Part shown: positions 1 through 64,000 of the stretch, in pieces
Layout of the letters: every line of letters starts with the position of its first letter
Position numbering within the stretch: the first letter of the stretch is position 1
Virus record (IMG/VR): IMGVR_UViG_3300046336_000146
From: an uncultured virus (IMG/VR IMGVR_UViG_3300046336_000146)
Lineage: Duplodnaviria; Heunggongvirae; Uroviricota; Caudoviricetes
Strand: one strand, 5' to 3'
DNA length: 64,000 nt
Program-made: the position numbers and the translations under genes
Notes under the pieces: model-generated
Seen by the model: only the letters and a program-made list of their open reading frames with translations
Database searches by the model: none
What the model was told of the DNA's origin: nothing

Positions 1-138
1 AAAAAAAAAAGGTTTTTAAAAAGATGGAGTATTTTTAAAAAACGACTCTAGGAAACATATAGCAATGAATATTGGTTCGATAAATCAAAATAGAGCGCAG
101 GATTTATTATTTAAAATTATTAATGAAAATATACAACG

Positions 139-564
139 ATGGTGGAATTAGTAACAGAGAAATATAGAGATTTTATTTTAGATAACTTCGTAGGAGAAAG
201 TTTAAAAGTAGGAATACCTAAACCATTAGAAGATGGTAGATTGTATTGTATTAAATTAGGTGTAGCAGTCTATATAGAAGTTAAGTTAGAAGTAATTGAG
301 AAGTACAGTCGTTCTTTTAAAGCAAGACTAACATTTGATAGATATGAAATTGAAGAATTATTTTTTACACCTTTAGAATCCGCGCCAACAAAAATAGAAG
401 AGAAGATTGAAAGTAAAATTTCAAAACTTGTTTGCAAGACTTTCTTTGACGATAATAGACATGAAGATATATTGAAAATGTATAAAGAAGAGGAAGAAAA
501 GAGAAATAGTTTTATTATTTCTGCACTAAATAAACTAAAGATAGATGAAAGAGGTGATTTATAG
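139..564 (+). CDS. hypothetical phage protein
   Basis: 141-aa ORF, co-oriented and overlapping the next gene. Confidence 0.7.
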   Translation: MVELVTEKYRDFILDNFVGESLKVGIPKPLEDGRLYCIKLGVAVYIEVKLEVIEKYSRSFKARLTFDRYEIEELFFTPLESAPTKIEEKIESKISKLVCKTFFDDNRHEDILKMYKEEEEKRNSFIISALNKLKIDERGDL

Positions 565-817
565 GCATTATAGAAATGGCAACAATTACCAAATAGTAAA
601 CATGTGCCTAATTCAAAACAATAATGGAGATTGGGTTGATGCAGTTTTATATAAAGAATTAGGAGGTAACTTATTATTTTGTCGCGAAGAAAAAGAATTT
701 GAAGAAAAGTTTAAATTAGTAGAATCTATAGACAGCATGCAAAAATACAAAGGAATATACAATATATGTTTGAATAAAATAGAAGACTTACTAAATTCGG
801 CGGAAAAAGTAAAATAA
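545..817 (+). CDS. DUF1653-like small phage protein
   Basis: YRHYRNGNNYQIV...VLYKEL...LFCRE..EFEEKF pattern typical of DUF1653. Confidence 0.7.
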   Translation: MKEVIYRHYRNGNNYQIVNMCLIQNNNGDWVDAVLYKELGGNLLFCREEKEFEEKFKLVESIDSMQKYKGIYNICLNKIEDLLNSAEKVK

Positions 818-823
818 AAACAG

Positions 824-1072
824 ATGAAAGAAAAAATAAGAGACATATATCATTTATCAATATTTCCACTTACTACTGTGGTAGTACTAATAATAAATAT
901 TTTAGTAATTAAAAATACGCCTGACCACGAGTTATTTACCATGACAGAAGAGGAATATGTAGAAAGAACTTCCACCGTATGTGAAGATACCTTTTATAAA
1001 CCTTTAAAGACTGTTCTAGATATTTTAGCGACAATTTCGTGGGGATTAATAATTAATTGGTTGTTTTTATAG
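824..1072 (+). CDS. small membrane protein
   Basis: 82 aa with two hydrophobic segments. Confidence 0.6.
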   Translation: MKEKIRDIYHLSIFPLTTVVVLIINILVIKNTPDHELFTMTEEEYVERTSTVCEDTFYKPLKTVLDILATISWGLIINWLFL

Positions 1073-1127
1073 GGATTTCGCGCCAAAAACAATAAAAAGA
1101 AAGAGTCTTAAAGATAAATAATTAGGT

Positions 1128-1571
1128 ATGGAATATAATTTAAATAAATGGTATATTGTTGATATTGAAGCCAAAGGACTTCTTCCTGACTTAAAGTCAT
1201 ACGAAGACTTACATTGTGTATCTGTAGGGTGGGAGTGTAATGGAGGATTTAAAGTTAAATCAACAAATAAGGAAGAGGATATTGCAAAAGTTTTTGAAAA
1301 TCCTGATAATACAATTGTTGGTCATTTCTTTTTAGCTTATGATTTACCTGCTTTAAAAATAATGTTTCCTAATATAAAATTTAAAGCTAAAATTATAGAT
1401 TCATTAGCTATCAGCCACTACCTTTATAATGATAGATTAAAGCACGGTTTGGAAGATTATGGCATTGAGTTTGGTTTTGAAAAGGTTAAGATTGAGGCTG
1501 ATGAATGGGTTGGTATTGGACAAGAGGCAGAGAAAATAATAAAATATTATGAAGAACAGAGAGGAACATAG
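1128..1571 (+). CDS. DNA polymerase family A, N-terminal fragment (3'-5' exonuclease motifs ExoI and ExoII)
   Basis: IVDIEAKG (ExoI), IVGHFFLAYDLPAL (ExoII-like), IIDSL and HGLEDYG as in T7-like Pol exonuclease domains; ExoIII is absent from this ORF. Confidence 0.85.
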   Translation: MEYNLNKWYIVDIEAKGLLPDLKSYEDLHCVSVGWECNGGFKVKSTNKEEDIAKVFENPDNTIVGHFFLAYDLPALKIMFPNIKFKAKIIDSLAISHYLYNDRLKHGLEDYGIEFGFEKVKIEADEWVGIGQEAEKIIKYYEEQRGT

Positions 1572-2115
1572 ATTATATTCAACTTGGAAGAGTATGAGGT
1601 CAAGGTGTAATAATCCAAATGTGTGGTGTTATTATAGATATGGAGGCAGAAATATAAAAATTTGTGACAGATGGGATGACTTTCTATTATTTGTAGAAGA
1701 TATGTGGGAATCGTTTGAAGAAGGTTTAACTTTAGATAGAATAGATACTGATGGAGACTATTGTCCTGAGAATTGTAGATGGGCTACTAAGGAAGAGCAG
1801 TCTAATAATAAAATAGATAGTTTAAGTTTATACTTTGAAGGTCAATATTATACAGAGGCTCAATTAGCAAGAAAAACTGGGGTTAATAGAACCACTATTC
1901 AACAAAGAAGAAATAGAGGTTGGACAGTTGAAGAGATGGTTTATGGAAAAGAGGGTAGTAAGAATAATAAACCATTATCTTTATTCTTTGAAGGGAAAGA
2001 GTTTTCATTAACCGATTTATCTAAATATACAGGTATAGATAAGTCAACACTTAGGTATAGACTTTTTAAGAAAAATTTAAATATAGAGGAGGCTACTTAT
2101 GATAGAAAGTACTAA
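1549..2115 (+). CDS. HNH homing endonuclease inserted in the DNA polymerase gene
   Basis: WKSMRSRC..YGGRNIKICDRW...TLDRIDTDGDYCPENCRWAT..EQSNN HNH-type core plus two C-terminal HTH-like repeats. Confidence 0.9.
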   Translation: MKNREEHRLYSTWKSMRSRCNNPNVWCYYRYGGRNIKICDRWDDFLLFVEDMWESFEEGLTLDRIDTDGDYCPENCRWATKEEQSNNKIDSLSLYFEGQYYTEAQLARKTGVNRTTIQQRRNRGWTVEEMVYGKEGSKNNKPLSLFFEGKEFSLTDLSKYTGIDKSTLRYRLFKKNLNIEEATYDRKY

Positions 2116-3766
2116 ACTAACATTAGAAGAATTTAAAGGACTACCTTTAGAAAAACAAACAGAGGTTTATAAAAAATTAAAGGAGCAAAAGGAGGCACAT
2201 TATAACTTAATGGTTGAGAGATGCCAAAGAGACTGTCTTATTAATTATTATGTTTGGAAAAAAGAGTTAGCTCTTTTAAGAGAGCTCTATACAAATGATG
2301 AAGAGATTCATTCCCCTATATCCCGTGCCAATTTTAAAATGACCCTTCTCAATATTCAAGAAGAGAATAAAATAAAACTTGATGTTGAACTTTGTAAAAA
2401 AAACCTAGCATATTTAGAAAATATTATTTCTGAAAAGGTGGAAGAGTTGAAAACAATTATGCCAAAAATTCCTGTAAAGGTAACAAGAAAAAAACCTAAA
2501 ACTTTATATAAAAAAACAGGTGGACTTTCAGTGGCTGGAGAAAATTGGATGCGACTTATAAAGGGATGTAATTTATCTGAAGATTATGATGGAATTATTG
2601 AAGAAGTTGTAAAATATGAAGAACCTAATCCTTCAAGTTCAACACAAATGAAAGCCTATTTAATATCAAAGGGATGGAAGGCTAAATTATTTAAAGATGG
2701 AGCAAATGGAAAAGTTCCACAATTGAGAGATGATAATAAGGAGTTATGTAGTAGTATTAAGGAGTTAATTAAAACTGTTCCTGAGTTAGAAGCTTTAGAT
2801 GGACTGTCCGTTGCTCAACATAGAGCAGGTTATTTAAAGGCTTTTTTAGACACTATGACAGAGGATGGATATGTAACAGCTTCTTGGTCTGGGATGGCAA
2901 AAACATGGCGTGTAAAACATGGAAAACCTATAGTGAACCTACCTTCAAACAACTCTCAACATGGAGAACTTGTTAGAAGTTGTTTAATTGCACCTAAGGG
3001 AAAATTATTTGTAAATGCGGATCTAAGTTCTTTAGAAGATAAAACCAAGCAATGTTCTATTTATCCTTATGCTCCTGAATACGTAGAAACTTTAAACACT
3101 CCTGGATATGATGCTCACCTAGCTATTGGTTTAAAAGCAGGATTCCTTTCTCAAGAGGAGGTTGACTTCTTTAATTGGTACAAGAAAGATAATAAAAGTA
3201 AAGAAGATTTACCTGAAATATTTAAAGTATACACAGATGAAGAATTAAGTGTGCAATTTAAAAAAATATCTAAGATTCGTAAATCGTCCAAAGTGGTAAA
3301 TTACGCCTGTACCTACTCAGCATCTCCTAAAAAGATTGCAGAAACAGCAGAAATTAGCTTAAAAGAGGCTCAAACTTTACATAAAGCATATTGGGACACA
3401 AATATAAGCATTAAACAATATACAGACAGTTTAATGGTAAAAGTAGTTGACGGGAGGAATTGGATTTATAACCCTTTTACAAAATTATGGTTAATTTTAA
3501 CGGCAGACCATATTAAATTTTCGGCATGTAATCAAAACTTTGGAGCCTGTGTGTTTGACACTTTTTTATGGTTTTTAATTCAAGCAGGAGTTAAGCCTAT
3601 TATGACTATACATGACGAATTATCTTTTTATATCGACGAAGGGCAAGAAGATTGGGCAAGAAAGGTTATAAAAGAGAGCATGGATAAAGTTAATAAAGTG
3701 TTTAATCAACCTATTAAGTTTGAGTCTGAACCTGAATTTGCAGATTCTTATGGAAGTGTTCACTAA
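2099..3766 (+). CDS. DNA polymerase family A, C-terminal fragment (ExoIII plus polymerase domain)
   Basis: ExoIII-like ERCQRD, motif A ADLSSLEDK, motif B RKSSKVVNYACTY, motif C IHDEL. Confidence 0.92.
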   Translation: MIESTKLTLEEFKGLPLEKQTEVYKKLKEQKEAHYNLMVERCQRDCLINYYVWKKELALLRELYTNDEEIHSPISRANFKMTLLNIQEENKIKLDVELCKKNLAYLENIISEKVEELKTIMPKIPVKVTRKKPKTLYKKTGGLSVAGENWMRLIKGCNLSEDYDGIIEEVVKYEEPNPSSSTQMKAYLISKGWKAKLFKDGANGKVPQLRDDNKELCSSIKELIKTVPELEALDGLSVAQHRAGYLKAFLDTMTEDGYVTASWSGMAKTWRVKHGKPIVNLPSNNSQHGELVRSCLIAPKGKLFVNADLSSLEDKTKQCSIYPYAPEYVETLNTPGYDAHLAIGLKAGFLSQEEVDFFNWYKKDNKSKEDLPEIFKVYTDEELSVQFKKISKIRKSSKVVNYACTYSASPKKIAETAEISLKEAQTLHKAYWDTNISIKQYTDSLMVKVVDGRNWIYNPFTKLWLILTADHIKFSACNQNFGACVFDTFLWFLIQAGVKPIMTIHDELSFYIDEGQEDWARKVIKESMDKVNKVFNQPIKFESEPEFADSYGSVH

Positions 3767-3819
3767 TATTAATTAAACAAATTAACTACAGAATTTTATT
3801 TAAAATCATTATAAATAAC

Positions 3820-3862
3820 ATCCCCCTTGAAATTTTTATAATTTTTCTTGGGGGGATTTTTT
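3820..3862 (+). terminator. intrinsic terminator after the polymerase
   Basis: ATCCCCC...GGGGGAT stem followed by a T run. Confidence 0.75.
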
Positions 3863-3890
3863 GTTTATATCAATTTTTTAACTATATTTG
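3860..3890 (+). promoter_or_regulatory. Bacteroidetes sigma-type promoter (-33/-7)
   Basis: TTTG 3860-3863, 19-nt spacer, TATATTTG 3883-3890. Confidence 0.75.
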
Positions 3891-3910
3891 CATAACAAAA
3901 ATAAATAATT

Positions 3911-4504
3911 ATGAATTTACAAGAACTAAGACAACAGATTTACGACAGGCACGACATTTACTGTAATCAAAAATATGCAGATAACTTACCTTATAGTTTT
4001 CACATAAAGTGTGTTGAAGCTCAAGGAGAAAAATTTCTACATTTAATACAAGAAGATAAACATAAAGATTTTAAAGAACGGCACGTGTTTAATCTTAAAA
4101 ACAGCTTCTCACAAGGAGTTTTATACGTAGATATTATTAAATTGGCACTTTCAGCACACGATTTAATAGAAGATGCAAGAATGACTTATAATGATATTAA
4201 AGCTTTATCTTCTAAGTTATGGAATACTTCAGCGGGAGAAATGGTGGCAGATATTGTTTATACAGTAACTGATGAGAAAGGAAAAACTAGAAAAGAAAGA
4301 AAGTCTGATAAGTATTATAAAGAGCTTTCTGAAAACAAATTTGCTGTCTTTGTTAAACTTTCTGATATTTCGGCGAACACTTTGTTTAGTAAACTAACAG
4401 GCAGTTCTATGTACTTTAAATATAAAGCAGAGTTTGCGAATTTTAAAGAGAAGTGTTATGTTGAGGAGTATGAAGAATTTTTTAATTACCTAGAAAAACT
4501 TTAA
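3911..4504 (+). CDS. HD-domain phosphohydrolase, SpoT/Mesh1-like (small alarmone hydrolase-like)
   Basis: H..Q.Y...PY..H, AHDLIEDA, VTDEKGKTRKERK, VKLSD motifs of RelA/SpoT HD domains. Confidence 0.8.
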   Translation: MNLQELRQQIYDRHDIYCNQKYADNLPYSFHIKCVEAQGEKFLHLIQEDKHKDFKERHVFNLKNSFSQGVLYVDIIKLALSAHDLIEDARMTYNDIKALSSKLWNTSAGEMVADIVYTVTDEKGKTRKERKSDKYYKELSENKFAVFVKLSDISANTLFSKLTGSSMYFKYKAEFANFKEKCYVEEYEEFFNYLEKL

Positions 4505-4508
4505 AATT

Positions 4509-4682
4509 ATGAAAGAGCTTTGGATAAAATACAAATTTGGAAAAACTAATCCTCCCAAACCAGGAAAATATTTAATTTATAGAGAAAAATGTGATAAATG
4601 GCATACAGAAATTTGGAATGGAAATGGATGGGCAAGTAATAATAATGACATTTCTCACTATATGAATGTTGTTACACCTTAA
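4509..4682 (+). CDS. small phage protein (DUF551-like), not in ORF track
   Basis: ATG4509-TAA4682: MKELWIKYKFGKTNPPKPGKYLIYREK...WNGNGW...ISHYMNVVTP. Confidence 0.65.
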   Translation: MKELWIKYKFGKTNPPKPGKYLIYREKCDKWHTEIWNGNGWASNNNDISHYMNVVTP

Positions 4683-4872
4683 AAGAATGGTTATGACATA
4701 CATCAGATTAAAAACAGTAGAAGAATTTAAGCAAGTGATGGAAGACTATGGAAGAGATTGGAGACCTTACTTGTGGCAAACTTTTAAAGAAGACACTTGT
4801 TACATTCCTCTAGAAAATTGTTTCATTAGTTTAGATAGAGCTGTTAGGTTAGGTTATTTAGAACAACTTTAA
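4666..4872 (+). CDS. hypothetical protein (start possibly at 4693)
   Basis: ORF in a gene-dense + strand run. Confidence 0.55.
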   Translation: MLLHLKRMVMTYIRLKTVEEFKQVMEDYGRDWRPYLWQTFKEDTCYIPLENCFISLDRAVRLGYLEQL

Positions 4873-4885
4873 ATAACAGTTTTTA

Positions 4886-4917
4886 TTTGCTTTTTAAGTT
4901 TTTTCGCCGTATTTTTG
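4886..4917 (+). promoter_or_regulatory. Bacteroidetes sigma-type promoter
   Basis: TTTG 4886-4889, 20-nt spacer, TATTTTTG 4910-4917. Confidence 0.7.
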
Positions 4918-4937
4918 TAAAATAAAATTAAATAGAT

Positions 4938-5162
4938 ATGAGGAGAACAATAATGTTTAGTACCGCAATAGTCAGTGGCTACGATAAAGAGGCTGTAGTA
5001 GATATCCTACCTGAGTTAGAAGAACATTTCACACAAAGAAAAACGTACAATGAGTACTATTTTAGAGACACAATGATTGATTTAGATTTGGAAACTTTAG
5101 ATTTACTTTCAAGTGAATATAAATTAACTTTATCGTTTGACGATTTAATAATATACGTATAA
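4938..5162 (+). CDS. hypothetical protein
   Basis: 74-aa acidic ORF downstream of a promoter. Confidence 0.65.
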   Translation: MRRTIMFSTAIVSGYDKEAVVDILPELEEHFTQRKTYNEYYFRDTMIDLDLETLDLLSSEYKLTLSFDDLIIYV

Positions 5163-5164
5163 TT

Positions 5165-5365
5165 ATGCAATTAACAGTAAACGATTACAACATAGTAATA
5201 GACGGAGAATGGTCAGGAAAGTACTATCCTGCTACTAGAGAAACTCCTGAAGAAAGAGAAGAGTTTGAAATTCATGCAGTATGTTTAGAGGATAGCGAGA
5301 TAAATATTTTAGGTATTATTTCTCAAGATTTTTTGGCGGATATTTATAACGAGATATATAGGTAA
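5165..5365 (+). CDS. hypothetical acidic protein
   Basis: 66 aa, tightly packed operon. Confidence 0.65.
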   Translation: MQLTVNDYNIVIDGEWSGKYYPATRETPEEREEFEIHAVCLEDSEINILGIISQDFLADIYNEIYR

Positions 5366-5367
5366 TC

Positions 5368-5811
5368 ATGGAAAAATATTATAAGAAGGTTGGTAAAAGA
5401 TACTATGAAATTGAATATCCTAGATTTGGAGATATAGACTTCATAGAATTTAGTTTTTTAGTTGAAGCTTGTTTTGGAAAACGTCCTATAGCTAGGTCTA
5501 TGTTTTTCGAAAGAGTTATTGATGAGTATTATCATATTTTAACTCAAAATGAGAGAGACCGTTTGTTTGAATGGTTAAATAAAAATCCTTCTTTTAATTA
5601 TGAGTTATTGAATGATGAGGAATCTTGTCTTTTGTTTAATGCGCGCTTTGACAAAAATAATCAATATATTACTACAACAGAATATAAAGGAGAAGAGAAT
5701 GCGCATGAAACCTTTAAATTTAAAGGTAGATACTGCACAGCTAAAAATCATTTTGTAAATAATGAGTATATTATTAAAGTAGAAAAAATATTCAAAGATG
5801 AGAACAACTAA
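5368..5811 (+). CDS. hypothetical protein
   Basis: 147-aa ORF, operon packing. Confidence 0.7.
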   Translation: MEKYYKKVGKRYYEIEYPRFGDIDFIEFSFLVEACFGKRPIARSMFFERVIDEYYHILTQNERDRLFEWLNKNPSFNYELLNDEESCLLFNARFDKNNQYITTTEYKGEENAHETFKFKGRYCTAKNHFVNNEYIIKVEKIFKDENN

Positions 5812-6055
5812 GAAAGAAGAACAGATACTGTTAGAAGTTTACAGAGCAATATACTGGGAAATAGGTGTAAATCTTGATGAACTTATAGAAAGCGGAGAAA
5901 CTAAAAAACAAGGTTGGTTTTTAAATTACTGTTTACCTGATTCGCGTCAAAAAGAAATAATAGAGAGTGTACTTAAAGATAAAAAATTATCTAAATGGAA
6001 ACAGAAAGCTATATTTAATACTTTGTACTTAGGTGCGTTACCAAAAAGTTGTTAA
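5798..6055 (+). CDS. hypothetical protein
   Basis: 85-aa ORF overlapping its neighbours. Confidence 0.65.
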   Translation: MRTTKKEEQILLEVYRAIYWEIGVNLDELIESGETKKQGWFLNYCLPDSRQKEIIESVLKDKKLSKWKQKAIFNTLYLGALPKSC

Positions 6056-7017
6056 TGCCTACTATTACAAACAAAATTTCAAAAAAAACTACTCAAATAA
6101 TGGAGAATTTTATAGATACAATTACCTTCCAGTATTACGAGGCTGATATAAAGAAAATACGTCCAAAAGGTGATATAACCTTAAGACAATTTATTAACGC
6201 AACTATAAGCCCAAAAGATAGCTTAAAAGAGACATTTAATAAAATTGAAGAGGCTTCTTTAGCGGGGAATAAGGAATTAAAAGCAGAACTTAAAAAAGGC
6301 TTATTTGCTGTTACTCCTTGTGTACAAATTAAAGGGGTTCGTAACTATGAGGGGATAAAATCGTTTAACAACATTTTGGTAATTGAATATGATGGAATTC
6401 AATTTGCAGACGAACTACGCGATTACATATTTTCAAAATTTAAAAGTTGTGTATTTGCTTTTATCTCACCAAGTAAAGGCGGTTGTAAGTTCATATTTCG
6501 TATCAAGCCTGTAAATTCTATTTTAGAGTTTAAAGAACTGTTTTTCGGATTAGCTCACGAATTAGATAAATTCATAAATTTAGATATAAGCGGTGCTAAT
6601 TGTGTGCTCCCTTTGTTCATCAGTTGGGACGCAGAAGCTAAAATTCGAGAGAATCCTATAGAATGGTCTCAAAGAGGTTATAAAGAAGGAAGTTTTATTC
6701 CTTATGAAGGTACTTTTGAAACGCCCGAAGATGTAAACGAAGAAGACAGACAAGAGGTTATAAATAAAATTACTTACTTGTTTAACAAAATTGAGAATAA
6801 CGGTCATCCTCAATGCGTGAAATACTCCGCCTTAATGGGAGGATTTGTAGCTAGTTCTTATATTTCTTATGACGAAGCTTATGACTTACTAATGGAGCTT
6901 ATTGAGAACAACGAGTACCTTTCAAAAGATACGAATAATTATAAAACGACTAGTAAGACAATGCTTTCACGAGGTATGTCAAGCCCAATTTTATTAAAAC
7001 GACACGAAAATGAGTAA
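6049..7017 (+). CDS. VirE N-terminal (BT4734-like) / primase-polymerase-like protein
   Basis: LKKGLFAVTP...R...ILVIEYD...FAFISPSKGGCK...D..G....LFISWD pattern of VirE_N. Confidence 0.7.
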   Translation: MLMPTITNKISKKTTQIMENFIDTITFQYYEADIKKIRPKGDITLRQFINATISPKDSLKETFNKIEEASLAGNKELKAELKKGLFAVTPCVQIKGVRNYEGIKSFNNILVIEYDGIQFADELRDYIFSKFKSCVFAFISPSKGGCKFIFRIKPVNSILEFKELFFGLAHELDKFINLDISGANCVLPLFISWDAEAKIRENPIEWSQRGYKEGSFIPYEGTFETPEDVNEEDRQEVINKITYLFNKIENNGHPQCVKYSALMGGFVASSYISYDEAYDLLMELIENNEYLSKDTNNYKTTSKTMLSRGMSSPILLKRHENE

Positions 7018-7111
7018 CCTATTAAAACTATTGCAACCAAAAGAATACAAGTCTAAAATAAAATTGTATTGTAAAGATTCAGAATTCATAATAAAAAAAT
7101 ATAACAATTCT

Positions 7112-7143
7112 TTTGGTGATGTGGAAAATAAGTCGTACATTAG
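7112..7143 (+). promoter_or_regulatory. probable Bacteroidetes promoter (one mismatch)
   Basis: TTTG 7112-7115, 20-nt spacer, TACATTAG 7136-7143. Confidence 0.45.
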
Positions 7144-7164
7144 CCGAATAAAAATATTAGAGAT

Positions 7165-7347
7165 ATGAAACTACAATTAGATTTTTATAAAAGCACAGGT
7201 AAATGGTATACTAGAGATATTGTTGAAATTGAAGATTTAGACAGCGATTTAATTAGTAGATATCCTTATTACACTGACATGGATTATACTGTTCATATTA
7301 TTGCATCAGACGGAGTATTACAACCTTATAGATTATTTAAGAGATGA
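7165..7347 (+). CDS. hypothetical protein
   Basis: 60-aa ORF. Confidence 0.6.
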   Translation: MKLQLDFYKSTGKWYTRDIVEIEDLDSDLISRYPYYTDMDYTVHIIASDGVLQPYRLFKR

Positions 7348-7580
7348 AAGAAGTAATTAAACAAACACTGTACACAATCTTAGACGTAACAGGATTGTGG
7401 TGGGATGGTTCTTTTGAATATTATCAAGAGAAAAGTAAAAAAGTAGACTGTTACTTTCACTGTAGAAAAAACATTTATACAGGTAAGAAGTACTTTAGAA
7501 CTGTGCATTTTATTTTTGATTGGCGCGACACTAATGAGTGGATAGAATACGAAGGAAAAATTGATAATATTCTAAATTAG
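7344..7580 (+). CDS. hypothetical protein
   Basis: 78 aa, ATGA overlap with the previous gene. Confidence 0.6.
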   Translation: MKEVIKQTLYTILDVTGLWWDGSFEYYQEKSKKVDCYFHCRKNIYTGKKYFRTVHFIFDWRDTNEWIEYEGKIDNILN

Positions 7581-7582
7581 TT

Positions 7583-7753
7583 ATGAAAATAGAGAGAAAA
7601 GAAGGTAAGTTTAGAGATGCTGTAGTTATATATTTTGATCTAGAATACTCAGATATTTCTCTGTACTCTTTAACTATAATTGATGCCTATAGAACGCCTT
7701 CAGCTAAGATTATTACGGAAGAAGAATTGGAAAGTTTTTTAAAAGATTGGTAA
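7583..7753 (+). CDS. small hypothetical protein, not in ORF track
   Basis: ATG7583-TAA7753, MKIERKEGKFRDAVV...FLKDW; fills the gap between neighbours. Confidence 0.6.
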   Translation: MKIERKEGKFRDAVVIYFDLEYSDISLYSLTIIDAYRTPSAKIITEEELESFLKDW

Positions 7754-7755
7754 CT

Positions 7756-8241
7756 ATGAGAACACAAGAAAAACTCGAGGAAGTGGTAGAACTACTAAAA
7801 ACTGAATGGGAGTTGAGTAATTTAGAAGAATATATTTTAGATTCTGTTTTAACTTTAATAGGAAATAAAAAGGAAAAAGAATTGAAACAGCTTTCGCATT
7901 TATTAAATGAAGAAGAGGAAGAGTTATTAGTAACCTTACCTCAAAGAATTGTAGAAAACTATGCTTGCTACAATTTTGATTTAGTTTCTTCTCACTCTGA
8001 ATCTGACTTAGTAGACGCTTTAGAAGATGTGAATTTTGATTTTTGTAGTAAGATTTCAGAAGACACTATGATAGAAAGTTTAGAGTATGACGGATGGATA
8101 ATTACTAAAGAAGGAGATAATGCAGAGCTTAGTAATTTTGACTATGTTGACAATCTTCTTTTTCAAGATATTTATAACAAGTTTGAAGCTGCAGGCATGA
8201 TCCAAAGAAAAGAGTTAAGAGATAAATTTTTAAACTTGTAA
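7756..8241 (+). CDS. acidic hypothetical protein
   Basis: ATG7756 (MRTQEK) follows the previous stop; the ORF track starts at TTG7747. Confidence 0.7.
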   Translation: MRTQEKLEEVVELLKTEWELSNLEEYILDSVLTLIGNKKEKELKQLSHLLNEEEEELLVTLPQRIVENYACYNFDLVSSHSESDLVDALEDVNFDFCSKISEDTMIESLEYDGWIITKEGDNAELSNFDYVDNLLFQDIYNKFEAAGMIQRKELRDKFLNL

Positions 8242-8242
8242 T

Positions 8243-8836
8243 ATGAAGGTATTAAAAAAGATAAAATGGTTTTTTAAGGATTTTGAATGGATGAAAGTAT
8301 ATTTTTCACCTTTTAAACCACCAATTCCTAAATTTTACATAGGTAAAGTAGCTATTGGAACTCCTTATTTTTATCCAAGAGTTTGGGTAAAAGCTACTCC
8401 TGAAAAAGCTAGAAAGGCGGCTCTTGAACAAATCGAGAGAATTGAAAAATATGGCCATAAAACAAGAAGTTTTGATGAAATATATCAAGAAAAATTAAGA
8501 TGCGTATTTCACGAACCTAAGAAAATAGGCTTTGATTTTGTTCCTATGCGTTGGAAAACAAAATGGAAAGACACTGACTACAGATATGAATCTCCAGCTA
8601 TTTGGTCTTTTGTATTTTTTAAGTGGCAAATTGCTGTTACTTTTTGTGCTGTAGAGGCTTATCATTTTTGGGAAGCATATCTTTATTACAGTAGAAATAC
8701 AAAAGGCAGTACTAGAGATAGAATAAAACAAGCTAGAAAAGAATTTCCATGTATTTGGAAAAGTACAAGAGATGGTGTAGAAACAACAACATGTTATTGG
8801 GGTTTAATTTTAAAAAATAAATTTAGATATAAATAG
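8243..8836 (+). CDS. hypothetical phage protein (aromatic/basic)
   Basis: 197-aa ORF. Confidence 0.7.
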   Translation: MKVLKKIKWFFKDFEWMKVYFSPFKPPIPKFYIGKVAIGTPYFYPRVWVKATPEKARKAALEQIERIEKYGHKTRSFDEIYQEKLRCVFHEPKKIGFDFVPMRWKTKWKDTDYRYESPAIWSFVFFKWQIAVTFCAVEAYHFWEAYLYYSRNTKGSTRDRIKQARKEFPCIWKSTRDGVETTTCYWGLILKNKFRYK

Positions 8837-8843
8837 AAGGTAT

Positions 8844-9230
8844 ATGGAGAAATTTTTAATAAGAAACGCAGTATTGTGTTTATCTTGCGGGGATGTGTTA
8901 GAATCTGTGACTGTTCATGATCATAAAATGTGTAGTTGCTTTAATGATACTTTTATTGATGGTGGATTAGACTATAGAAGATTTGGAGGAGTTAATTTAG
9001 AATTAGTTGAAGACTTAAGTGTGTATAGCGACGCGCCTTTTGAAACCATTAGACAATTTTTATTTAGAGGAGGCCGAGGAAAAAGTGGAAAAGAAGAACT
9101 AACCTATGTTCTACTTAAAGATATGGATATAAATTGGTTAGAAAATGTGATAAAATACGAAGAAGAATTTAGGCCAAATAATAAATATTTACAATTTTAT
9201 AAACAAGAACTAAATTTTAGAAAAAAATGA
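8844..9230 (+). CDS. Cys/His zinc-binding conserved phage protein
   Basis: NAVLCLSCGDVLES..HD...CSC....DGG..Y.R pattern widespread in phages. Confidence 0.75.
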   Translation: MEKFLIRNAVLCLSCGDVLESVTVHDHKMCSCFNDTFIDGGLDYRRFGGVNLELVEDLSVYSDAPFETIRQFLFRGGRGKSGKEELTYVLLKDMDINWLENVIKYEEEFRPNNKYLQFYKQELNFRKK

Positions 9231-9646
9231 TAAAAAATTTAAACTTAGAAAATTTGTGGCAAATTTGTGTCACTGTATCTAAAAAAGAAGAGAAACTTAA
9301 TGAGAATGGAAAATATCCTTGCTTATTAGGTCATTTTTCTTCGTTTGATTCAACTATGTCTTTTGAAGGCTTTTTAGATTATTACTCTTTTAGAATAAAA
9401 GACGATACAGTAGTTGTTTTTAACGACGATAAATTTCCATATGAAGATTTTGGAGCAGATGATTTTTCATATGTTCCTACTTATCTTCTAGAAACCAGTG
9501 AAAAATCTTTAGAAGAGTGGATAAAAAAAGAGGTAGAAAATTCTTTAATTAGAAAAAAAGAAGAAAATTTGGCGCAAAAAGAAAATATAAAAAGACAAAT
9601 AGAAAGATTAAATAAAGAACTAGAAACATTAAACAACTTAATATAA
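9227..9646 (+). CDS. hypothetical protein with C-terminal coiled coil
   Basis: 139-aa ORF, ATGA overlap. Confidence 0.7.
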   Translation: MIKNLNLENLWQICVTVSKKEEKLNENGKYPCLLGHFSSFDSTMSFEGFLDYYSFRIKDDTVVVFNDDKFPYEDFGADDFSYVPTYLLETSEKSLEEWIKKEVENSLIRKKEENLAQKENIKRQIERLNKELETLNNLI

Positions 9647-10918
9647 ATGAAGGAATTCGAAATTGAAAAAGCTTTAGAGTATTACTACGAAGCACAAAAT
9701 ATAACAGAAGCGTGTAAAAAACATTGTTTTGAATTAGATATAGAATACTCTGAAAAATACAGAAACAGATTAAGCAGGCTCTTAAACAAAGGAAAGTCTG
9801 AAAATGATTCTGTGGATAATGACTTAGAGAATGAGACGTTTACAAAAAGCAATGATTATCCTAACAGTAAAGACAAACCTCAAAAAGGATTTACAGCCAT
9901 TGCAGAAGATGGCTCTTTAATGAACATTAATCAATATTGTGAACACTATGGTCTAGATGTAAATAAAATTAGGAGCTACAAACTAATAAGCCATAGTGGA
10001 GTTCCTTTTTATAACGCCGTATTCTATGAAGAAGTTATAGAGCCTGCTGTAACAGAACAAGAATTGAAAAAACTTATTTTAGAAGGTTTTGAAGGAGTTA
10101 AATACAGTCCTATATACAAAGAGTCTAAAAATAAAATTGGAGTTGTTAAAATAGCAGATTTACACTTAGGCGCATATGTTGACAACCTGATTAGAACTAA
10201 GAATTTTTCAATAGATATCTTAGCCAATAAACTAGCAGAAGCTGTGCTTGATATTAATGAAAGAAACTATTCTTGTGTTCATGTGCATATCTTGGGGGAT
10301 TTAATAGAAAGTTTCACAGGACTATCACATAAAAACACCTGGAAAGGGCTTGATAAAGCAATGGTTGGGGCAGAGGCGGTAAAACTAGTGGTTAAAATTT
10401 TGCATGATAATTTCTTATCAAAAATTATAAATTTAGCTGAAGTTAAGGTTGTAAGTGGCAATCATGACCGAACGACCTCGGATAACAAAGAGGATGTTCA
10501 AGGAGGGGCTGCAAATCTAGTGTGTTGGGGGTTAGAATTATTAGGATACAATGTAGAGTTTAATCCTTTAGTTATTACTCATACGATTGGTAAAATCACA
10601 CACATTCTTACTCACGGTCATCACGCCTTAAGTAAAAAGTCTACTAAACAATTGTGTTGGGATTATGGTGTCCAAGGAAATTACAATTTAATTTGTGAAG
10701 GTCACTTGCACAGCATTATTCAAAAACTCAACATCAACCAAAGAGATACATACCAAACAATCAAGGATGATGCGGTAGATCATAGGAGAATGAACTGCCC
10801 TAGCTTTTTTACTGGTAATTTTTTCAGTGAATCTCTAGGATATACTTCTGAAAGCGGTTTTGTTATTACAGAGGATAATGGAAGAGGGATTCCTAATGTG
10901 TTTTACTATGCCGTTTAA
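9647..10918 (+). CDS. calcineurin-like metallophosphoesterase
   Basis: ADLHLG, LGDLIE, GNHDR, THGH, GHLH motifs. Confidence 0.9.
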   Translation: MKEFEIEKALEYYYEAQNITEACKKHCFELDIEYSEKYRNRLSRLLNKGKSENDSVDNDLENETFTKSNDYPNSKDKPQKGFTAIAEDGSLMNINQYCEHYGLDVNKIRSYKLISHSGVPFYNAVFYEEVIEPAVTEQELKKLILEGFEGVKYSPIYKESKNKIGVVKIADLHLGAYVDNLIRTKNFSIDILANKLAEAVLDINERNYSCVHVHILGDLIESFTGLSHKNTWKGLDKAMVGAEAVKLVVKILHDNFLSKIINLAEVKVVSGNHDRTTSDNKEDVQGGAANLVCWGLELLGYNVEFNPLVITHTIGKITHILTHGHHALSKKSTKQLCWDYGVQGNYNLICEGHLHSIIQKLNINQRDTYQTIKDDAVDHRRMNCPSFFTGNFFSESLGYTSESGFVITEDNGRGIPNVFYYAV

Positions 10919-10937
10919 TTACAAATAATATAAATAA

Positions 10938-10969
10938 TTTGCATAGTTATTTTATCTTTTATACCTTTG
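10938..10969 (+). promoter_or_regulatory. Bacteroidetes sigma-type promoter for the Endo VII-like gene
   Basis: TTTG 10938-10941, 20-nt spacer, TACCTTTG 10962-10969. Confidence 0.75.
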
Positions 10970-10979
10970 TATCTTAAAT

Positions 10980-11046
10980 CCGCCAAGATATAAAATTTAA
11001 TTAATACCCTCTTCACTTGTAGGCTTGGCGGTCTTGTGGAGGGGGT
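10980..11046 (+). promoter_or_regulatory. structured 5' leader (hairpin plus possible pseudoknot)
   Basis: 11-bp stem 11006-11016/11036-11046; loop CTTGGCGG is complementary to CCGCCAAG at 10980-10987. Confidence 0.55.
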
Positions 11047-11063
11047 TTAATATTTTATAAATT

Positions 11064-11630
11064 ATGTGTCAAACAAAATTTTGTAGAGCTTGTGAAAAAT
11101 CAAAAAGTATTTTAGAGTTTCATAAAAAGCAAGGATATCCAGACAAAAGGTATCCAAGATGTAAAGAATGTGTCAAAAACAAAACATATCTGCCTGAAAA
11201 AACCTTTATTGTAGATAATAAAAAGAAATGTTCAAAATGTGGAGATGTAAAAGATATTTCTTGTTTTTCCAAAAGAGTTAACAGAAAATCGGGCATACAA
11301 TCTATGTGCAAAATTTGTAAAAATTCTTTTCCTAAAAATAGATGTCCTAAAAAAAGGAGAAATTCTGAACTATTAAAGTCTTATGGAATATCAACTAATG
11401 ATTTTGAAAAATTATTATCTTCTCAAAATAATTGTTGTGGTATATGCGGTATAAATCAAGACGATTTGAAAAATAGTAAGAAGAAGTATTTATGTGTAGA
11501 CCATTCTCATACTACAGGAAAGATTAGGGGGTTATTATGTGACAAATGTAATAGAGGAATAGGTTTATTAGGGGATAGTTTTAACAATCTATTAAAAGCT
11601 GCTGACTATTTACAGCTACATTTAGAATAA
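11064..11630 (+). CDS. endonuclease VII-family (His-Me finger) nuclease, probable homing endonuclease
   Basis: two N-terminal CxxC zinc repeats and YGI...QNNCCGIC...LCVDHSH.TGKIRGLLCDKCNRGIG. Confidence 0.9.
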   Translation: MCQTKFCRACEKSKSILEFHKKQGYPDKRYPRCKECVKNKTYLPEKTFIVDNKKKCSKCGDVKDISCFSKRVNRKSGIQSMCKICKNSFPKNRCPKKRRNSELLKSYGISTNDFEKLLSSQNNCCGICGINQDDLKNSKKKYLCVDHSHTTGKIRGLLCDKCNRGIGLLGDSFNNLLKAADYLQLHLE

Positions 11631-11647
11631 TAAACAAAATTATGTAT

Positions 11648-11673
11648 AAGCTCTACTTAAGTAGGGCTTTTTT
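11648..11673 (+). terminator. intrinsic terminator
   Basis: AAGCTCTAC-TTAA-GTAGGGCTT followed by a T run. Confidence 0.75.
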
Positions 11674-11691
11674 ATTTTATAGTCTTTTTTC

Positions 11692-11722
11692 TTGCACAAT
11701 TAAAATTAATGTTGTAGATTTG
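11692..11722 (+). promoter_or_regulatory. Bacteroidetes sigma-type promoter
   Basis: TTG 11692-11694, 20-nt spacer, TAGATTTG 11715-11722. Confidence 0.7.
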
Positions 11723-11741
11723 TCAAATAAAAATTAGAAAT

Positions 11742-12032
11742 ATGAAAAACGTTGTAGGTGTTACTTTACCGATTTATTTATTGTGTAGAGAACTAGAAAG
11801 ATTGGAGGATAGTGAGCAGTTAGAATTCTCTATTTTTTATTCTTTTGCGGAAATTTTAACAAGTCCTCACTACACTCCTGGATTTGATTTTAAAGATATG
11901 TATTATGAAATTCAATACGATTATTTTGACCATTTAAAACTTTTAATATTTCCTTTTAATAACAGTGGAGGTACTGTACTAAAAGATGAAGAAATTTTAA
12001 AACTAGTTAAAGAGTTAAAAACTATAAAATAA
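11742..12032 (+). CDS. hypothetical protein
   Basis: 96-aa ORF after a promoter. Confidence 0.65.
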   Translation: MKNVVGVTLPIYLLCRELERLEDSEQLEFSIFYSFAEILTSPHYTPGFDFKDMYYEIQYDYFDHLKLLIFPFNNSGGTVLKDEEILKLVKELKTIK

Positions 12033-12037
12033 GAATT

Positions 12038-12187
12038 ATGAAAACTAAAAACGGATTTATTGTAAATGGTATATTTTATGAAGATGGGAGTCCTGAGCAA
12101 GAGGCACTACTTAAATCACCTATAACAAAAGAGGAGGAGGGGACTTTATTAGGATATTTTAAAGAAATATGTCAAAAGGGAATTTAA
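12038..12187 (+). CDS. small hypothetical protein, not in ORF track
   Basis: ATG12038-TAA12187, MKTKNGFIVNGIFYEDG...QKGI (49 aa). Confidence 0.5.
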   Translation: MKTKNGFIVNGIFYEDGSPEQEALLKSPITKEEEGTLLGYFKEICQKGI

Positions 12188-12246
12188 ATAATAAAATTAT
12201 AAAGTAGAAATTGCGGAGAATTTAAAAGAGATTAAAAGTAGCATTT

Positions 12247-12684
12247 TTATTTAAAAACATTAATAATTCTATTGAATACTGTTGGGGTTTCTTTACTTAA
12301 TAGTATTTTTTCTTCGCTGATTTTGTTAATAATAATTGCCATTTTATCACAGATAAAAGAGTCTTTATTAATATAGTGGTAAGCTCCTTGTTTTATAGCA
12401 TTTAATGCAATTTTAGTGTCTTCGCGACTTGAAACTATAACTACGTAAATATTAGGATCATACTGTTTTATTCTATTTAATATTTCAAATCCTGTTACAC
12501 TATTCATATAATAATCTAAGAAGATAATGTCGGGATTTTGATTAAGACTATTTAAACAGTCTTTACCATTATTAAAACAAGTAATATCAGTACAGTTTAA
12601 GTTGATTAAACACTGGTTAGACATAGTAGAGCAAAAAATATCGTCGTCTACAATAAAGAATTTTAACTCAGTTAAATTTTCCAT
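12247..12684 (-). CDS. stand-alone response regulator receiver (CheY-like REC) protein
   Basis: FIVDDD acidic pocket, PDIIFLDYYM phosphoacceptor Asp, VIVSS, GAYHYINK. Confidence 0.9.
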   Translation of the reverse strand: MENLTELKFFIVDDDIFCSTMSNQCLINLNCTDITCFNNGKDCLNSLNQNPDIIFLDYYMNSVTGFEILNRIKQYDPNIYVVIVSSREDTKIALNAIKQGAYHYINKDSFICDKMAIIINKISEEKILLSKETPTVFNRIINVFK

Positions 12685-12831
12685 GGTATAAATTTTATAT
12701 CGCTTATGTAAAATTCAAGCCAAAATTCGTAAACCTTTATAAACAAAGGAGATATGTAATTTTTACCTCTTTTATTTTTCCAAAAACGGAAATTTTTTCC
12801 AAATATTAAAAAATAAATTAAAACAATAATA

Positions 12832-13239
12832 ATGATAAAAGCAGAAGAATTAAGATTAGGTAACTACGTTATGTATAACGATATGGTTATGAGAGTGTCT
12901 GAAATACTTTCTCCTAAGCCTAGAAAAGATGAAAGGTATAACAACAAATATGTTATAGAATTATTTGACGGTTCAGGACTTATTGATGCTACTTTAGATG
13001 AAATATCAGGTATTTCTTTAGATGAAGATTGGTTTAATAAGTTCAGTTTTGAATTTTTTAGCGGCGGAATTGGATGGGATTTTTACAAAAAAGAAGACCT
13101 TAAACTAGCACTAGCCCCATTAAAAAATGGTAATAAAGTACCTTGCCTCTATTTTGAAAATAGGAATGTTTTAATTAGTACAGTACACCGATTACAAAAT
13201 CTATACTTTACACTAAATAATAAAGACTTGAAATTATAA
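12832..13239 (+). CDS. conserved Bacteroidetes-phage protein
   Basis: ELRLGNYV...VHRLQNLYF.L pattern. Confidence 0.7.
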   Translation: MIKAEELRLGNYVMYNDMVMRVSEILSPKPRKDERYNNKYVIELFDGSGLIDATLDEISGISLDEDWFNKFSFEFFSGGIGWDFYKKEDLKLALAPLKNGNKVPCLYFENRNVLISTVHRLQNLYFTLNNKDLKL

Positions 13240-13241
13240 CT

Positions 13242-13847
13242 ATGATAGACAATTTAAATACAATTAAACCTCTACTAAACTTTGAAAAACAAGGTGACTT
13301 TTATATGCTGTATGTATTTAAAAGAAAAAAAGATCAGCCTGAAAGTGAGAGAGATAATCATCAGTCAGTTAGAACAATTAAAACTTACTGTATTGAGAGT
13401 ATTGAACATTTAGAAAAAAGATATGAAGAAATTAAACAGCTCTGTGAAATCTTTAAAGCACGGGCCTATATTCATGTTCAAAAACAAAATCATTTTGATG
13501 TATCTTTAAATATGATGGCTACATTGGCCCAACGTATACAAAACGGGAACACAAATCAAAAAGGGTTGTTTGATTCTGTAGTTGGTCAAATTAAAACTCA
13601 AGAGAAAAGATGGGTTGTAGATATTGATACTAAAGATGAAAAATTTTTACTAAAGGTTTCTTTATTTATAGATGATATCAGGCCAGAAGGTGATAAGATA
13701 GAAGCCATCATATCTACTAAAAACGGATGGCATTTAATCACAAAGAGGTTTGACACTAAAGCATTTGGAGATAAGTTTCCTGAAATTGATGTGCAACGAA
13801 AAAATCCAACATTATTATATTATCCTAAAAGTTTAGAATTATGCTAG
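13242..13847 (+). CDS. conserved phage protein with AEP-like motifs
   Basis: WVVDID and STKNGWHLI resemble primase-polymerase motifs I/II. Confidence 0.6.
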   Translation: MIDNLNTIKPLLNFEKQGDFYMLYVFKRKKDQPESERDNHQSVRTIKTYCIESIEHLEKRYEEIKQLCEIFKARAYIHVQKQNHFDVSLNMMATLAQRIQNGNTNQKGLFDSVVGQIKTQEKRWVVDIDTKDEKFLLKVSLFIDDIRPEGDKIEAIISTKNGWHLITKRFDTKAFGDKFPEIDVQRKNPTLLYYPKSLELC

Positions 13848-14200
13848 AACTAAAAGACAATTTAAATTGGTACGATTTTCAGGCTTCTTTTTTACCTGAA
13901 GAGTGGTACAGACGTAGAGAAGGAGAAAGTGTCTCAAAATGGTTAGAAAGGGTATCTATTAAAGAATCTCGTTGGAAAAATGAAGCTAAAGAGAGGGAAA
14001 GAAATGAATTCTATAGTAAAACTTCTCATAAGATTACTTTAGCTATTATTTCTTTTCTTCGCCAAAATAATATAAAGAAAGAAGAACTTGAAGATTTAGT
14101 TGGGTTTGAGTTAATTTTAAATGGACAGTACGATTGGAGATTAAGTGAGCTTAAAAAAATAGAAAAGATAACTGGATTATGCTTTCTGAAAAATATTTAG
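13841..14200 (+). CDS. degenerate XRE/HigA-like HTH protein
   Basis: SHKITLAIISFLRQNNIKKEELEDLVG...ILNGQYDWRLSELKKIEKITG. Confidence 0.5.
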   Translation: MLELKDNLNWYDFQASFLPEEWYRRREGESVSKWLERVSIKESRWKNEAKERERNEFYSKTSHKITLAIISFLRQNNIKKEELEDLVGFELILNGQYDWRLSELKKIEKITGLCFLKNI

Positions 14201-14388
14201 AAATTAAAGAACAACTCCTCTTAGACATGTCTGTAGAGGAGTTTAGCAGTTGGAAATACTTGGACTGTTTTGGTAATATGTCTTCAGAAGTACAATTTTC
14301 TGATGATTTAAGAAGGGAACTTGAAAAAGTAGAGAGATATGATTTACTAATAAATTTAAGAGATGATAAAAGAGAAAAGACCCTTTGA
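14179..14388 (+). CDS. hypothetical protein
   Basis: 69-aa ORF overlapping the previous gene. Confidence 0.5.
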   Translation: MLSEKYLEIKEQLLLDMSVEEFSSWKYLDCFGNMSSEVQFSDDLRRELEKVERYDLLINLRDDKREKTL

Positions 14389-14488
14389 CACCTATGAACA
14401 AGCTTTTGAAGAGATTGAAAGAATTGTAAACACAAAATATAACCCTTGTAAAAAGGAAAATATTATTTAACTTCTAAACCAAAAATTT

Positions 14489-14743
14489 ATGACTTACAGT
14501 AAGGACCAATGGAAAACATTGGCTAAAAGATTTAACGAGAAAGGAACACTAGGTAAACTTCTATTGATAAAACAACACCCCAAGATATTTAAACTCGAAC
14601 ATGATTCAGGTTGGTTCATGTTAAGATTGTGGGATGAACAAGCTATGCAAGAAGAGATGGATATGCTTTTTAACTTCCCCAATGAACTTTCTTCAAGTGA
14701 TATAGTAGATATATTCTATTTGACAGACATACAATTATACTAA
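14489..14743 (+). CDS. hypothetical protein (last gene of the + arm)
   Basis: 84-aa ORF followed by a terminator. Confidence 0.65.
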   Translation: MTYSKDQWKTLAKRFNEKGTLGKLLLIKQHPKIFKLEHDSGWFMLRLWDEQAMQEEMDMLFNFPNELSSSDIVDIFYLTDIQLY

Positions 14744-14781
14744 AAAAATAACCCCCGTTCCTTAATTGGTTGGGGGTTTTT
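14742..14781. terminator. bidirectional terminator at the convergence of the two arms
   Basis: A run, AACCCCC...GGGGGTT stem, T run. Confidence 0.75.
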
Positions 14782-14923
14782 GTTGTTTTAAAGCTGCATC
14801 GTATCCCGCTATAAAATCTTTCTTTGACTGATACACATCTGGGGCGTACATTTCTTCTTTTACAGCTTCCTGATATATTTTGTTGCAGTACTCTTCTGCT
14901 AATTGTTGTTTAGATTTTTTCAT
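14762..14923 (-). CDS. small hypothetical protein, not in ORF track
   Basis: MKKSKQQLAEEYCNK...KKDFIAGYDAALK (53 aa); ATGA overlap with 14920..15108. Confidence 0.55.
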   Translation of the reverse strand: MKKSKQQLAEEYCNKIYQEAVKEEMYAPDVYQSKKDFIAGYDAALKQQKPPTN

Positions 14924-15108
14924 ATTATTTTTTTGTTTAAGTTGCTTAGATTTATTTCATCTAACTCTGTTGTCGTAAATTTTTCTTTTGTTTCAGTACA
15001 TTCATAGAAATGACTAATGTACTGTATTTCTTTACCGTTTATTGTGATTGTTATATACTCTGTCTTTTTTATCATTTCATAACCTGTTATTGGTGATTTC
15101 ATATTCAT
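14920..15108 (-). CDS. MqsA/YgiT-type antitoxin N-terminal-like small protein
   Basis: MKSPITGYEM...ITINGKEI....FYECTETKEKFTTTELDEINL resembles the N-termini of Bacteroidetes MqsA-family antitoxins. Confidence 0.6.
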   Translation of the reverse strand: MNMKSPITGYEMIKKTEYITITINGKEIQYISHFYECTETKEKFTTTELDEINLSNLNKKII

Positions 15109-15337
15109 TATTATATCTTTCTATTTCGTTTTCTAAATTTTCTGAAATTACTTTATAATCTTCTTTTTCCGCCCACCAAAACCTAATAAACTGAACTGAC
15201 GAATTATATAAATCCCAATCTGTTCCGTTGAACAGTTCGTTACTCTCTTCCTTTAGATTCCCTAATCCGTCAAAGTCGACTAAGGTTTTATAGTAACCTT
15301 CTCTTAAAGGGTTACTTATGTTATTATTTATCCACAT
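15077..15337 (-). CDS. hypothetical protein
   Basis: 86-aa ORF. Confidence 0.6.
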   Translation of the reverse strand: MWINNNISNPLREGYYKTLVDFDGLGNLKEESNELFNGTDWDLYNSSVQFIRFWWAEKEDYKVISENLENEIERYNNEYEITNNRL

Positions 15338-15442
15338 ATGTTTTTATTTACTTGACCGTTTTTTAACCATTTACCATAATAGTATTTATAAGTCATTATC
15401 TTATCTTCTTTTGTTTCAGTTTTTATTGCGGGAATTTTATTT

Positions 15443-15646
15443 TTAGAAGTCATACTCTTTTTCTTCTTGTTCAATTTTTTGTATTTCCTTTAATTCAATC
15501 AGTATGTCAAAAGCGGGCCTTTCGGAATCTTGATATGCTATACAAAATATATCTTCTCCTGTATCGTAAAAATCTGATTTTTTGTAATTAAAAGACTGTA
15601 TTAGTTTTTTGGCGGCCCTTTTTGCCTGATTATAAGTATGTCGCAT
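15443..15646 (-). CDS. hypothetical protein
   Basis: 67-aa ORF directly downstream of a promoter. Confidence 0.65.
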   Translation of the reverse strand: MRHTYNQAKRAAKKLIQSFNYKKSDFYDTGEDIFCIAYQDSERPAFDILIELKEIQKIEQEEKEYDF

Positions 15647-15668
15647 AGCTCAATTGTTAATTATTTTA

Positions 15669-15700
15669 CAAATATAAGGAATTTTTAAACATACTCCAAA
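15669..15700 (-). promoter_or_regulatory. Bacteroidetes sigma-type promoter
   Basis: on - strand TTTG (15700-15697), 20-nt spacer, TATATTTG (15676-15669). Confidence 0.75.
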
Positions 15701-15726
15701 AAAAGAGGAACTTTTTAGTTCCTCTT
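15698..15726 (-). terminator. intrinsic terminator ending the virion arm
   Basis: AAGAGGAACT/AGTTCCTCTT stem followed by a T run on the - strand. Confidence 0.75.
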
Positions 15727-15733
15727 ATGGTAT

Positions 15734-18700
15734 TTATTTTTTTGATTCCGTATCGAACATCAGTGATGCAAAGTTGAAGTTATCTATATAATGCTTATTA
15801 AAGAATTCGAAACTGGTCCTAGTTCTATCTATATTGACAATTTTAAAATACTCTTTTAACCCTGGCAGAGATTTATATAACCATGCCTGTCTTTCACTGT
15901 ACCCTCTGTATGTACCTCTTGTAATTATTTCTCCACTTGATAAATCTCCTATATCTAAAATGTTTTGTATTTGACTTAGTCCTGTAGTAGGAGATTCCAA
16001 GAAACTAAAAGCTTGTCCAGGAAGCCCTGTTGATTGGGATGTTGTTTCCACTGCTAGTCTGTACGTCATGTAAGCTAAGAACTCTTTTGTGTAGTCATCG
16101 TCATCATCATCTGCCAAACCTTTAAATAATAATGCAATAGTGGCTAGAGAAGTAGTTATTAATATATCAGCTAAAGTCCTTTTTAAAGAAGTTTGTCTCA
16201 TGTTTGTCATTTGTATTTTTAACTCAGCATAAGAAAGGTCTGCGTATTTTTTATCTGTGGTCTTTATTACTTGTTGTTGATTAGCTGGTTTATTTGTATC
16301 TAAAATATAGTATGTATCAACTCCTCCTTCGTTCTTTGTTACCATTTTATATCCTCCGTCGAACTCTTTATATTGCTCTCTCCATATTTTTTTTAAATCT
16401 CCTTTTAAACCTCCTCTTATAAAAGCTCCTAAGAAATTACTTGCTCCTTTATAAGAACCTTCTTCAAATTGATTGGCGTACAAACTTAAGTGCCTGTCTT
16501 TAAATCTTCGTGTGATAGAAGTAATTAAGAACCCTTTATGCAATGCTACAAAACTATAGATAGCGTGGCGCTGTATGTTTGATTTATCCTCTGAGGAAAC
16601 TTGGTTATCAATCTCTTGTTTTACAGTTTGTATTTTTCTTTTTACAAAATTTAGTCTGTCGTTTGCGTAATCCTCTTTCCCGCTAAATGTTTTATAATAT
16701 TCGTCAGACATTTTTGTACCAATAATCTCTCCTTCAGTATCTTTTTCTTGCTCTATGAAATTATACAAATAATTTTCGTTTGTCTTCCAAATATTTTTTG
16801 CCTCGCTTTCAGTTAAAGGGGCTTCGTTTTTAGCCATTTTTATAGCTCTGTTTTCATTTCTCCACTCTGAGTAAGACTGTAATTTCTTTTCTATTACATT
16901 CCCTTTATCATCAGTTACATCTACTACTTTAAAGTCGTGCAATACTGTAAGTAAAGTTTGGGCCGTTAATGGTACATCTCCCATATAATGTGTAAAGAAG
17001 GCGGATTTTGAAATAGCAAGCCCTCTTAGAGCTCTTCCATAGTTTGAATTTTTATATCTTTCGGCGGGGCTTTCTAGTCCAAAAAACTGTAAGAGTGTGT
17101 TTAGCTCTCCTTTGGCCTTTAATGTAGATAGAAATTGTTCTCCAACTGCGTCTTTTACAAGCTTACCTGCTTTTTTAGAAGCTATTTTTGAAGCCTCTTT
17201 GTTTATACGGTCCCCTACAATATTTTCAGAAATAAAGTTGGCACTACCTTGTAAGAATGAAGTAAGAGGCGTTAAAACACTAAACCCTAAATTTACAAGT
17301 CTTACCCAACCTTGGAAATTTTTTATGGTAGGAACAACGTTTACTTTTTCATTAAGCACTCCAAAAAAATTTGTTGATGCTGTTAAAGTCTCTGTTTGTC
17401 CATAAATGTTATACCTAATGAAGTCGTCCGCCATTTTATATGTAGTAGTGGCTTCTCCTTGTTTGTCGCCAAAAGATTCTGCTCTTAACTTTGTTTTAAT
17501 AGCTTCTACTTTACCTAAAGCCTGTACTCTTTGTTTGCGTTTTTCGGCTTCACTTGCTGTTAACATTAGACTATATAATAGTTCATCTGTCACCTCTTCG
17601 GCAGAGTCCAATTTAGAAAATCCAATTTTAGGGACCACTAAAGAGCCTTTTAAAACAGTCTGTAAATTTATATTGTCTATGGACTGTCCATAAATTGCTT
17701 CGTCTTCACGTACTGTAGTAATATCTTTTATTTGTTCTTTTAAATTTTTTATAGAGAAGTTTTTTATCAATTGGTGCTTTCTTGCCATATCTCCTCTTCT
17801 TATCCCTGGCAGTTGATATTTATTAAACTGTTTTGTCATGTTGGCCGATTCAATTGAATCTTCCCAAAATTTCATAGTTAAGTCTAACAGCTCTTTTTCT
17901 TTAGCATTTCTCCCTCCCCCAAATCTTTCTTCAAACTTTTTGTTTTTAAATATTTGTTTTCCAGATGCAACTCTGTAATCCAAGTTTATCATTGGTTTTT
18001 TTGCATCAAACAGCTTTACATATTCAGGATTAAGTCTTTCATTATCCTGCACATCAATTAAAGCGTATGATGGAGTAATAGATAAGTATTTAGAGTTCTC
18101 TATAATTTGAGTAAATTCCGCCTCTGTTCTTGCTTCTGTTAAGTCTCCTACAACTTCTTGAATATTTAATCCTTCAGGTTTTAACTCTTTAAAGTAAGGG
18201 AGCATATAGCTTTCAGCATATTCAATAATATCTTCATATATTTCTATACTACCATTGGAAAAATCTAAACCTTGACTCCTATTATGAAACTTTTCTACCG
18301 ATTTTCTTAGACCTTTTACATGGCCTTTTTTATATTCTATCAATTGTTCTGCCCCTTTAAGTATACGAGACATATTTTGAGAAGTCACATGTCTTAAAAT
18401 AAAATCTAGCCTCTCTTTGTAAACTTCTTCAGAATCTATTTGAGAAATACCTCTATCTTCTATTTGAGCTTTATATGCATCGTTAACCACAGCCTCTGAA
18501 AAAGAGATTTTCTCTTCCTCTGCTTCTTTTTTATAATGTGTTTTTGCTTTTTCGTATAAGACTTCTAGAACCTCTGAGATTTGTTTTACTGTATCTAACT
18601 CACCTCTCCCCATATCTTCATAATCTATCTGGGATGGGTTATTGTAAAATCTAAACTCTTTTAATATGTTTTTTAATTGGTTTCTTTTGGCCTCTATTTC

Positions 18701-21379
18701 ATCGGCCACCTGTATTGCATTAGGTTTTCCTGTATCGCGTAACTTTTGAACAAGCCCGTTACCTTTATCAAATTGGCTCCAAAAAGCATTATTATAAGAA
18801 ATACGAGTGTTCATTTTTAAAAACTCAGCTTTTTCATTTTTGTCAAGTTTGCTCAACATTTTATCAATAAAGCTTTGAGGAATAGGCGGTTTTTTTATAC
18901 CACTCATAGCTGCAGTAGCTTCTGCATCCTGGTATTTCTTCATTCGCGCTCTATTATATTTACTTAACTCATAAACAGTTAGAACTTTTTCTTTTATTTT
19001 TGGATTCTTTATACTGTTATACGTTGCTAGGTCCATCTCAATCTCTCCTTCGTCATTTAAAGATAGGCTTGGAAGCAGTATTCCGTCCTCGTTATAAGGA
19101 GATGCATATTTTTGTTGATTTCGGTTTAACTTCATTAATTCATCATTATCTTCTTTTGAAGCTCCCCCGTTCTCTCGTATTTTATTCATAATATTACTTT
19201 TATTTTTAGCAATATCATTTAAAAATCTTCTAGTTAACTCACTAAAATCTTTTGTTAAGTTATCTATTTCATCTCTTTCTACTTTAGTTAGTTTGTCTAC
19301 TAACATTCCGCTTTTTTTAATCTTTTCTCCTGACTTGAAATAAAAACTGTTCTTGTCTTTTTGATTAAGTTTCTTAATTAATTCATCTTCTGTATCTAAA
19401 AAATCTTTTGGTGAAACATCTTCACCTGTAATTTCTGTATAAGCTTCCGCTTTAAATTTAGCCTGTTCTAAGTAAAAACTTTCCCAGTCATACTCTGATA
19501 AGAAGTAATAACCATCCTTAAATGTTTTTAAGGCATCTGCAATACTTTCCTCCTCAAAACCTAAAGATTTAGCTTTATTAATAAACTCACTCTGTCTTCT
19601 ATCAAACTGTATAATCTCCTCCCTTTTTGCATCTGAAATAACAGTACCTAGGATAGCTAAAATAGCATTATTTGCTTGGGCCAAACTGCCATATAATGCA
19701 TAGAACTGATTAGTGTCCCTTTGAACAGTGCGCATCTCTGCCATAAAGACTTCCTTCATTGCATCAGACATCCCTGTTTGCTCTACAACTTTATCTGCCA
19801 AGGCATTAAAAGTAGCTTCGTTTTCTTGGTTTAATGCAGCAGAAAGGTCGCTCAATGAAGTAATTGTACTAGAAACGTCCTCAAGTACTTTTTGCTTTAA
19901 GATAAGATTGTTTTTAACATTAGTTTCAACTACGTCTTTCAATCCCTCCAAAGTTGGTAAAAGTTCTTTTAAAGCTGTGTCGTACACCGCTTGTTCTTCT
20001 CTTGATAGAAACCCTTCTTGTCTGCCTCTCTTGTTAAGATAATTGACTTTTAGTTTAATCATGTTAGAGATACCTGTAATAGCTTTAAGTTGTTGAATCT
20101 CTTCTAAATTCTCTATATCCATAGAAGATAAAGTAAAGCTGTTATCTCTTCCTGTCATGTTATCTAACCTAGTAAATTTTTCAATCACTCGTGTCAAATA
20201 ATCATAAACAGGTTCTTTAGGATTTGCTTGATACATTACAAGCTTGTTTCCTTCAAACTGTTCAGGTCTTAATTCTGAGTACAACTCTTCGGCCATTATT
20301 TTCTTTAGAATATCTTCAGAAAATTGGTCCAACTGTACTTGATATTCAGGTCTAAATAAGTCTCTCACACTTTTGAAAAACTTTGCTATCATGGCCTGTA
20401 ATCTACTAACAACTGATTGCCCTTGTAAAGTTGATTGTTGAAGTCTATTTTTTAAAACTTTACCTAATATTTCTCTTCTTACTTGCGCCTCGTTTTGATA
20501 TATCTCAAAATATTGTTGAGAATATTGTTTCCACTCATCTGTCTTGTGAATCATGTCTAAAAGAGGTTGTAACTCATTTTGGTCTAAAGCTTCCACAACA
20601 AAGTGCATCACTTCTTCCGTTAAGGCATCCTCTGTCACTTCACCATTAGCAAAAGCTATAATTCTATTAGATATATCCGCCAAAGCATTTGGAGAAGGAT
20701 TTTCTCCTGTTCTTTTCTTATAAGCTTTTTCCCAAGACTCTAAAGACATAGTTTTTATCCCTAGTTGTTGCATTAGAGTTTTTAATTTGGCCATTAAAAC
20801 TGTATCTGAAGGGATATCTACAGATTGGTCCACAATTCTGTCATTACCAAAAGTAGGAGTGTTCTCCTCTACAGTTTGGGTTGCAAGTAGACTAACAGCT
20901 GTATCTTCCCCAAAAGACTTTTTATTTTTGTTAAAATCTCTAGATACTTCTGTCTTAGGTGACTGTTTTTTTACAGAGATATTTCCGTTAGAAGTCACTC
21001 TCCCTTTTATAGTTTCCGAAGCAATTTGTGCATTAACTAATTTTTTATTTAAAGTTTTTCCTGCGGTCACAAAAACCTCTTCCCCAGAAGGAGTTAACTC
21101 TTTTTCAGAAGATAGAATGCCTTGTCTAACTAAATCATTTATATCTCCTTTATTATCAACTTCTGCTACATTAATACCCGCAATGTCAATTTTTATTTTA
21201 TCATTTAAAGGGGTATTTTTTACTGCCTCTTCGTAGGTATCAAACCCGTTAAAAGTTGCTTTTGGTTCCTCTACTTTAGCAGGAGTTGATGTATTTAACC
21301 TACGTTCTTGAGAGATAACTTTTTTTATATCCTCTAAACTATTGTATTGTACGCCTCTATATGTCGGTCTACAGCTCAT
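15734..21379 (-). CDS. giant internal virion (cargo/ejection) protein, 1881 aa
   Basis: helical-looking, C-terminal hydrophobic segments, degenerate zincin motif TEEVMHF, single Cys at residue 3; position matches crAss-like cargo genes. Confidence 0.75.
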   Translation of the reverse strand: MSCRPTYRGVQYNSLEDIKKVISQERRLNTSTPAKVEEPKATFNGFDTYEEAVKNTPLNDKIKIDIAGINVAEVDNKGDINDLVRQGILSSEKELTPSGEEVFVTAGKTLNKKLVNAQIASETIKGRVTSNGNISVKKQSPKTEVSRDFNKNKKSFGEDTAVSLLATQTVEENTPTFGNDRIVDQSVDIPSDTVLMAKLKTLMQQLGIKTMSLESWEKAYKKRTGENPSPNALADISNRIIAFANGEVTEDALTEEVMHFVVEALDQNELQPLLDMIHKTDEWKQYSQQYFEIYQNEAQVRREILGKVLKNRLQQSTLQGQSVVSRLQAMIAKFFKSVRDLFRPEYQVQLDQFSEDILKKIMAEELYSELRPEQFEGNKLVMYQANPKEPVYDYLTRVIEKFTRLDNMTGRDNSFTLSSMDIENLEEIQQLKAITGISNMIKLKVNYLNKRGRQEGFLSREEQAVYDTALKELLPTLEGLKDVVETNVKNNLILKQKVLEDVSSTITSLSDLSAALNQENEATFNALADKVVEQTGMSDAMKEVFMAEMRTVQRDTNQFYALYGSLAQANNAILAILGTVISDAKREEIIQFDRRQSEFINKAKSLGFEEESIADALKTFKDGYYFLSEYDWESFYLEQAKFKAEAYTEITGEDVSPKDFLDTEDELIKKLNQKDKNSFYFKSGEKIKKSGMLVDKLTKVERDEIDNLTKDFSELTRRFLNDIAKNKSNIMNKIRENGGASKEDNDELMKLNRNQQKYASPYNEDGILLPSLSLNDEGEIEMDLATYNSIKNPKIKEKVLTVYELSKYNRARMKKYQDAEATAAMSGIKKPPIPQSFIDKMLSKLDKNEKAEFLKMNTRISYNNAFWSQFDKGNGLVQKLRDTGKPNAIQVADEIEAKRNQLKNILKEFRFYNNPSQIDYEDMGRGELDTVKQISEVLEVLYEKAKTHYKKEAEEEKISFSEAVVNDAYKAQIEDRGISQIDSEEVYKERLDFILRHVTSQNMSRILKGAEQLIEYKKGHVKGLRKSVEKFHNRSQGLDFSNGSIEIYEDIIEYAESYMLPYFKELKPEGLNIQEVVGDLTEARTEAEFTQIIENSKYLSITPSYALIDVQDNERLNPEYVKLFDAKKPMINLDYRVASGKQIFKNKKFEERFGGGRNAKEKELLDLTMKFWEDSIESANMTKQFNKYQLPGIRRGDMARKHQLIKNFSIKNLKEQIKDITTVREDEAIYGQSIDNINLQTVLKGSLVVPKIGFSKLDSAEEVTDELLYSLMLTASEAEKRKQRVQALGKVEAIKTKLRAESFGDKQGEATTTYKMADDFIRYNIYGQTETLTASTNFFGVLNEKVNVVPTIKNFQGWVRLVNLGFSVLTPLTSFLQGSANFISENIVGDRINKEASKIASKKAGKLVKDAVGEQFLSTLKAKGELNTLLQFFGLESPAERYKNSNYGRALRGLAISKSAFFTHYMGDVPLTAQTLLTVLHDFKVVDVTDDKGNVIEKKLQSYSEWRNENRAIKMAKNEAPLTESEAKNIWKTNENYLYNFIEQEKDTEGEIIGTKMSDEYYKTFSGKEDYANDRLNFVKRKIQTVKQEIDNQVSSEDKSNIQRHAIYSFVALHKGFLITSITRRFKDRHLSLYANQFEEGSYKGASNFLGAFIRGGLKGDLKKIWREQYKEFDGGYKMVTKNEGGVDTYYILDTNKPANQQQVIKTTDKKYADLSYAELKIQMTNMRQTSLKRTLADILITTSLATIALLFKGLADDDDDDYTKEFLAYMTYRLAVETTSQSTGLPGQAFSFLESPTTGLSQIQNILDIGDLSSGEIITRGTYRGYSERQAWLYKSLPGLKEYFKIVNIDRTRTSFEFFNKHYIDNFNFASLMFDTESKK

Positions 21380-21398
21380 TTTTTATAATTTTATAATG

Positions 21399-21430
21399 CA
21401 AATATAGACTATCTACATCAATTTTGCAAA
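21399..21430 (-). promoter_or_regulatory. Bacteroidetes sigma-type promoter
   Basis: TTTG (21430-21427), 20-nt spacer, TATATTTG (21406-21399). Confidence 0.7.
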
Positions 21431-21452
21431 TAGTCTATGTTTATTGTTAATT

Positions 21453-24032
21453 TTAAATTCCACAAGATATTTTATTTTCGTCCGTATAAGTAATAATTCC
21501 TTGAGATATCAGTTCGTCTATTTCTTCGTCTGTTACTTCTTGGTCTCTTAAATTCTCACCTTTCAATAAATCTACTCCCACAGCTTCTGCGTATTGACCT
21601 AAAGTTAGATTAGTAACTTGTTCAGAACTCATTTGAGTAAGACTTAACATTTTTGCAATTTCACTCCACACTTCTTTTAACCAATCTACTATACCTCCTT
21701 TTTTAGTCTCTAGTAGTTCGGCCCCTTTACGTCCTGTTAGTTCAGTTAAGATTTCTTCTAGAAGAGCTTCCCCTTTTAGGTTTGGCTGTGTAGATTTAAC
21801 ATAGTCAATGATGTCTTTTATTTCACTATTTTCTTTTGTTAACTCTGCTTTTACTAGTTCAATACCTTTGTTGTAAAGCTTAGGTTTATTTTCTTTTAGC
21901 CAAGAGTTAAATAAATGCGAGAATTCGTGGAGACTTGTCTCGTTTGTCGCTAGGTCTGAATTTAAATACACTTCATTTTTGTAAACAAAACCGTTTACAG
22001 TAGGAGTTATTCCTAAAGCACCTAAATCTTTTTGGAACTGAATTTGTTCTTCTATTGTAATTGCATTTTCATCAAATATTACATATCCATACCCCTCTTT
22101 CTTACCTTTTGTTATAGGTTCCTCCGACATAGGATAACGCATTCCATCAATTCCTTTGCTATATAAAAACTCTGAAACTTTTTTCTCACTAATTAATCGC
22201 TTTTTTAATTCTTGGTACAATTCTTTTCCATTTACATTGTAGTCACTACTACCTAATGTTTTTATCAAAATATCATTTGACACTTGACTATTCCAATCTA
22301 TAAAATTATCATTTAACTTTACTTGGTATTTATATCTTCCGTCTATTGATATATTTTCTTTGTTTTCAACCGCTTCTCTTAAAGTTTCTAACCCTTGTAC
22401 AAAATCCTCACCAAAGAAATTTTCTAAAAATTCTCTTTCATTTAAACTATTATTAATTGTTTCTAAGAACTCGGAATCACTTAATTTGTTATCTATTTTA
22501 TTAGTTACGTAATATTTTGATGCGGTAGAATTAAGTTTTACACCATCTATATTTACTATAGGATTTTGAGAAAAGTAATTAGCAACTCCACTTTCAGATG
22601 TGAAATAAAAACCATAACCAAAAAAAGTTCCAAACCTTTGTCCTATAAAACTTTTATTAAATCTTGAAAATTTAGTATCTGATACGTGGTATGCTAGAAC
22701 TTGCTTTCTAGTTTTTGCATCTACTCCTAACTCTTTTAGTTTGTTAGCTATTTCCTTAGAAGATAGTTGGAATATGTTTTCTGCTAGTCCATTTTCTTTT
22801 AATCTGTCTATAACTTCTTTTTCGGCGAGTTGTCCTTTATTTCCTCCTTTTTTAAATCTTATGTCATTTGTCTCTGTTGAAAATGTTCCTATGTTTTCTT
22901 CCGCAGATTTTATTGAATTTTCATTCCCGTCAAAAACTAAAAACACATCACCTATTAACTCTCGATTTAAGTCCTCAACATCTTGAGTGAAAGCATCTAC
23001 AATATTTTTAGCGTGAACTCCATCTACTTTTTCTACACCAAATTTACCTTCCTTTAGAAATTCCATAGCATCTCTGTTTTTTGCTGTTTTATACCCTGCG
23101 TCTACTTGAAGGTTATTCCAGGCCTCTATATTGCTTTCTCCTTTAGCATTAAACTCTTTAATATTTTTTAAATTAAGAAAAACAGGGTATACTTTTCCCC
23201 TTTTTGAATTTTGAAGTAACTCTATTTCTCTTTCCGCAACATCAAAATCTCTATTACTTCTTGAAGAATCTCTAACATTTTTCCACTTATTAATTTCTTT
23301 GTCTATTTCATCTAAGTACTCTTTAGATAAATTACCTTTAGAATACATTTCTGACAATTTTATATTTGTTGCAAAGTAGGTACCAAATTCCTTTAAACTA
23401 GATTTTTGCCTAACTGAACTTTCTCTATTGAACTCTGTAATTTTACTGTAAGGGCTGCCATGAAACACAATTAAAGGTTCAAGCGTTTTTTCATCTATGA
23501 CTTGACTTACATTATATTTAGTTAAGTACTCAGATAAACTTAACTCTTCCTCCATTATATACTCTTTCACCGCTTTTTCCCAATTACCAAACCAATTTTT
23601 AAAATCTTGGGTCCTAACTTGTAACCATTGTTGTTCATTTAACTTTGTAGGTAACCCAAACGGATTCTCCATAAAAGTTCCATCTGCAATGGCTTTATCT
23701 TTTATGCTTTTTACTTCTTGTGATATATCTGTAACTGCCTCTCCTAACTCAGTATCAACATTATTTTTTTCTTCAATAATTTTAAATAGGGTATCATCAG
23801 TTTCTAAATAACTTCTTAAATTTTTTACATCTTCATACTCTTTTGGTACAAGCAGTTCGTCTGTGCTTTGACCTACTTCCTCTTTTAACTTATTTAATTC
23901 GTCATTTAATTTTTCTATCTCTTGAACAACTATTGTTGCAAGGGCCTCTTTTTCAAGTAACCCTTGGTTTATTAAATTATTATACTCAGCTTCCAATGAT
24001 GGGTAGTGCTCTTTTATACAGTTTAGTGCCAT
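21453..24032 (-). CDS. polyvalent cargo protein: two ART-PolyVal-like ADP-ribosyltransferase domains plus zincin metallopeptidase (MPTase)
   Basis: FKNWFG...PLIVFHGS...GTYFA...VYPVFLN...DGV...IKSA..N.GTF; second YHVS..F..F....G.GFYFT...GIDG..Y...YVIFD; NGFVYKNEVYLN...SLHEFSH...EE. Confidence 0.75.
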   Translation of the reverse strand: MALNCIKEHYPSLEAEYNNLINQGLLEKEALATIVVQEIEKLNDELNKLKEEVGQSTDELLVPKEYEDVKNLRSYLETDDTLFKIIEEKNNVDTELGEAVTDISQEVKSIKDKAIADGTFMENPFGLPTKLNEQQWLQVRTQDFKNWFGNWEKAVKEYIMEEELSLSEYLTKYNVSQVIDEKTLEPLIVFHGSPYSKITEFNRESSVRQKSSLKEFGTYFATNIKLSEMYSKGNLSKEYLDEIDKEINKWKNVRDSSRSNRDFDVAEREIELLQNSKRGKVYPVFLNLKNIKEFNAKGESNIEAWNNLQVDAGYKTAKNRDAMEFLKEGKFGVEKVDGVHAKNIVDAFTQDVEDLNRELIGDVFLVFDGNENSIKSAEENIGTFSTETNDIRFKKGGNKGQLAEKEVIDRLKENGLAENIFQLSSKEIANKLKELGVDAKTRKQVLAYHVSDTKFSRFNKSFIGQRFGTFFGYGFYFTSESGVANYFSQNPIVNIDGVKLNSTASKYYVTNKIDNKLSDSEFLETINNSLNEREFLENFFGEDFVQGLETLREAVENKENISIDGRYKYQVKLNDNFIDWNSQVSNDILIKTLGSSDYNVNGKELYQELKKRLISEKKVSEFLYSKGIDGMRYPMSEEPITKGKKEGYGYVIFDENAITIEEQIQFQKDLGALGITPTVNGFVYKNEVYLNSDLATNETSLHEFSHLFNSWLKENKPKLYNKGIELVKAELTKENSEIKDIIDYVKSTQPNLKGEALLEEILTELTGRKGAELLETKKGGIVDWLKEVWSEIAKMLSLTQMSSEQVTNLTLGQYAEAVGVDLLKGENLRDQEVTDEEIDELISQGIITYTDENKISCGI

Positions 24033-24034
24033 TA

Positions 24035-24268
24035 TTATATGATAAATGTTTTTAATGTTAATTTAACTATCTCTATAATTTCGTAGTCAAAATCGTATTC
24101 AAAGTTGTACTCTTCTCTAAATCTTTTCTTATTAGAAGAACCTCCTTTTATAATTTCCTCTATTTCTTCTGCGTAACTCAAATAGCCATTTACAGCTATA
24201 GCTAGTCTCTTTTTCTTATGCTTACTTAGATAGCCATCTGTTGCTACTTCTAGGCTTCTTACACTCAT
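24035..24268 (-). CDS. hypothetical protein
   Basis: 77 aa with an internal A.DGYLS/A.NGYLS repeat; tight packing. Confidence 0.6.
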   Translation of the reverse strand: MSVRSLEVATDGYLSKHKKKRLAIAVNGYLSYAEEIEEIIKGGSSNKKRFREEYNFEYDFDYEIIEIVKLTLKTFII

Positions 24269-24270
24269 AG

Positions 24271-24858
24271 TTATTGTCTTTCCACAGAAGTAAAGGTTTC
24301 TCCGTTACCTCCTATTCTTAATTCTATATCTCCTGCGGTCCTTGTGGATGTTGTTACCTCCATAGGATTATTAATGTCAAGGCCTTGTATTTTATGTAAT
24401 TCATCCACTTTTAAAGAGAATGTACTATTACTATCCAATTCTTGTCTTATCTCCTCCGCTGTTGGTGGTATTACGTATGGCGCACTTCCTGTGCTGAATG
24501 AAATAGCTTGCACTGGTTGTTGGTAGTTAATCCTAACAGTATAAGCACCTATTGTATTGATGAAAGGGTCACCACCACCATTCACCAAAAGAATACCATC
24601 ATTAATTGTCAAAGTATGATTTGCCTCTTGAGGTTTTATTTTCCAGCCATTTTCTAAGAACGAGTATATAGGTATTTTAGTCCCTTGTGTTGGGTCAATA
24701 TCATCCCCTCCCACCGTTTTAAAGGCGGGAAGAAACTTACTATTATCATCTGTTAAAAACCAATCAACCCAATCACTCCATAACCTTCTTACAGATACAG
24801 AAGTTGTACCTGTAGTCAATGTTATAGTCTTTGTTGTTCCATTAAAAATTGCTCCCAT
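24271..24858 (-). CDS. putative virion structural protein
   Basis: beta-rich 195 aa; its N-terminus resembles that of the 450-aa neighbour (..TKTITL...V.V..LWS..VD.). Confidence 0.65.
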   Translation of the reverse strand: MGAIFNGTTKTITLTTGTTSVSVRRLWSDWVDWFLTDDNSKFLPAFKTVGGDDIDPTQGTKIPIYSFLENGWKIKPQEANHTLTINDGILLVNGGGDPFINTIGAYTVRINYQQPVQAISFSTGSAPYVIPPTAEEIRQELDSNSTFSLKVDELHKIQGLDINNPMEVTTSTRTAGDIELRIGGNGETFTSVERQ

Positions 24859-24860
24859 AA

Positions 24861-26213
24861 TTAAGCTGTGTAACTTCTATCATTTTCTGCTACTAACGAT
24901 ATACCTTGACCTGTAGCTCTTGTTATTGTATAATTTGTAACTACTGGTTTTGCACTTCCTTTATTACCTGCAACTACTGTAACTTGTGCATCTGTTCCTG
25001 GGGTCCTACTTCCCTGATTATTTGAATCGTACGCAAAAGAAAATGGTATAGATGCTCCTGTAATTGTCCCAAAAATACCTACTCCACTAGCATTGTTTAC
25101 TGTTATTGCACTCGCATTCCCATAGTCATTACTTCCTGCTAAATCTGTAAAATACATTCTGTAGTACCCTGTACCTCCTGACGTTAAGAACGAATTAAAA
25201 TTTATAGTTCCTGTAGCAGTAAATGGTTCTGTTCTTTGTACTCCGTTTTTATCAGTAAATACTAAACGGTTTACGTCATTTGCGTTGTAGTTATCAATAT
25301 ATACACCTGTTTTTGTTATTAAAGTGTCTCCTACAAACTCTAATAATAAATTAGCTGTTTTACCTACTACTGTACCTGCTCCTGTATCAATATCTGTTCC
25401 TTGTCGAAGTAAGTATTGTATTTTAGTGTAAATCTGTTCTGCTGTAGCATTCGCACCATCAATAATAACTCTAAAAGGGTATGAAGTGCCCCCAATAGTC
25501 CTGTTTTGATCTGTTGCAAAATATTCTACATCAATATTAGTATAAGGTAATATTGAAGATACTGTTGCATCGTTAGCTTGTATTTTTAAATCATCTTCAT
25601 TTGATAAAAGTAAATTTACAATATAGGCACCTGTTGCAGTTTTACCTGTGTCAGCTAATATTGAATCTTTATATTTTTTCCCTTGTTCACGAACATATCC
25701 TTTAAAGTAAGTACGATTATCAAAGTTACCATTGGTAGCATCTCCATAAATCTGAATACCTTCATTTACTTCATCCGTAAATGTAAAGTTAGCTGATGTG
25801 CCGCCGCTTGATTTTTGGTAGTACAATTGTGCACCTGTATTCACATCTCCAAGTGAAACAATACCTACATATTGTCTTTGCAATACACCTGCACTTGAAA
25901 ATTCTGACCAACCACCATCTCTAAGGGCTTGTCTTGTAGCATCATTTGCAGGCTTCCAACCACTAAATGTTTGGCCGTCTGTACCTATTTGGAACTGCCC
26001 ACTAAGAGCATCAATTGAATAGAATCCAAATGGAAATTTATTGTAAGTAGTTGTTTCCCACAGTTGTACAAATTTAGAGTATAACGCTTGTAGGGTTACA
26101 CCGTCTTTATATACTAAATTACCTGTTTCATTTAAGGTAAATGTTTTTGCAGTTGTGTCTATTGTTAATTCTACTCCCACATTTAACTGGGAGGGGTTTA
26201 CTATTTTAGCCAT
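24861..26213 (-). CDS. putative virion structural protein
   Basis: 450 aa, Thr/Gly/Asn-rich, beta composition. Confidence 0.7.
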   Translation of the reverse strand: MAKIVNPSQLNVGVELTIDTTAKTFTLNETGNLVYKDGVTLQALYSKFVQLWETTTYNKFPFGFYSIDALSGQFQIGTDGQTFSGWKPANDATRQALRDGGWSEFSSAGVLQRQYVGIVSLGDVNTGAQLYYQKSSGGTSANFTFTDEVNEGIQIYGDATNGNFDNRTYFKGYVREQGKKYKDSILADTGKTATGAYIVNLLLSNEDDLKIQANDATVSSILPYTNIDVEYFATDQNRTIGGTSYPFRVIIDGANATAEQIYTKIQYLLRQGTDIDTGAGTVVGKTANLLLEFVGDTLITKTGVYIDNYNANDVNRLVFTDKNGVQRTEPFTATGTINFNSFLTSGGTGYYRMYFTDLAGSNDYGNASAITVNNASGVGIFGTITGASIPFSFAYDSNNQGSRTPGTDAQVTVVAGNKGSAKPVVTNYTITRATGQGISLVAENDRSYTA

Positions 26214-26218
26214 CGTTA

Positions 26219-28798
26219 TTAATTTATAAAGTTTCTATCTGTTATTTGTGCAATTGGTAAACTTGCGTTGTTTGATTGTAAATTGTAATTTCTAATGTAA
26301 AATGGAACATATCCTGCTTTTGATACAAATATGTCAATTAAAGTAGGTGTTTCGTATGTGTGAATCCAAGTACTACCTGTATTTTGGTCAACTTGGTTTA
26401 ATACGGTTTCTGTTCCCGCTTGGAGTATTACTACGTCTGAACCACTAATAATATTAGTTAGTGTGAGATTAAAAGTGTCTAAAGGATAATTGTAACCTTG
26501 GGCAACTGTAGAACTTACTGTAGTGATGTACAAAGATGTTATTGCTGTTGTATTTGTTACTGTTGTGGTAATTCTAATTTTTAGTTTAACACCTTTTTGA
26601 GCATCAATACCTGTTTCTGCAAATAAGTTTGCTGCTGATAATGTTTTTAAAGTTCCGTAGCCATTACCATCGTTTTTATTTAGTTGGTATTGTAAATTGT
26701 AGTTACCAATTGTACCACCTGCCATAATTGGAGCAGTATTTGCAAAACTCAAATGACCTAATGCAAAATAAGGCATTTCAAATTCAATTGATTGTCCTAT
26801 TGTTGGCATATATAAACCTCCTGCTGATGTAAATATTGGCGTTCCTGCTAAGATATTATAAGATGAAGCTGATAATGGTGTAGATGTTTTTTCATTCATT
26901 AAAACACCTATTCTACCTACTGTTGCTGATGTAAAATAATCAATAAAGTGTGTGCCATAACAAGCAGTTTGCGCTGTTAATGGATGTGTTGCACCAATCC
27001 CTTTTGTAATAGTATTTAACATAGGAGTAGTAGGTGCATCTGCATAATCTCCTGCTGTGTTTTCAATGAATATATTTGTAGAGGAGTTATCTCCAGTCCA
27101 TAAGCCTGTCCTAGTATTTGAAACAAAACATCTTTGTACTTTTACATTATTGGTAGCAGCTCCTGTTGACAATACAAATAAGTACGCACCTCCATTTGTT
27201 GCTCCTAATGATAATGGTGTTGTTCTATTTCCAATATTTCTAAGTTTAATATTTGTACAACCTGCTGCTGCAATATTTAAAACCCCTAAATAAGGATTTA
27301 CATCTGTTAAATTAAAAAAATCTAATCCTGAAAAAATCATATTTGAACAACTAGCTGAGATTTCATGTACGTAACTATTCTGTACGGCAGTTGTAGTAGT
27401 AGTTCCTGTTATTACGTCACAATACGATGTGTTTGTAACATTTATATTGGTACAAGTTGTGAATACCATTCTTCCGTTAATTAATTTAGGACTTGTCCAA
27501 GTACAATCAACTGCTCTAGTTACTGTTGAATTACCTGTCGTGGCGTGTCCTTTCAGTGTCAATGCTGTTTGTCTGTCATTTATAAATGTAAACCCGTTTA
27601 TATCTGTTAATGAGTTAGTATAGTTACCTGTTGCAGCTAAGTTTGCTCTAGTCCAATGACAATTTGTAAATGTGCCACCTGCAAAACATAACGACATTAA
27701 TAATGCAAATTGAGATTGTGCTGCTGATTGTCCTACACCTACATTAGTCCAAGTCATTGGAGCAGCAATCTCTGAAACTAAGACTTGCTCAAATGTTCCA
27801 CTATTACTAATATTTACAGAATATGCTTGACTAAATGACCAATACCAAGCTGAGTGACATTTATCAATTTCAATTACCCCTCCACCTGTTGTGGTAAAAT
27901 CATATCTTGTGGCTAAAGTTGCATTTGGTGCGGAATTCAATGAAGCACCACTTGCACCTCTAGTTGTATTAATAAACAAAATATTTGGCAATACTATCTT
28001 TAAACCTGCGGGTGGTGTATATCCTGCATTTGCAGTACCATTGTGACCAATTCTTAATAATCCTGTTCCTGAAATCCAACAAACTTTTGCACGTATGTCT
28101 GTACCAACTGCTGTTTGCGAACCTGCACAAGGGTATAATTCATATTGTCCTGTACCGACTCCTGTTTCGATATATACGCCTGGATGTATAATTACAGCAT
28201 TCCAACCTGGTAATTGTATTTGTTGGTTGGCAACTCCTGATGTAGTTCCTACATCATACCATTCTCCTGTTACTCTAAACGTTCCCAATCGTGGTACTGT
28301 CATTGTTGCTGTTTCTGAACCTATGACTTCAATCCAACCAACTGTATCTGCACCTGTAGCATTTGCACCAATTCCTGTTAAGGCTCCTGATGTAAAATTA
28401 CCCCCTACCTTATTCTTTACTTTTATAAATCCTGACGTTGGCATAGCTGAACCTGCTGACGTTGGCGATACGTTAACTGCCGACATTACAGTAAGTACTG
28501 TTGCGGTGACTCCACCTTGCGATATTGTTGCGCCAATTGCAGGAACGTTTCCTGTACCACTATTAAAAGGAATAAGTCTGACTTTTGTTCCATCAACGTG
28601 TACTTCTCCTCCTAATGTAGCAGAAATATTTACTGTATCTAAACTTCCTTGTGCAGTACTATGATTTAAACAATATCTAGTATCAGTATCAATTGTTAAT
28701 TTACCACCATTGATGTTATATACATCTAATGTTGCAATTGCACTACCTCCTGTTAATGTCTCGTAATTTGTGGGTGTTGTAATCGTAAATGTTGCGAT
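26219..28798 (-). CDS. putative tail spike / beta-helix structural protein (about 859 aa, non-canonical ATC start)
   Basis: frame stays open 104 codons upstream of ATG28486 to ATC GCA ACA TTT ACG (M-A-T-F-T); AGAAAGGAGG lies 6 nt upstream. Confidence 0.7.
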   Translation of the reverse strand: MATFTITTPTNYETLTGGSAIATLDVYNINGGKLTIDTDTRYCLNHSTAQGSLDTVNISATLGGEVHVDGTKVRLIPFNSGTGNVPAIGATISQGGVTATVLTVMSAVNVSPTSAGSAMPTSGFIKVKNKVGGNFTSGALTGIGANATGADTVGWIEVIGSETATMTVPRLGTFRVTGEWYDVGTTSGVANQQIQLPGWNAVIIHPGVYIETGVGTGQYELYPCAGSQTAVGTDIRAKVCWISGTGLLRIGHNGTANAGYTPPAGLKIVLPNILFINTTRGASGASLNSAPNATLATRYDFTTTGGGVIEIDKCHSAWYWSFSQAYSVNISNSGTFEQVLVSEIAAPMTWTNVGVGQSAAQSQFALLMSLCFAGGTFTNCHWTRANLAATGNYTNSLTDINGFTFINDRQTALTLKGHATTGNSTVTRAVDCTWTSPKLINGRMVFTTCTNINVTNTSYCDVITGTTTTTAVQNSYVHEISASCSNMIFSGLDFFNLTDVNPYLGVLNIAAAGCTNIKLRNIGNRTTPLSLGATNGGAYLFVLSTGAATNNVKVQRCFVSNTRTGLWTGDNSSTNIFIENTAGDYADAPTTPMLNTITKGIGATHPLTAQTACYGTHFIDYFTSATVGRIGVLMNEKTSTPLSASSYNILAGTPIFTSAGGLYMPTIGQSIEFEMPYFALGHLSFANTAPIMAGGTIGNYNLQYQLNKNDGNGYGTLKTLSAANLFAETGIDAQKGVKLKIRITTTVTNTTAITSLYITTVSSTVAQGYNYPLDTFNLTLTNIISGSDVVILQAGTETVLNQVDQNTGSTWIHTYETPTLIDIFVSKAGYVPFYIRNYNLQSNNASLPIAQITDRNFIN

Positions 28799-28804
28799 AA
28801 TTTG

Positions 28805-28814
28805 CCTCCTTTCT
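28805..28814 (-). promoter_or_regulatory. strong Shine-Dalgarno sequence AGAAAGGAGG
   Basis: + strand CCTCCTTTCT; 6-nt spacing to ATC28798. Confidence 0.65.
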
Positions 28815-29188
28815 TATTTAATTTCTTTTGCTGTCTTGTAATTTATTTTTACAGATGTTGTTAGATTATCCTTTCCTCTTTGTAAGTCAAAAGAGTCTGG
28901 CAACAATCGGTTTTCTATTGTATCAATTACTTTACTATTACTTTTTAATATTTCATCTTTAATTGTCTCAAAAAATGTTTTAAAGTCTTCGTTCTTTGTA
29001 ACAACCTCTATCTCTGGAAATTCAAAATTTTTTAAGAATTTAGTTAAAGTATCTAACTTTTTACTTAAAACACCTTCCATATCAGAGTTTTTTTCTGATA
29101 TAGCTTTAACCACTTCTCTTAATTCTTGTAATATTTGGTTATGTCTGCTTTCTAACAATAACTCCTCAAACTCTCTCTCTTCTTCCAT
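28814..29188 (-). CDS. hypothetical coiled-coil protein
   Basis: 124-aa ORF. Confidence 0.7.
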   Translation of the reverse strand: MEEEREFEELLLESRHNQILQELREVVKAISEKNSDMEGVLSKKLDTLTKFLKNFEFPEIEVVTKNEDFKTFFETIKDEILKSNSKVIDTIENRLLPDSFDLQRGKDNLTTSVKINYKTAKEIK

Positions 29189-29193
29189 CTGTG

Positions 29194-29619
29194 TTATTTA
29201 CAATTAATTAACTCCATTAATTTTTTATATTTATCTTTTATAGCTGCCTGTTTATTCTTACTCTCAACAGGATTTTTAGTGTTGACTAAAGTTTTTGGTG
29301 CTATAAAATCTATCTTGATTTGAGGTAGTTGTATTTTATCTAGTGACTGTAATAACTTCTCTTGAAGTTTGTTTTGAAAGTTATTCTCAGATTGTACATC
29401 TTCTTGATAAGTTTCAACAACTGTTAGTTTTTTATCTTCCTGTACTTTCTGTTTAGGTGCAAATTCTTTCGAATATATGTTTTTATATACATTTAAAGCG
29501 TCTTCTATTGATAGAACAGGTACATTAAAAATCTGTTTGAATAGTTGAGAGGGATTACCTACTGCATCTAACACTTTATTGATTTTTCCGTTTTTTGCTT
29601 TCTCTATTTTACAACTCAT
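29194..29619 (-). CDS. small cargo-associated protein with Cys at both termini
   Basis: MSCK...ELINCK; N-terminal G.PS.LF motif shared with the 699-aa protein. Confidence 0.7.
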   Translation of the reverse strand: MSCKIEKAKNGKINKVLDAVGNPSQLFKQIFNVPVLSIEDALNVYKNIYSKEFAPKQKVQEDKKLTVVETYQEDVQSENNFQNKLQEKLLQSLDKIQLPQIKIDFIAPKTLVNTKNPVESKNKQAAIKDKYKKLMELINCK

Positions 29620-29638
29620 TGTTTTATTTTTTAAATAT

Positions 29639-29674
29639 AAAAATCCAACCTCCTTATTTATTGAAGATTGGATT
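29639..29674 (-). terminator. terminator-like hairpin overlapped by a promoter
   Basis: 12-bp stem AATCCAATCTTC/GGAGGTTGGATT (with GU pairs) followed by T's. Confidence 0.55.
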
Positions 29675-29675
29675 A

Positions 29676-29707
29676 CAAAAATAGGTTTTTAATATGATAT
29701 AAACAAA
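29676..29707 (-). promoter_or_regulatory. Bacteroidetes sigma-type promoter
   Basis: TTTG (29707-29704), 20-nt spacer, TATTTTTG (29683-29676). Confidence 0.7.
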
Positions 29708-29728
29708 TAGTTTATGATAAATGTTAAG

Positions 29729-31828
29729 TTACGCACATTGAAAATTATCTGCTAAGTCTTCTGTTTTTGCTAAAGTTTTTATTTTTACTTCGGACTTTTC
29801 TTCTTGCTTTAAATCAAAATCTTTTGTTTGAGGGGCCGAAGGGTTCATTTCGTAAAAGTTTGGGTCATTGTTTTTCTCTATTTTTGTATAATATCCTTGC
29901 TCTTGTTGCTCGTACAATTCTTCTGCCACTTTCAAGAATTTAGCAGTCTCTTGTGGCGCATAAAAACTTTCTTCATCTATGATATCAACTGCTGTTTTTG
30001 GGGCCTGTACTGTTTCTATATTATTTACAGCCTCTATTCTCTTATCTTGGACCGTTTTTTGATAAAATTCTTTTTGCGGTTTAAGGTTTGGCATATCTTT
30101 ACTTAACAATGAATAGTCTGCTATCTCTTTTGAAAATTTTTTATTATCTTGAATATAAGCTTTTACTATCTCTAAAGTTATTAAGTCATCTGATACTAAC
30201 TCTATACCGCTATCTGTTATTTTAAATTGTCTGTTGAATTCAGTAGGGGTTTTAAGTTTTTCTGCCGCGAAATCTGCTATAAAATCTCCCTTTAAATACT
30301 CTACATCTGTTTCTATGTTAGTTTGTATTACTCTTGTGGAAGGATTTGACGTATAGCCAAAATAATCTTTATACAATTGATACTCAGGGATAGCTAAATT
30401 TTTATTTTTTTGAATCTGTCTTAACTCTTCTTCAGATACTTTGTTTATCTGATGAAAAATGTTAGGCTCCCCCGTCTTTACTAAAGATAGCTCATCAAAC
30501 AACTCTTGCTCTGACATTGTTGTTTTAAGATAAACATAGGATCTATTAGAAGGTAGTTCCGTAGGAAATGTTTGAGGCTCTCTAACAAATCCAAGAGCAT
30601 CTTCAAGAGCTTCTCTGGTCCTTGTAGAAGGGTATTCTAAATAATCTAATAGTGTTGAGAAATCTCCCCTTTCTAAACCTTCTAGGTCCATTCCAAAGTT
30701 TTTAAAAGACTTTATCAGACGATTTTCTATTTGAATAGTGTCTACCATAGGATGAGCATTAACTACTGCTCCCACCGCTCTTAAAATTTCATTTGTTGGA
30801 GGTTTAATAGCTTTTTCAAAAAACATTTTAGTCTTTTGCGGAACACCTTTCTCATCTAAGACAGGAATCTTATTCATACCCTCTTCTTTGGCCAACTTTT
30901 CTAGTCTCAAAGGATTTTCTCTTTTGTATTGGCCAAGTATGTTTAATTTAGGACTTCTAAAATCAAAGTCAGGGTTAAATTTTATTTGTGGAATTTCAAA
31001 CTCTTCTGTATTTTTTAGTTTGTCTACCGTTTCTCTCGCTCTTGCTAAAACTTCTACATCTGTCAATAAAGTATTGATTTCATCTCTAGAGTATATTTTT
31101 TCTAACTTTTTTACGTCGGGATTGAAAATACCATCTTTATAAAACATTCCATAAAGTAGTTTATATAGCTGTGTAGAATTCTCTATTCCAGTTATTTGTA
31201 AATTAATTAGATGTGTTTTTTCTACAGTAGAAAGTGGTGAAAGCTCACTATATCTGTTCTCTACATAATCTAATAATATTTTTGGTAATACTTCCCCATT
31301 TTCATCAAACGTTTCCGGAAAAGGTCTTACTGTTCTTTTATCTTGTGTTAGTCCTATATTGTACAAACTATTCCATATCCTATCAGCATCTTCTGTTCTT
31401 TTTGTGTCTGTGTAAAGCGTGTTATTTTCAGAGATGAGTTTTTTGGCGGTGTAATAATACAAATACTTTCCATAACCCTTCCCTCTTTCTTCTTCATTTA
31501 CTAGAGAAGATTTTATCTTAAAGCCGTCTTTGTAAGGAGTTACTTGGATGCGTCCTACCTTTTTTCTCCCTTCATAAATATGGAAAGTTCTTATTTTGCC
31601 AACAAAAGTCTCCTTGAATTTTATAGCTTCAGGGAAAGAAGGTATTCTTTTTATATAACTTTGCATCATAGGAGAAACCACGTCTCTAATGAAAGTTGGT
31701 GTTTGAGAAAGTATAAATAAATTATTTGCTTCCTCTTGTCCCACTTTTTCTCTTAACTCTTTAAATAGTAAAGACTCTGCTCCGTTTGGAGCAAAGTGCT
31801 TACCGTCTTTTATTGTACACTTAGACAT
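29729..31828 (-). CDS. cargo protein with GNAT acetyltransferase domain, 699 aa
   Basis: SSLVNEEERGKGYGKYLY (acetyl-CoA motif A) and TEDADRIW; N-terminal APNGAESLLF; Cys only at residue 4 and the penultimate residue. Confidence 0.75.
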   Translation of the reverse strand: MSKCTIKDGKHFAPNGAESLLFKELREKVGQEEANNLFILSQTPTFIRDVVSPMMQSYIKRIPSFPEAIKFKETFVGKIRTFHIYEGRKKVGRIQVTPYKDGFKIKSSLVNEEERGKGYGKYLYYYTAKKLISENNTLYTDTKRTEDADRIWNSLYNIGLTQDKRTVRPFPETFDENGEVLPKILLDYVENRYSELSPLSTVEKTHLINLQITGIENSTQLYKLLYGMFYKDGIFNPDVKKLEKIYSRDEINTLLTDVEVLARARETVDKLKNTEEFEIPQIKFNPDFDFRSPKLNILGQYKRENPLRLEKLAKEEGMNKIPVLDEKGVPQKTKMFFEKAIKPPTNEILRAVGAVVNAHPMVDTIQIENRLIKSFKNFGMDLEGLERGDFSTLLDYLEYPSTRTREALEDALGFVREPQTFPTELPSNRSYVYLKTTMSEQELFDELSLVKTGEPNIFHQINKVSEEELRQIQKNKNLAIPEYQLYKDYFGYTSNPSTRVIQTNIETDVEYLKGDFIADFAAEKLKTPTEFNRQFKITDSGIELVSDDLITLEIVKAYIQDNKKFSKEIADYSLLSKDMPNLKPQKEFYQKTVQDKRIEAVNNIETVQAPKTAVDIIDEESFYAPQETAKFLKVAEELYEQQEQGYYTKIEKNNDPNFYEMNPSAPQTKDFDLKQEEKSEVKIKTLAKTEDLADNFQCA

Positions 31829-31847
31829 TAATTTTTAATTTTTTGTA

Positions 31848-34800
31848 TTAACATTCTGAATCATTTGCTGTATCGTCAAGTTCTTTATTTGCTTGATATT
31901 TAGCTTCCATTATAGGTTGTGCTCTAGACATTAAGCTATTGAAGATATCATTACCATATCTGTCTGTTGTTATGTAACCCCATAATCCATTTAGTTTGTA
32001 ATATGTAGATTGTTTTCCTCCAAAGTCTTCCTCTATATAAGATGGTAAATTCTCTGCCTTTATCTTAACTTGACCTATAGGTGTCATCTCTACTGTAGGT
32101 TTACTTGTTTGAGTCGATGAAGGTTTTGTTACAGCTGGTTTTGGAGACATATCCTCAATAGCTTTCTTTATATAACCTGCGTCTGATAATATGGTCTGTT
32201 TTTCTTCTTCGTCTTCTAGTTGAATAACATACTCTTCTATACTCAATCTACTTTTAAATATTTTTGTAGCTATAACATCTAAATCTTTCTCGGAAACTAA
32301 TTCCTCTTCTGTCTCAATATCTTCTCCAGCCTCTTCGAAATTTAAGGGGGTGAATTTTGACAATTCTTTTTTATCTTCATCTATTTCTTCAGAGTCCGAT
32401 ATTTTACTATCTTTTTTTTCTTTAGGTGCTGAAGTAGGTGTTGGTGCATCTTCCAAAACCTCAATTTCAATTACTTCTGACTCTCCTACCTTTCTCTCAA
32501 AGGTAGTAATACCCAATTTTTGAATAGTAATAATATCTGATTTAACAAAAGGAAGTGCTTTTAAATTGCTTTTTTGATTAATTAAAACATTGTACAATTT
32601 CTTATTATTTTTTGCCAAAGTCTTTAACTGTACGTCTGATATGTTAAATTCAAATGTATGTGTGTTCTTTTTAAAAGTTCTTGTAATACTTGTTTTAGGT
32701 GTAGATACAATCGTACTTGCCTGTTTTTCTGAGGGACTAGAAACATCCTCATTTTTTTGCTTGGAAGCAGTTTTATTTTTAGACTTTTTTTCATAACCTT
32801 TACTGACATCATCTTCGGCCTTTTTTTGTGTTAAAGGTTTAGGGTCAGGCTTGTTTAAGTACTCTAAATCTTTAAGATTGAAATTGAACTTTTGGCTCGG
32901 TAAAGATATAACTAAATTTTCTAAATCCAATGCAATCTTTACATCTTTTTTTAAATTTTCTAGTTTGTAATCTTTACTTGCTAGTTGTTCTGCTGTAATA
33001 AACTCTTGATTAGCCTCTAATCTTTGTTCAATTTCTTCTAAAACTGTTTCGTCTAAAGAAGTTAAATTGTATTCTTTTGGTGCGATGCCGTTCTCTAATA
33101 ACAAATTATTTACTTCCGTTACCTTTTGAGCATCTGTTGTGGCTGTATTGTTTAAAATATTGTATAACTCTTCTGTTCGTGGCGCACTTACTTTATTTAA
33201 CTGTATAGGAAAAGCAATTAACTGTTTACCTCTTTTTATAACTATAAACGGGATATTTTTTCCTTTGTTTTTATCTGATAGTTTTTTAAGAAAACTTTTT
33301 CTTACTTTCTTTTCATCCACTTTTTCGTTTAAAGTTAATTTTCCGTCGGTAATATAACCTGTAGTAACTACATTTTCTAAACCTTTATCTGTAATTTCTT
33401 GGTGCTTAATCTTGCCCTCTTGGTCCAAACTAAGTGTAGGATTTCCAAGTTGTACATATTTTACCTTAGTTGTGGCCACTGTTGTAGATATGTCGTTTTT
33501 AAGAGCTTCTCCTGCAACATCTCTCAAGTTAACTATTCCTATACTGTCTGCTGCTATTGCACCACCTTCTCTTATAGCATTAGTAAGTCCTTTAACTACT
33601 CCGTAATTTTCTCCATTCTTTCTAAGATATATTACTACTTGATTTGCTAATTCCTGAGCGGTTAATTTTTGACTTAATAATTTTTGATTGTACTCATTAT
33701 TTACGTCTACATATAATTCAATTAAATCTTCTGCGTCAAGGTTGTTACTGTCCCCTGTTATGTTACTATCTGTAAAATCAGAAGGTATTGGACTCCATTC
33801 TCCATTCTCATCTATTTCATATACGTTAGGAAAAGACCAAGAGGTCAAAGAAGTTATAGTTTTTATACCTGCAATACTGTCAAAATCTTTTTTGCTAATT
33901 CTTATTCTGCTTCTTTCTTCTATGGTGATTTCTTTTTCTACTCCTTCGCTAGTAAACTTAATTGTAGTACCTGGTTTTAAATTATTAACATCATCAATAG
34001 AAATAGCAGTCTTTTTTACTCTTATGTTTTCGGCCCCCATTCTGTACAACAGACTAGCAGGTCTCATATGAGTAATTTCATACTCTCCTCCTTTTAATCT
34101 TTTTATAGTAACAGGAAAATTTGTATTTATACTTAAGTCGGCCACAAAAGCTTTATCAAAAGGTTTGTCCTCCCCTTGAAAAACTTCTTCTATGTTTGGG
34201 GTATCTACAGTGTTTTGTTGTTCAACTTCAGTTCTTAATTGGGCCAAGTTATCTAACAAATCAGCTAAAGATTGGTTTCCTTCTGCTAGATTGTCATATA
34301 TTCTCCATTGAGATAATTTTTCTTTTAAGTCTTCATACTCGGATAAAAGGTCTCTATCTTTTTGAGAAATTAAGTCGGTATCAAAAGAAGTTTGAATTTC
34401 AAAATTACGAACTATAGGATTGTTCTTTAATTCATTATACCTGTCAACATCTTTTTGGTCTGGTCTATTTTTAACCGCTTCATCTACATCTTGAGTTCCG
34501 ACAAAAGAAGTTTTAAATAGACTTAGTATATCCTTTATTCTAGCCTCTAGAGCTTCAACTGTCGATACTGTAGGTTCTGCTTTTTCTTCTTCTTTTTTAA
34601 CAGGTGTGTCATCTTTAGGATTAAGAAGGTTTTCTATTTCTTTTAGTTCTTCGTCTATCTCCTCTTGACGTTGTATGTCCTCTGTCTCTGCAAACTCTTT
34701 CTCTAAAGCTTCTTTCTTTTCTTGTAAGAACTCTTCGTCTCTGAGTCCTTTTAGGTTGTATTCTGCAGTCTCTTTATCTTTTAACTGTTCCTCTGTAAGC

Positions 34801-37562
34801 TCTCCTTCTACTTCAGACAGCTCTTTTAATATTCTTTTACTTTTAACCCTGCTGTCTTCTTGAAGGTCTGCCGAAAAAGACATATCATGAGAGTTTCTGA
34901 TTCTATTTAAAGTCTTGAAAAATTCTGATGTGTGTTCGTCCATCTTAATTTCTCCTTTGGTGTATTTTTGGTAAGTTCCAGCAAAAGGGTTTCCTGTAGC
35001 TAATTTTGGTTTAAACTTACCAGAAGCTATTATTTTTATAGCTGTATTGTGGTCCAACAAGGCTTGTTGTGCTCTTTTATAAGTATTAATATGCTCTTCA
35101 GCCACTTGTGCTGATACAGGATTTATACTTTTAAGAGTTTTGTATGACTCTTCTAAATCGTTTATATTTTTTTCAACTGTCAATAAATCACTTACAGAGA
35201 TGAACTCATCTACTATAGGTGCTCCATCAATTCCTTTAAAAGATTCGGATAGTTTTTTATTGGTAGTTATTTTATTTGCTATTCCTTCTAATTCTTTTGT
35301 TACCTCTTGTTTTCTTTTTTCAAGTTCTATGACTTCTCTCTGTAAAGTTGGAAGTTGAGATTCTCTCCCCTCTTTTGTAGAAATTTGCTCTAACTGTATT
35401 TTCTTTTGTAGTGCTTCTGACCTTGATTCTAGTTTACTGTGCTCTTTTGATAAACTGTTAAATTGGTCCCTAGTTTCCTTATCTAAAGATTGCAATTCCT
35501 CATTTCTTCTTATGGCATCCGCTTTATCTTTTCCCATCAAAGCACTAAAATCGTTCAAGGCAGTATCCATTATTTTTTTAGAAGACTCCCCTTGTAATAT
35601 AGTGTAAGTTAAGGCTCTGTTTACATCATGAGCTTCAAACTTAGAACCGTAGATTTTTCCTTGGGTTCCTATAATAGAGTTTGCAAAAGTTTTTGCCGAC
35701 TTATAATTAGCAATAAATTCTTTATATCCTTTTTTAATTTCTTCTTTCTCTTCTTCACTTACTTCTGTGGTGTCAATCATGTTTAATCCATGCTTCTCCA
35801 TTTGAGAAAGTCCTCCTGCTCCGTATAAAGTATTATCATACATTTCAGCTAAAGCTATCATAGAGTCATTTTGAGCCAATTTTGCTCCAACAACGTCTCT
35901 TTTAGTCATTGCTACTTGTGCTCTATCTTCTGCTTCCATAACTTTGGCCATGGTCATCATTCTTCCTGCATTAATATCAGAAACAAATGTTTTCATGGTT
36001 ACGTTAGCGGCATTTAAACCTTTTGCAACAATTTTTTCTTGTTGCTCGGCCATTCTGCTAAACTCTGAAAACTCGCCTGTTGCTGTTCCTCCTACAATAC
36101 CAACAATACCTCCTATACCGATTTCTTTCCATCCTTCCTTGGTGCCATATTGTTCTTGCATAGCTTTCCAAGCATCATCAGAGAAAGTAGCAACCTTGTT
36201 CAAATATTTAGGGTCATACTGTCTTTCTATCCAGTTACTAGCTGTTTTTGTTGCTACTCCTTGTAGGCCTTCTTCAAAAAGGCCTTCTCTAACAAATGGT
36301 GAAGTAGCTTTATATAAAAATCCTGCTCCTTTTTGCCAAGCCTTTGTTTCAATACCTTTAAACACAAGTTCTCCTCCTAAACCTGCAGTCTTTTCTACTC
36401 CTATTCCGAATAGTTTTTGATTTACAGTTTTAGTTAGGTTTGAGATAGGGTTTTTTATATTAAACATTCCTCCTAGCATGGCTAAGTTAGAAACTCCTAG
36501 TATGGCCATATTTGCAGCAAAAACATTATTTGCGGCTCCTTCTATCTTGTCTATTATATCAGCAGACTCTTCTGCTGTAGGTGGTCTACCATTTAACTCC
36601 TCAAAATCGTTGTAAAAGTTTTCTAATGCCTCTTTCTTAAAATGAAAAGCTTCAATACTGGCTTCATTTCCTGAAGACGTTCCTATAAAACGGGCAGTGT
36701 TTATTACTTCTCCTGTTTTTGCTAAAGTATTTGCTAACCCTTTGCTCATTTTTCCTGCAGTTACTGCATTGTCTAAGGCTTCGTAAACAAATCCTTTATA
36801 GTTGGCCAAACCTTCAGCTACCTTTTCAGTTCCTAAAAAGGCTTTACCAAATCTTCCTGCACTTACTGCCTCTTCTCCAACTCTTACCGCCGTAGAAGCT
36901 CCTTTCAAAAGACGACCCATTTGACCTACTTTAGCTCCCCACATTCCCATTCTTGCAGGAATAGAAGCTCCTCCTGTAGCTGCAGCCCATATTGCTTCCG
37001 AAGTTATTGTACCTAATGTAAAAGAAAGACCATTAAGAATATCGTTTGCTATGAAGTTGGCAGGGTTTTCAATTAAACTTCCAAAAAAGCCTGCCTCTTT
37101 TTCCTGTTTGGTATAGTAATTTGGAAGTTCATAATTTAATTTTGTATTCCAATCATCTACTGTTTTTGTGAAAGAGTTGTCAAATACAGAGTTAAAATTA
37201 CCCGTTTTTGCCCACTCCCCTAGTCCATAGACAAATCCTGCAGTGTTTCCTAAAACAACCGCCCCTAAATTATTTCCTGCTTTTGTTGCACCATTTAGAA
37301 CTTGCTCCCACCCTGATTGACTTTGAGCTAATCTTTCATTATTGTCTGTACCTGGTACATAACTTTTATACATAGATACTTTTTGACCTGAATCTAAGGT
37401 CTTATATCGCATCTCAGGTCGGTCATTTGAAAACTTTTCAAAACTAGGTTTTGTAGAGGAAGTAGGTAAAGGAAGAGGATTAGTTAATGTTTGACTTCCT
37501 CCTTTAGTAGTTGATTCTAAACCTCTTCTTATGTTATCTATTAAATTTTTAGTATCTTCCAT
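31848..37562 (-). CDS. giant internal virion (cargo/ejection channel) protein, 1904 aa
   Basis: N-terminal Gly/Ala-rich hydrophobic helices (EG..EEG.Q, IGIGGIVGIVGG), long coiled coils; only Cys is the last residue. Confidence 0.75.
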   Translation of the reverse strand: MEDTKNLIDNIRRGLESTTKGGSQTLTNPLPLPTSSTKPSFEKFSNDRPEMRYKTLDSGQKVSMYKSYVPGTDNNERLAQSQSGWEQVLNGATKAGNNLGAVVLGNTAGFVYGLGEWAKTGNFNSVFDNSFTKTVDDWNTKLNYELPNYYTKQEKEAGFFGSLIENPANFIANDILNGLSFTLGTITSEAIWAAATGGASIPARMGMWGAKVGQMGRLLKGASTAVRVGEEAVSAGRFGKAFLGTEKVAEGLANYKGFVYEALDNAVTAGKMSKGLANTLAKTGEVINTARFIGTSSGNEASIEAFHFKKEALENFYNDFEELNGRPPTAEESADIIDKIEGAANNVFAANMAILGVSNLAMLGGMFNIKNPISNLTKTVNQKLFGIGVEKTAGLGGELVFKGIETKAWQKGAGFLYKATSPFVREGLFEEGLQGVATKTASNWIERQYDPKYLNKVATFSDDAWKAMQEQYGTKEGWKEIGIGGIVGIVGGTATGEFSEFSRMAEQQEKIVAKGLNAANVTMKTFVSDINAGRMMTMAKVMEAEDRAQVAMTKRDVVGAKLAQNDSMIALAEMYDNTLYGAGGLSQMEKHGLNMIDTTEVSEEEKEEIKKGYKEFIANYKSAKTFANSIIGTQGKIYGSKFEAHDVNRALTYTILQGESSKKIMDTALNDFSALMGKDKADAIRRNEELQSLDKETRDQFNSLSKEHSKLESRSEALQKKIQLEQISTKEGRESQLPTLQREVIELEKRKQEVTKELEGIANKITTNKKLSESFKGIDGAPIVDEFISVSDLLTVEKNINDLEESYKTLKSINPVSAQVAEEHINTYKRAQQALLDHNTAIKIIASGKFKPKLATGNPFAGTYQKYTKGEIKMDEHTSEFFKTLNRIRNSHDMSFSADLQEDSRVKSKRILKELSEVEGELTEEQLKDKETAEYNLKGLRDEEFLQEKKEALEKEFAETEDIQRQEEIDEELKEIENLLNPKDDTPVKKEEEKAEPTVSTVEALEARIKDILSLFKTSFVGTQDVDEAVKNRPDQKDVDRYNELKNNPIVRNFEIQTSFDTDLISQKDRDLLSEYEDLKEKLSQWRIYDNLAEGNQSLADLLDNLAQLRTEVEQQNTVDTPNIEEVFQGEDKPFDKAFVADLSINTNFPVTIKRLKGGEYEITHMRPASLLYRMGAENIRVKKTAISIDDVNNLKPGTTIKFTSEGVEKEITIEERSRIRISKKDFDSIAGIKTITSLTSWSFPNVYEIDENGEWSPIPSDFTDSNITGDSNNLDAEDLIELYVDVNNEYNQKLLSQKLTAQELANQVVIYLRKNGENYGVVKGLTNAIREGGAIAADSIGIVNLRDVAGEALKNDISTTVATTKVKYVQLGNPTLSLDQEGKIKHQEITDKGLENVVTTGYITDGKLTLNEKVDEKKVRKSFLKKLSDKNKGKNIPFIVIKRGKQLIAFPIQLNKVSAPRTEELYNILNNTATTDAQKVTEVNNLLLENGIAPKEYNLTSLDETVLEEIEQRLEANQEFITAEQLASKDYKLENLKKDVKIALDLENLVISLPSQKFNFNLKDLEYLNKPDPKPLTQKKAEDDVSKGYEKKSKNKTASKQKNEDVSSPSEKQASTIVSTPKTSITRTFKKNTHTFEFNISDVQLKTLAKNNKKLYNVLINQKSNLKALPFVKSDIITIQKLGITTFERKVGESEVIEIEVLEDAPTPTSAPKEKKDSKISDSEEIDEDKKELSKFTPLNFEEAGEDIETEEELVSEKDLDVIATKIFKSRLSIEEYVIQLEDEEEKQTILSDAGYIKKAIEDMSPKPAVTKPSSTQTSKPTVEMTPIGQVKIKAENLPSYIEEDFGGKQSTYYKLNGLWGYITTDRYGNDIFNSLMSRAQPIMEAKYQANKELDDTANDSEC

Positions 37563-37566
37563 TTAT

Positions 37567-40389
37567 TTATCTTAATTCCTCGATTCTTTTTGTTTTTAAG
37601 GTATCTAAAGCATTCAATTGCATAACAAACAGAACTGCATCGTCTTTTTGTGGCACACTTTCTTGTGAATGGAATGCAAAATCTCTTCCATCTTCTTTGT
37701 AGTCTATTCTTATTTTGAAAGCGTTTCCTGTTGAATATGGAATAGCTGTATATTTTGAGTTTAGTATCTCTTCGACTTTAGCTTTATTTTTATTGTAAAA
37801 ATCTACTCCATATTTTTGTTTTACCTTTTGAACAAGGTCCGTTACTGAAGCTAAAGGTGTGTTAGCTGGCTGACTTCTCATATTTTCTAAAACTTCTGGG
37901 GGGTATAAACCTGCATCCGATATATTTTCTACAAAAGCTTCTACTTTTTCTTGAGATGCTTTTGGTGAGGATATTGGTTCAAAAGTTATAGGGGTAAGGT
38001 CTATTTTCCCATTCTTAGGGTCTTTTAACCAATCCGCTTTTTTATCATCTATGTTTTGTAGTATAGAAGGGTCTAGTTTCCCTACTACAACAGATTGTCT
38101 AGCTTTATCATCGTCTGTGTAAGTAATCCTGTAGCTTTGTCCTTCTCTACTTACTGTGTAATCGTTTACTCCTTCTGGTACCGTAGCTCCTTCTCCTAAA
38201 GCATCTATAACCGCGGCTCTTAGTTTTTGCGCTGTAGCTTTTTGTTCTTTAACTCCTGTCGAAAAATTAAAGGCTGAAAATTCTTTAATATTAGCCTGAT
38301 ATTCAGAAGCTGTTTTTTGTATTACGGCTTGTACATTTGTATCTAAATTGCTGAATACTGTTTGTATATCTTTAGACACTTTACCATCTTTCATCCTTAA
38401 ATCATAAGGTTCTAACTCTGTTAAGTTTGTATCTTCGGAGAACATAAAATCTCTCCAACCTCTGTCTAGTTTCTTTTGCTCTTTATCGTATAATTTTTTA
38501 TGTTCTGTAATATCTTGGTTTGTTGCTTCTTCAAACTCTTGTCTTGCGTAGTCACTACCATATACCGCAGTGTTTTTTAATCTTCTTACTCCCTCATAAA
38601 CGACGTCTATCATGTTATTTTTAATCGCGCTTCCAAGTTGCTTAACCGCTGGGGTCCAAAAAGCAGCCTCTTCATCATCTGCTGTTGTTTTTATAGTTTC
38701 TAATGTATCTCTAGCTACATCTGATTTTATTTTTGATAGTGCGGCTTTATTTTTTACAACTACAGCACCATACATTGATTTTACATCTTTGTTACTTGGT
38801 GGGGCATATTGAAGTTTGTTAGCTGTCCACTCTGCTATAAGTCCTAATTTTTCTGAGTTGTGTAATGATTCAAATGATACTCCCTTATTCTGTTGCAAAA
38901 GTTTTGCAGTTAGGGGCATGGTGTTTTTTAAGTTCTCTAAGTTAGCACTTCCCCCTATCATACTATTGTAAGAATCTTTAACCGCTTTACTTAACTGTAC
39001 TTCAGTTCCGTTTGCAAGCTCATGGTATGCCTTTTGTGCACTTTTAAACTCGTTAGCTAGAACTACAGCTGTACTTTTGTTACCTTTTACTGTTAAATCT
39101 TTTGGATTGTAATTTAATTTATATTGCCACTTTTCATTAGCATTCATGTCATCATAACCGTCTACATTTTGAGAAAGGTACAAGTCTAGTGCTGAAGCTG
39201 CTTGTGTAGTTCTTCTCTGTACATTTTCTACGTCAGTGGAATTATCTTGCTCATCAGGAGTTTCTTTTGTTACTATATCTCCTCCCGCAACTTGTTGAGA
39301 AATTTTATTCGCTTCTTGTTTTAGTCTATTTGCCTCTTTCGCTATAGCTAATTTTTCAAGCTCGATATTAGTATTCACCCCAAATTTATACACTTCAAAC
39401 TTTAAATTATCTTTATCTCTTTTTGTAATAATATTTTTATCATAGAGAGATGCCATATTACTTACAAACTTACCTGTTTCGTATTGATATAAATCTGATT
39501 TTGTGAAGTCTTTTTTAGAGTTTAGCGCGTCAAATTGTTCTGCCTTTAGCCTTAACATCTCTTTTGCCGTCTTGTTTCCTGTATCTGCTTTAGCTTTTAA
39601 TTCGGCCATCTCTAGTTTTATACTAGAAGCTTCTCTTTTATAAACTGGGTCAAGGATTTTACCAACATCTTCTTGTTTAGTATCTTTGTATTTATACCAA
39701 GCGTTTATGTTCAACTGTTCTTGTTCACTTGGTGTAGTTGTTGTAACTATGAAATTCTCTAAATCTTGTTTTAAAATCCTTTTTCCAAAAAGGTCTATAG
39801 TTTGAAATTGTGTCTCTTGACTACCTAGATACTGTTCGTCATCATATTGATCCACATAATCTTTAAGTCTTTTTGTTACATTTCCTTGTACATCCTCATA
39901 GGGTTTGTAGGACATGCTCCCTACCTTTTTGGTTTTCCCTTGTATGTAGTCTTGATATCCTCCTTGAGATAAAGCGAATTCATAATTGGCCACACTTGCC
40001 TTAGAGTGGTCTTTCTCTTTAACTTTCTGAAACTCTGCGTCCAAGGCATCTTTATTGTGCTTACTCACTAATATGTTTTGAACAATAGGGTCTTTCAATA
40101 CATTTTTTAAGTTATTTAGAACTGTATCTCTTCCCGTACTGTGTGCTAAGTTTAAACCTCCTAAACTGTTTATTTGGTTTTTTATGTTTGATACTTGTGA
40201 AGCTATATAAGCATCATCAATTTCTGTTAAACCTTTTAAAGACTCATACTGAGCTAAAGTTTGGTCTACAAGTGCTTTATTTGCGTCGTACCTTTGTTGT
40301 AAGTTGTCTGCTACATTTGAACCAAATGTAATTACATCCATCATATTAGTAGGCTGTACAACGGGAGTCGGTCTTGATAAGTAATTCAT
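37567..40389 (-). CDS. internal virion (cargo) protein, about 940 aa
   Basis: likely start ATG40389 (MNYLSRP); the ORF-track TTG40434 lies inside the promoter; helical and Cys-free. Confidence 0.7.
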   Translation of the reverse strand: MNYLSRPTPVVQPTNMMDVITFGSNVADNLQQRYDANKALVDQTLAQYESLKGLTEIDDAYIASQVSNIKNQINSLGGLNLAHSTGRDTVLNNLKNVLKDPIVQNILVSKHNKDALDAEFQKVKEKDHSKASVANYEFALSQGGYQDYIQGKTKKVGSMSYKPYEDVQGNVTKRLKDYVDQYDDEQYLGSQETQFQTIDLFGKRILKQDLENFIVTTTTPSEQEQLNINAWYKYKDTKQEDVGKILDPVYKREASSIKLEMAELKAKADTGNKTAKEMLRLKAEQFDALNSKKDFTKSDLYQYETGKFVSNMASLYDKNIITKRDKDNLKFEVYKFGVNTNIELEKLAIAKEANRLKQEANKISQQVAGGDIVTKETPDEQDNSTDVENVQRRTTQAASALDLYLSQNVDGYDDMNANEKWQYKLNYNPKDLTVKGNKSTAVVLANEFKSAQKAYHELANGTEVQLSKAVKDSYNSMIGGSANLENLKNTMPLTAKLLQQNKGVSFESLHNSEKLGLIAEWTANKLQYAPPSNKDVKSMYGAVVVKNKAALSKIKSDVARDTLETIKTTADDEEAAFWTPAVKQLGSAIKNNMIDVVYEGVRRLKNTAVYGSDYARQEFEEATNQDITEHKKLYDKEQKKLDRGWRDFMFSEDTNLTELEPYDLRMKDGKVSKDIQTVFSNLDTNVQAVIQKTASEYQANIKEFSAFNFSTGVKEQKATAQKLRAAVIDALGEGATVPEGVNDYTVSREGQSYRITYTDDDKARQSVVVGKLDPSILQNIDDKKADWLKDPKNGKIDLTPITFEPISSPKASQEKVEAFVENISDAGLYPPEVLENMRSQPANTPLASVTDLVQKVKQKYGVDFYNKNKAKVEEILNSKYTAIPYSTGNAFKIRIDYKEDGRDFAFHSQESVPQKDDAVLFVMQLNALDTLKTKRIEELR

Positions 40390-40400
40390 AGTTATTATTA

Positions 40401-40493
40401 AAAAAGCCTCTTGGAGGGTTAGTCTAAGAGGCAAAATTAGTTAATTTTTATTTATTGTGCAAAAAGTGTATATTGGGTGTAAGTGTTGGTTTT
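40401..40493. repeat. 93-bp perfect direct repeat, copy 1 (terminator plus promoter cassette)
   Basis: identical to 56681-56773; contains the GCCTCTT/AAGAGGC hairpin with T run and TTTG-N20-TAATTTTG on the - strand. Confidence 0.95.
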
Positions 40494-40498
40494 TAAAG

Positions 40499-41398
40499 CT
40501 ATTGCACTATCCAAGTTGTACCATTATGAAATACTTGCACAACTGCAGAACCACCGCCTACAACAGGAGCTAAAAAAGTTGGTGTTAATGCATTATTTAC
40601 AAAAGCCACATCGCCTTTTGTACCCACTGGAAGCGTGGCGACGGTGTATTCTTTTAGTTTTATATCATCTAAAGTAGCTAAAATGTAAGTTCCTGATGCG
40701 CTCTTGGAAGGTATTTTTATATTAACCAGTGCTCCTCCAACTTGCGGTTCATCGAATAAAAGCTCAGTGATTCCATTAGTTGTTGAGTTTTGAAAAACAA
40801 ATCTCCCGTCTTGAATTTCTATAGTTTGTTGCGTTCCTTCTTGACTGTGGCTTAAAAATAACCCATTCAAACCCGTAATAAGTGAAGTCGATATTCCTGC
40901 GTTAGATGAGCCAATTTCAAACGAAAGGGGATCTGTATTTGAGTCAAAAACTCGAATAAATTGATTTCCGTTATTAAAATCAGCACTCCCCCCATTATCT
41001 AAAACACTTTGTAAATTTTGATTACCACCTCCTCCTTCAGATAAAACTGTAATATCTAACTCTTCCTCCGTCTCTTGTATAGAGACAGAATCATCAGATG
41101 AAACTAGTGTTCTTAATTTTCTATTACCTAGAAGAGTGTTTCCTGCATAGATTTTTGCTCCTGTGCCGACATTAGAGATGTTCAACTGTTGTTTTATATC
41201 ATCTATGATTACTTTAAAAAATTGAACAATGCTATTTAAAGCTGCCGTTAATATAGTATTTTTAGGTACAACAGTAGTGGCATCATACTTTATATCATTC
41301 CTATCATAAACAACATTATCTGTGGATATGTTTTTTGTGGTTGTTTTACAACACCTTTTAGTTACTTGTTCTGTTTCTGTTACAAATCTTATTGACAT
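40499..41398 (-). CDS. short tail fibre / receptor-binding protein, paralogue of 57242..58900
   Basis: shares KYDATTVVPKNT.LT.AL..I and KIY.GNTLLG..KLR.L.SSD.SV.I.ET..E.DITV; C-terminal YTVATLP...G...F..G..W fibre tip. Confidence 0.7.
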   Translation of the reverse strand: MSIRFVTETEQVTKRCCKTTTKNISTDNVVYDRNDIKYDATTVVPKNTILTAALNSIVQFFKVIIDDIKQQLNISNVGTGAKIYAGNTLLGNRKLRTLVSSDDSVSIQETEEELDITVLSEGGGGNQNLQSVLDNGGSADFNNGNQFIRVFDSNTDPLSFEIGSSNAGISTSLITGLNGLFLSHSQEGTQQTIEIQDGRFVFQNSTTNGITELLFDEPQVGGALVNIKIPSKSASGTYILATLDDIKLKEYTVATLPVGTKGDVAFVNNALTPTFLAPVVGGGSAVVQVFHNGTTWIVQ

Positions 41399-41410
41399 TG
41401 TGTGTTCTTT

Positions 41411-44029
41411 TTATGTTGGTGTATATCCTAACTTTTTGTATATCTCATACGCTTGTTTCTTTTTCGCAAGTTCTTCCGCTGCAGTTAAGTCACGACTTAC
41501 AGGTTTAGGCTTTATCTCATAAGGTTTATTATTTAAAAACTCTATTCCATAAGGAGTTACAGCGAATTGGTCATTCTTGGCGTTTGCATAATTCATAGCT
41601 AAGGCTTCTTTCTTTTGTTGTTCACCAAATTGATAGTTAGTCAATGCTCTATTAAAAATATCTGCTTCTTTATTAGCTTTTGCGCCAAGAATTTTTTGTA
41701 AGTAGGCATCTCTGTATTGGTTATTTAATATATCAGCTCTGTTTAAAGCTTCTGTGTTTGACACATCTGTTTTATACCTATTTTCTGCGTTAAACATTTG
41801 AGTTTTAGATATAGCATCATTAGCCCCGTACTGACTTGAAGCTGCGTCTGAAGCTGTTAATGCAGCAATTGCTTGAGGAGACATTCCTGTTTGGCCCAAT
41901 TGTGCATTTCTTGTCATTATCTGTCTAGCCTGGTTTTGTAAGAAAGGTTCTATACCTGCTTCTAAAGGCTCGTTCAATCTTGGACTAAACTCATTTTTAG
42001 TTATTGGGTCTAATGCAAAGTTAGGAGCTAGAAAAGGATTCTTTTGATATAAATAATTTTTTACATTTGTTCTAGGAGCTACACCTTCTTCAAGAGGCAT
42101 TTCAACAGATGCAGTTGGGATATCTTCTTGTTTAGCATTTTCGGAATTAATCATAGATCTAGTAGAAGTAAATCCTCCAAAAAGTCCATCTAGTTTTTGT
42201 AAGCCTTCTTTTGAAAATCCAGCTTTTTTAATAATATCGTCTGCCTCTTGTTCACTTAGTCCTGCTTTTAGTATACGACTTTTTAGCTCAGGATTGTAAG
42301 CTCTTTGAAATGCCTCTACTTCTGGTTGTAAACCTTTTTTACCTACAGCTTCTTTAAACTTGGCTATTTTTTCAGGAGAGTTGAAATACCAGTCATGGGT
42401 GTTCATAAACTTGTTTACATCCGCTACACTTTTACCGTAACCTTTTCCTTCTGTAAAACTTTGCCACTCTTCTATGTCTTTAAGTTCGTCGGCATCCAAA
42501 ACAGATTTTTCAGTTACTTTTGAAGTTTTTGATTTAGGGTTTATTCTAGTAGGTACTCTGTAAGTGTTTTGTTGCGCATATTGAGGATTTTCTTCTTGAA
42601 TACCTTCTCCTTCTCCTTGTCCTCCCATTAATTGGGCCACTATTTGTTCTACCGCCTCTATTGGTATTTGTAAAGCTTCTGATATCTGCTCAGGTGTGAC
42701 CTCTTCTTGTAACATTTGAGCGACAGCTTGCATCACTTGTTCCATTTGACCTTCTTGAGATTCTTCTTGAGGTTGCTCTTGACCGCCTTGTTGCATAGCT
42801 ATTAGCTCTTGAGCTCTTTCTAAAGATAGTCCGTGTTTTCTTGCCAGTTCTTCTATTCTGTTTATACCTTGTTGTGCGGTATTTGCTACCTGTGTAACTT
42901 TCTTTCCGTTGTCATCAAAAAGGTCCCCTGGATTACCTATCTTAGGTTTTCTCTCTTGTATGTTATTATATACAAACTCTGCTCTTTCCTTCTTCTCTAC
43001 TTCTAGAGTTGATATTTTATCTTGAGTAGAGGCTATGTTTTTTTGAATGTTTAGTTTTGATAATTCCGCTGTAACTCTATCTTTTATGGACGCTGTTTCT
43101 TTTAGTTTATTTTCTAAGTCGGCTAATTGTTTCTCTTCTTTTTTAGTAGATAGCGGTTTTATTATCTCTTTTACTAACTCAGCATGTGTTTTACCTTTTA
43201 CAGCTATTCCATAAGTATCTTTTATTAAGGTTTTATCTTCAGGCGTAACTCTTTGAGTGGGCATTTTTGAATCTGTTACTATTTTAGCTCCTTGCTCTGC
43301 ATAAATTGGAGAACCTGGCATTATCTTACCTCTTTCTACGTGCTCCGTTCCGTGGTTAATTTCTTTTAAGTTACCGTTTACTGGAATAACTAATTCTCCT
43401 TTTTCTGCAATAACATTAGGATTTGCACTCATAGGTTGGTCCTCTAAGCCTCCTTGTTGTGCATATTGATAGTTAGGAGTACGTTCAAAAAGTTTTTTCA
43501 TGCTACTTCCCATTACTCTCTTATCTTCTTTTCCTGTAGCATAAGAACTTATCCCTTCTCTTAATCCACCAAGAACGCCTGCCCCTAAATTCAAAAATCC
43601 GCCTGCTTTATCCCCTGCGCCAAAACTGTATAAAGCTTGATTAATGTTGGCCATAGGATTTCCAAACTCTGAAGTTGTTATATTAACTCTAGTTGTATCG
43701 TGGTATTTTTTTTCTTGCCCTGTTTGGGGTATTGTTGCGTTTATATCTTGTCTCCTAAGCTGTTCTCCATAAGGGGTTAGCATAGCTCCCGCCATACTTT
43801 CGTATCTTGCTGGATTATTATTCACAGGTAAATTTATTTCCTCATTTGTATAGTCATACATTGGAGGTTTTGGAAAGTTTGGTATAACATAAGGCTTCAA
43901 TTGCTCTTGTTCAGGAGTCATAGCCATATACTCTTTATTGTAGTTAATAGCTTGTTGAGCATATTGAGACCCATTTGAAAAAACTTTTTCAAAAACTTCT
44001 TTTGGGATAGATATTCTTTTAGTCTTCAT
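41411..44029 (-). CDS. internal virion (cargo) protein with repeated AQQG motifs, 872 aa
   Basis: Q/E-rich, six YAQQ/MQQG-type motifs, AEKGE...H..G pattern seen in crAss-like cargo proteins. Confidence 0.7.
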   Translation of the reverse strand: MKTKRISIPKEVFEKVFSNGSQYAQQAINYNKEYMAMTPEQEQLKPYVIPNFPKPPMYDYTNEEINLPVNNNPARYESMAGAMLTPYGEQLRRQDINATIPQTGQEKKYHDTTRVNITTSEFGNPMANINQALYSFGAGDKAGGFLNLGAGVLGGLREGISSYATGKEDKRVMGSSMKKLFERTPNYQYAQQGGLEDQPMSANPNVIAEKGELVIPVNGNLKEINHGTEHVERGKIMPGSPIYAEQGAKIVTDSKMPTQRVTPEDKTLIKDTYGIAVKGKTHAELVKEIIKPLSTKKEEKQLADLENKLKETASIKDRVTAELSKLNIQKNIASTQDKISTLEVEKKERAEFVYNNIQERKPKIGNPGDLFDDNGKKVTQVANTAQQGINRIEELARKHGLSLERAQELIAMQQGGQEQPQEESQEGQMEQVMQAVAQMLQEEVTPEQISEALQIPIEAVEQIVAQLMGGQGEGEGIQEENPQYAQQNTYRVPTRINPKSKTSKVTEKSVLDADELKDIEEWQSFTEGKGYGKSVADVNKFMNTHDWYFNSPEKIAKFKEAVGKKGLQPEVEAFQRAYNPELKSRILKAGLSEQEADDIIKKAGFSKEGLQKLDGLFGGFTSTRSMINSENAKQEDIPTASVEMPLEEGVAPRTNVKNYLYQKNPFLAPNFALDPITKNEFSPRLNEPLEAGIEPFLQNQARQIMTRNAQLGQTGMSPQAIAALTASDAASSQYGANDAISKTQMFNAENRYKTDVSNTEALNRADILNNQYRDAYLQKILGAKANKEADIFNRALTNYQFGEQQKKEALAMNYANAKNDQFAVTPYGIEFLNNKPYEIKPKPVSRDLTAAEELAKKKQAYEIYKKLGYTPT

Positions 44030-45200
44030 ATTCTATATCGTAATTCCCTGTTCTAGGGTTGTATTTATAATCTACTATTCTTTTTCCTTTTAACATGTCT
44101 AAACCTCCCCCTTGTTGCATAGGAAGCCTTTTTGCTCCTTGACCTAATCTAGCAGCGCCTTGTCCAAGCTGTAAATAATTTGGCATTAATTGTAAAGGCT
44201 CTTCATAAAAGTTAAGAGGTGTCTGTTTTACATTCCTAACAGCATTTGAAGCTCTTGACATAACAGCTGTACTTTGTGGAGAAGCTAGTAACTTAGCTGC
44301 CCCAGGTATTCTAGCAAGCTCTTTTGCTGATAAGTTTTTTAGATAGGTTACATACTTTATTTTTCCTAAAGCAGGTAATGCATCAAATGCTTCAGTAACA
44401 GCTCTCTGACTATCTCCTCCTTCAGCAAAATCTACTGCATTTGCACCAGCATTTGCCCAAAAAGCAGGGTTAAGTACTCCTAAAGCTCTATCTATTCCCA
44501 TTTTTTGATTTTTTGAAAATCCTGCTGCAGGTAATTCAGAGTATTTTGCATAATGGCCAAAAGATTGAAATGGGTTTCCAAGTATTTCCCCCACTCTTTC
44601 TACATCACTGACTTCTTGTTTTTGCTTTATGTCTCCCGTTGTTCCGTATTCTCTTTTACCAAATATTTTTTCAAGTTGGTCTTTTGTAAGAGATTTCTTT
44701 TTCGGTTGTTTTATTATAACCTCTTTTAATTGTCCTCCATTATATGTAATCTCTTCCTCTTTTTTAGAAGGAGTTTGAACTGAACGTGATTGAATAGGTT
44801 CCTTTCTTAACTTGTTTGCATCAAAAGTGTTACTTGTAATTTCTTGTAACAGCTTCATGTTATCTTTAGCGCTTCCATCAGTGTATCCTAGTCTTTTAGC
44901 GTCTTTCCAAGGCAATCCTGTTTTTTCTTGCCATATTTGCCATACTTCTTTTTGAGGCTCATATTCTAATTGGTCCACAGTGTCATCTTCAGTTATCTCT
45001 GAATAGTCTGATTGATTTGGTACAATTTCTGTTACATATCCGTTCTCTTTTAGTTCATCTGGGTACATAGGGTACTCTGCTTGTTGAGCATAAGATGCTT
45101 TATTTAATTGTCCGTAAGCTATTGCTGAAGCTTGTGAACGAGAGTATCCTTCTTGTATTAGCTTCTTAATTTTTTCTGATAAAAATTGGTTCTTATCCAT
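44019..45200 (-). CDS. internal virion protein, 393 aa
   Basis: YAQQA and MQQGG motifs, amphipathic/hydrophobic C-terminal half. Confidence 0.65.
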   Translation of the reverse strand: MDKNQFLSEKIKKLIQEGYSRSQASAIAYGQLNKASYAQQAEYPMYPDELKENGYVTEIVPNQSDYSEITEDDTVDQLEYEPQKEVWQIWQEKTGLPWKDAKRLGYTDGSAKDNMKLLQEITSNTFDANKLRKEPIQSRSVQTPSKKEEEITYNGGQLKEVIIKQPKKKSLTKDQLEKIFGKREYGTTGDIKQKQEVSDVERVGEILGNPFQSFGHYAKYSELPAAGFSKNQKMGIDRALGVLNPAFWANAGANAVDFAEGGDSQRAVTEAFDALPALGKIKYVTYLKNLSAKELARIPGAAKLLASPQSTAVMSRASNAVRNVKQTPLNFYEEPLQLMPNYLQLGQGAARLGQGAKRLPMQQGGGLDMLKGKRIVDYKYNPRTGNYDIEYED

Positions 45201-45204
45201 TTAA

Positions 45205-47337
45205 TTATAGTTTTGAATTTTTATTTTTTAAAGGAGTTTCTATTACTCTCTTCGCACCTTTGAAAAAGTAATCTTTACCTGGTAACATAAGTTTCTTTTC
45301 ACCTGTCTCAGGAGAATATCCGTGTAAAGGTTGATTCACTCCTTGCATAGTAATATTTGGGCCACTTATTTCTACTATCTTGCCCCAATTTTTAGGGTTC
45401 CAATATCCATTATTATCTTTTACTACGTTACCTTGTTGTAATTCAGATAAAAAGGCTTGCTCGTTATCTGTGTAATTACCTCCTCCTTGTTGAAAATTTA
45501 CAGGTAGTCCTTTACTCATGTCTATTAATTTTTCAGCAGTGGTTTGATTATGTATATTGTTTTTAAATTCACTTTCAAAAGGGTTCCATTCTTTTTTATA
45601 CCTTTCAACCGCTTTATTTATTTCATCATTTTTTGATATGACATTATCTCTTAAGTCTAATACATTTTTAGAATATAGTTTTGTTTTACCCATATCTAAC
45701 CCTCCTTTAGGGATAGGTACGCCATACATTTGCTTGTTTTGATTCCCTCTTTCTCCATCAGCTCCTCCTCCTACTTTTCCTGTACCATTATATTTAGTTA
45801 AACCTTCAATTTCATTTAAACCTTTTGCTTTTTCTACATAATGTCTAACTAAGTCTCCAGCTTCATCTCCGTAAGTTGCTCCCCCTAATATTTGCCCTAT
45901 ATTGTCCTCCTTATACCCACTTTCTGCTAACCCTAATGCAACCATAGTGTAAGGGTTTTGATTGTACCTTATAGCAGCTTGAATCACACTGTCTATTCTT
46001 TTTTTGTCGTATTTACCAGTAACTAAGTCTTTATTGGGGTTTATAGGTTTATTAGTAGTAGCTCTTATTTTTCTTTGGTCTTTTATGTCATACATAGAGT
46101 GTTCTTCTATCCCTTGTTGAGCATAATTATTTTTTGTAGGTTTGTATGTGTTTACTGTTGAATTTAAAGTGTTTATTAAAGCTTCTCTGTCATATCTGTC
46201 TAAATCGTAAGCTCTTAAGTCCGCTCCCTTTAAATCTTCTTCTCTTATTGTTTGGTCGGGACCGAATCCTCTGTCTTTTCTTAAAGACATAATTCTAGAG
46301 TGGACCTCTTGTGGATTATCTAAGTATGAATTATTATTAGCGCCTCTTAATTTTGAAATAGGATTATGTATATAATCTAAATATTTTTTCTTATCTTCTC
46401 CTAACAAATAGTTTTGTAACTGATGTGTGCTTTCGTGTGTAGGAATAGATTTGCCCTCTTTAAAATTAATATCGTACGTGATTTTATCATCATATGGGTC
46501 GTACTGTCCGTAAGTTTTTCCTGTTTGAGTAGTATCAGTGTTTAAGTTTTCAAAATTTAAGTTTTCTGATAATGGAACTCTGCTTTTTAATCCTAAATTA
46601 GTATTGTTTACTTTTCTATTTGCTACCCAATTATTCAGCCAATTCTCTTGTTCATTAACATAAGTTAAGTTATTACCTTGCTGCGCTGTAGGTGTTGATA
46701 AAAAATTACCTATCTTATCATATTTATCTAAAAAATTTGCTTCTGCTATATTTGATAAATCAATTTTATCTTTGTATTGAGTATTAGGTACATCTTGTGT
46801 AGTTTGAGCTTCATATTCATTTAAAAAATTTGTAGCTTCTTCTACTTCTTTAATCTTAGGGTCTACTATTTCCTCTTCAGACTCTTCTTCTTGTGTCTCA
46901 ATACTCTCTGTAAAGGTACTACTTTTAGGAATATAATCAAAAAAGTTTACATTACCTGTAACTTCTTCTTTAGGTTGTTGTGGGAAAAGTTTATTGTACT
47001 TTGCTTCCGTTTGTTTCCATAAAGCGCTGTCCTGACCTATGTGTAGAGCATTTCCCCACTTTTTATTTTCTTTTTTGGATTCATCTAGAAAACCTAATTT
47101 GTATTTATACAACAACGACACTCCTTCAGGAGACTCCAAGTAAGAAGCTAGTTTTGGATTTATGCTGAAGTCAACGGCTTCTCCGTGAGAATGTCTAGAG
47201 ACTTTTCCTTGATTTGTTTTAGCTCCAGGTCTATAGCCAGACGTTAAAACTGCATTGGGAAATTTAGCTTCTAGTTCTTGTGTGAAAGCTAGTAAGTTTT
47301 CTTGGAGTCCTTTCTTTTTATCGTGTAATGTGGCCAT
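45205..47337 (-). CDS. virion-associated multi-domain hydrolase (M15-like peptidase, zincin, lysozyme-like)
   Basis: TSGYR...SRHSHGEAVDF...LHI (M15); THESTH...QE (HExxH); AIRYNQNPY..VALGLAESG...KYNG (lytic transglycosylase-like). Confidence 0.7.
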   Translation of the reverse strand: MATLHDKKKGLQENLLAFTQELEAKFPNAVLTSGYRPGAKTNQGKVSRHSHGEAVDFSINPKLASYLESPEGVSLLYKYKLGFLDESKKENKKWGNALHIGQDSALWKQTEAKYNKLFPQQPKEEVTGNVNFFDYIPKSSTFTESIETQEEESEEEIVDPKIKEVEEATNFLNEYEAQTTQDVPNTQYKDKIDLSNIAEANFLDKYDKIGNFLSTPTAQQGNNLTYVNEQENWLNNWVANRKVNNTNLGLKSRVPLSENLNFENLNTDTTQTGKTYGQYDPYDDKITYDINFKEGKSIPTHESTHQLQNYLLGEDKKKYLDYIHNPISKLRGANNNSYLDNPQEVHSRIMSLRKDRGFGPDQTIREEDLKGADLRAYDLDRYDREALINTLNSTVNTYKPTKNNYAQQGIEEHSMYDIKDQRKIRATTNKPINPNKDLVTGKYDKKRIDSVIQAAIRYNQNPYTMVALGLAESGYKEDNIGQILGGATYGDEAGDLVRHYVEKAKGLNEIEGLTKYNGTGKVGGGADGERGNQNKQMYGVPIPKGGLDMGKTKLYSKNVLDLRDNVISKNDEINKAVERYKKEWNPFESEFKNNIHNQTTAEKLIDMSKGLPVNFQQGGGNYTDNEQAFLSELQQGNVVKDNNGYWNPKNWGKIVEISGPNITMQGVNQPLHGYSPETGEKKLMLPGKDYFFKGAKRVIETPLKNKNSKL

Positions 47338-48245
47338 TATTCGTATAGCGTTTCGTTATTGATTGTATTTTTTATACTTATGTTAAAAGAGCTGTCTTTT
47401 GCATTTGAAAGATGTAAGATAAAAAATTCTCCTCTCATTCTTTCTAAAACTTTTTTACCTGTGAATTTTACTGCTCTAGAGTTTATTGTTTTAAATATAT
47501 TATTCTCATCCCTTAAAAACATAGGTATATTGTTATCTTGATTGATGACTCTATTGTAAAAGTAATTTATATTTTGTTTGCCATCTATGTTTGCAGAAAG
47601 TATGTGTTGTTTGTCTCCTTCTGTTTTTGGATATTTACTAGCTTCAGTTAATGTTTTTTGCGGGTGGATTACTAAATTACCTGTATTGTTTGTATTATTA
47701 TAAATGTACATATTTGTCACTCCTATATCTTTTACTAAAGTAGAATCCCAATGATTGCTATATTTTTTAGATTCTATGTTAATTGATATGGCATTCAGCA
47801 TTTTATTTGCATTTTCATTTGTAATTGGAAATTCTACAAACCAAGGATTATAATCTCCTTGAAACACACAGAAGCTGTCATTACTAAATGTGTGATTCCA
47901 TAATGTTTCTTTACTTTTACCCCAATTGTATCCTGACTGAAAATACTCTTGATGGAAAGGGGTATAGTCAGGATAGAAAGTAAAATAACTATTCCAAGCA
48001 CCTTCTGTTGGTTTATAAGATATGGTCCAAGATATTTCTTTGAAAAACTCTTTATTGTCGAAATATATTGAAGTTTCTATTTTTTCTATAGTAGGTGGTA
48101 CACTATCGGTACAATCGCACACTGCATTTCCTCCAGGTAGTACCCTTAAGATACACCCAGGAGGACATTCAATATTAGATATTATTATGTTTTTTATACA
48201 GTTATTTCCTTGAGGAGTGTAACCTTCTGGACAAAGACATGCCAT
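47337..48245 (-). CDS. C-terminal part of crAss-like tail muzzle/stabilisation protein
   Basis: CPEGY repeat, then WTISY....W.SYFTFYPD...LWNH...MRG pattern typical of muzzle C-termini. Confidence 0.65.
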   Translation of the reverse strand: MACLCPEGYTPQGNNCIKNIIISNIECPPGCILRVLPGGNAVCDCTDSVPPTIEKIETSIYFDNKEFFKEISWTISYKPTEGAWNSYFTFYPDYTPFHQEYFQSGYNWGKSKETLWNHTFSNDSFCVFQGDYNPWFVEFPITNENANKMLNAISINIESKKYSNHWDSTLVKDIGVTNMYIYNNTNNTGNLVIHPQKTLTEASKYPKTEGDKQHILSANIDGKQNINYFYNRVINQDNNIPMFLRDENNIFKTINSRAVKFTGKKVLERMRGEFFILHLSNAKDSSFNISIKNTINNETLYE

Positions 48246-48257
48246 TATTTTTTATTT

Positions 48258-51200
48258 TTAATTACAAATATTTTGTATTGTTTCTATAATAGCTGACGGT
48301 GAGAATGATGGTGATACTACTCCACCTGTACCTAAAGCTAATTCTTCTAAAACTTCTAATGAGTTAGTGTCCTTCTTCATTAAAAGTACTTTTACCCCTT
48401 TATCTACACAATTTGGTATTAAAGCTCTAACTGCCACTTCATCTACACTATTATAAATATCATCTGTTCCACTAGGAAGAGCGTCTGTTATTAATACAAT
48501 GAATTTAACAACTTCATCTCTAAAAATACCTGCAAAATTGTGATTGACAACTCTGTCTATTGCTATATCACTAGGTTCTGGTGTGTTTCTTCCATTACCT
48601 AAAAGAAACCCAGAAGTGTTTATTTTTGCTAACTGTGTTGAAAAACTTATTTTATTATTAAGTTGCATTAACTCCATTGCAGTTATTACTTGTTTTTTTG
48701 CTGCGGTTGGGTTTATGTTAATATATTTTTGTGATGTAGGTAGGCTAGTATAATCTATAGAATTTTCGTATCTTGAATTTTCTGCTTGATTGTATTCATC
48801 AAAAATTACTAATGACATTCTATAATTACTAGATGATTCTGTTTCTATAGTATTTGCAATTGTGCTTATACTCGATTTAACAGCTTCTATGGCAGCTCCC
48901 ATACTTCCCGTATAATCTACAACAAACACTACATCCATACCTGTATTACAAGGTATTGCTACTTCTTCTACTACTACAGGTACTTCAACAGTATTGCCTA
49001 TACAACCTCTGTACGTAGGTGTTATAAAATAAGTAACTGTTCCTACACCTGTTAATGTGTTGTTTATAAAAGCTCCTGTTCCTGGTGTAGCTCCTGTAAC
49101 CCCAGATTGTAGTACAGTCCATGTAAAGGTTGTTCCAGCTTTAGGGCTATTTAGTGTAATTAATATGTCATCTCCGTCTTGTACTGTTAGTGACGAAGGG
49201 TTTACTATAACCACCGCATCATCAGAACAACATAATGGAGGTATCGCTTCTGTTCTCTCGCAAGTCTTTGTTGTGGAATTATATGTATACCCTGTAGGAC
49301 ATAAGGTTTCTGTAGTAAAATTTAAGACACATTGCATAGAATCCTCATCATAAGTGTAACCTGCTGGGCAAATAATTTGTTCGTCTCCACAATTGGTGTA
49401 AAAACCTTTTTCTTCTGAATAATTTAAACAATCCATTTTAATTGGAATGTAATCTTTCTTGGTGATAAATACTCTAGAGTTTCTATCATCATACCACATA
49501 TTAATACCTAATCCTTTGTATTTGTTATCTACATCTACGTCAGCGAAGTATTTTAGTATTTTAAAAGGTAAATGTTCTCTGAACCACTGCTTCATTCCTG
49601 AAGGTTGTCCTTGTATGCTTTCTGAAATAACTTCTAAATTTCCTCCGTTTTGGTCTACGTTAAAAACTCTTCCTCTTTTTGCGTCTACCCAAAAATGTCC
49701 GTAAGGTGTTGATACAAAATCAGTATTTTGTGTTCCCGCAAATCCTAAGTCAGACTTTTTAAAAGAAATAGGTCTAGAATATAAGTAGCCTGTTCCTAAA
49801 TTTTTTGTCTGATTGTTTATTGCGTCGGCCACATTATTTGCCTGATTAAACAGCTGTAATTGGTCCTCATATCTTCCTAAAAACTGCTCACTTTCTATAC
49901 TTCTTAAGTCAATTAACTTCCCTCTGTTTGTTTTATCTTCCTCAAAGTTTAAAGGTCTAAAAACTAACCATGGGTCTATAACTGAATTTTCATTTGTGTC
50001 TTTCTCTGACCAAACCCATGCATTGTTTTTTAACGCTCTTTTTTTCCATATATCTTTATCATAGCTTCTATCTAGTTTTTTGTATCCTGTATTTGACACA
50101 GGGAAAGTATAAGTGTTATTATAATAAAAAGTGTTTGGGTACACTATAGGCACATTAACTTCCTGCAACCATTTAGAAACAGTTTGATTATTGTAAAACT
50201 GGTCTTTTGGGTCTTTCTTTGAGTATCTAAAATTGCAATTAATTTCACTCTCTACTAAAAAGTCTATAATTCCGTGTGAGAATAAGTAGAATTTACTAGG
50301 TGGTCTTAAGTAAAAATCCCCTTTTCCTGTCTGTTCGTCAAGATTGTACGAAGACTTAATATCTGGGAATATGGAAAAACCTTTTTTGAAAATTGCATTA
50401 TCTGCTGTTTCATAGTCACAGTAGAAAACTGAGTCACCTATATTACTAGTTCTAGAATACAGGTAAGGAAGTTTATCAGGAGTCTTTATAGCATTACTTG
50501 TAAAATAAGGTGTTTTGGTTCTCCAAGAAAATCTTGAAATAACTTGATATCCACCATATATCACAGAATCTTTTGTATTTTCATTTATACTAAATATGTA
50601 ATTGGTTGTTAACCATTTGATACTGTCCACGGTATCCCACTGGTCAGGTATATAATTTTTTAAAGAGATATAAGGATTAGCGATGTTTCTAAAAGTTTGT
50701 CCGTTTTTTGCATCAGAAGATGTTGTATTGCTACTTCTTATACTGTCTATTTTATTATTATCAAAATTACTGTATTCTTGAGGGTATTCTATTTCATGAG
50801 GCCCTGTTGAAAGAAACACAGAAGCTTCTCTTAGATGATTGTTTACAGTTAGTTCTTCTCCGCTATTTTCATCTAATAATTTAAAATCCCCGTCTCTTAG
50901 ATATTTTTTAATAGAAAGGTTTCTTAAATAGTTAGCATCTTCGTTTTCTATTGACTTAAATCTATTTAATTTACCTACTCCATATTGAAAATAGGCAAAA
51001 TTATCCATTCTACCTAAATTTCTAAAAGTTTCAAGCCATTGATATCTATATTGTCCATACTTTACAAAACCTTGCAAACCGTAGGAAGCTGCCATTACTC
51101 CTGCTGCAATAGCTCCTCCAAAGTTAGTACTACCAATTCCAGCAGCAAGCTCTTTTGTTGCATTTGCTACATCTATTACAATTTGTAAAGCCAACTCTGC

Positions 51201-54200
51201 AGTAGCTAATGTCTTTGCTGTGGTGTAAACATCATCTCCTAATAGTGTCCATTTAGGATGTTCTTCCACTAATTCATTTCTTATAACAGCACTTCCGAAC
51301 ATATACCCTTGAAGAGACATCTCTGAAGGTATTTGAGTTCTTGTTAAAAACATATCAGGAGAAAAATAAGTAAATTTATTATTACTTGTTCCTCCATATG
51401 GATGCTGTATTAATTTTTTTGTAGTGGGGTCTTTTATAAACTTATGTTCTCCTAAATTATTAAAAGGAAAATTAGGAAAATGAATTGTGTCTCCATCTTT
51501 TGTATATTTTAAAACATCTATAGCTATACCATTGGATATAACAGATTTATGAATAGAATTGTCCCCTTTCATAATCTCCCATCCAACAATACTATCTTTT
51601 TGTTTTTTAGTAATAAGTTTGTTATTGTAAGCTACCTCTAACATGACCTTTACAATTTTGGAATCAAAATTAATTCCCATTGGAAAAATAACGGAACTTT
51701 TTACAGTTAAGTTGTCTAACATAAATGGAGCGACAGTGTTATCTGGAAATTTCGGATGTCTAACTTTTTTACATCTAAAATCTGTATCTAGTTTTAGTTC
51801 GTAGTTACCTGAAGATGTTATATTCTCTACATAATATTGCTTGAAGTTTTCTCTATCTACTTCTTCTAATGTACTTAAGTCATTAGGTGTAATTCTTAAA
51901 GTAGAGCTATCATATAATTGCTTATTATCTGGATACTCTACAACAGACTCCCAATAAGCCATGCTGTATTTATTAAAAGGAATAGGGTCACAATCATTAA
52001 CTTTTGGTAAATAGCTAGTACAACTTGCTGTATATACCATCTGTTTCTCCATTTTTATAGAATCCCAGCTAACAGTTACAGTTTGGGGTTCTGCATTTCT
52101 TTGATACAGTCCAAAAACTCCTCTAGGTGGGGCCACAACATAAGCTAATACATCTGGGTCACATCCAGTTTGATATGAATATATTTTAGTATCAAGTGCA
52201 ATTATAAAAGTTTCAGGAAAAGTAGAAATATCTATTGTTTCTAAAAGACCTTGTGAAATATCAAAGATACCTCCCCCTATTTGTATAGGGTTTTTTATCT
52301 TATCATAAATTACATATCTAACCCTTGTATTATTTATAACTTCAAACAAATCTCCCGTGTCTTGATAATTTTTATTTGGAGTCACCTCTAACACAAAAGA
52401 ATCTCGTCCGTACTTTGTAACAGAGAAAAATAAAGCTTTGTTATGTATTTTATTGTAAAAACCTGATTCTAAAATAGTAGTTGAAAATCTGTCATTGTTT
52501 TGTAATAAATCTGATAACGTAGAGGAACCTTCATATTGCAGAAACAAAGAAGACGTTGGTTCACTAATGTCTTCAATTAAAGTGACCTCAGTGTAAAAAC
52601 TAAAATTTTCGTTTTTAAAAGTCATGTTTCTAAAATACACATCTTTTTTAGCACTTCCAACCCATAATCCAACACAAGGGGAGTAGTTATCAATAAACTT
52701 TGTATCTTTTACTTTTTTACCTTCTTCGTCATCAACTTTATATATTGAAAAATAAGGTGTCACAGCAGATTTTGTATATTCTGAATCTTCTTTATACTCA
52801 ATAATTGTTTGTTCGTTTATTACTTCACTTACTAAATTTTTAGGGTTTGGTAAGTCTGGTGTTGAAGGTGTTAAAATTGGAGCTTCGCAATCTCCTACAA
52901 AAAGTGGTTGACACTGCTCTGGGTATGTGGCGTTCAGGTACTCTGATATGCCAGGTATATTCTCTCCTTCTGTATTATTAATATAGTCTTCTAGGTTTTC
53001 ATAAGTTAATCCTTCCACCTCTATAGTTACAGAATTTGCTGGAATTTCTGTTTCTATTTCTATTTTACATACTTTCTTTATATCTTCTGGAGGTAAAGCA
53101 ATAGAAGAATTTTCTGATGAAACTGCGGTCTCTAATAACTTTGCAGTGTTGTATATTTGCCACTTTTCTGTTCTGTTGTTGGTCCTGCACGCATTATCAG
53201 AAGCATTTAGAGAGTCAAAATTTTTATCTCCTTCTTCTATTATACTATCTTCTCCCTCTGTCTTTGGCCTTCCTACAAAAGGAAATACAGCAGAATACCC
53301 TCCATTATCATAAAGAAGTCTAATACCTAAGGGCTGTACCTCATTTCTAGCATATTGTTTATACTTAGATGTGGCTATAGAAGATTTATACAGATTCTCA
53401 CTTACGGCAGATGTTTGGGCCTTTACAAGTCCTGAGAATAAGTTAACTACAGGTTGTATATTAATTTCGTCTTCTTCTTCTAAACCAAATCCCCATAATC
53501 TATCGTCTGATACCATGGTGCCCTTCATTCTTTTATATTGAGGCTTAACAGCAGTCAGTGTATTAAAATCTAATACCTGTTTTACTGAAACATTTCCTCT
53601 CACAGAATATAAATCATCATTAGTTGACCCAGAATGAGTGTAAACAATTATATCATCTGTTGTTGGGTAGACTCCTGCTAAAAATACAGATTGGTTATTA
53701 TCTACACTGTTTCTTTCAACAACTGCTATTTTATAATATTTAAAATTGTCTTTATCTAAGTTTCTTGCTTTAATTTTTATAGCAAAATTTGTATAGTCAT
53801 CCGTCTCTGTTTGAGATTGGACATAATTATTTTCGTTCCATATAGAAATAGGATTTGTTGGTGTACAATACTCTGTCAATTCATTACCAAATATGTCACA
53901 GTATGCGGCCCAAAATTCATAAGTTCCTTGTTTAAGATTGCCTCCTATTTGTTCCTCTTTTGGCTCTAAAACAATTCTAGAAAATTTGGGGTTAACTAAA
54001 AGTTTACTTACATCTAAACAAGGTGCCTCTTGAGGGTCTTCACAAGCTAAATCTACAGTATGTAAATAATCAAAGGTATCTTTGGCCTTAGCTTCCTCTA
54101 ATCTGCCTACTTGTAAGTATCTAAAATAATTTCTCCAGTCATTCCAATACAAAGTTGTGCCTAGTTTCTCTTGCTTTATTTCAATCTTTTTTATTGGAAA

Positions 54201-54698
54201 ATTTATATCGAAATTTAAACCTTTGTCCTCTATTTCTGAAAGTGATATACATCTATCATGTACTAACTCTACATATTGTTGAGATGGGTTTTGTACTATC
54301 TCTTCCAAAGGAGTACCTATTAAATTTTTTTGATTATGGCAATCTAGGCAATCTGTCAAAGTTTGTTCTTTATTAAAGTCTTCTTTTTTTGTATTTATTA
54401 CATAACCAATACTAGACCTTTTATGATGAGGGTCACTTTGAACTACATTTGTGTTTGTTAAGAGGTAGTATGTTTTTTCTTGAAGAATATCATTTTTAAA
54501 CCCAATGACTTTATATCCTTCAGGAAACTTAACTCCATAGTAGTTACTAGGCTCATTTTGTATATTAATAGCCTCTCCTCCTTCATTATTAGAATTTATA
54601 TTTACGCCAAGTGTATAATCAGTTTGTTTTAACTGCGAGATGTGGGAGTCTCTTTGCATTCCTACTTTAGGGGCCGATATTCCTTTTTTGTTTTGCAT
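48258..54698 (-). CDS. tail muzzle/stabilisation (P22 gp10-like, crAss-type) protein with C-terminal Ig/PKD-like and vWA domains
   Basis: N-terminal GMQRD, GFAGTQ...TPYGHFWVDAKRG propeller motifs; CP.GYTY repeats; vWA MDVVFVVDYTGSM...IVLITDA. Confidence 0.75.
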   Translation of the reverse strand: MQNKKGISAPKVGMQRDSHISQLKQTDYTLGVNINSNNEGGEAINIQNEPSNYYGVKFPEGYKVIGFKNDILQEKTYYLLTNTNVVQSDPHHKRSSIGYVINTKKEDFNKEQTLTDCLDCHNQKNLIGTPLEEIVQNPSQQYVELVHDRCISLSEIEDKGLNFDINFPIKKIEIKQEKLGTTLYWNDWRNYFRYLQVGRLEEAKAKDTFDYLHTVDLACEDPQEAPCLDVSKLLVNPKFSRIVLEPKEEQIGGNLKQGTYEFWAAYCDIFGNELTEYCTPTNPISIWNENNYVQSQTETDDYTNFAIKIKARNLDKDNFKYYKIAVVERNSVDNNQSVFLAGVYPTTDDIIVYTHSGSTNDDLYSVRGNVSVKQVLDFNTLTAVKPQYKRMKGTMVSDDRLWGFGLEEEDEINIQPVVNLFSGLVKAQTSAVSENLYKSSIATSKYKQYARNEVQPLGIRLLYDNGGYSAVFPFVGRPKTEGEDSIIEEGDKNFDSLNASDNACRTNNRTEKWQIYNTAKLLETAVSSENSSIALPPEDIKKVCKIEIETEIPANSVTIEVEGLTYENLEDYINNTEGENIPGISEYLNATYPEQCQPLFVGDCEAPILTPSTPDLPNPKNLVSEVINEQTIIEYKEDSEYTKSAVTPYFSIYKVDDEEGKKVKDTKFIDNYSPCVGLWVGSAKKDVYFRNMTFKNENFSFYTEVTLIEDISEPTSSLFLQYEGSSTLSDLLQNNDRFSTTILESGFYNKIHNKALFFSVTKYGRDSFVLEVTPNKNYQDTGDLFEVINNTRVRYVIYDKIKNPIQIGGGIFDISQGLLETIDISTFPETFIIALDTKIYSYQTGCDPDVLAYVVAPPRGVFGLYQRNAEPQTVTVSWDSIKMEKQMVYTASCTSYLPKVNDCDPIPFNKYSMAYWESVVEYPDNKQLYDSSTLRITPNDLSTLEEVDRENFKQYYVENITSSGNYELKLDTDFRCKKVRHPKFPDNTVAPFMLDNLTVKSSVIFPMGINFDSKIVKVMLEVAYNNKLITKKQKDSIVGWEIMKGDNSIHKSVISNGIAIDVLKYTKDGDTIHFPNFPFNNLGEHKFIKDPTTKKLIQHPYGGTSNNKFTYFSPDMFLTRTQIPSEMSLQGYMFGSAVIRNELVEEHPKWTLLGDDVYTTAKTLATAELALQIVIDVANATKELAAGIGSTNFGGAIAAGVMAASYGLQGFVKYGQYRYQWLETFRNLGRMDNFAYFQYGVGKLNRFKSIENEDANYLRNLSIKKYLRDGDFKLLDENSGEELTVNNHLREASVFLSTGPHEIEYPQEYSNFDNNKIDSIRSSNTTSSDAKNGQTFRNIANPYISLKNYIPDQWDTVDSIKWLTTNYIFSINENTKDSVIYGGYQVISRFSWRTKTPYFTSNAIKTPDKLPYLYSRTSNIGDSVFYCDYETADNAIFKKGFSIFPDIKSSYNLDEQTGKGDFYLRPPSKFYLFSHGIIDFLVESEINCNFRYSKKDPKDQFYNNQTVSKWLQEVNVPIVYPNTFYYNNTYTFPVSNTGYKKLDRSYDKDIWKKRALKNNAWVWSEKDTNENSVIDPWLVFRPLNFEEDKTNRGKLIDLRSIESEQFLGRYEDQLQLFNQANNVADAINNQTKNLGTGYLYSRPISFKKSDLGFAGTQNTDFVSTPYGHFWVDAKRGRVFNVDQNGGNLEVISESIQGQPSGMKQWFREHLPFKILKYFADVDVDNKYKGLGINMWYDDRNSRVFITKKDYIPIKMDCLNYSEEKGFYTNCGDEQIICPAGYTYDEDSMQCVLNFTTETLCPTGYTYNSTTKTCERTEAIPPLCCSDDAVVIVNPSSLTVQDGDDILITLNSPKAGTTFTWTVLQSGVTGATPGTGAFINNTLTGVGTVTYFITPTYRGCIGNTVEVPVVVEEVAIPCNTGMDVVFVVDYTGSMGAAIEAVKSSISTIANTIETESSSNYRMSLVIFDEYNQAENSRYENSIDYTSLPTSQKYININPTAAKKQVITAMELMQLNNKISFSTQLAKINTSGFLLGNGRNTPEPSDIAIDRVVNHNFAGIFRDEVVKFIVLITDALPSGTDDIYNSVDEVAVRALIPNCVDKGVKVLLMKKDTNSLEVLEELALGTGGVVSPSFSPSAIIETIQNICN

Positions 54699-55543
54699 TA
54701 TAGTCCTATTCTACGTCTGTTTATTAAATTTTGCTTGTACATTTTTCGGTCCCAGCCGTCTTTAAGACCATACATTTTCGATTCCGTTTGGGCTGCGTGC
54801 AACATTGGTCTATCTTGTTGTTTCCATGTTGAATACAATTGTGCCAATCCTTGTGCGTTTTTATTATTAGCTATAATGTTTTCTGCAATATTACACTTGA
54901 CTTTGTTCTCTATATAATCGTATATTTCTCCCGTAGTTAATATGGGGATAGCTATATCACCATCTAATTCAGGTAAAGAATTGTATCTTAAAAAAACAAA
55001 CCCTTCTTTAAAATTAGTTTTTAAAGTTCTTCCTGTTATGGATATTTGATTAGGCTTTTCAGCTATTTGAGGATGTAAATTAAAGCATTTTGCATCTATG
55101 CTTTCCTTGTTTATGTAAGGAGACAATGATAATAACTCGTATCCATAAAATTTATCAGGAGCATTAACCGAAAAAACTTTCTCTTTTACTATTTTAGTCT
55201 CACAATAATTCACAACGTAGTCTTGTGTCAAACTGTCCCAAACTGCTGGATTTTCTATAAACTGTCTTTCTAATATAAGCGACCTAGTTTCTTCGTTTGT
55301 AAAAGGTGTTGTTTTTATTTTTACAGCAAAAGTTAGTGATTTAAAGTTTTCTGGAAGTAAGGCTGTAGAGTTTTTAATCTCTACTACGTCTTCATTTTTT
55401 TCACATATATTTTTGCCAAATTTTCTTAAGGCTTGAATAACCCAAGTCTTAATAGAAACTTTATCTATATCATTAGACTCTGAATAATTAGAAAATGATG
55501 TTTCTATTTCGGCTATGAACTCTTCTAAACTAATCTTTTGCAT
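54698..55543 (-). CDS. tail ring/tubular protein (crAss-like)
   Basis: LPENF...LKTNFKEG.V.L.Y..LP...IP pattern; adjacent to the muzzle gene. Confidence 0.65.
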   Translation of the reverse strand: MQKISLEEFIAEIETSFSNYSESNDIDKVSIKTWVIQALRKFGKNICEKNEDVVEIKNSTALLPENFKSLTFAVKIKTTPFTNEETRSLILERQFIENPAVWDSLTQDYVVNYCETKIVKEKVFSVNAPDKFYGYELLSLSPYINKESIDAKCFNLHPQIAEKPNQISITGRTLKTNFKEGFVFLRYNSLPELDGDIAIPILTTGEIYDYIENKVKCNIAENIIANNKNAQGLAQLYSTWKQQDRPMLHAAQTESKMYGLKDGWDRKMYKQNLINRRRIGL

Positions 55544-55991
55544 CTTTTAACTTGTTTTTTCTTATATTTTTTCTATGTAAAGAAACCGCGTAAGGTCTTG
55601 GTTTTTTTATTTCTAATACCGAAGATTTTTCTTTATTGCTTTTGTTATTCACTTTTCTCAAAAACATTGACTTATATTGAGACTGTAAATACTCGCTGTC
55701 TAAAACTACTAAGTAGCTTCCTTTCTTTATGTATTTGACTTTAAATAAACTTTTATTATCTTCGTTTACGAATTCTTTTGGCGCAATAATTCCAAAATTA
55801 TTTAAAGATATACCATGGTTACATTCTTCTAGCATTTCATACATTGTGGCGAACATTTTACTTACTGCAGCATTTACTTTTTCAGAATTAGTCAATTTTT
55901 CAAATCTATCTTTTCTATTCCTTCTATAAAATTGATAAAAGTCTTCACCTAAAACTTCTAATAAATCTTCTCTTTTGTGAAATTTAACCAT
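55530..55991 (-). CDS. IHF/HU-like basic protein
   Basis: helix then GISLNNFG beta-arm; basic tail; sits between ring genes as in crAss-like phages. Confidence 0.55.
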   Translation of the reverse strand: MVKFHKREDLLEVLGEDFYQFYRRNRKDRFEKLTNSEKVNAAVSKMFATMYEMLEECNHGISLNNFGIIAPKEFVNEDNKSLFKVKYIKKGSYLVVLDSEYLQSQYKSMFLRKVNNKSNKEKSSVLEIKKPRPYAVSLHRKNIRKNKLKDAKD

Positions 55992-55997
55992 AATTTA

Positions 55998-56669
55998 CTA
56001 CGCTCCCTCTATGTTGTTTGGGTTTTGGTCTTCTTGTATTTGTCTGGTGAATCCTAATCTTTGCAAAGTTAAGTCTTTAACTGTTTCTATTAATTTATCA
56101 GGGACTATAAAAGTGTAATCCCATTTAGATTTACAGGTTTGTTCTGCACAACTTGAGTACTTTTCTGAGTTTATTGTGTCTAAAGTTAGTACTATTAAAT
56201 CCACACTTAAAATTTCTCTGTCTGGGATATATAAATGATTGTCGCTACCTAAGTAAATAAAAACTTGATTCTTTAATTGATTTTGTCTTTTTTTATTTCT
56301 TCTGTATTGGGCCTCATCTACAAATGTGAACGTAAAATCTCCGTCTAAGGCTACTATATCTTTGATACTAGCCCCTAATCTTGAAAAAACAAGTTTAGGT
56401 AATGGATTTTTAGACTTCATTAAAGTTTTGCACAATCTAAATTCTATAGAAGGGCAGTTTTTTGTTTCTACCTTCTCAAACTCAAAACATTCAATTTTAG
56501 TAAACAAGTTGGTCTCAGAACTAATTGTTCTGTCCATTAGTTTTTGAGATATTAGAGATGTAGCTACCTCCTGTCCAGCTCTTAAAATGAGTCTTCTAGA
56601 TAGTTTATTATCTTTGTTTACTGTCTTCAATATCCCAGCTATTTCTGAAACAAATTCAATATTAGTCAT
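55998..56669 (-). CDS. tail ring/adaptor protein (crAss-like)
   Basis: DNKLSRRLI...KSKNPLPK...HLYI...C...F..P..L...D..N pattern. Confidence 0.65.
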   Translation of the reverse strand: MTNIEFVSEIAGILKTVNKDNKLSRRLILRAGQEVATSLISQKLMDRTISSETNLFTKIECFEFEKVETKNCPSIEFRLCKTLMKSKNPLPKLVFSRLGASIKDIVALDGDFTFTFVDEAQYRRNKKRQNQLKNQVFIYLGSDNHLYIPDREILSVDLIVLTLDTINSEKYSSCAEQTCKSKWDYTFIVPDKLIETVKDLTLQRLGFTRQIQEDQNPNNIEGA

Positions 56670-56680
56670 CTGTAAAATTT

Positions 56681-56773
56681 AAAAAGCCTCTTGGAGGGTT
56701 AGTCTAAGAGGCAAAATTAGTTAATTTTTATTTATTGTGCAAAAAGTGTATATTGGGTGTAAGTGTTGGTTTT
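56681..56773. repeat. 93-bp perfect direct repeat, copy 2
   Basis: identical to 40401-40493 (offset 16,280 bp). Confidence 0.95.
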
Positions 56774-56827
56774 GTTTTTATTATGTATAGCCTCTTACTT
56801 TATGCAATATTTTATTGTGTTTCCGTT

Positions 56828-57238
56828 TTAACATTGTATTGAAGTGTGACTTCTGATAAATACATGAGTGTCTATGAGTGCATTTGTTGTATTATCTCTT
56901 ATTTCTAAAGAAATAGAACTTGTTCCTGCTATTGTACCTATGTTATTTCCATCTATACCAAAATTATAAGATTGTCTAAAAGTAACTACATCACCTATTA
57001 AATCGCTACTAACTTTTACTCCTACTAATGTTAACTCAGTATCACTTAACCAATTTCCACCTGTGGAAAATGTTCCTGTTATATTTACTTTTACAGGAAT
57101 AGAAGTAGTTATTCTTAAAGATATTTGACCATAGCAATCAACTTCTTGCGCTGCCAATAAAGATATTGTTGGTACAGTTGGCGGTGGTGCATCATCAACA
57201 GTTGCTTTCTTAAATATATTTTTTTTAAATTCATTCAT
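56828..57238 (-). CDS. small fibre-associated beta protein
   Basis: 136 aa directly after the fibre gene. Confidence 0.6.
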   Translation of the reverse strand: MNEFKKNIFKKATVDDAPPPTVPTISLLAAQEVDCYGQISLRITTSIPVKVNITGTFSTGGNWLSDTELTLVGVKVSSDLIGDVVTFRQSYNFGIDGNNIGTIAGTSSISLEIRDNTTNALIDTHVFIRSHTSIQC

Positions 57239-57241
57239 AAT

Positions 57242-58900
57242 TTAGGCTTTAGTATCACCAAGTAAGAAAAAGCTTGATGTGTTTAATTTTCTTTCTATAT
57301 AAGTAGCATAACCTTGTCCTTTGCTTTTTAACCCTATAGGATTAGTTAACGAAACTCCTGTTCCTACAAAAGTAACATCTCCTATTCCTTCTTGAATAAA
57401 CCCTACTCCAAAATTAGCGGTTGTTACTGTTGTATTAATAGTAATAGTTATTGGTGTTGCTCCGTTGTTTATAAAAATAGTTTGCCCATTATCAGAATTA
57501 GCAATAGTTGTACTGCTTGTTATTTCTCTTTGTCTTGATAAGTATTCTTTTGTAACTAAGACTTTTTCAGAAGCTGTATCTATCAGATTTATAGTTAAAC
57601 TGGGGGTTGTTATAGTACCATTTTTTAATATTGTGAGGGCATTAGATTTTAATACGCCACTACTCCCGTTTCCAATACTAAAAAGTTTATCTAAAGGGTT
57701 AAAACTGTTTGTGCTTAATGGCGCAGGGGAGTCGTCAGGATAAGTCCCCATTATGGTTTCTGCAAATGATTTAGCATTACCTAATAGAGATATAGATTTT
57801 GAGTATTCTCCACTACTTTCACCAAGACCTATCACCGCACTATAATTACCAGAAGCTAAAGAACTCCCAGGTATTGATAATCCACCTGTAACCCCTATGC
57901 CTATAGCAAAAGCAGAACTTGCGCTAGCCGTGCCACCATGTAAAGCCATTGTGTTATTTGAACTTGCTGTAGTTATAGCAGCACCTCCACTAATAGCACA
58001 TGAATCATTTCCTGAAGAAATTGTATTCCTACCAATTGCGATAGACCCATCTCCTGTGGCTTTAGCACTAATTGTTTCACTAAATGCCCCAGCTATTGCT
58101 ATAGCATCAAAACCACTAGCTCTAACGTTTCTACCTATAGCAAAAGAATACGCTCCAGTAGCTCCTAATACACTGCTAGAAGAACTTGATGTAGAAAAAT
58201 CTATAGCGGCTAAACCTATATTCCCATAATTACCCGCAAATCTATTTCTTATTACAATACCTTCTCCATTACCTTCATCTATTTTTTCAAAAACACGATT
58301 GTCTACAGGTGTTGTTCCTGATGAGTTAATTACATAAGGTGTAACTGTTGTTCCGTTACCTGAAATAGTTACATTGGTACCTGCCTGTAATTTGGTTTCT
58401 GAACCGTCAGGTGGAGTTGGTAGTGTTACGTTTACTGTGTAAGGGGAGGCTATTGTTCCTACACCGTTAACTGTGGTGTTTGTTCCATTTTGTAACTTTG
58501 TTTCTGAACCATCAGGTACTATAGCTTGAACTGTAATATCTATTTCATTTGCTGTTTCTACAATATCTACAGAGTTATCGGAGGAAGTTAAACTTCTTAA
58601 CTTTTTTTCTCCTAATAAAGTATTGCCTGAATAAATTTTAGATCCAAGTCCTGTATTAACAACTTTAAAGTAATTTTGAATTTCCTCTATTTTAACTTTT
58701 AAGAATTGAAGTATATTGTCTAAAGCAACTGTCAAGAGAGTATTTTTAGGTACTACAGTTGTTGCGTCATACTTTAAGTCTTCTTGGTCAAAGTTTACAC
58801 AATCTGTTGATAAGTCCTTAACTGGGCAAGAACAAGGGACTTGTTCTTCTGAACAAATATGCACTTGTTGGTAGTTATTTTCGTTGCAATTTTCACACAT
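57242..58900 (-). CDS. tail fibre with YadA-like head repeats
   Basis: Cys-rich N-terminus, duplicated PDGSETKLQ.GTN.T..G.GT...PY unit, A.G..S.AIG repeats. Confidence 0.75.
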   Translation of the reverse strand: MCENCNENNYQQVHICSEEQVPCSCPVKDLSTDCVNFDQEDLKYDATTVVPKNTLLTVALDNILQFLKVKIEEIQNYFKVVNTGLGSKIYSGNTLLGEKKLRSLTSSDNSVDIVETANEIDITVQAIVPDGSETKLQNGTNTTVNGVGTIASPYTVNVTLPTPPDGSETKLQAGTNVTISGNGTTVTPYVINSSGTTPVDNRVFEKIDEGNGEGIVIRNRFAGNYGNIGLAAIDFSTSSSSSSVLGATGAYSFAIGRNVRASGFDAIAIAGAFSETISAKATGDGSIAIGRNTISSGNDSCAISGGAAITTASSNNTMALHGGTASASSAFAIGIGVTGGLSIPGSSLASGNYSAVIGLGESSGEYSKSISLLGNAKSFAETIMGTYPDDSPAPLSTNSFNPLDKLFSIGNGSSGVLKSNALTILKNGTITTPSLTINLIDTASEKVLVTKEYLSRQREITSSTTIANSDNGQTIFINNGATPITITINTTVTTANFGVGFIQEGIGDVTFVGTGVSLTNPIGLKSKGQGYATYIERKLNTSSFFLLGDTKA

Positions 58901-58902
58901 AG

Positions 58903-59151
58903 TTATATACTTTCAATTTGAGCTTTTAAACTTAAGAATGCTAAGTATAAAGCTTGATTTATTTCTTTTTGGCTTGAATTTTCAGGCAAGTTTAACTCTG
59001 GGTATAGAGTGGCATCTTTAACACATTGTGCTGAAGTAGTACATCCATTACAGGGGTCTGTTGTTAGTGTAGGTATTTCTATACCTGTTGAACAGGTTTT
59101 AATACCAAAGCCGCTGTTTTCTTCTAAACAATTAAATAAAAAATTTTCCAT
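58903..59151 (-). CDS. small Cys-rich structural protein
   Basis: 82 aa, DPCNGC..SAQCV. Confidence 0.6.
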   Translation of the reverse strand: MENFLFNCLEENSGFGIKTCSTGIEIPTLTTDPCNGCTTSAQCVKDATLYPELNLPENSSQKEINQALYLAFLSLKAQIESI

Positions 59152-59152
59152 G

Positions 59153-59581
59153 TTATCCTGTTATATTATTTAAAATTAAATTTAAAACTTCTCCTAATTT
59201 TGTAGGAGTTTCTCCGCAGGCATCTACTAAACCATTAAACTGCAAGTCACAATCTGTTATATCAAAATCGCAAATAGCTGTCGATTTTAATGTGTTAACT
59301 TCTTGTTTTAAATTACATATTTCTTCTTCGTACTTAAGAAGCACATTTTTTATCTTTACTTTAGATTCCTCAAGAGTGTAATTTAAACATCTTTCTCCTA
59401 AATTATCTGTATTTATGTCGTTAAGGATGTCCTCTATTTGATTATAGATATCCGAAGTGGTCATATCTAAATCTAGGCAATTTTCATTGTTTAAAGAAGA
59501 CTCTAAATTAACAGCCCCTTCGTACCTTGTACAAGTTGCATATTGAACTTCACCTGAACAAGTATATTTAATCTTATTCAT
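59153..59581 (-). CDS. Cys-rich structural protein
   Basis: 142 aa, many Cys, in the fibre cluster. Confidence 0.65.
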   Translation of the reverse strand: MNKIKYTCSGEVQYATCTRYEGAVNLESSLNNENCLDLDMTTSDIYNQIEDILNDINTDNLGERCLNYTLEESKVKIKNVLLKYEEEICNLKQEVNTLKSTAICDFDITDCDLQFNGLVDACGETPTKLGEVLNLILNNITG

Positions 59582-59825
59582 CTATTTGCTTTTTTCTTGT
59601 TAATGCTCTATTTAAAAGTATTATTAGTATTGAGCTGTATAAAAAAGTATGCGTTATACTGTCTTTATAAAATATAAGGAGTATCGCTCCTATAGCAACT
59701 GACCCAAAACAAACTTTTAATATTAATTCATACTTATATGTTTTTACATCTTCAATCTCAATAACCAAGTTAATAATTGCAAAGATTGCAATTAGTAATA
59801 GTATAATATTGTTTACTGTTTCCAT
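59574..59825 (-). CDS. membrane protein (lysis cassette)
   Basis: three hydrophobic helices, next to holin and amidase. Confidence 0.65.
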   Translation of the reverse strand: METVNNIILLLIAIFAIINLVIEIEDVKTYKYELILKVCFGSVAIGAILLIFYKDSITHTFLYSSILIILLNRALTRKKQIDE

Positions 59826-60130
59826 TCGTTTAATTTTTTAACTAATATTCCTTGCATCCCAGTGATACCTATATATCCAATTAATACTGCAATCCCTGTA
59901 CAACTCCTTTCGTCTTTAATGTCTAAAATGTCAGCCGCAAGTGGTGTTAAATAGATAGCTCCTCCAATACCTGTAAATATTGTTCCTATCTTAGTAATCC
60001 AACTTCCTTTCTGACCTTTTATTCCTGCTATAGTTCCTATAAGACCTCCTAGCAGTAACTTAGTCTCAATACCTAAAGTTATTAAATACTCTTGTATATC
60101 CATCTTATCATTTTTTATTCTTTTAATCAA
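59813..60130 (-). CDS. putative holin
   Basis: Gly-rich TM helices (GGLIG, A.YLTP, A.LIG.IG); start probably the second Met (MDIQE). Confidence 0.65.
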   Translation of the reverse strand: MIKRIKNDKMDIQEYLITLGIETKLLLGGLIGTIAGIKGQKGSWITKIGTIFTGIGGAIYLTPLAADILDIKDERSCTGIAVLIGYIGITGMQGILVKKLNEWKQ

Positions 60131-60213
60131 AATTTTAATTTTTGTTTTTAGTAACTTACTGTTATTTACATAGGCGTTGCTTTTTAAAAATAGGTTGAAA
60201 TATTATCTTCGTT

Positions 60214-60759
60214 TTAAATCATTTTTTCAAATTTTAAAATTATATCTGCATGAGCCTTAGCTAACATATTTTTATTTTTATGGTAAGCTTCTAAATCGGA
60301 TTTATTAGAAATAAAACAAATTTCCACTAGACATATGATACCTTCTTCTCTCATAAGTCCTAACGACCCTCTGTGTGATTCTTTTTCTGTTAGTACTCCT
60401 CTATTTTTTATACCTAAGATTGTGCTTGTTGTCTCTACTAACTCTTTTCCAAAAGCTTTGTCTAATCTATCAGCCTCTGCCTCAATTAAAGCTGTTGTTC
60501 CTGTAGCTGTTGTTGAAGCTGCTGCATCAAAATGATACTCTATTACAACACTTCCATTACCTGTTTGTATTCTTTTTAAATACTCGGCTAGTCTTTCATC
60601 ATCATGGTCTTTAATGTATTCAACGTTTGCTTTTTCTAACTCAGCAATTACTAAATCTCTAAATTCCACTGTTAAATCTGCTTCTCTGTACCCATTTCCT
60701 ACCGCTCCTGGGTCTTGTTTTAGTCCCTTGGAGGTATGGCCCGCACTAATATGTATCAT
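60214..60759 (-). CDS. N-acetylmuramoyl-L-alanine amidase (Amidase_3) endolysin
   Basis: ISAGH...DPGA...E, EYHFDA, LVEICFISN zinc/catalytic motifs. Confidence 0.9.
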   Translation of the reverse strand: MIHISAGHTSKGLKQDPGAVGNGYREADLTVEFRDLVIAELEKANVEYIKDHDDERLAEYLKRIQTGNGSVVIEYHFDAAASTTATGTTALIEAEADRLDKAFGKELVETTSTILGIKNRGVLTEKESHRGSLGLMREEGIICLVEICFISNKSDLEAYHKNKNMLAKAHADIILKFEKMI

Positions 60760-60796
60760 AATTTATTTTGATTTTTGTTTTCATAGTTGTTTTATT

Positions 60797-63700
60797 TTAC
60801 CAAGTTGTTAATGCTGTACGTACCCATGTATTAGTTGCAGTACATACATATATGTGTGTTGCTGTTACTCTTATTTCTCCTAGCGTTCCTGTTGCTGTTG
60901 CGCTTGCAGGGGCTGTATTTAGTGCTGATAGGTTGTGGGCTGTGGCGGTTATAACTCCTAGTTTGTCTACCGTGAAGGTGTTTGTGCCGTTGTTTTGACC
61001 TACGTAGTTTAAGCCCGTTCCAGTAGTTCCTATGTCTGAAATTATATTTGTTCCTGTTGATGTGCCTCTAATAATAAAGCCTCTGCCATTTGATGAATTT
61101 CCTATATTAAATGCATCTCCTCCCCCTGTATTCGATGCACTTATACCGATTCCAGTAGAGCTATTTGTAATACCTATTGCACTACCTAGATTAGAAGTGT
61201 TCTGTGCCGATAGAGAGGTTTTTCCAACTATACCGTTTGTAGATGTCAGAAATACTTTGTCACCAGTAATCGTTTGACTTCCTGTTATATTGACAAACGT
61301 ACCTGTTATAGCATTAGTAACAAAAGCCGTAGTAGCCACCTGCGTAGTATTCGTTCCTGCTGTGGCTGTTGGGGCTGTTGGTGTACCTGTAAAAGTTGGA
61401 CTTGCCAAAGGTGCTAATCCTGAGATTTGACTCAATACAACCACTTGATTTGATAGTGTGGCTGGGGAGGCTGAGATTGTGCCGTTAGCTTGGATGATGT
61501 TCGTTAGGTCGTCGGTGGTGGTGCCGAATAGTACTCGACCAGCATTTACAACTTTTATTCTTGAAATTGCATTTGTAAAAAAATTTAGATTTCCAGTCGT
61601 TGTAATTAAACTTACTTCATTTGGTGTAGTGTAAGTTGAACCTCCTAATTCTAAATAAGAAGTCGTAGTTGAGTTACCTAAAATAAACCTACCCGCATTG
61701 TCGCCGCCTCTTAATCGCGCATCTGATGTAACTATTGCTACCGCTGTACCATCATCAACTATACTACTTTGAACAACCCCCCCACTACCAAACTTAGTTA
61801 AATAATTAGCTGTTCCTGAGATTGTGTTTTGTTTCAAAGCCAACCCATCAAACACCGCATTACCACTCACAGGATTAGTAGAACCGTCTATAATTGTTTG
61901 GTCAACTGTTAAGGCACTTACTCCACTATCCAACTTAATCGTTACACTATTTACTCTAGCAACTGTACTACTCTCAATAAATGCACTTACTTCCGTTCCT
62001 GACGCAATTGTCGGAGCGTATGGCGATGCGCCTGTAATTGTAAGGCTTGTAAATCTCGGTACCGTGTATAATATTCCTGTGCCAGTAGCCACGTTATTAA
62101 GTCCTAGTTTAATCCTAACTGTGGTCGCTTGATTAGATGTATTTGTAAAATTAATTGACCATTGTAAGGTCGGACTTGTCATAGCCTGAGTTAGCGTGAT
62201 AAGCGCGTTCATCTTAGTAGGCGTGTTGGCTACTAAGTTTTGAACTGTTGAATTTGTGGCTGTAGGTGCATATAGCCCTGTATCACGTTTTACGGGAATT
62301 AATTGTCCGTCTAAACCAACGCCTACTAAGTGGTCTGTGAATCCTGCCAAGCTGTTTACAACTGCGCTAGGTGCGTCTAATAGAACACCTGTACTTCCTT
62401 TTATGCTAACATGGTCATCATTAGTTTCAATTGCTCCTAAGTTGTTGCCTGAAACGTCTAGGATAGGTAATGAGTTTTCAATTCCTGATTTGTTGACTTT
62501 TGTATCTAGTGCTGTTTGTGTAGCTGTTGAAATAGGTTTGTTTACATCAGAAGTGTTGTCTACATTTGACAATCCTACATCAGATTTTGATAAATCAATA
62601 TTACCTGTTCCTAAAATAGATTGACCTTCAATAGTTTTTATAGTTGTTCCTGAAACTAATTGACTTTGTTTATTATTAAAAGTATTCCAATCTGTACTAG
62701 AAAGTGCCCCTGTAGTAGAAGTGTTGGCTAAACCTAAACTTAACTGTTGAGTAGATAAACTTAAACCATTAGCAGTCCCAAGTGTGACAGCGTTGTGCCT
62801 TGCTGCAGTGTTGGCTGCAACATTGGCATTAGCACTTACTCTTGCTTCAGTGTAATAAAGATTTGTATTTTCTGTTACTTGAGAAGTGTTATAATCTCCT
62901 AATTGTGCAACTACATTTCCAGTTCTTCCAAAAACTGTTGAAACCGCATCTGTGTTATCTACTTTACTCCAAGAAGTTCCGTCTGAAATAATCCAATCCC
63001 CAGTCTTAAAATCTATTCCAAATCTGTTACCATCTGCTGTACAAATATAGTAATGTCCTTTTGGACTAACTGTTGTGAGGTTTGGTAAGTTAGTAGATGG
63101 ATTCCATAGCCCTTGGTAGTTTACATTACCAATTAAAGAATCATTAATGTGAATTAAAGGTACTTTGTTATTACTATCTAATGGTGTATATCCATTTGCA
63201 ATTCCTTTTTGATTTTTATCTTCTTTATTGTTTAAAGCAGCTTGAGTTGCAGTGCTGATAGGTTTTGCTAAATCTGAGGTATTATCTACATTTGATAAGC
63301 CAACATCAGATTTGTTTAAGTCTATATTACCACTTCCTATTAAAGATTGCCCCTCTATTGTTTTAATATTTGTACCTGAAACAAGATTTGGCTGTTTTGA
63401 ATCCAAAGCTGTTTGTAGTCCAGTAACATCTGCAATAATGTGTGTGTGATTAGATGGGGGAAATGATGTTGGCTTATCTGATAAATCATCATAACTTATT
63501 TGTACATTTCCTACTCCTTCAAGGCTATCTCCATTTATTGTTTTTAGCGGCCTTTTTAGTTTTATAGACGTTGTTGTCTCATCTCCTGTGTTTATGCCAC
63601 TTTGATTATCTAGATTAGTTTTATCTCCACTTTCAAATAAACTTGCCTCAGAAGCTTGAAAAATAGGGTCTACTTCTTCTGTTAAGTACCCTGCATCATT

Positions 63701-64000
63701 TATTAAATCTGAAACATTGTCTCCTGGCTGTATTGCAGAATTTATTATTGATAATAATGCAGGAGATACATTGATAGTTTTTGTTGCAAATCCTGTTATA
63801 ACTAAATTACCGTCTGTATTTTTTATATCTTTAATAAAATCTGTTACATCTGGTGAATTGTCTATAGGATAAGGTATTCCATTTTTATCCGTAACATACA
63901 AAGAGAATTTATCCTCGTTTTCCCCTTTAACAACTACTACTCTGCTAGGTTGTAAATTAGAAAGAGTTTTTACAATTTGTATTTTTATAGGGGTTTCTTT
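60797..64000 (-). CDS. long tail fibre protein, 5'-truncated by the window edge
   Basis: frame is open from 64000 (KETPIKIQ...) through the track's TTG63901; fibre motifs DVGLSNVDNTSD..KP.STA, LASPTFTGTPTAPT, ATTAFV. Confidence 0.8.
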   Translation of the reverse strand, partial: KETPIKIQIVKTLSNLQPSRVVVVKGENEDKFSLYVTDKNGIPYPIDNSPDVTDFIKDIKNTDGNLVITGFATKTINVSPALLSIINSAIQPGDNVSDLINDAGYLTEEVDPIFQASEASLFESGDKTNLDNQSGINTGDETTTSIKLKRPLKTINGDSLEGVGNVQISYDDLSDKPTSFPPSNHTHIIADVTGLQTALDSKQPNLVSGTNIKTIEGQSLIGSGNIDLNKSDVGLSNVDNTSDLAKPISTATQAALNNKEDKNQKGIANGYTPLDSNNKVPLIHINDSLIGNVNYQGLWNPSTNLPNLTTVSPKGHYYICTADGNRFGIDFKTGDWIISDGTSWSKVDNTDAVSTVFGRTGNVVAQLGDYNTSQVTENTNLYYTEARVSANANVAANTAARHNAVTLGTANGLSLSTQQLSLGLANTSTTGALSSTDWNTFNNKQSQLVSGTTIKTIEGQSILGTGNIDLSKSDVGLSNVDNTSDVNKPISTATQTALDTKVNKSGIENSLPILDVSGNNLGAIETNDDHVSIKGSTGVLLDAPSAVVNSLAGFTDHLVGVGLDGQLIPVKRDTGLYAPTATNSTVQNLVANTPTKMNALITLTQAMTSPTLQWSINFTNTSNQATTVRIKLGLNNVATGTGILYTVPRFTSLTITGASPYAPTIASGTEVSAFIESSTVARVNSVTIKLDSGVSALTVDQTIIDGSTNPVSGNAVFDGLALKQNTISGTANYLTKFGSGGVVQSSIVDDGTAVAIVTSDARLRGGDNAGRFILGNSTTTSYLELGGSTYTTPNEVSLITTTGNLNFFTNAISRIKVVNAGRVLFGTTTDDLTNIIQANGTISASPATLSNQVVVLSQISGLAPLASPTFTGTPTAPTATAGTNTTQVATTAFVTNAITGTFVNITGSQTITGDKVFLTSTNGIVGKTSLSAQNTSNLGSAIGITNSSTGIGISASNTGGGDAFNIGNSSNGRGFIIRGTSTGTNIISDIGTTGTGLNYVGQNNGTNTFTVDKLGVITATAHNLSALNTAPASATATGTLGEIRVTATHIYVCTATNTWVRTALTTW
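62500..63400 (-). repeat. two approx. 58-codon repeats within the tail fibre (about 62500-62672 and 63228-63400)
   Basis: KQ..LVSGT.IKTIEGQS..G.GNIDL.KSDVGLSNVDNTSD..KPISTATQ.AL..K occurs twice. Confidence 0.85.

Follow-up and report, generated by a model that had tools for sequence, protein, structure and literature searches.

No phages are more abundant in the human gut than crassviruses, and how they pack and deliver a giant virion RNA polymerase together with its cargo is an open question. In ΦcrAss001 the cargo proteins are packed in the virion, which they are believed to leave in a partly unfolded state (Bayfield et al. 2023, PMC10172136). The maps leave this cargo unresolved; the disulfides reported for the virion lie in tail and portal-vertex proteins only, and the terminal cysteines of the cargo are not mentioned (PMC10172136). 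The preprint of Drobysheva et al. (10.1101/2020.03.07.982082) contains neither 'cysteine' nor 'disulfide'. Neither word occurs in the available part of a 2026 paper on coliphage N4, according to which crassvirus ejection proteins are still structurally unresolved (PMC13434306). N4 itself offers a likeness, in that its giant ejected polymerase, made up of an N-terminal, a catalytic and a C-terminal part, is delivered along with gp51 and gp52; unlike the chain considered below, the N4 virion RNA polymerase is a single polypeptide of 3,500 residues (PMC13434306, in the text available).

One covalent link between separately encoded ejection proteins is in print. In the cryo-EM structure of the cyanophage A4, gp27 docks by its C-terminal helix into a cleft on gp26 and is locked there by a Cys1715-Cys5 disulfide, which the available text presents as a structural detail rather than as a rule (PNAS 2025, PMC12002296). 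In the genome of this phage (Anabaena phage A-4L), Cys1715 is the sole cysteine of the 1717-aa gp27 and Cys5 the sole cysteine of the 1114-aa gp26. The original prediction for the locus described here, that no such system had been described, has to give way to this one bond; a general rule of terminal cysteines was not found stated in the literature.

The locus lies in a 64,000-nucleotide stretch of DNA (the window) from an uncultured virus (IMG/VR IMGVR_UViG_3300046336_000146). Its likeness to A4 consists of two adjacent ejection-protein genes on the same strand, the upstream product with a cysteine within about three residues of its C-terminus, the downstream product with one within about five residues of its N-terminus, and both otherwise free of cysteine. 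Unlike A4, with one link between two proteins, the window would have four links among five proteins, enzyme modules included. In ΦcrAss001 (gp47, gp50, gp49, with gp47 on the opposite strand) and phi14:2 (gp67, gp66, gp65) the first and last proteins are homologous to those of the window and the three proteins follow the same terminal-Cys grammar. These phages have three members, whereas the lineage of the window has five. They also differ in DFDxD, the catalytic motif of the two-barrel polymerase: a motif scan found DFDID in phi14:2 gp66 and DFDVD in gp50, and no DFDxD among eight window ORFs, namely the five of the chain and three further large ones.

Eight cysteines in five open reading frames

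All 42 window ORFs of at least 100 aa were translated and their cysteines counted. As had been claimed, five ORFs carry cysteine at their ends only: there are 8 Cys in 5,484 residues across five minus-strand ORFs of 1904, 699, 141, 859 and 1881 aa (Table 1). Each of the eight termini turned towards a neighbouring chain protein has its Cys within five residues of the end, and neither outer terminus has one; the 699-aa protein begins MSKC and ends FQCA. Over all window ORFs the Cys content is 0.89% (170 among 19,028 residues), and at that frequency the probability of finding none in the 5,434 inner residues is 8e-22. The probability that all eight facing termini are tagged and both outer termini untagged is 1.2e-11; that of eight randomly placed cysteines all falling within the 40 facing positions is 8e-18. 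The pattern is far beyond chance.

Table 1. Open reading frames of the chain locus and its surroundings, in window positions
Feature	Position	Strand	Length (aa)	Cysteines	Remark
Chain member 1 (A)	31848..37562	(-)	1904	sole Cys is the last residue (...DSEC), codon 31851-31853	
Chain member 2 (B)	29729..31828	(-)	699	Cys4 (codon 31817-31819), Cys698 (codon 29735-29737)	
Chain member 3 (adapter)	29194..29619	(-)	141	Cys3 (codon 29611-29613), Cys140 (codon 29200-29202)	
Four intervening ORFs	24271..29188	(-)			cassette at the member 3/member 4 junction; not chain members
124-aa ORF	28814-29188	(-)	124	0	
755-aa ORF	26219-28486	(-)	755	12, internal	
450-aa ORF	24861-26213	(-)	450	0	
195-aa ORF	24271-24858	(-)	195	0	
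Chain member 4	21453..24032	(-)	859	Cys5 (codon 24018-24020), Cys857 (codon 21462-21464)	
Chain member 5 (Z)	15734..21379	(-)	1881	sole Cys is Cys3 (codon 21371-21373)	
Upstream ORFs	37567..47337	(-)			four Cys-free and cargo-like, one 299-aa ORF with Cys
955-aa ORF (TTG start)	37567-40434	(-)	955	0	cargo-like
299-aa ORF	40499-41398	(-)	299	Cys16, Cys17	
872-aa ORF	41411-44029	(-)	872	0	cargo-like
393-aa ORF	44019-45200	(-)	393	0	cargo-like
710-aa ORF	45205-47337	(-)	710	0	cargo-like

The first protein matches phrog_32390 (E 1.5e-114) and is the orthologue of ΦcrAss001 gp47, phi14:2 gp67 and phi4:1 gp038 (BLAST E 3.7e-17 against gp47 and 6e-8 against gp67; an HMM of the A family matches gp47 at 6e-27). 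The AF2 model of its residues 40-900 is all-helical and of low confidence (pLDDT 66.5, pTM 0.42); at that confidence, a Foldseek search of the PDB, aimed at A4 gp27, gave no match at E <= 0.001. The last protein, with a nearly invariant ADDDDD, matches phrog_37651 (E 4.6e-120) and is related to ΦcrAss001 gp49 and phi4:1 gp035; the BLAST matches to gp49 are weak (E 3e-6 and 2e-5). The 141-aa adapter matches positions 1-77 of the same phrog profile. Its residues 1-50 make up the same N-terminal domain with which the last chain protein starts in unsplit relatives (62% identity to residues 1-50 of a 2125-aa protein in locus L028); the remainder is a C-terminal tail module with a Cys at its end, weakly similar to the tail of a 477-aa protein in another related locus, L023 (E 8e-5 in a two-sequence search). 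Among the effector activities originally proposed, an ART-PolyVal domain is found in the 859-aa protein (PF18760, E 6.1e-14). The GNAT assignment is weak, the match in the 699-aa protein (E 0.006) falling below the Pfam cut-off, and so is the peptidase, its basis being a lone HExxH motif at residue 702 of the 859-aa protein.

The locus as first described comprised the five chain ORFs, which stand, and omitted the four ORFs between the 141- and 859-aa genes. None of these four matches a Pfam or phrog family. The 450-aa ORF is 83% identical to one in L023, a locus whose B protein is interrupted by this very cassette; for the 755-aa ORF the best score against the protein atlas, 0.78, is uninformative. 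In a check for flanking tag sequences travelling with the cassette, the weak likeness of the 141-aa tail to the L023 477-aa tail was all that emerged. On the upstream side, the reported lack of cysteine in the neighbouring cargo ORFs is borne out, with the amendment that the ORF given as 940 aa is one of 955 aa with a TTG start. This ORF matches phrog_32131 (profile length 974) over profile positions 26-181. Proteins at the corresponding positions in phi4:1, gp039 (974 aa), gp040 (895 aa) and gp041 (739 aa), have no Cys and are annotated as virion proteins detected by MS. Genes predicted from profile matches as crAss-type tail ring and muzzle genes adjoin the chain module (CrAss_Ring_2 at E 9.9e-29, phrog_37948 at E = 0; the CrAss_Ring_1 match, E 6.9e-5, is below the cut-off). 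No thioredoxin or sulfhydryl oxidase turned up when the 42 translated ORFs were searched with Pfam.

Conservation of the facing cysteines

Counts in homologues show the terminal tags to be conserved. Among the 120 A-family matches listed (out of 428), a Cys lies in the last 10 residues in 119 and there is no other Cys in 116. Exactly two Cys, at position 4 or less from the N-terminus and 3 or less from the C-terminus, are found in 39 of 40 B homologues, which range from 517 to 1019 aa and carry an ART domain in five cases. Z homologues have a Cys at position 3-6 in 44/46, and it is the sole Cys in 42/46. The facing cysteines are kept down to 22-30% identity, and the sequence flanking each is conserved by junction type. 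In alignments the Cys of the C-terminal tail is invariant, as are M1, C3 and S24 of the N-terminal domain, M1 and C3 in 36 and in 30 aligned relatives. The N-terminal Cys of each chain ORF requires the most upstream start codon; the invariance of Met1 and Cys3 in relatives lends support to these starts.

A survey of IMG/VR covered 40 dereplicated loci out of 80, retrieved with an alignment query. An N-terminal Cys is present in 38/38 complete Z proteins and a C-terminal Cys in 0/38; an upstream partner with a C-terminal Cys was found for 33 of the 38. The chain proteins of these loci have 126 terminal versus 19 internal Cys in 150,284 residues, against 1.38% Cys in control ORFs of the same loci, where N-terminal tags occur in 16/208 and C-terminal tags in 17/208. 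The chain search picked C-tagged ORFs and passed over untagged ones (780, 450, 306, 585 and 347 aa), so that counts of middle members are partly by construction. Related-locus searches with the 699-, 1881- or 1904-aa protein singly found none; with the 859-aa protein there were seven distant loci, left out of the counts. Megablast of positions 29000-38000 gave no match, nor did tblastn of the 699-aa protein against phages.

The rule holds in named phages as well: ΦcrAss001, phi14:2, phi4:1 (gp038, gp037, gp035), DAC15, p-crAssphage, Flavobacterium phage Fpv1, cr85_1, cr112_1 and the Leptolyngbya phage Lbo-JY46. The facing cysteines are Cys2339 of gp47, Cys5 and Cys2404 of gp50 and Cys5 of gp49 in ΦcrAss001; Cys1797 of gp67, Cys3 and Cys2179 of gp66 and Cys3 of gp65 in phi14:2; and Cys1957 of gp038, Cys4 and Cys516 of gp037 and Cys3 of gp035 in phi4:1. 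Apparent exceptions turned out to begin with a canonical MSC when TTG and GTG start codons, or an over-extended annotation, were taken into account. Others stand: IAS virus gp056 has 9 internal Cys and no N-terminal one (the record has ambiguous bases); some Steigviridae polymerases have 1-3 internal Cys; the C-terminal Cys of p-crAssphage gp47 and of crAss002 gp30, and the N-terminal Cys of Lbo-JY46 XAI97385, are without an evident partner. A4 gp27 and gp26 show no sequence homology to the A and Z families (best BLAST E 0.035; negative scores with HMMs of the A family, built from 40 of the 120 listed sequences, and of the Z family); the A4 precedent is for this reason an analogue and not an orthologue.

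Junction cysteines at gene fusions and gene splits

In Fpv1 gp33 (4401 aa), a fusion of A with the polymerase, the one Cys is at -2; p-crAssphage gp44 (4070 aa), a fusion of the polymerase with Z, carries Cys3 but lacks a Cys at its C-terminus; Lbo-JY46 XAI97381 (2748 aa) has Cys4 only. The unsplit relatives P0124, P0132 and P0147 (2670-2900 aa, one Cys each) are collinear with the 141-, 859- and 1881-aa proteins of the window: residues 405-825 of the 859-aa protein align to 358-822 of P0124, and residues 34-1881 of the 1881-aa protein to 822-2670. In both P0124 and P0132 the break between these two proteins falls at a single, contiguous point. The last 33 residues of the 859-aa protein are an added tail, and the first 34 of the 1881-aa protein an added leader, each with its Cys and each missing from the unsplit relatives. 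A further split is seen in L023, where the B protein is divided into 477 and 607 aa and both halves are tagged. The fused forms (p-crAssphage gp44, crAss002 gp33, Fpv1 gp33) and the three unsplit relatives share the domain order of the window; they have a peptide bond and no junction Cys, whereas the window has separate genes and a Cys pair at each break.

As read from these alignments, the junction Cys pair is lost on gene fusion and gained on gene split, which supports the view that each C-terminal Cys functions together with the N-terminal Cys it faces. The order of the members is that of the genes, because the 141-, 859- and 1881-aa proteins are collinear with the unsplit relatives. The proposal of a C-to-N ordered chain is to this extent upheld, the fusion and split comparison favouring both cysteine pairing and gene order; its interpretation is partly supported.

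The idea that effector modules could be swapped at will needs revision. Iyer et al. in 2017 reportedly described polyvalent phage proteins, in which effector domains (ART-PolyVal, for example) are part of one giant injected polypeptide. The ART-PolyVal polypeptide that is a single chain in P0132 and P0147 is split here as 141 + 859 + 1881 aa. The effector module looks split from a polyvalent protein rather than freely swapped.

Nature of the link

The terminal-Cys pattern is real and conserved, and probably marks a disulfide-coupled ejection chain. The fuller account, that the cargo of this crAss-like phage is packed and ejected as proteins disulfide-coupled end to end in gene order and is reduced in the cytoplasm, we consider likely. 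In the virion the proteins would be joined in the order 1904 - 699 - 141 - 859 - 1881 aa; the C-terminal tail of each would dock onto the N-terminal region of the next, and one disulfide would lock the contact, pairing a Cys among the last 1-3 residues with one at position 3-5 of the partner. Other cysteines would have been purged from the chain and from the other cargo proteins, leaving only the terminal links able to form. The result would be a nearly linear pseudo-polyprotein, able to cross the tail channel unfolded, whose parts the reducing cytoplasm would then separate. Analogy with A4 points to disulfide chemistry at the junctions, and ΦcrAss001 virions do form disulfides, in the tail and portal vertex; threading through the tail and reductive release we infer. 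The anaerobic life of gut crassvirus hosts counts against this account, since the place and time of oxidation would need explaining. A complex of the last 80 aa of the 699-aa protein and the first 70 aa of the 141-aa protein was predicted from two alignments; the scores, 0.02 and 0.01 against a mark of 0.32, with the partner fold uncertain, weigh neither for nor against binding.

It is unlikely that the facing termini dock in gene order while their cysteines bridge a metal ion or make some other reversible contact. Covariation with fusion and splitting shows pairing and not chemistry, and the gut hosts of crassviruses are anaerobes; such a contact could be accommodated on both counts. One Cys per terminus, however, provides two ligands only, alignments have no conserved His, Asp or second Cys beside the terminal one, and the purge of all other Cys fits thiol cross-reactivity better; the A4 structure, moreover, has a disulfide (PMC12002296, in the text available). 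Attachment of the termini to a third partner (portal, capsid-interior or tail protein, or DNA) instead of neighbouring cargo is quite improbable. Neither the first nor the last protein ever bears a Cys tag at its outer terminus in the homologues listed or the IMG/VR loci, both cysteines come and go together at gene breaks, and the A4 bond, as given in the available text, joins two ejection proteins (PMC12002296), even though ΦcrAss001 has many disulfides in its tail and portal-vertex proteins (PMC10172136) and a few cargo proteins bear a lone terminal Cys with no evident partner.

A role for the cysteines in processing or ligation, whether thioester joining, trans-splicing to a true polyprotein or a remnant of self-cleavage, has very little to be said for it. 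Post-translational rejoining of broken genes is familiar from split inteins, or fractured genes, in which end sequences reunite the halves by a peptide bond; the link expected in the window is a reducible disulfide. Some relatives do encode one polyprotein, thought to be cleaved (preprint 10.1101/2020.03.07.982082, in the part available). Split inteins were nevertheless rejected: no Hint/intein Pfam family appears at E <= 0.01 in the five proteins, and the cysteine that is the last or next-to-last residue is not the first residue of an intein half of about 100 aa. Nor is a Cys at position 3-6 the N-terminal residue that ligation chemistry would require. An N-terminal Cys of lipoprotein type was also rejected, the Cys lying at residue 3-5 with no signal peptide-like leader, and translational coupling or a nucleotide signal is ruled out by partners on opposite strands in ΦcrAss001. 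It is hardly credible that composition, ORF calling or chance should have produced the whole pattern. It is true that the N-terminal Cys hinges on start codon choice and that cargo proteins are Cys-poor in general; against this stand chance probabilities of 1e-11 to 1e-22, the invariance of M1 and C3 and the re-examined starts, and the homologue counts for A, B, Z and the IMG/VR loci already refute it.

An end-to-end cysteine rule turns the disulfide-coupled chain into a concrete, cheaply testable model for crassvirus cargo, that of a reducible pseudo-polyprotein ejected in fixed order. The rule would explain why lineages differ in whether these proteins are fused or separate, why cysteine is avoided over thousands of residues, and how enzyme modules such as ADP-ribosyltransferase can be carried. 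In annotation it corrects start codons and predicts ORFs for ejected cargo. A broader proposal, to which we would give a little less than an even chance, is that a portable 'terminal-cysteine coupler' replaces the peptide bond in Crassvirales and in related podophages of Bacteroidota and cyanobacteria. It would consist of a short C-terminal tail and an N-terminal leader, with the sole Cys of the protein at the end of the one or the start of the other. If so, giant injected polyproteins can split, fuse and host mobile cassettes and yet keep their linear order; cognate types of tail and leader would order a chain of ~0.6 MDa, and the reducing cytoplasm of the host would be the switch for its release.

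Terminal cysteines in the window and in its relatives

The cysteine pattern in the window is real: translation reproduced every cysteine that the original prediction had assigned to the five chain proteins (see the table), which together hold eight cysteines in 5,484 residues, against 0.89% cysteine across all 42 window ORFs examined. The chance probability of their cysteine-free interiors is 8e-22; that of cysteine tags at all eight facing termini (those adjoining the next chain member) and at neither outer end is 1.2e-11. The neighbouring upstream cargo-like ORFs (955, 872, 393 and 710 aa) do lack cysteine, as had been claimed. The gene listing was right for the five members but omitted the four ORFs that separate the 141-aa gene from the 859-aa gene, of 124, 755 (with 12 internal cysteines), 450 and 195 aa. 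Cysteine is not avoided outside the cargo proteins, as the endonuclease VII family protein shows.

The window is of low GC content (29-37%); its structural genes, in one long block on the minus strand, include crAss-type markers: a tail ring protein 2 match (Pfam E 9.9e-29), a weak match to ring protein 1 and a muzzle-like protein of 2146 aa (phrog_37948, E = 0). Among cultured phages, its closest relatives are phi4:1 and phi17:2 of Cellulophaga, with 25-30% identity between proteins. The 1904-aa protein matches ΦcrAss001 gp47 (‘RNA-polymerase subunit’) with its N-terminal part; a motif scan found the DFDxD polymerase motif in none of the five chain proteins. The muzzle-like protein seems to be divided in two: the ORF of 2146 aa covers profile positions 1-1786 and the adjoining 302-aa ORF 2052-2288, where phi4:1 has a single 2289-aa protein; both ORFs are cysteine-rich. 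A response-regulator gene lies on the opposite strand inside the plus-strand ORF block that precedes the structural genes. The p-crAssphage annotation places a thioredoxin and a truncated thioredoxin close to the cargo module; Pfam found no thioredoxin-like family among the window ORFs.

Chain proteins and other features, with locations and terminal cysteines
Feature	Location (strand)	Cysteines or remarks
1904 aa, first chain protein	window (-)	sole Cys is the final residue
699 aa	window (-)	Cys4, Cys698
141 aa, adapter	window (-)	Cys3, Cys140
859 aa	window (-)	Cys5, Cys857
1881 aa, last chain protein	window 15734-21379 (-)	Cys3 only; ADDDDD at residues 1757-1762
Lys- and acid-rich tail of last protein	window 15734-15760	
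Four-ORF cassette (124, 755, 450, 195 aa)	window 24271-29188 (-); locus L023 2035-6953	at a chain junction in both
Muzzle-like protein, 2146-aa and 302-aa ORFs	window 47337-54698 (-)	2146-aa end ...ICN (Cys at -2); 302-aa start MACLC (Cys3, Cys5)
Response-regulator receiver domain protein	window 12247-12684 (-)	Pfam E 6.1e-19
Endonuclease VII family protein, 188 aa	window 11064-11630 (+)	17 Cys
p-crAssphage gp47, 857 aa	locus L016 5588-8161	lone tag, Cys at -2
crAss002 gp30, 557 aa	locus L017 6393-8066	lone tag, Cys at -8
Lbo-JY46 XAI97385, 674 aa	locus L015 13685-15709	lone tag, Cys5
p-crAssphage thioredoxin and truncated thioredoxin	locus L016 30978-32245 (-)	

Judged from sequence comparison, the terminal-cysteine pattern is a family trait. 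When cysteines were counted in homologues, as the original prediction had proposed, the tags were kept in nearly all of them. For the 1904-aa protein, which has 428 homologues, 119 of the 120 matches listed carry a cysteine within 10 residues of the C-terminus, in most cases as the final or penultimate residue; the exception, P0037, has none. No further cysteine occurs in 116 of these 120 (lengths 1,065-2,313 residues). Exactly two cysteines, one per end, occur in 39/40 homologues of the 699-aa protein, which vary from 517 to 1019 aa (five with an inserted ART domain); the fortieth is N-terminally truncated. The last protein has a cysteine at position 3-6 in 44/46 homologues (the sole one in 42); of the two exceptions, one has a non-Met start and looks truncated, and the other, P0160, starts with Met and has no cysteine. 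Most relatives of this protein (P0121-P0166) also end in a Lys- and acid-rich tail (...ESKK, ...EEEE, ...EDKEKE), and its ADDDDD run is nearly invariant across 36 relatives.

Thirty-six relatives of the last protein were aligned (M1 and C3 are invariant), and the alignment retrieved 80 IMG/VR loci, dereplicated by shared 6-mers to 40; in two the last protein is 5'-truncated. All 38 complete last proteins have the N-terminal cysteine (the sole one in 31) and none a C-terminal one. Within the DNA fetched, a partner tagged at its C-terminus lies upstream in 33/38 loci; three of the other five have no upstream DNA, and a same-strand search found no such partner in L046 and L073. The chain walk selected C-tagged ORFs and skipped untagged ones (780, 450, 306, 585 and 347 aa); so chosen, chains reaching a C-only first protein have two members in seven loci, three in 21 and four in two, and the chain proteins carry 126 terminal versus 19 internal cysteines in 150,284 residues. 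As control, these loci supply 208 further complete ORFs, which have 1.38% cysteine, with 16 N-tags, 17 C-tags and three with both. The 664-aa ORFs of L024 and L029 seem to break the rule but start ‘MSCNII...’ via an upstream TTG or GTG, and for crAss002 gp33 the annotation begins 32 codons too early, ahead of an internal ‘MSCTP’.

Fusions, fissions and reference phages

Several named phages follow the same grammar: the first protein is tagged at its C-end only, middle ones at both ends and the last at its N-end only. They are phi4:1 (gp038, gp037, gp035), ΦcrAss001 (gp47, gp50, gp49), phi14:2 (gp67, gp66, gp65, of which gp66 is the crystallised polymerase), cr85_1, cr112_1, DAC15, csAssE-Sib and the Leptolyngbya cyanophage Lbo-JY46. 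One might suppose that the conserved ends are a signal for translational coupling of adjacent genes; this is ruled out by ΦcrAss001, where gp47 lies on the opposite strand to gp50 and gp49, so that the signal acts at the protein level. Some further cargo-like proteins carry a lone terminal cysteine without evident partner.

The strongest evidence for the putative chain is the comparison of fusions and fissions. Fpv1 gp33 is the first protein fused to the polymerase (4,401 residues, of which 1999-3227 align with phi14:2 gp66) and has one cysteine, at -2. In p-crAssphage gp44 the polymerase is fused to the last protein, its regions matching gp50/gp66 and gp49/gp65; Cys3 is present and the C-terminal cysteine absent. 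A third fusion, Lbo-JY46 XAI97381 (2748 aa), has Cys4 only. For the fissions, the unsplit relatives to compare are P0124 (2670 aa), P0132 (2691 aa) and P0147 (2900 aa), in each of which the one cysteine is N-terminal. These three are matched in order by the 859-aa and 1881-aa proteins: P0124 358-822 corresponds to 859-aa residues 405-825, and 822-2670 to 1881-aa residues 34-1881. The break maps to one contiguous point, and the cysteines sit in added stretches: 33 residues at the end of the 859-aa protein and 34 at the start of the 1881-aa one. The 141-aa protein matches the opening ~51 residues of unsplit relatives, P0147 among them, and is 62% identical to residues 1-50 of a 2125-aa protein of L028; it is thus the ancestral last protein's N-terminal domain joined to a cysteine-ended tail module. 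That module likewise ends other proteins of 600-736 aa, and adapters of 81-149 aa, one cysteine per end, occur elsewhere. Collinearity with the unsplit relatives means that the order 1904-699-141-859-1881 follows from homology, beyond gene order.

In locus L023 a 699-type protein is split into 477 and 607 aa, each half tagged at both ends, by the same cassette as in the window: its 450-aa ORF is 83% identical, the last protein 26%. The four cassette ORFs had no family matches; the cassette may be mobile or exchanged.

A proposed linked chain and its possible chemistry

A conserved domain takes up the N-terminal ~50 residues (consensus MxCxIxxNxxGxIxxVLxxxGxESxLF...ALxxYKN); across 30 sequences M1, C3 and S24 never vary. 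The preceding protein ends in ...YYSKxExxxIxxxFxC, its cysteine invariant. Tail and leader types vary between junctions, which would permit ordered pairing.

Literature searches found no statement of a terminal-cysteine rule for crAss-like phages. Term searches of the accessible text gave no occurrence of cysteine or disulfide in the Drobysheva et al. preprint (10.1101/2020.03.07.982082) and no such rule in the epsilon-crAss paper or the 2026 N4 paper (PMC13434306); the accessible parts of Bayfield et al. 2023 (PMC10172136), MS methods section included, hold none either.

The best support for a disulfide chemistry comes, by analogy, from cyanopodophage A4. In its cryo-EM structure the C-terminal helix of gp27 lies in a cleft of gp26, with a Cys1715-Cys5 disulfide, in the pentameric outer layer of the pre-ejectosome (PMC12002296). 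In the A-4L genome gp27 (1717 aa, gene upstream) and gp26 (1114 aa) have no cysteine besides the bonded one. No sequence homology to the window families was found, and A4 is therefore an analogue; it has one such bond, seen once, in a cyanophage, whereas the window would encode a multi-link chain. Disulfides are present in ΦcrAss001 particles, at the tail and the portal vertex (PMC10172136).

Sequence comparison lends good support to the reading of an ordered chain, coupled end to end; the disulfide, tail threading and release are proposed parts of the model. Facing terminal cysteines of neighbours would, as in A4, form disulfides, and the purge of all others would be consistent with thiols having to be unique. 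Because the bond would lie only 1-5 residues from either end, the chain would stay almost linear; this would be important if, as stated for ΦcrAss001 (PMC10172136), it has to pass constrictions under 50 Å while partly unfolded. Reduction in the cytoplasm would release the parts.
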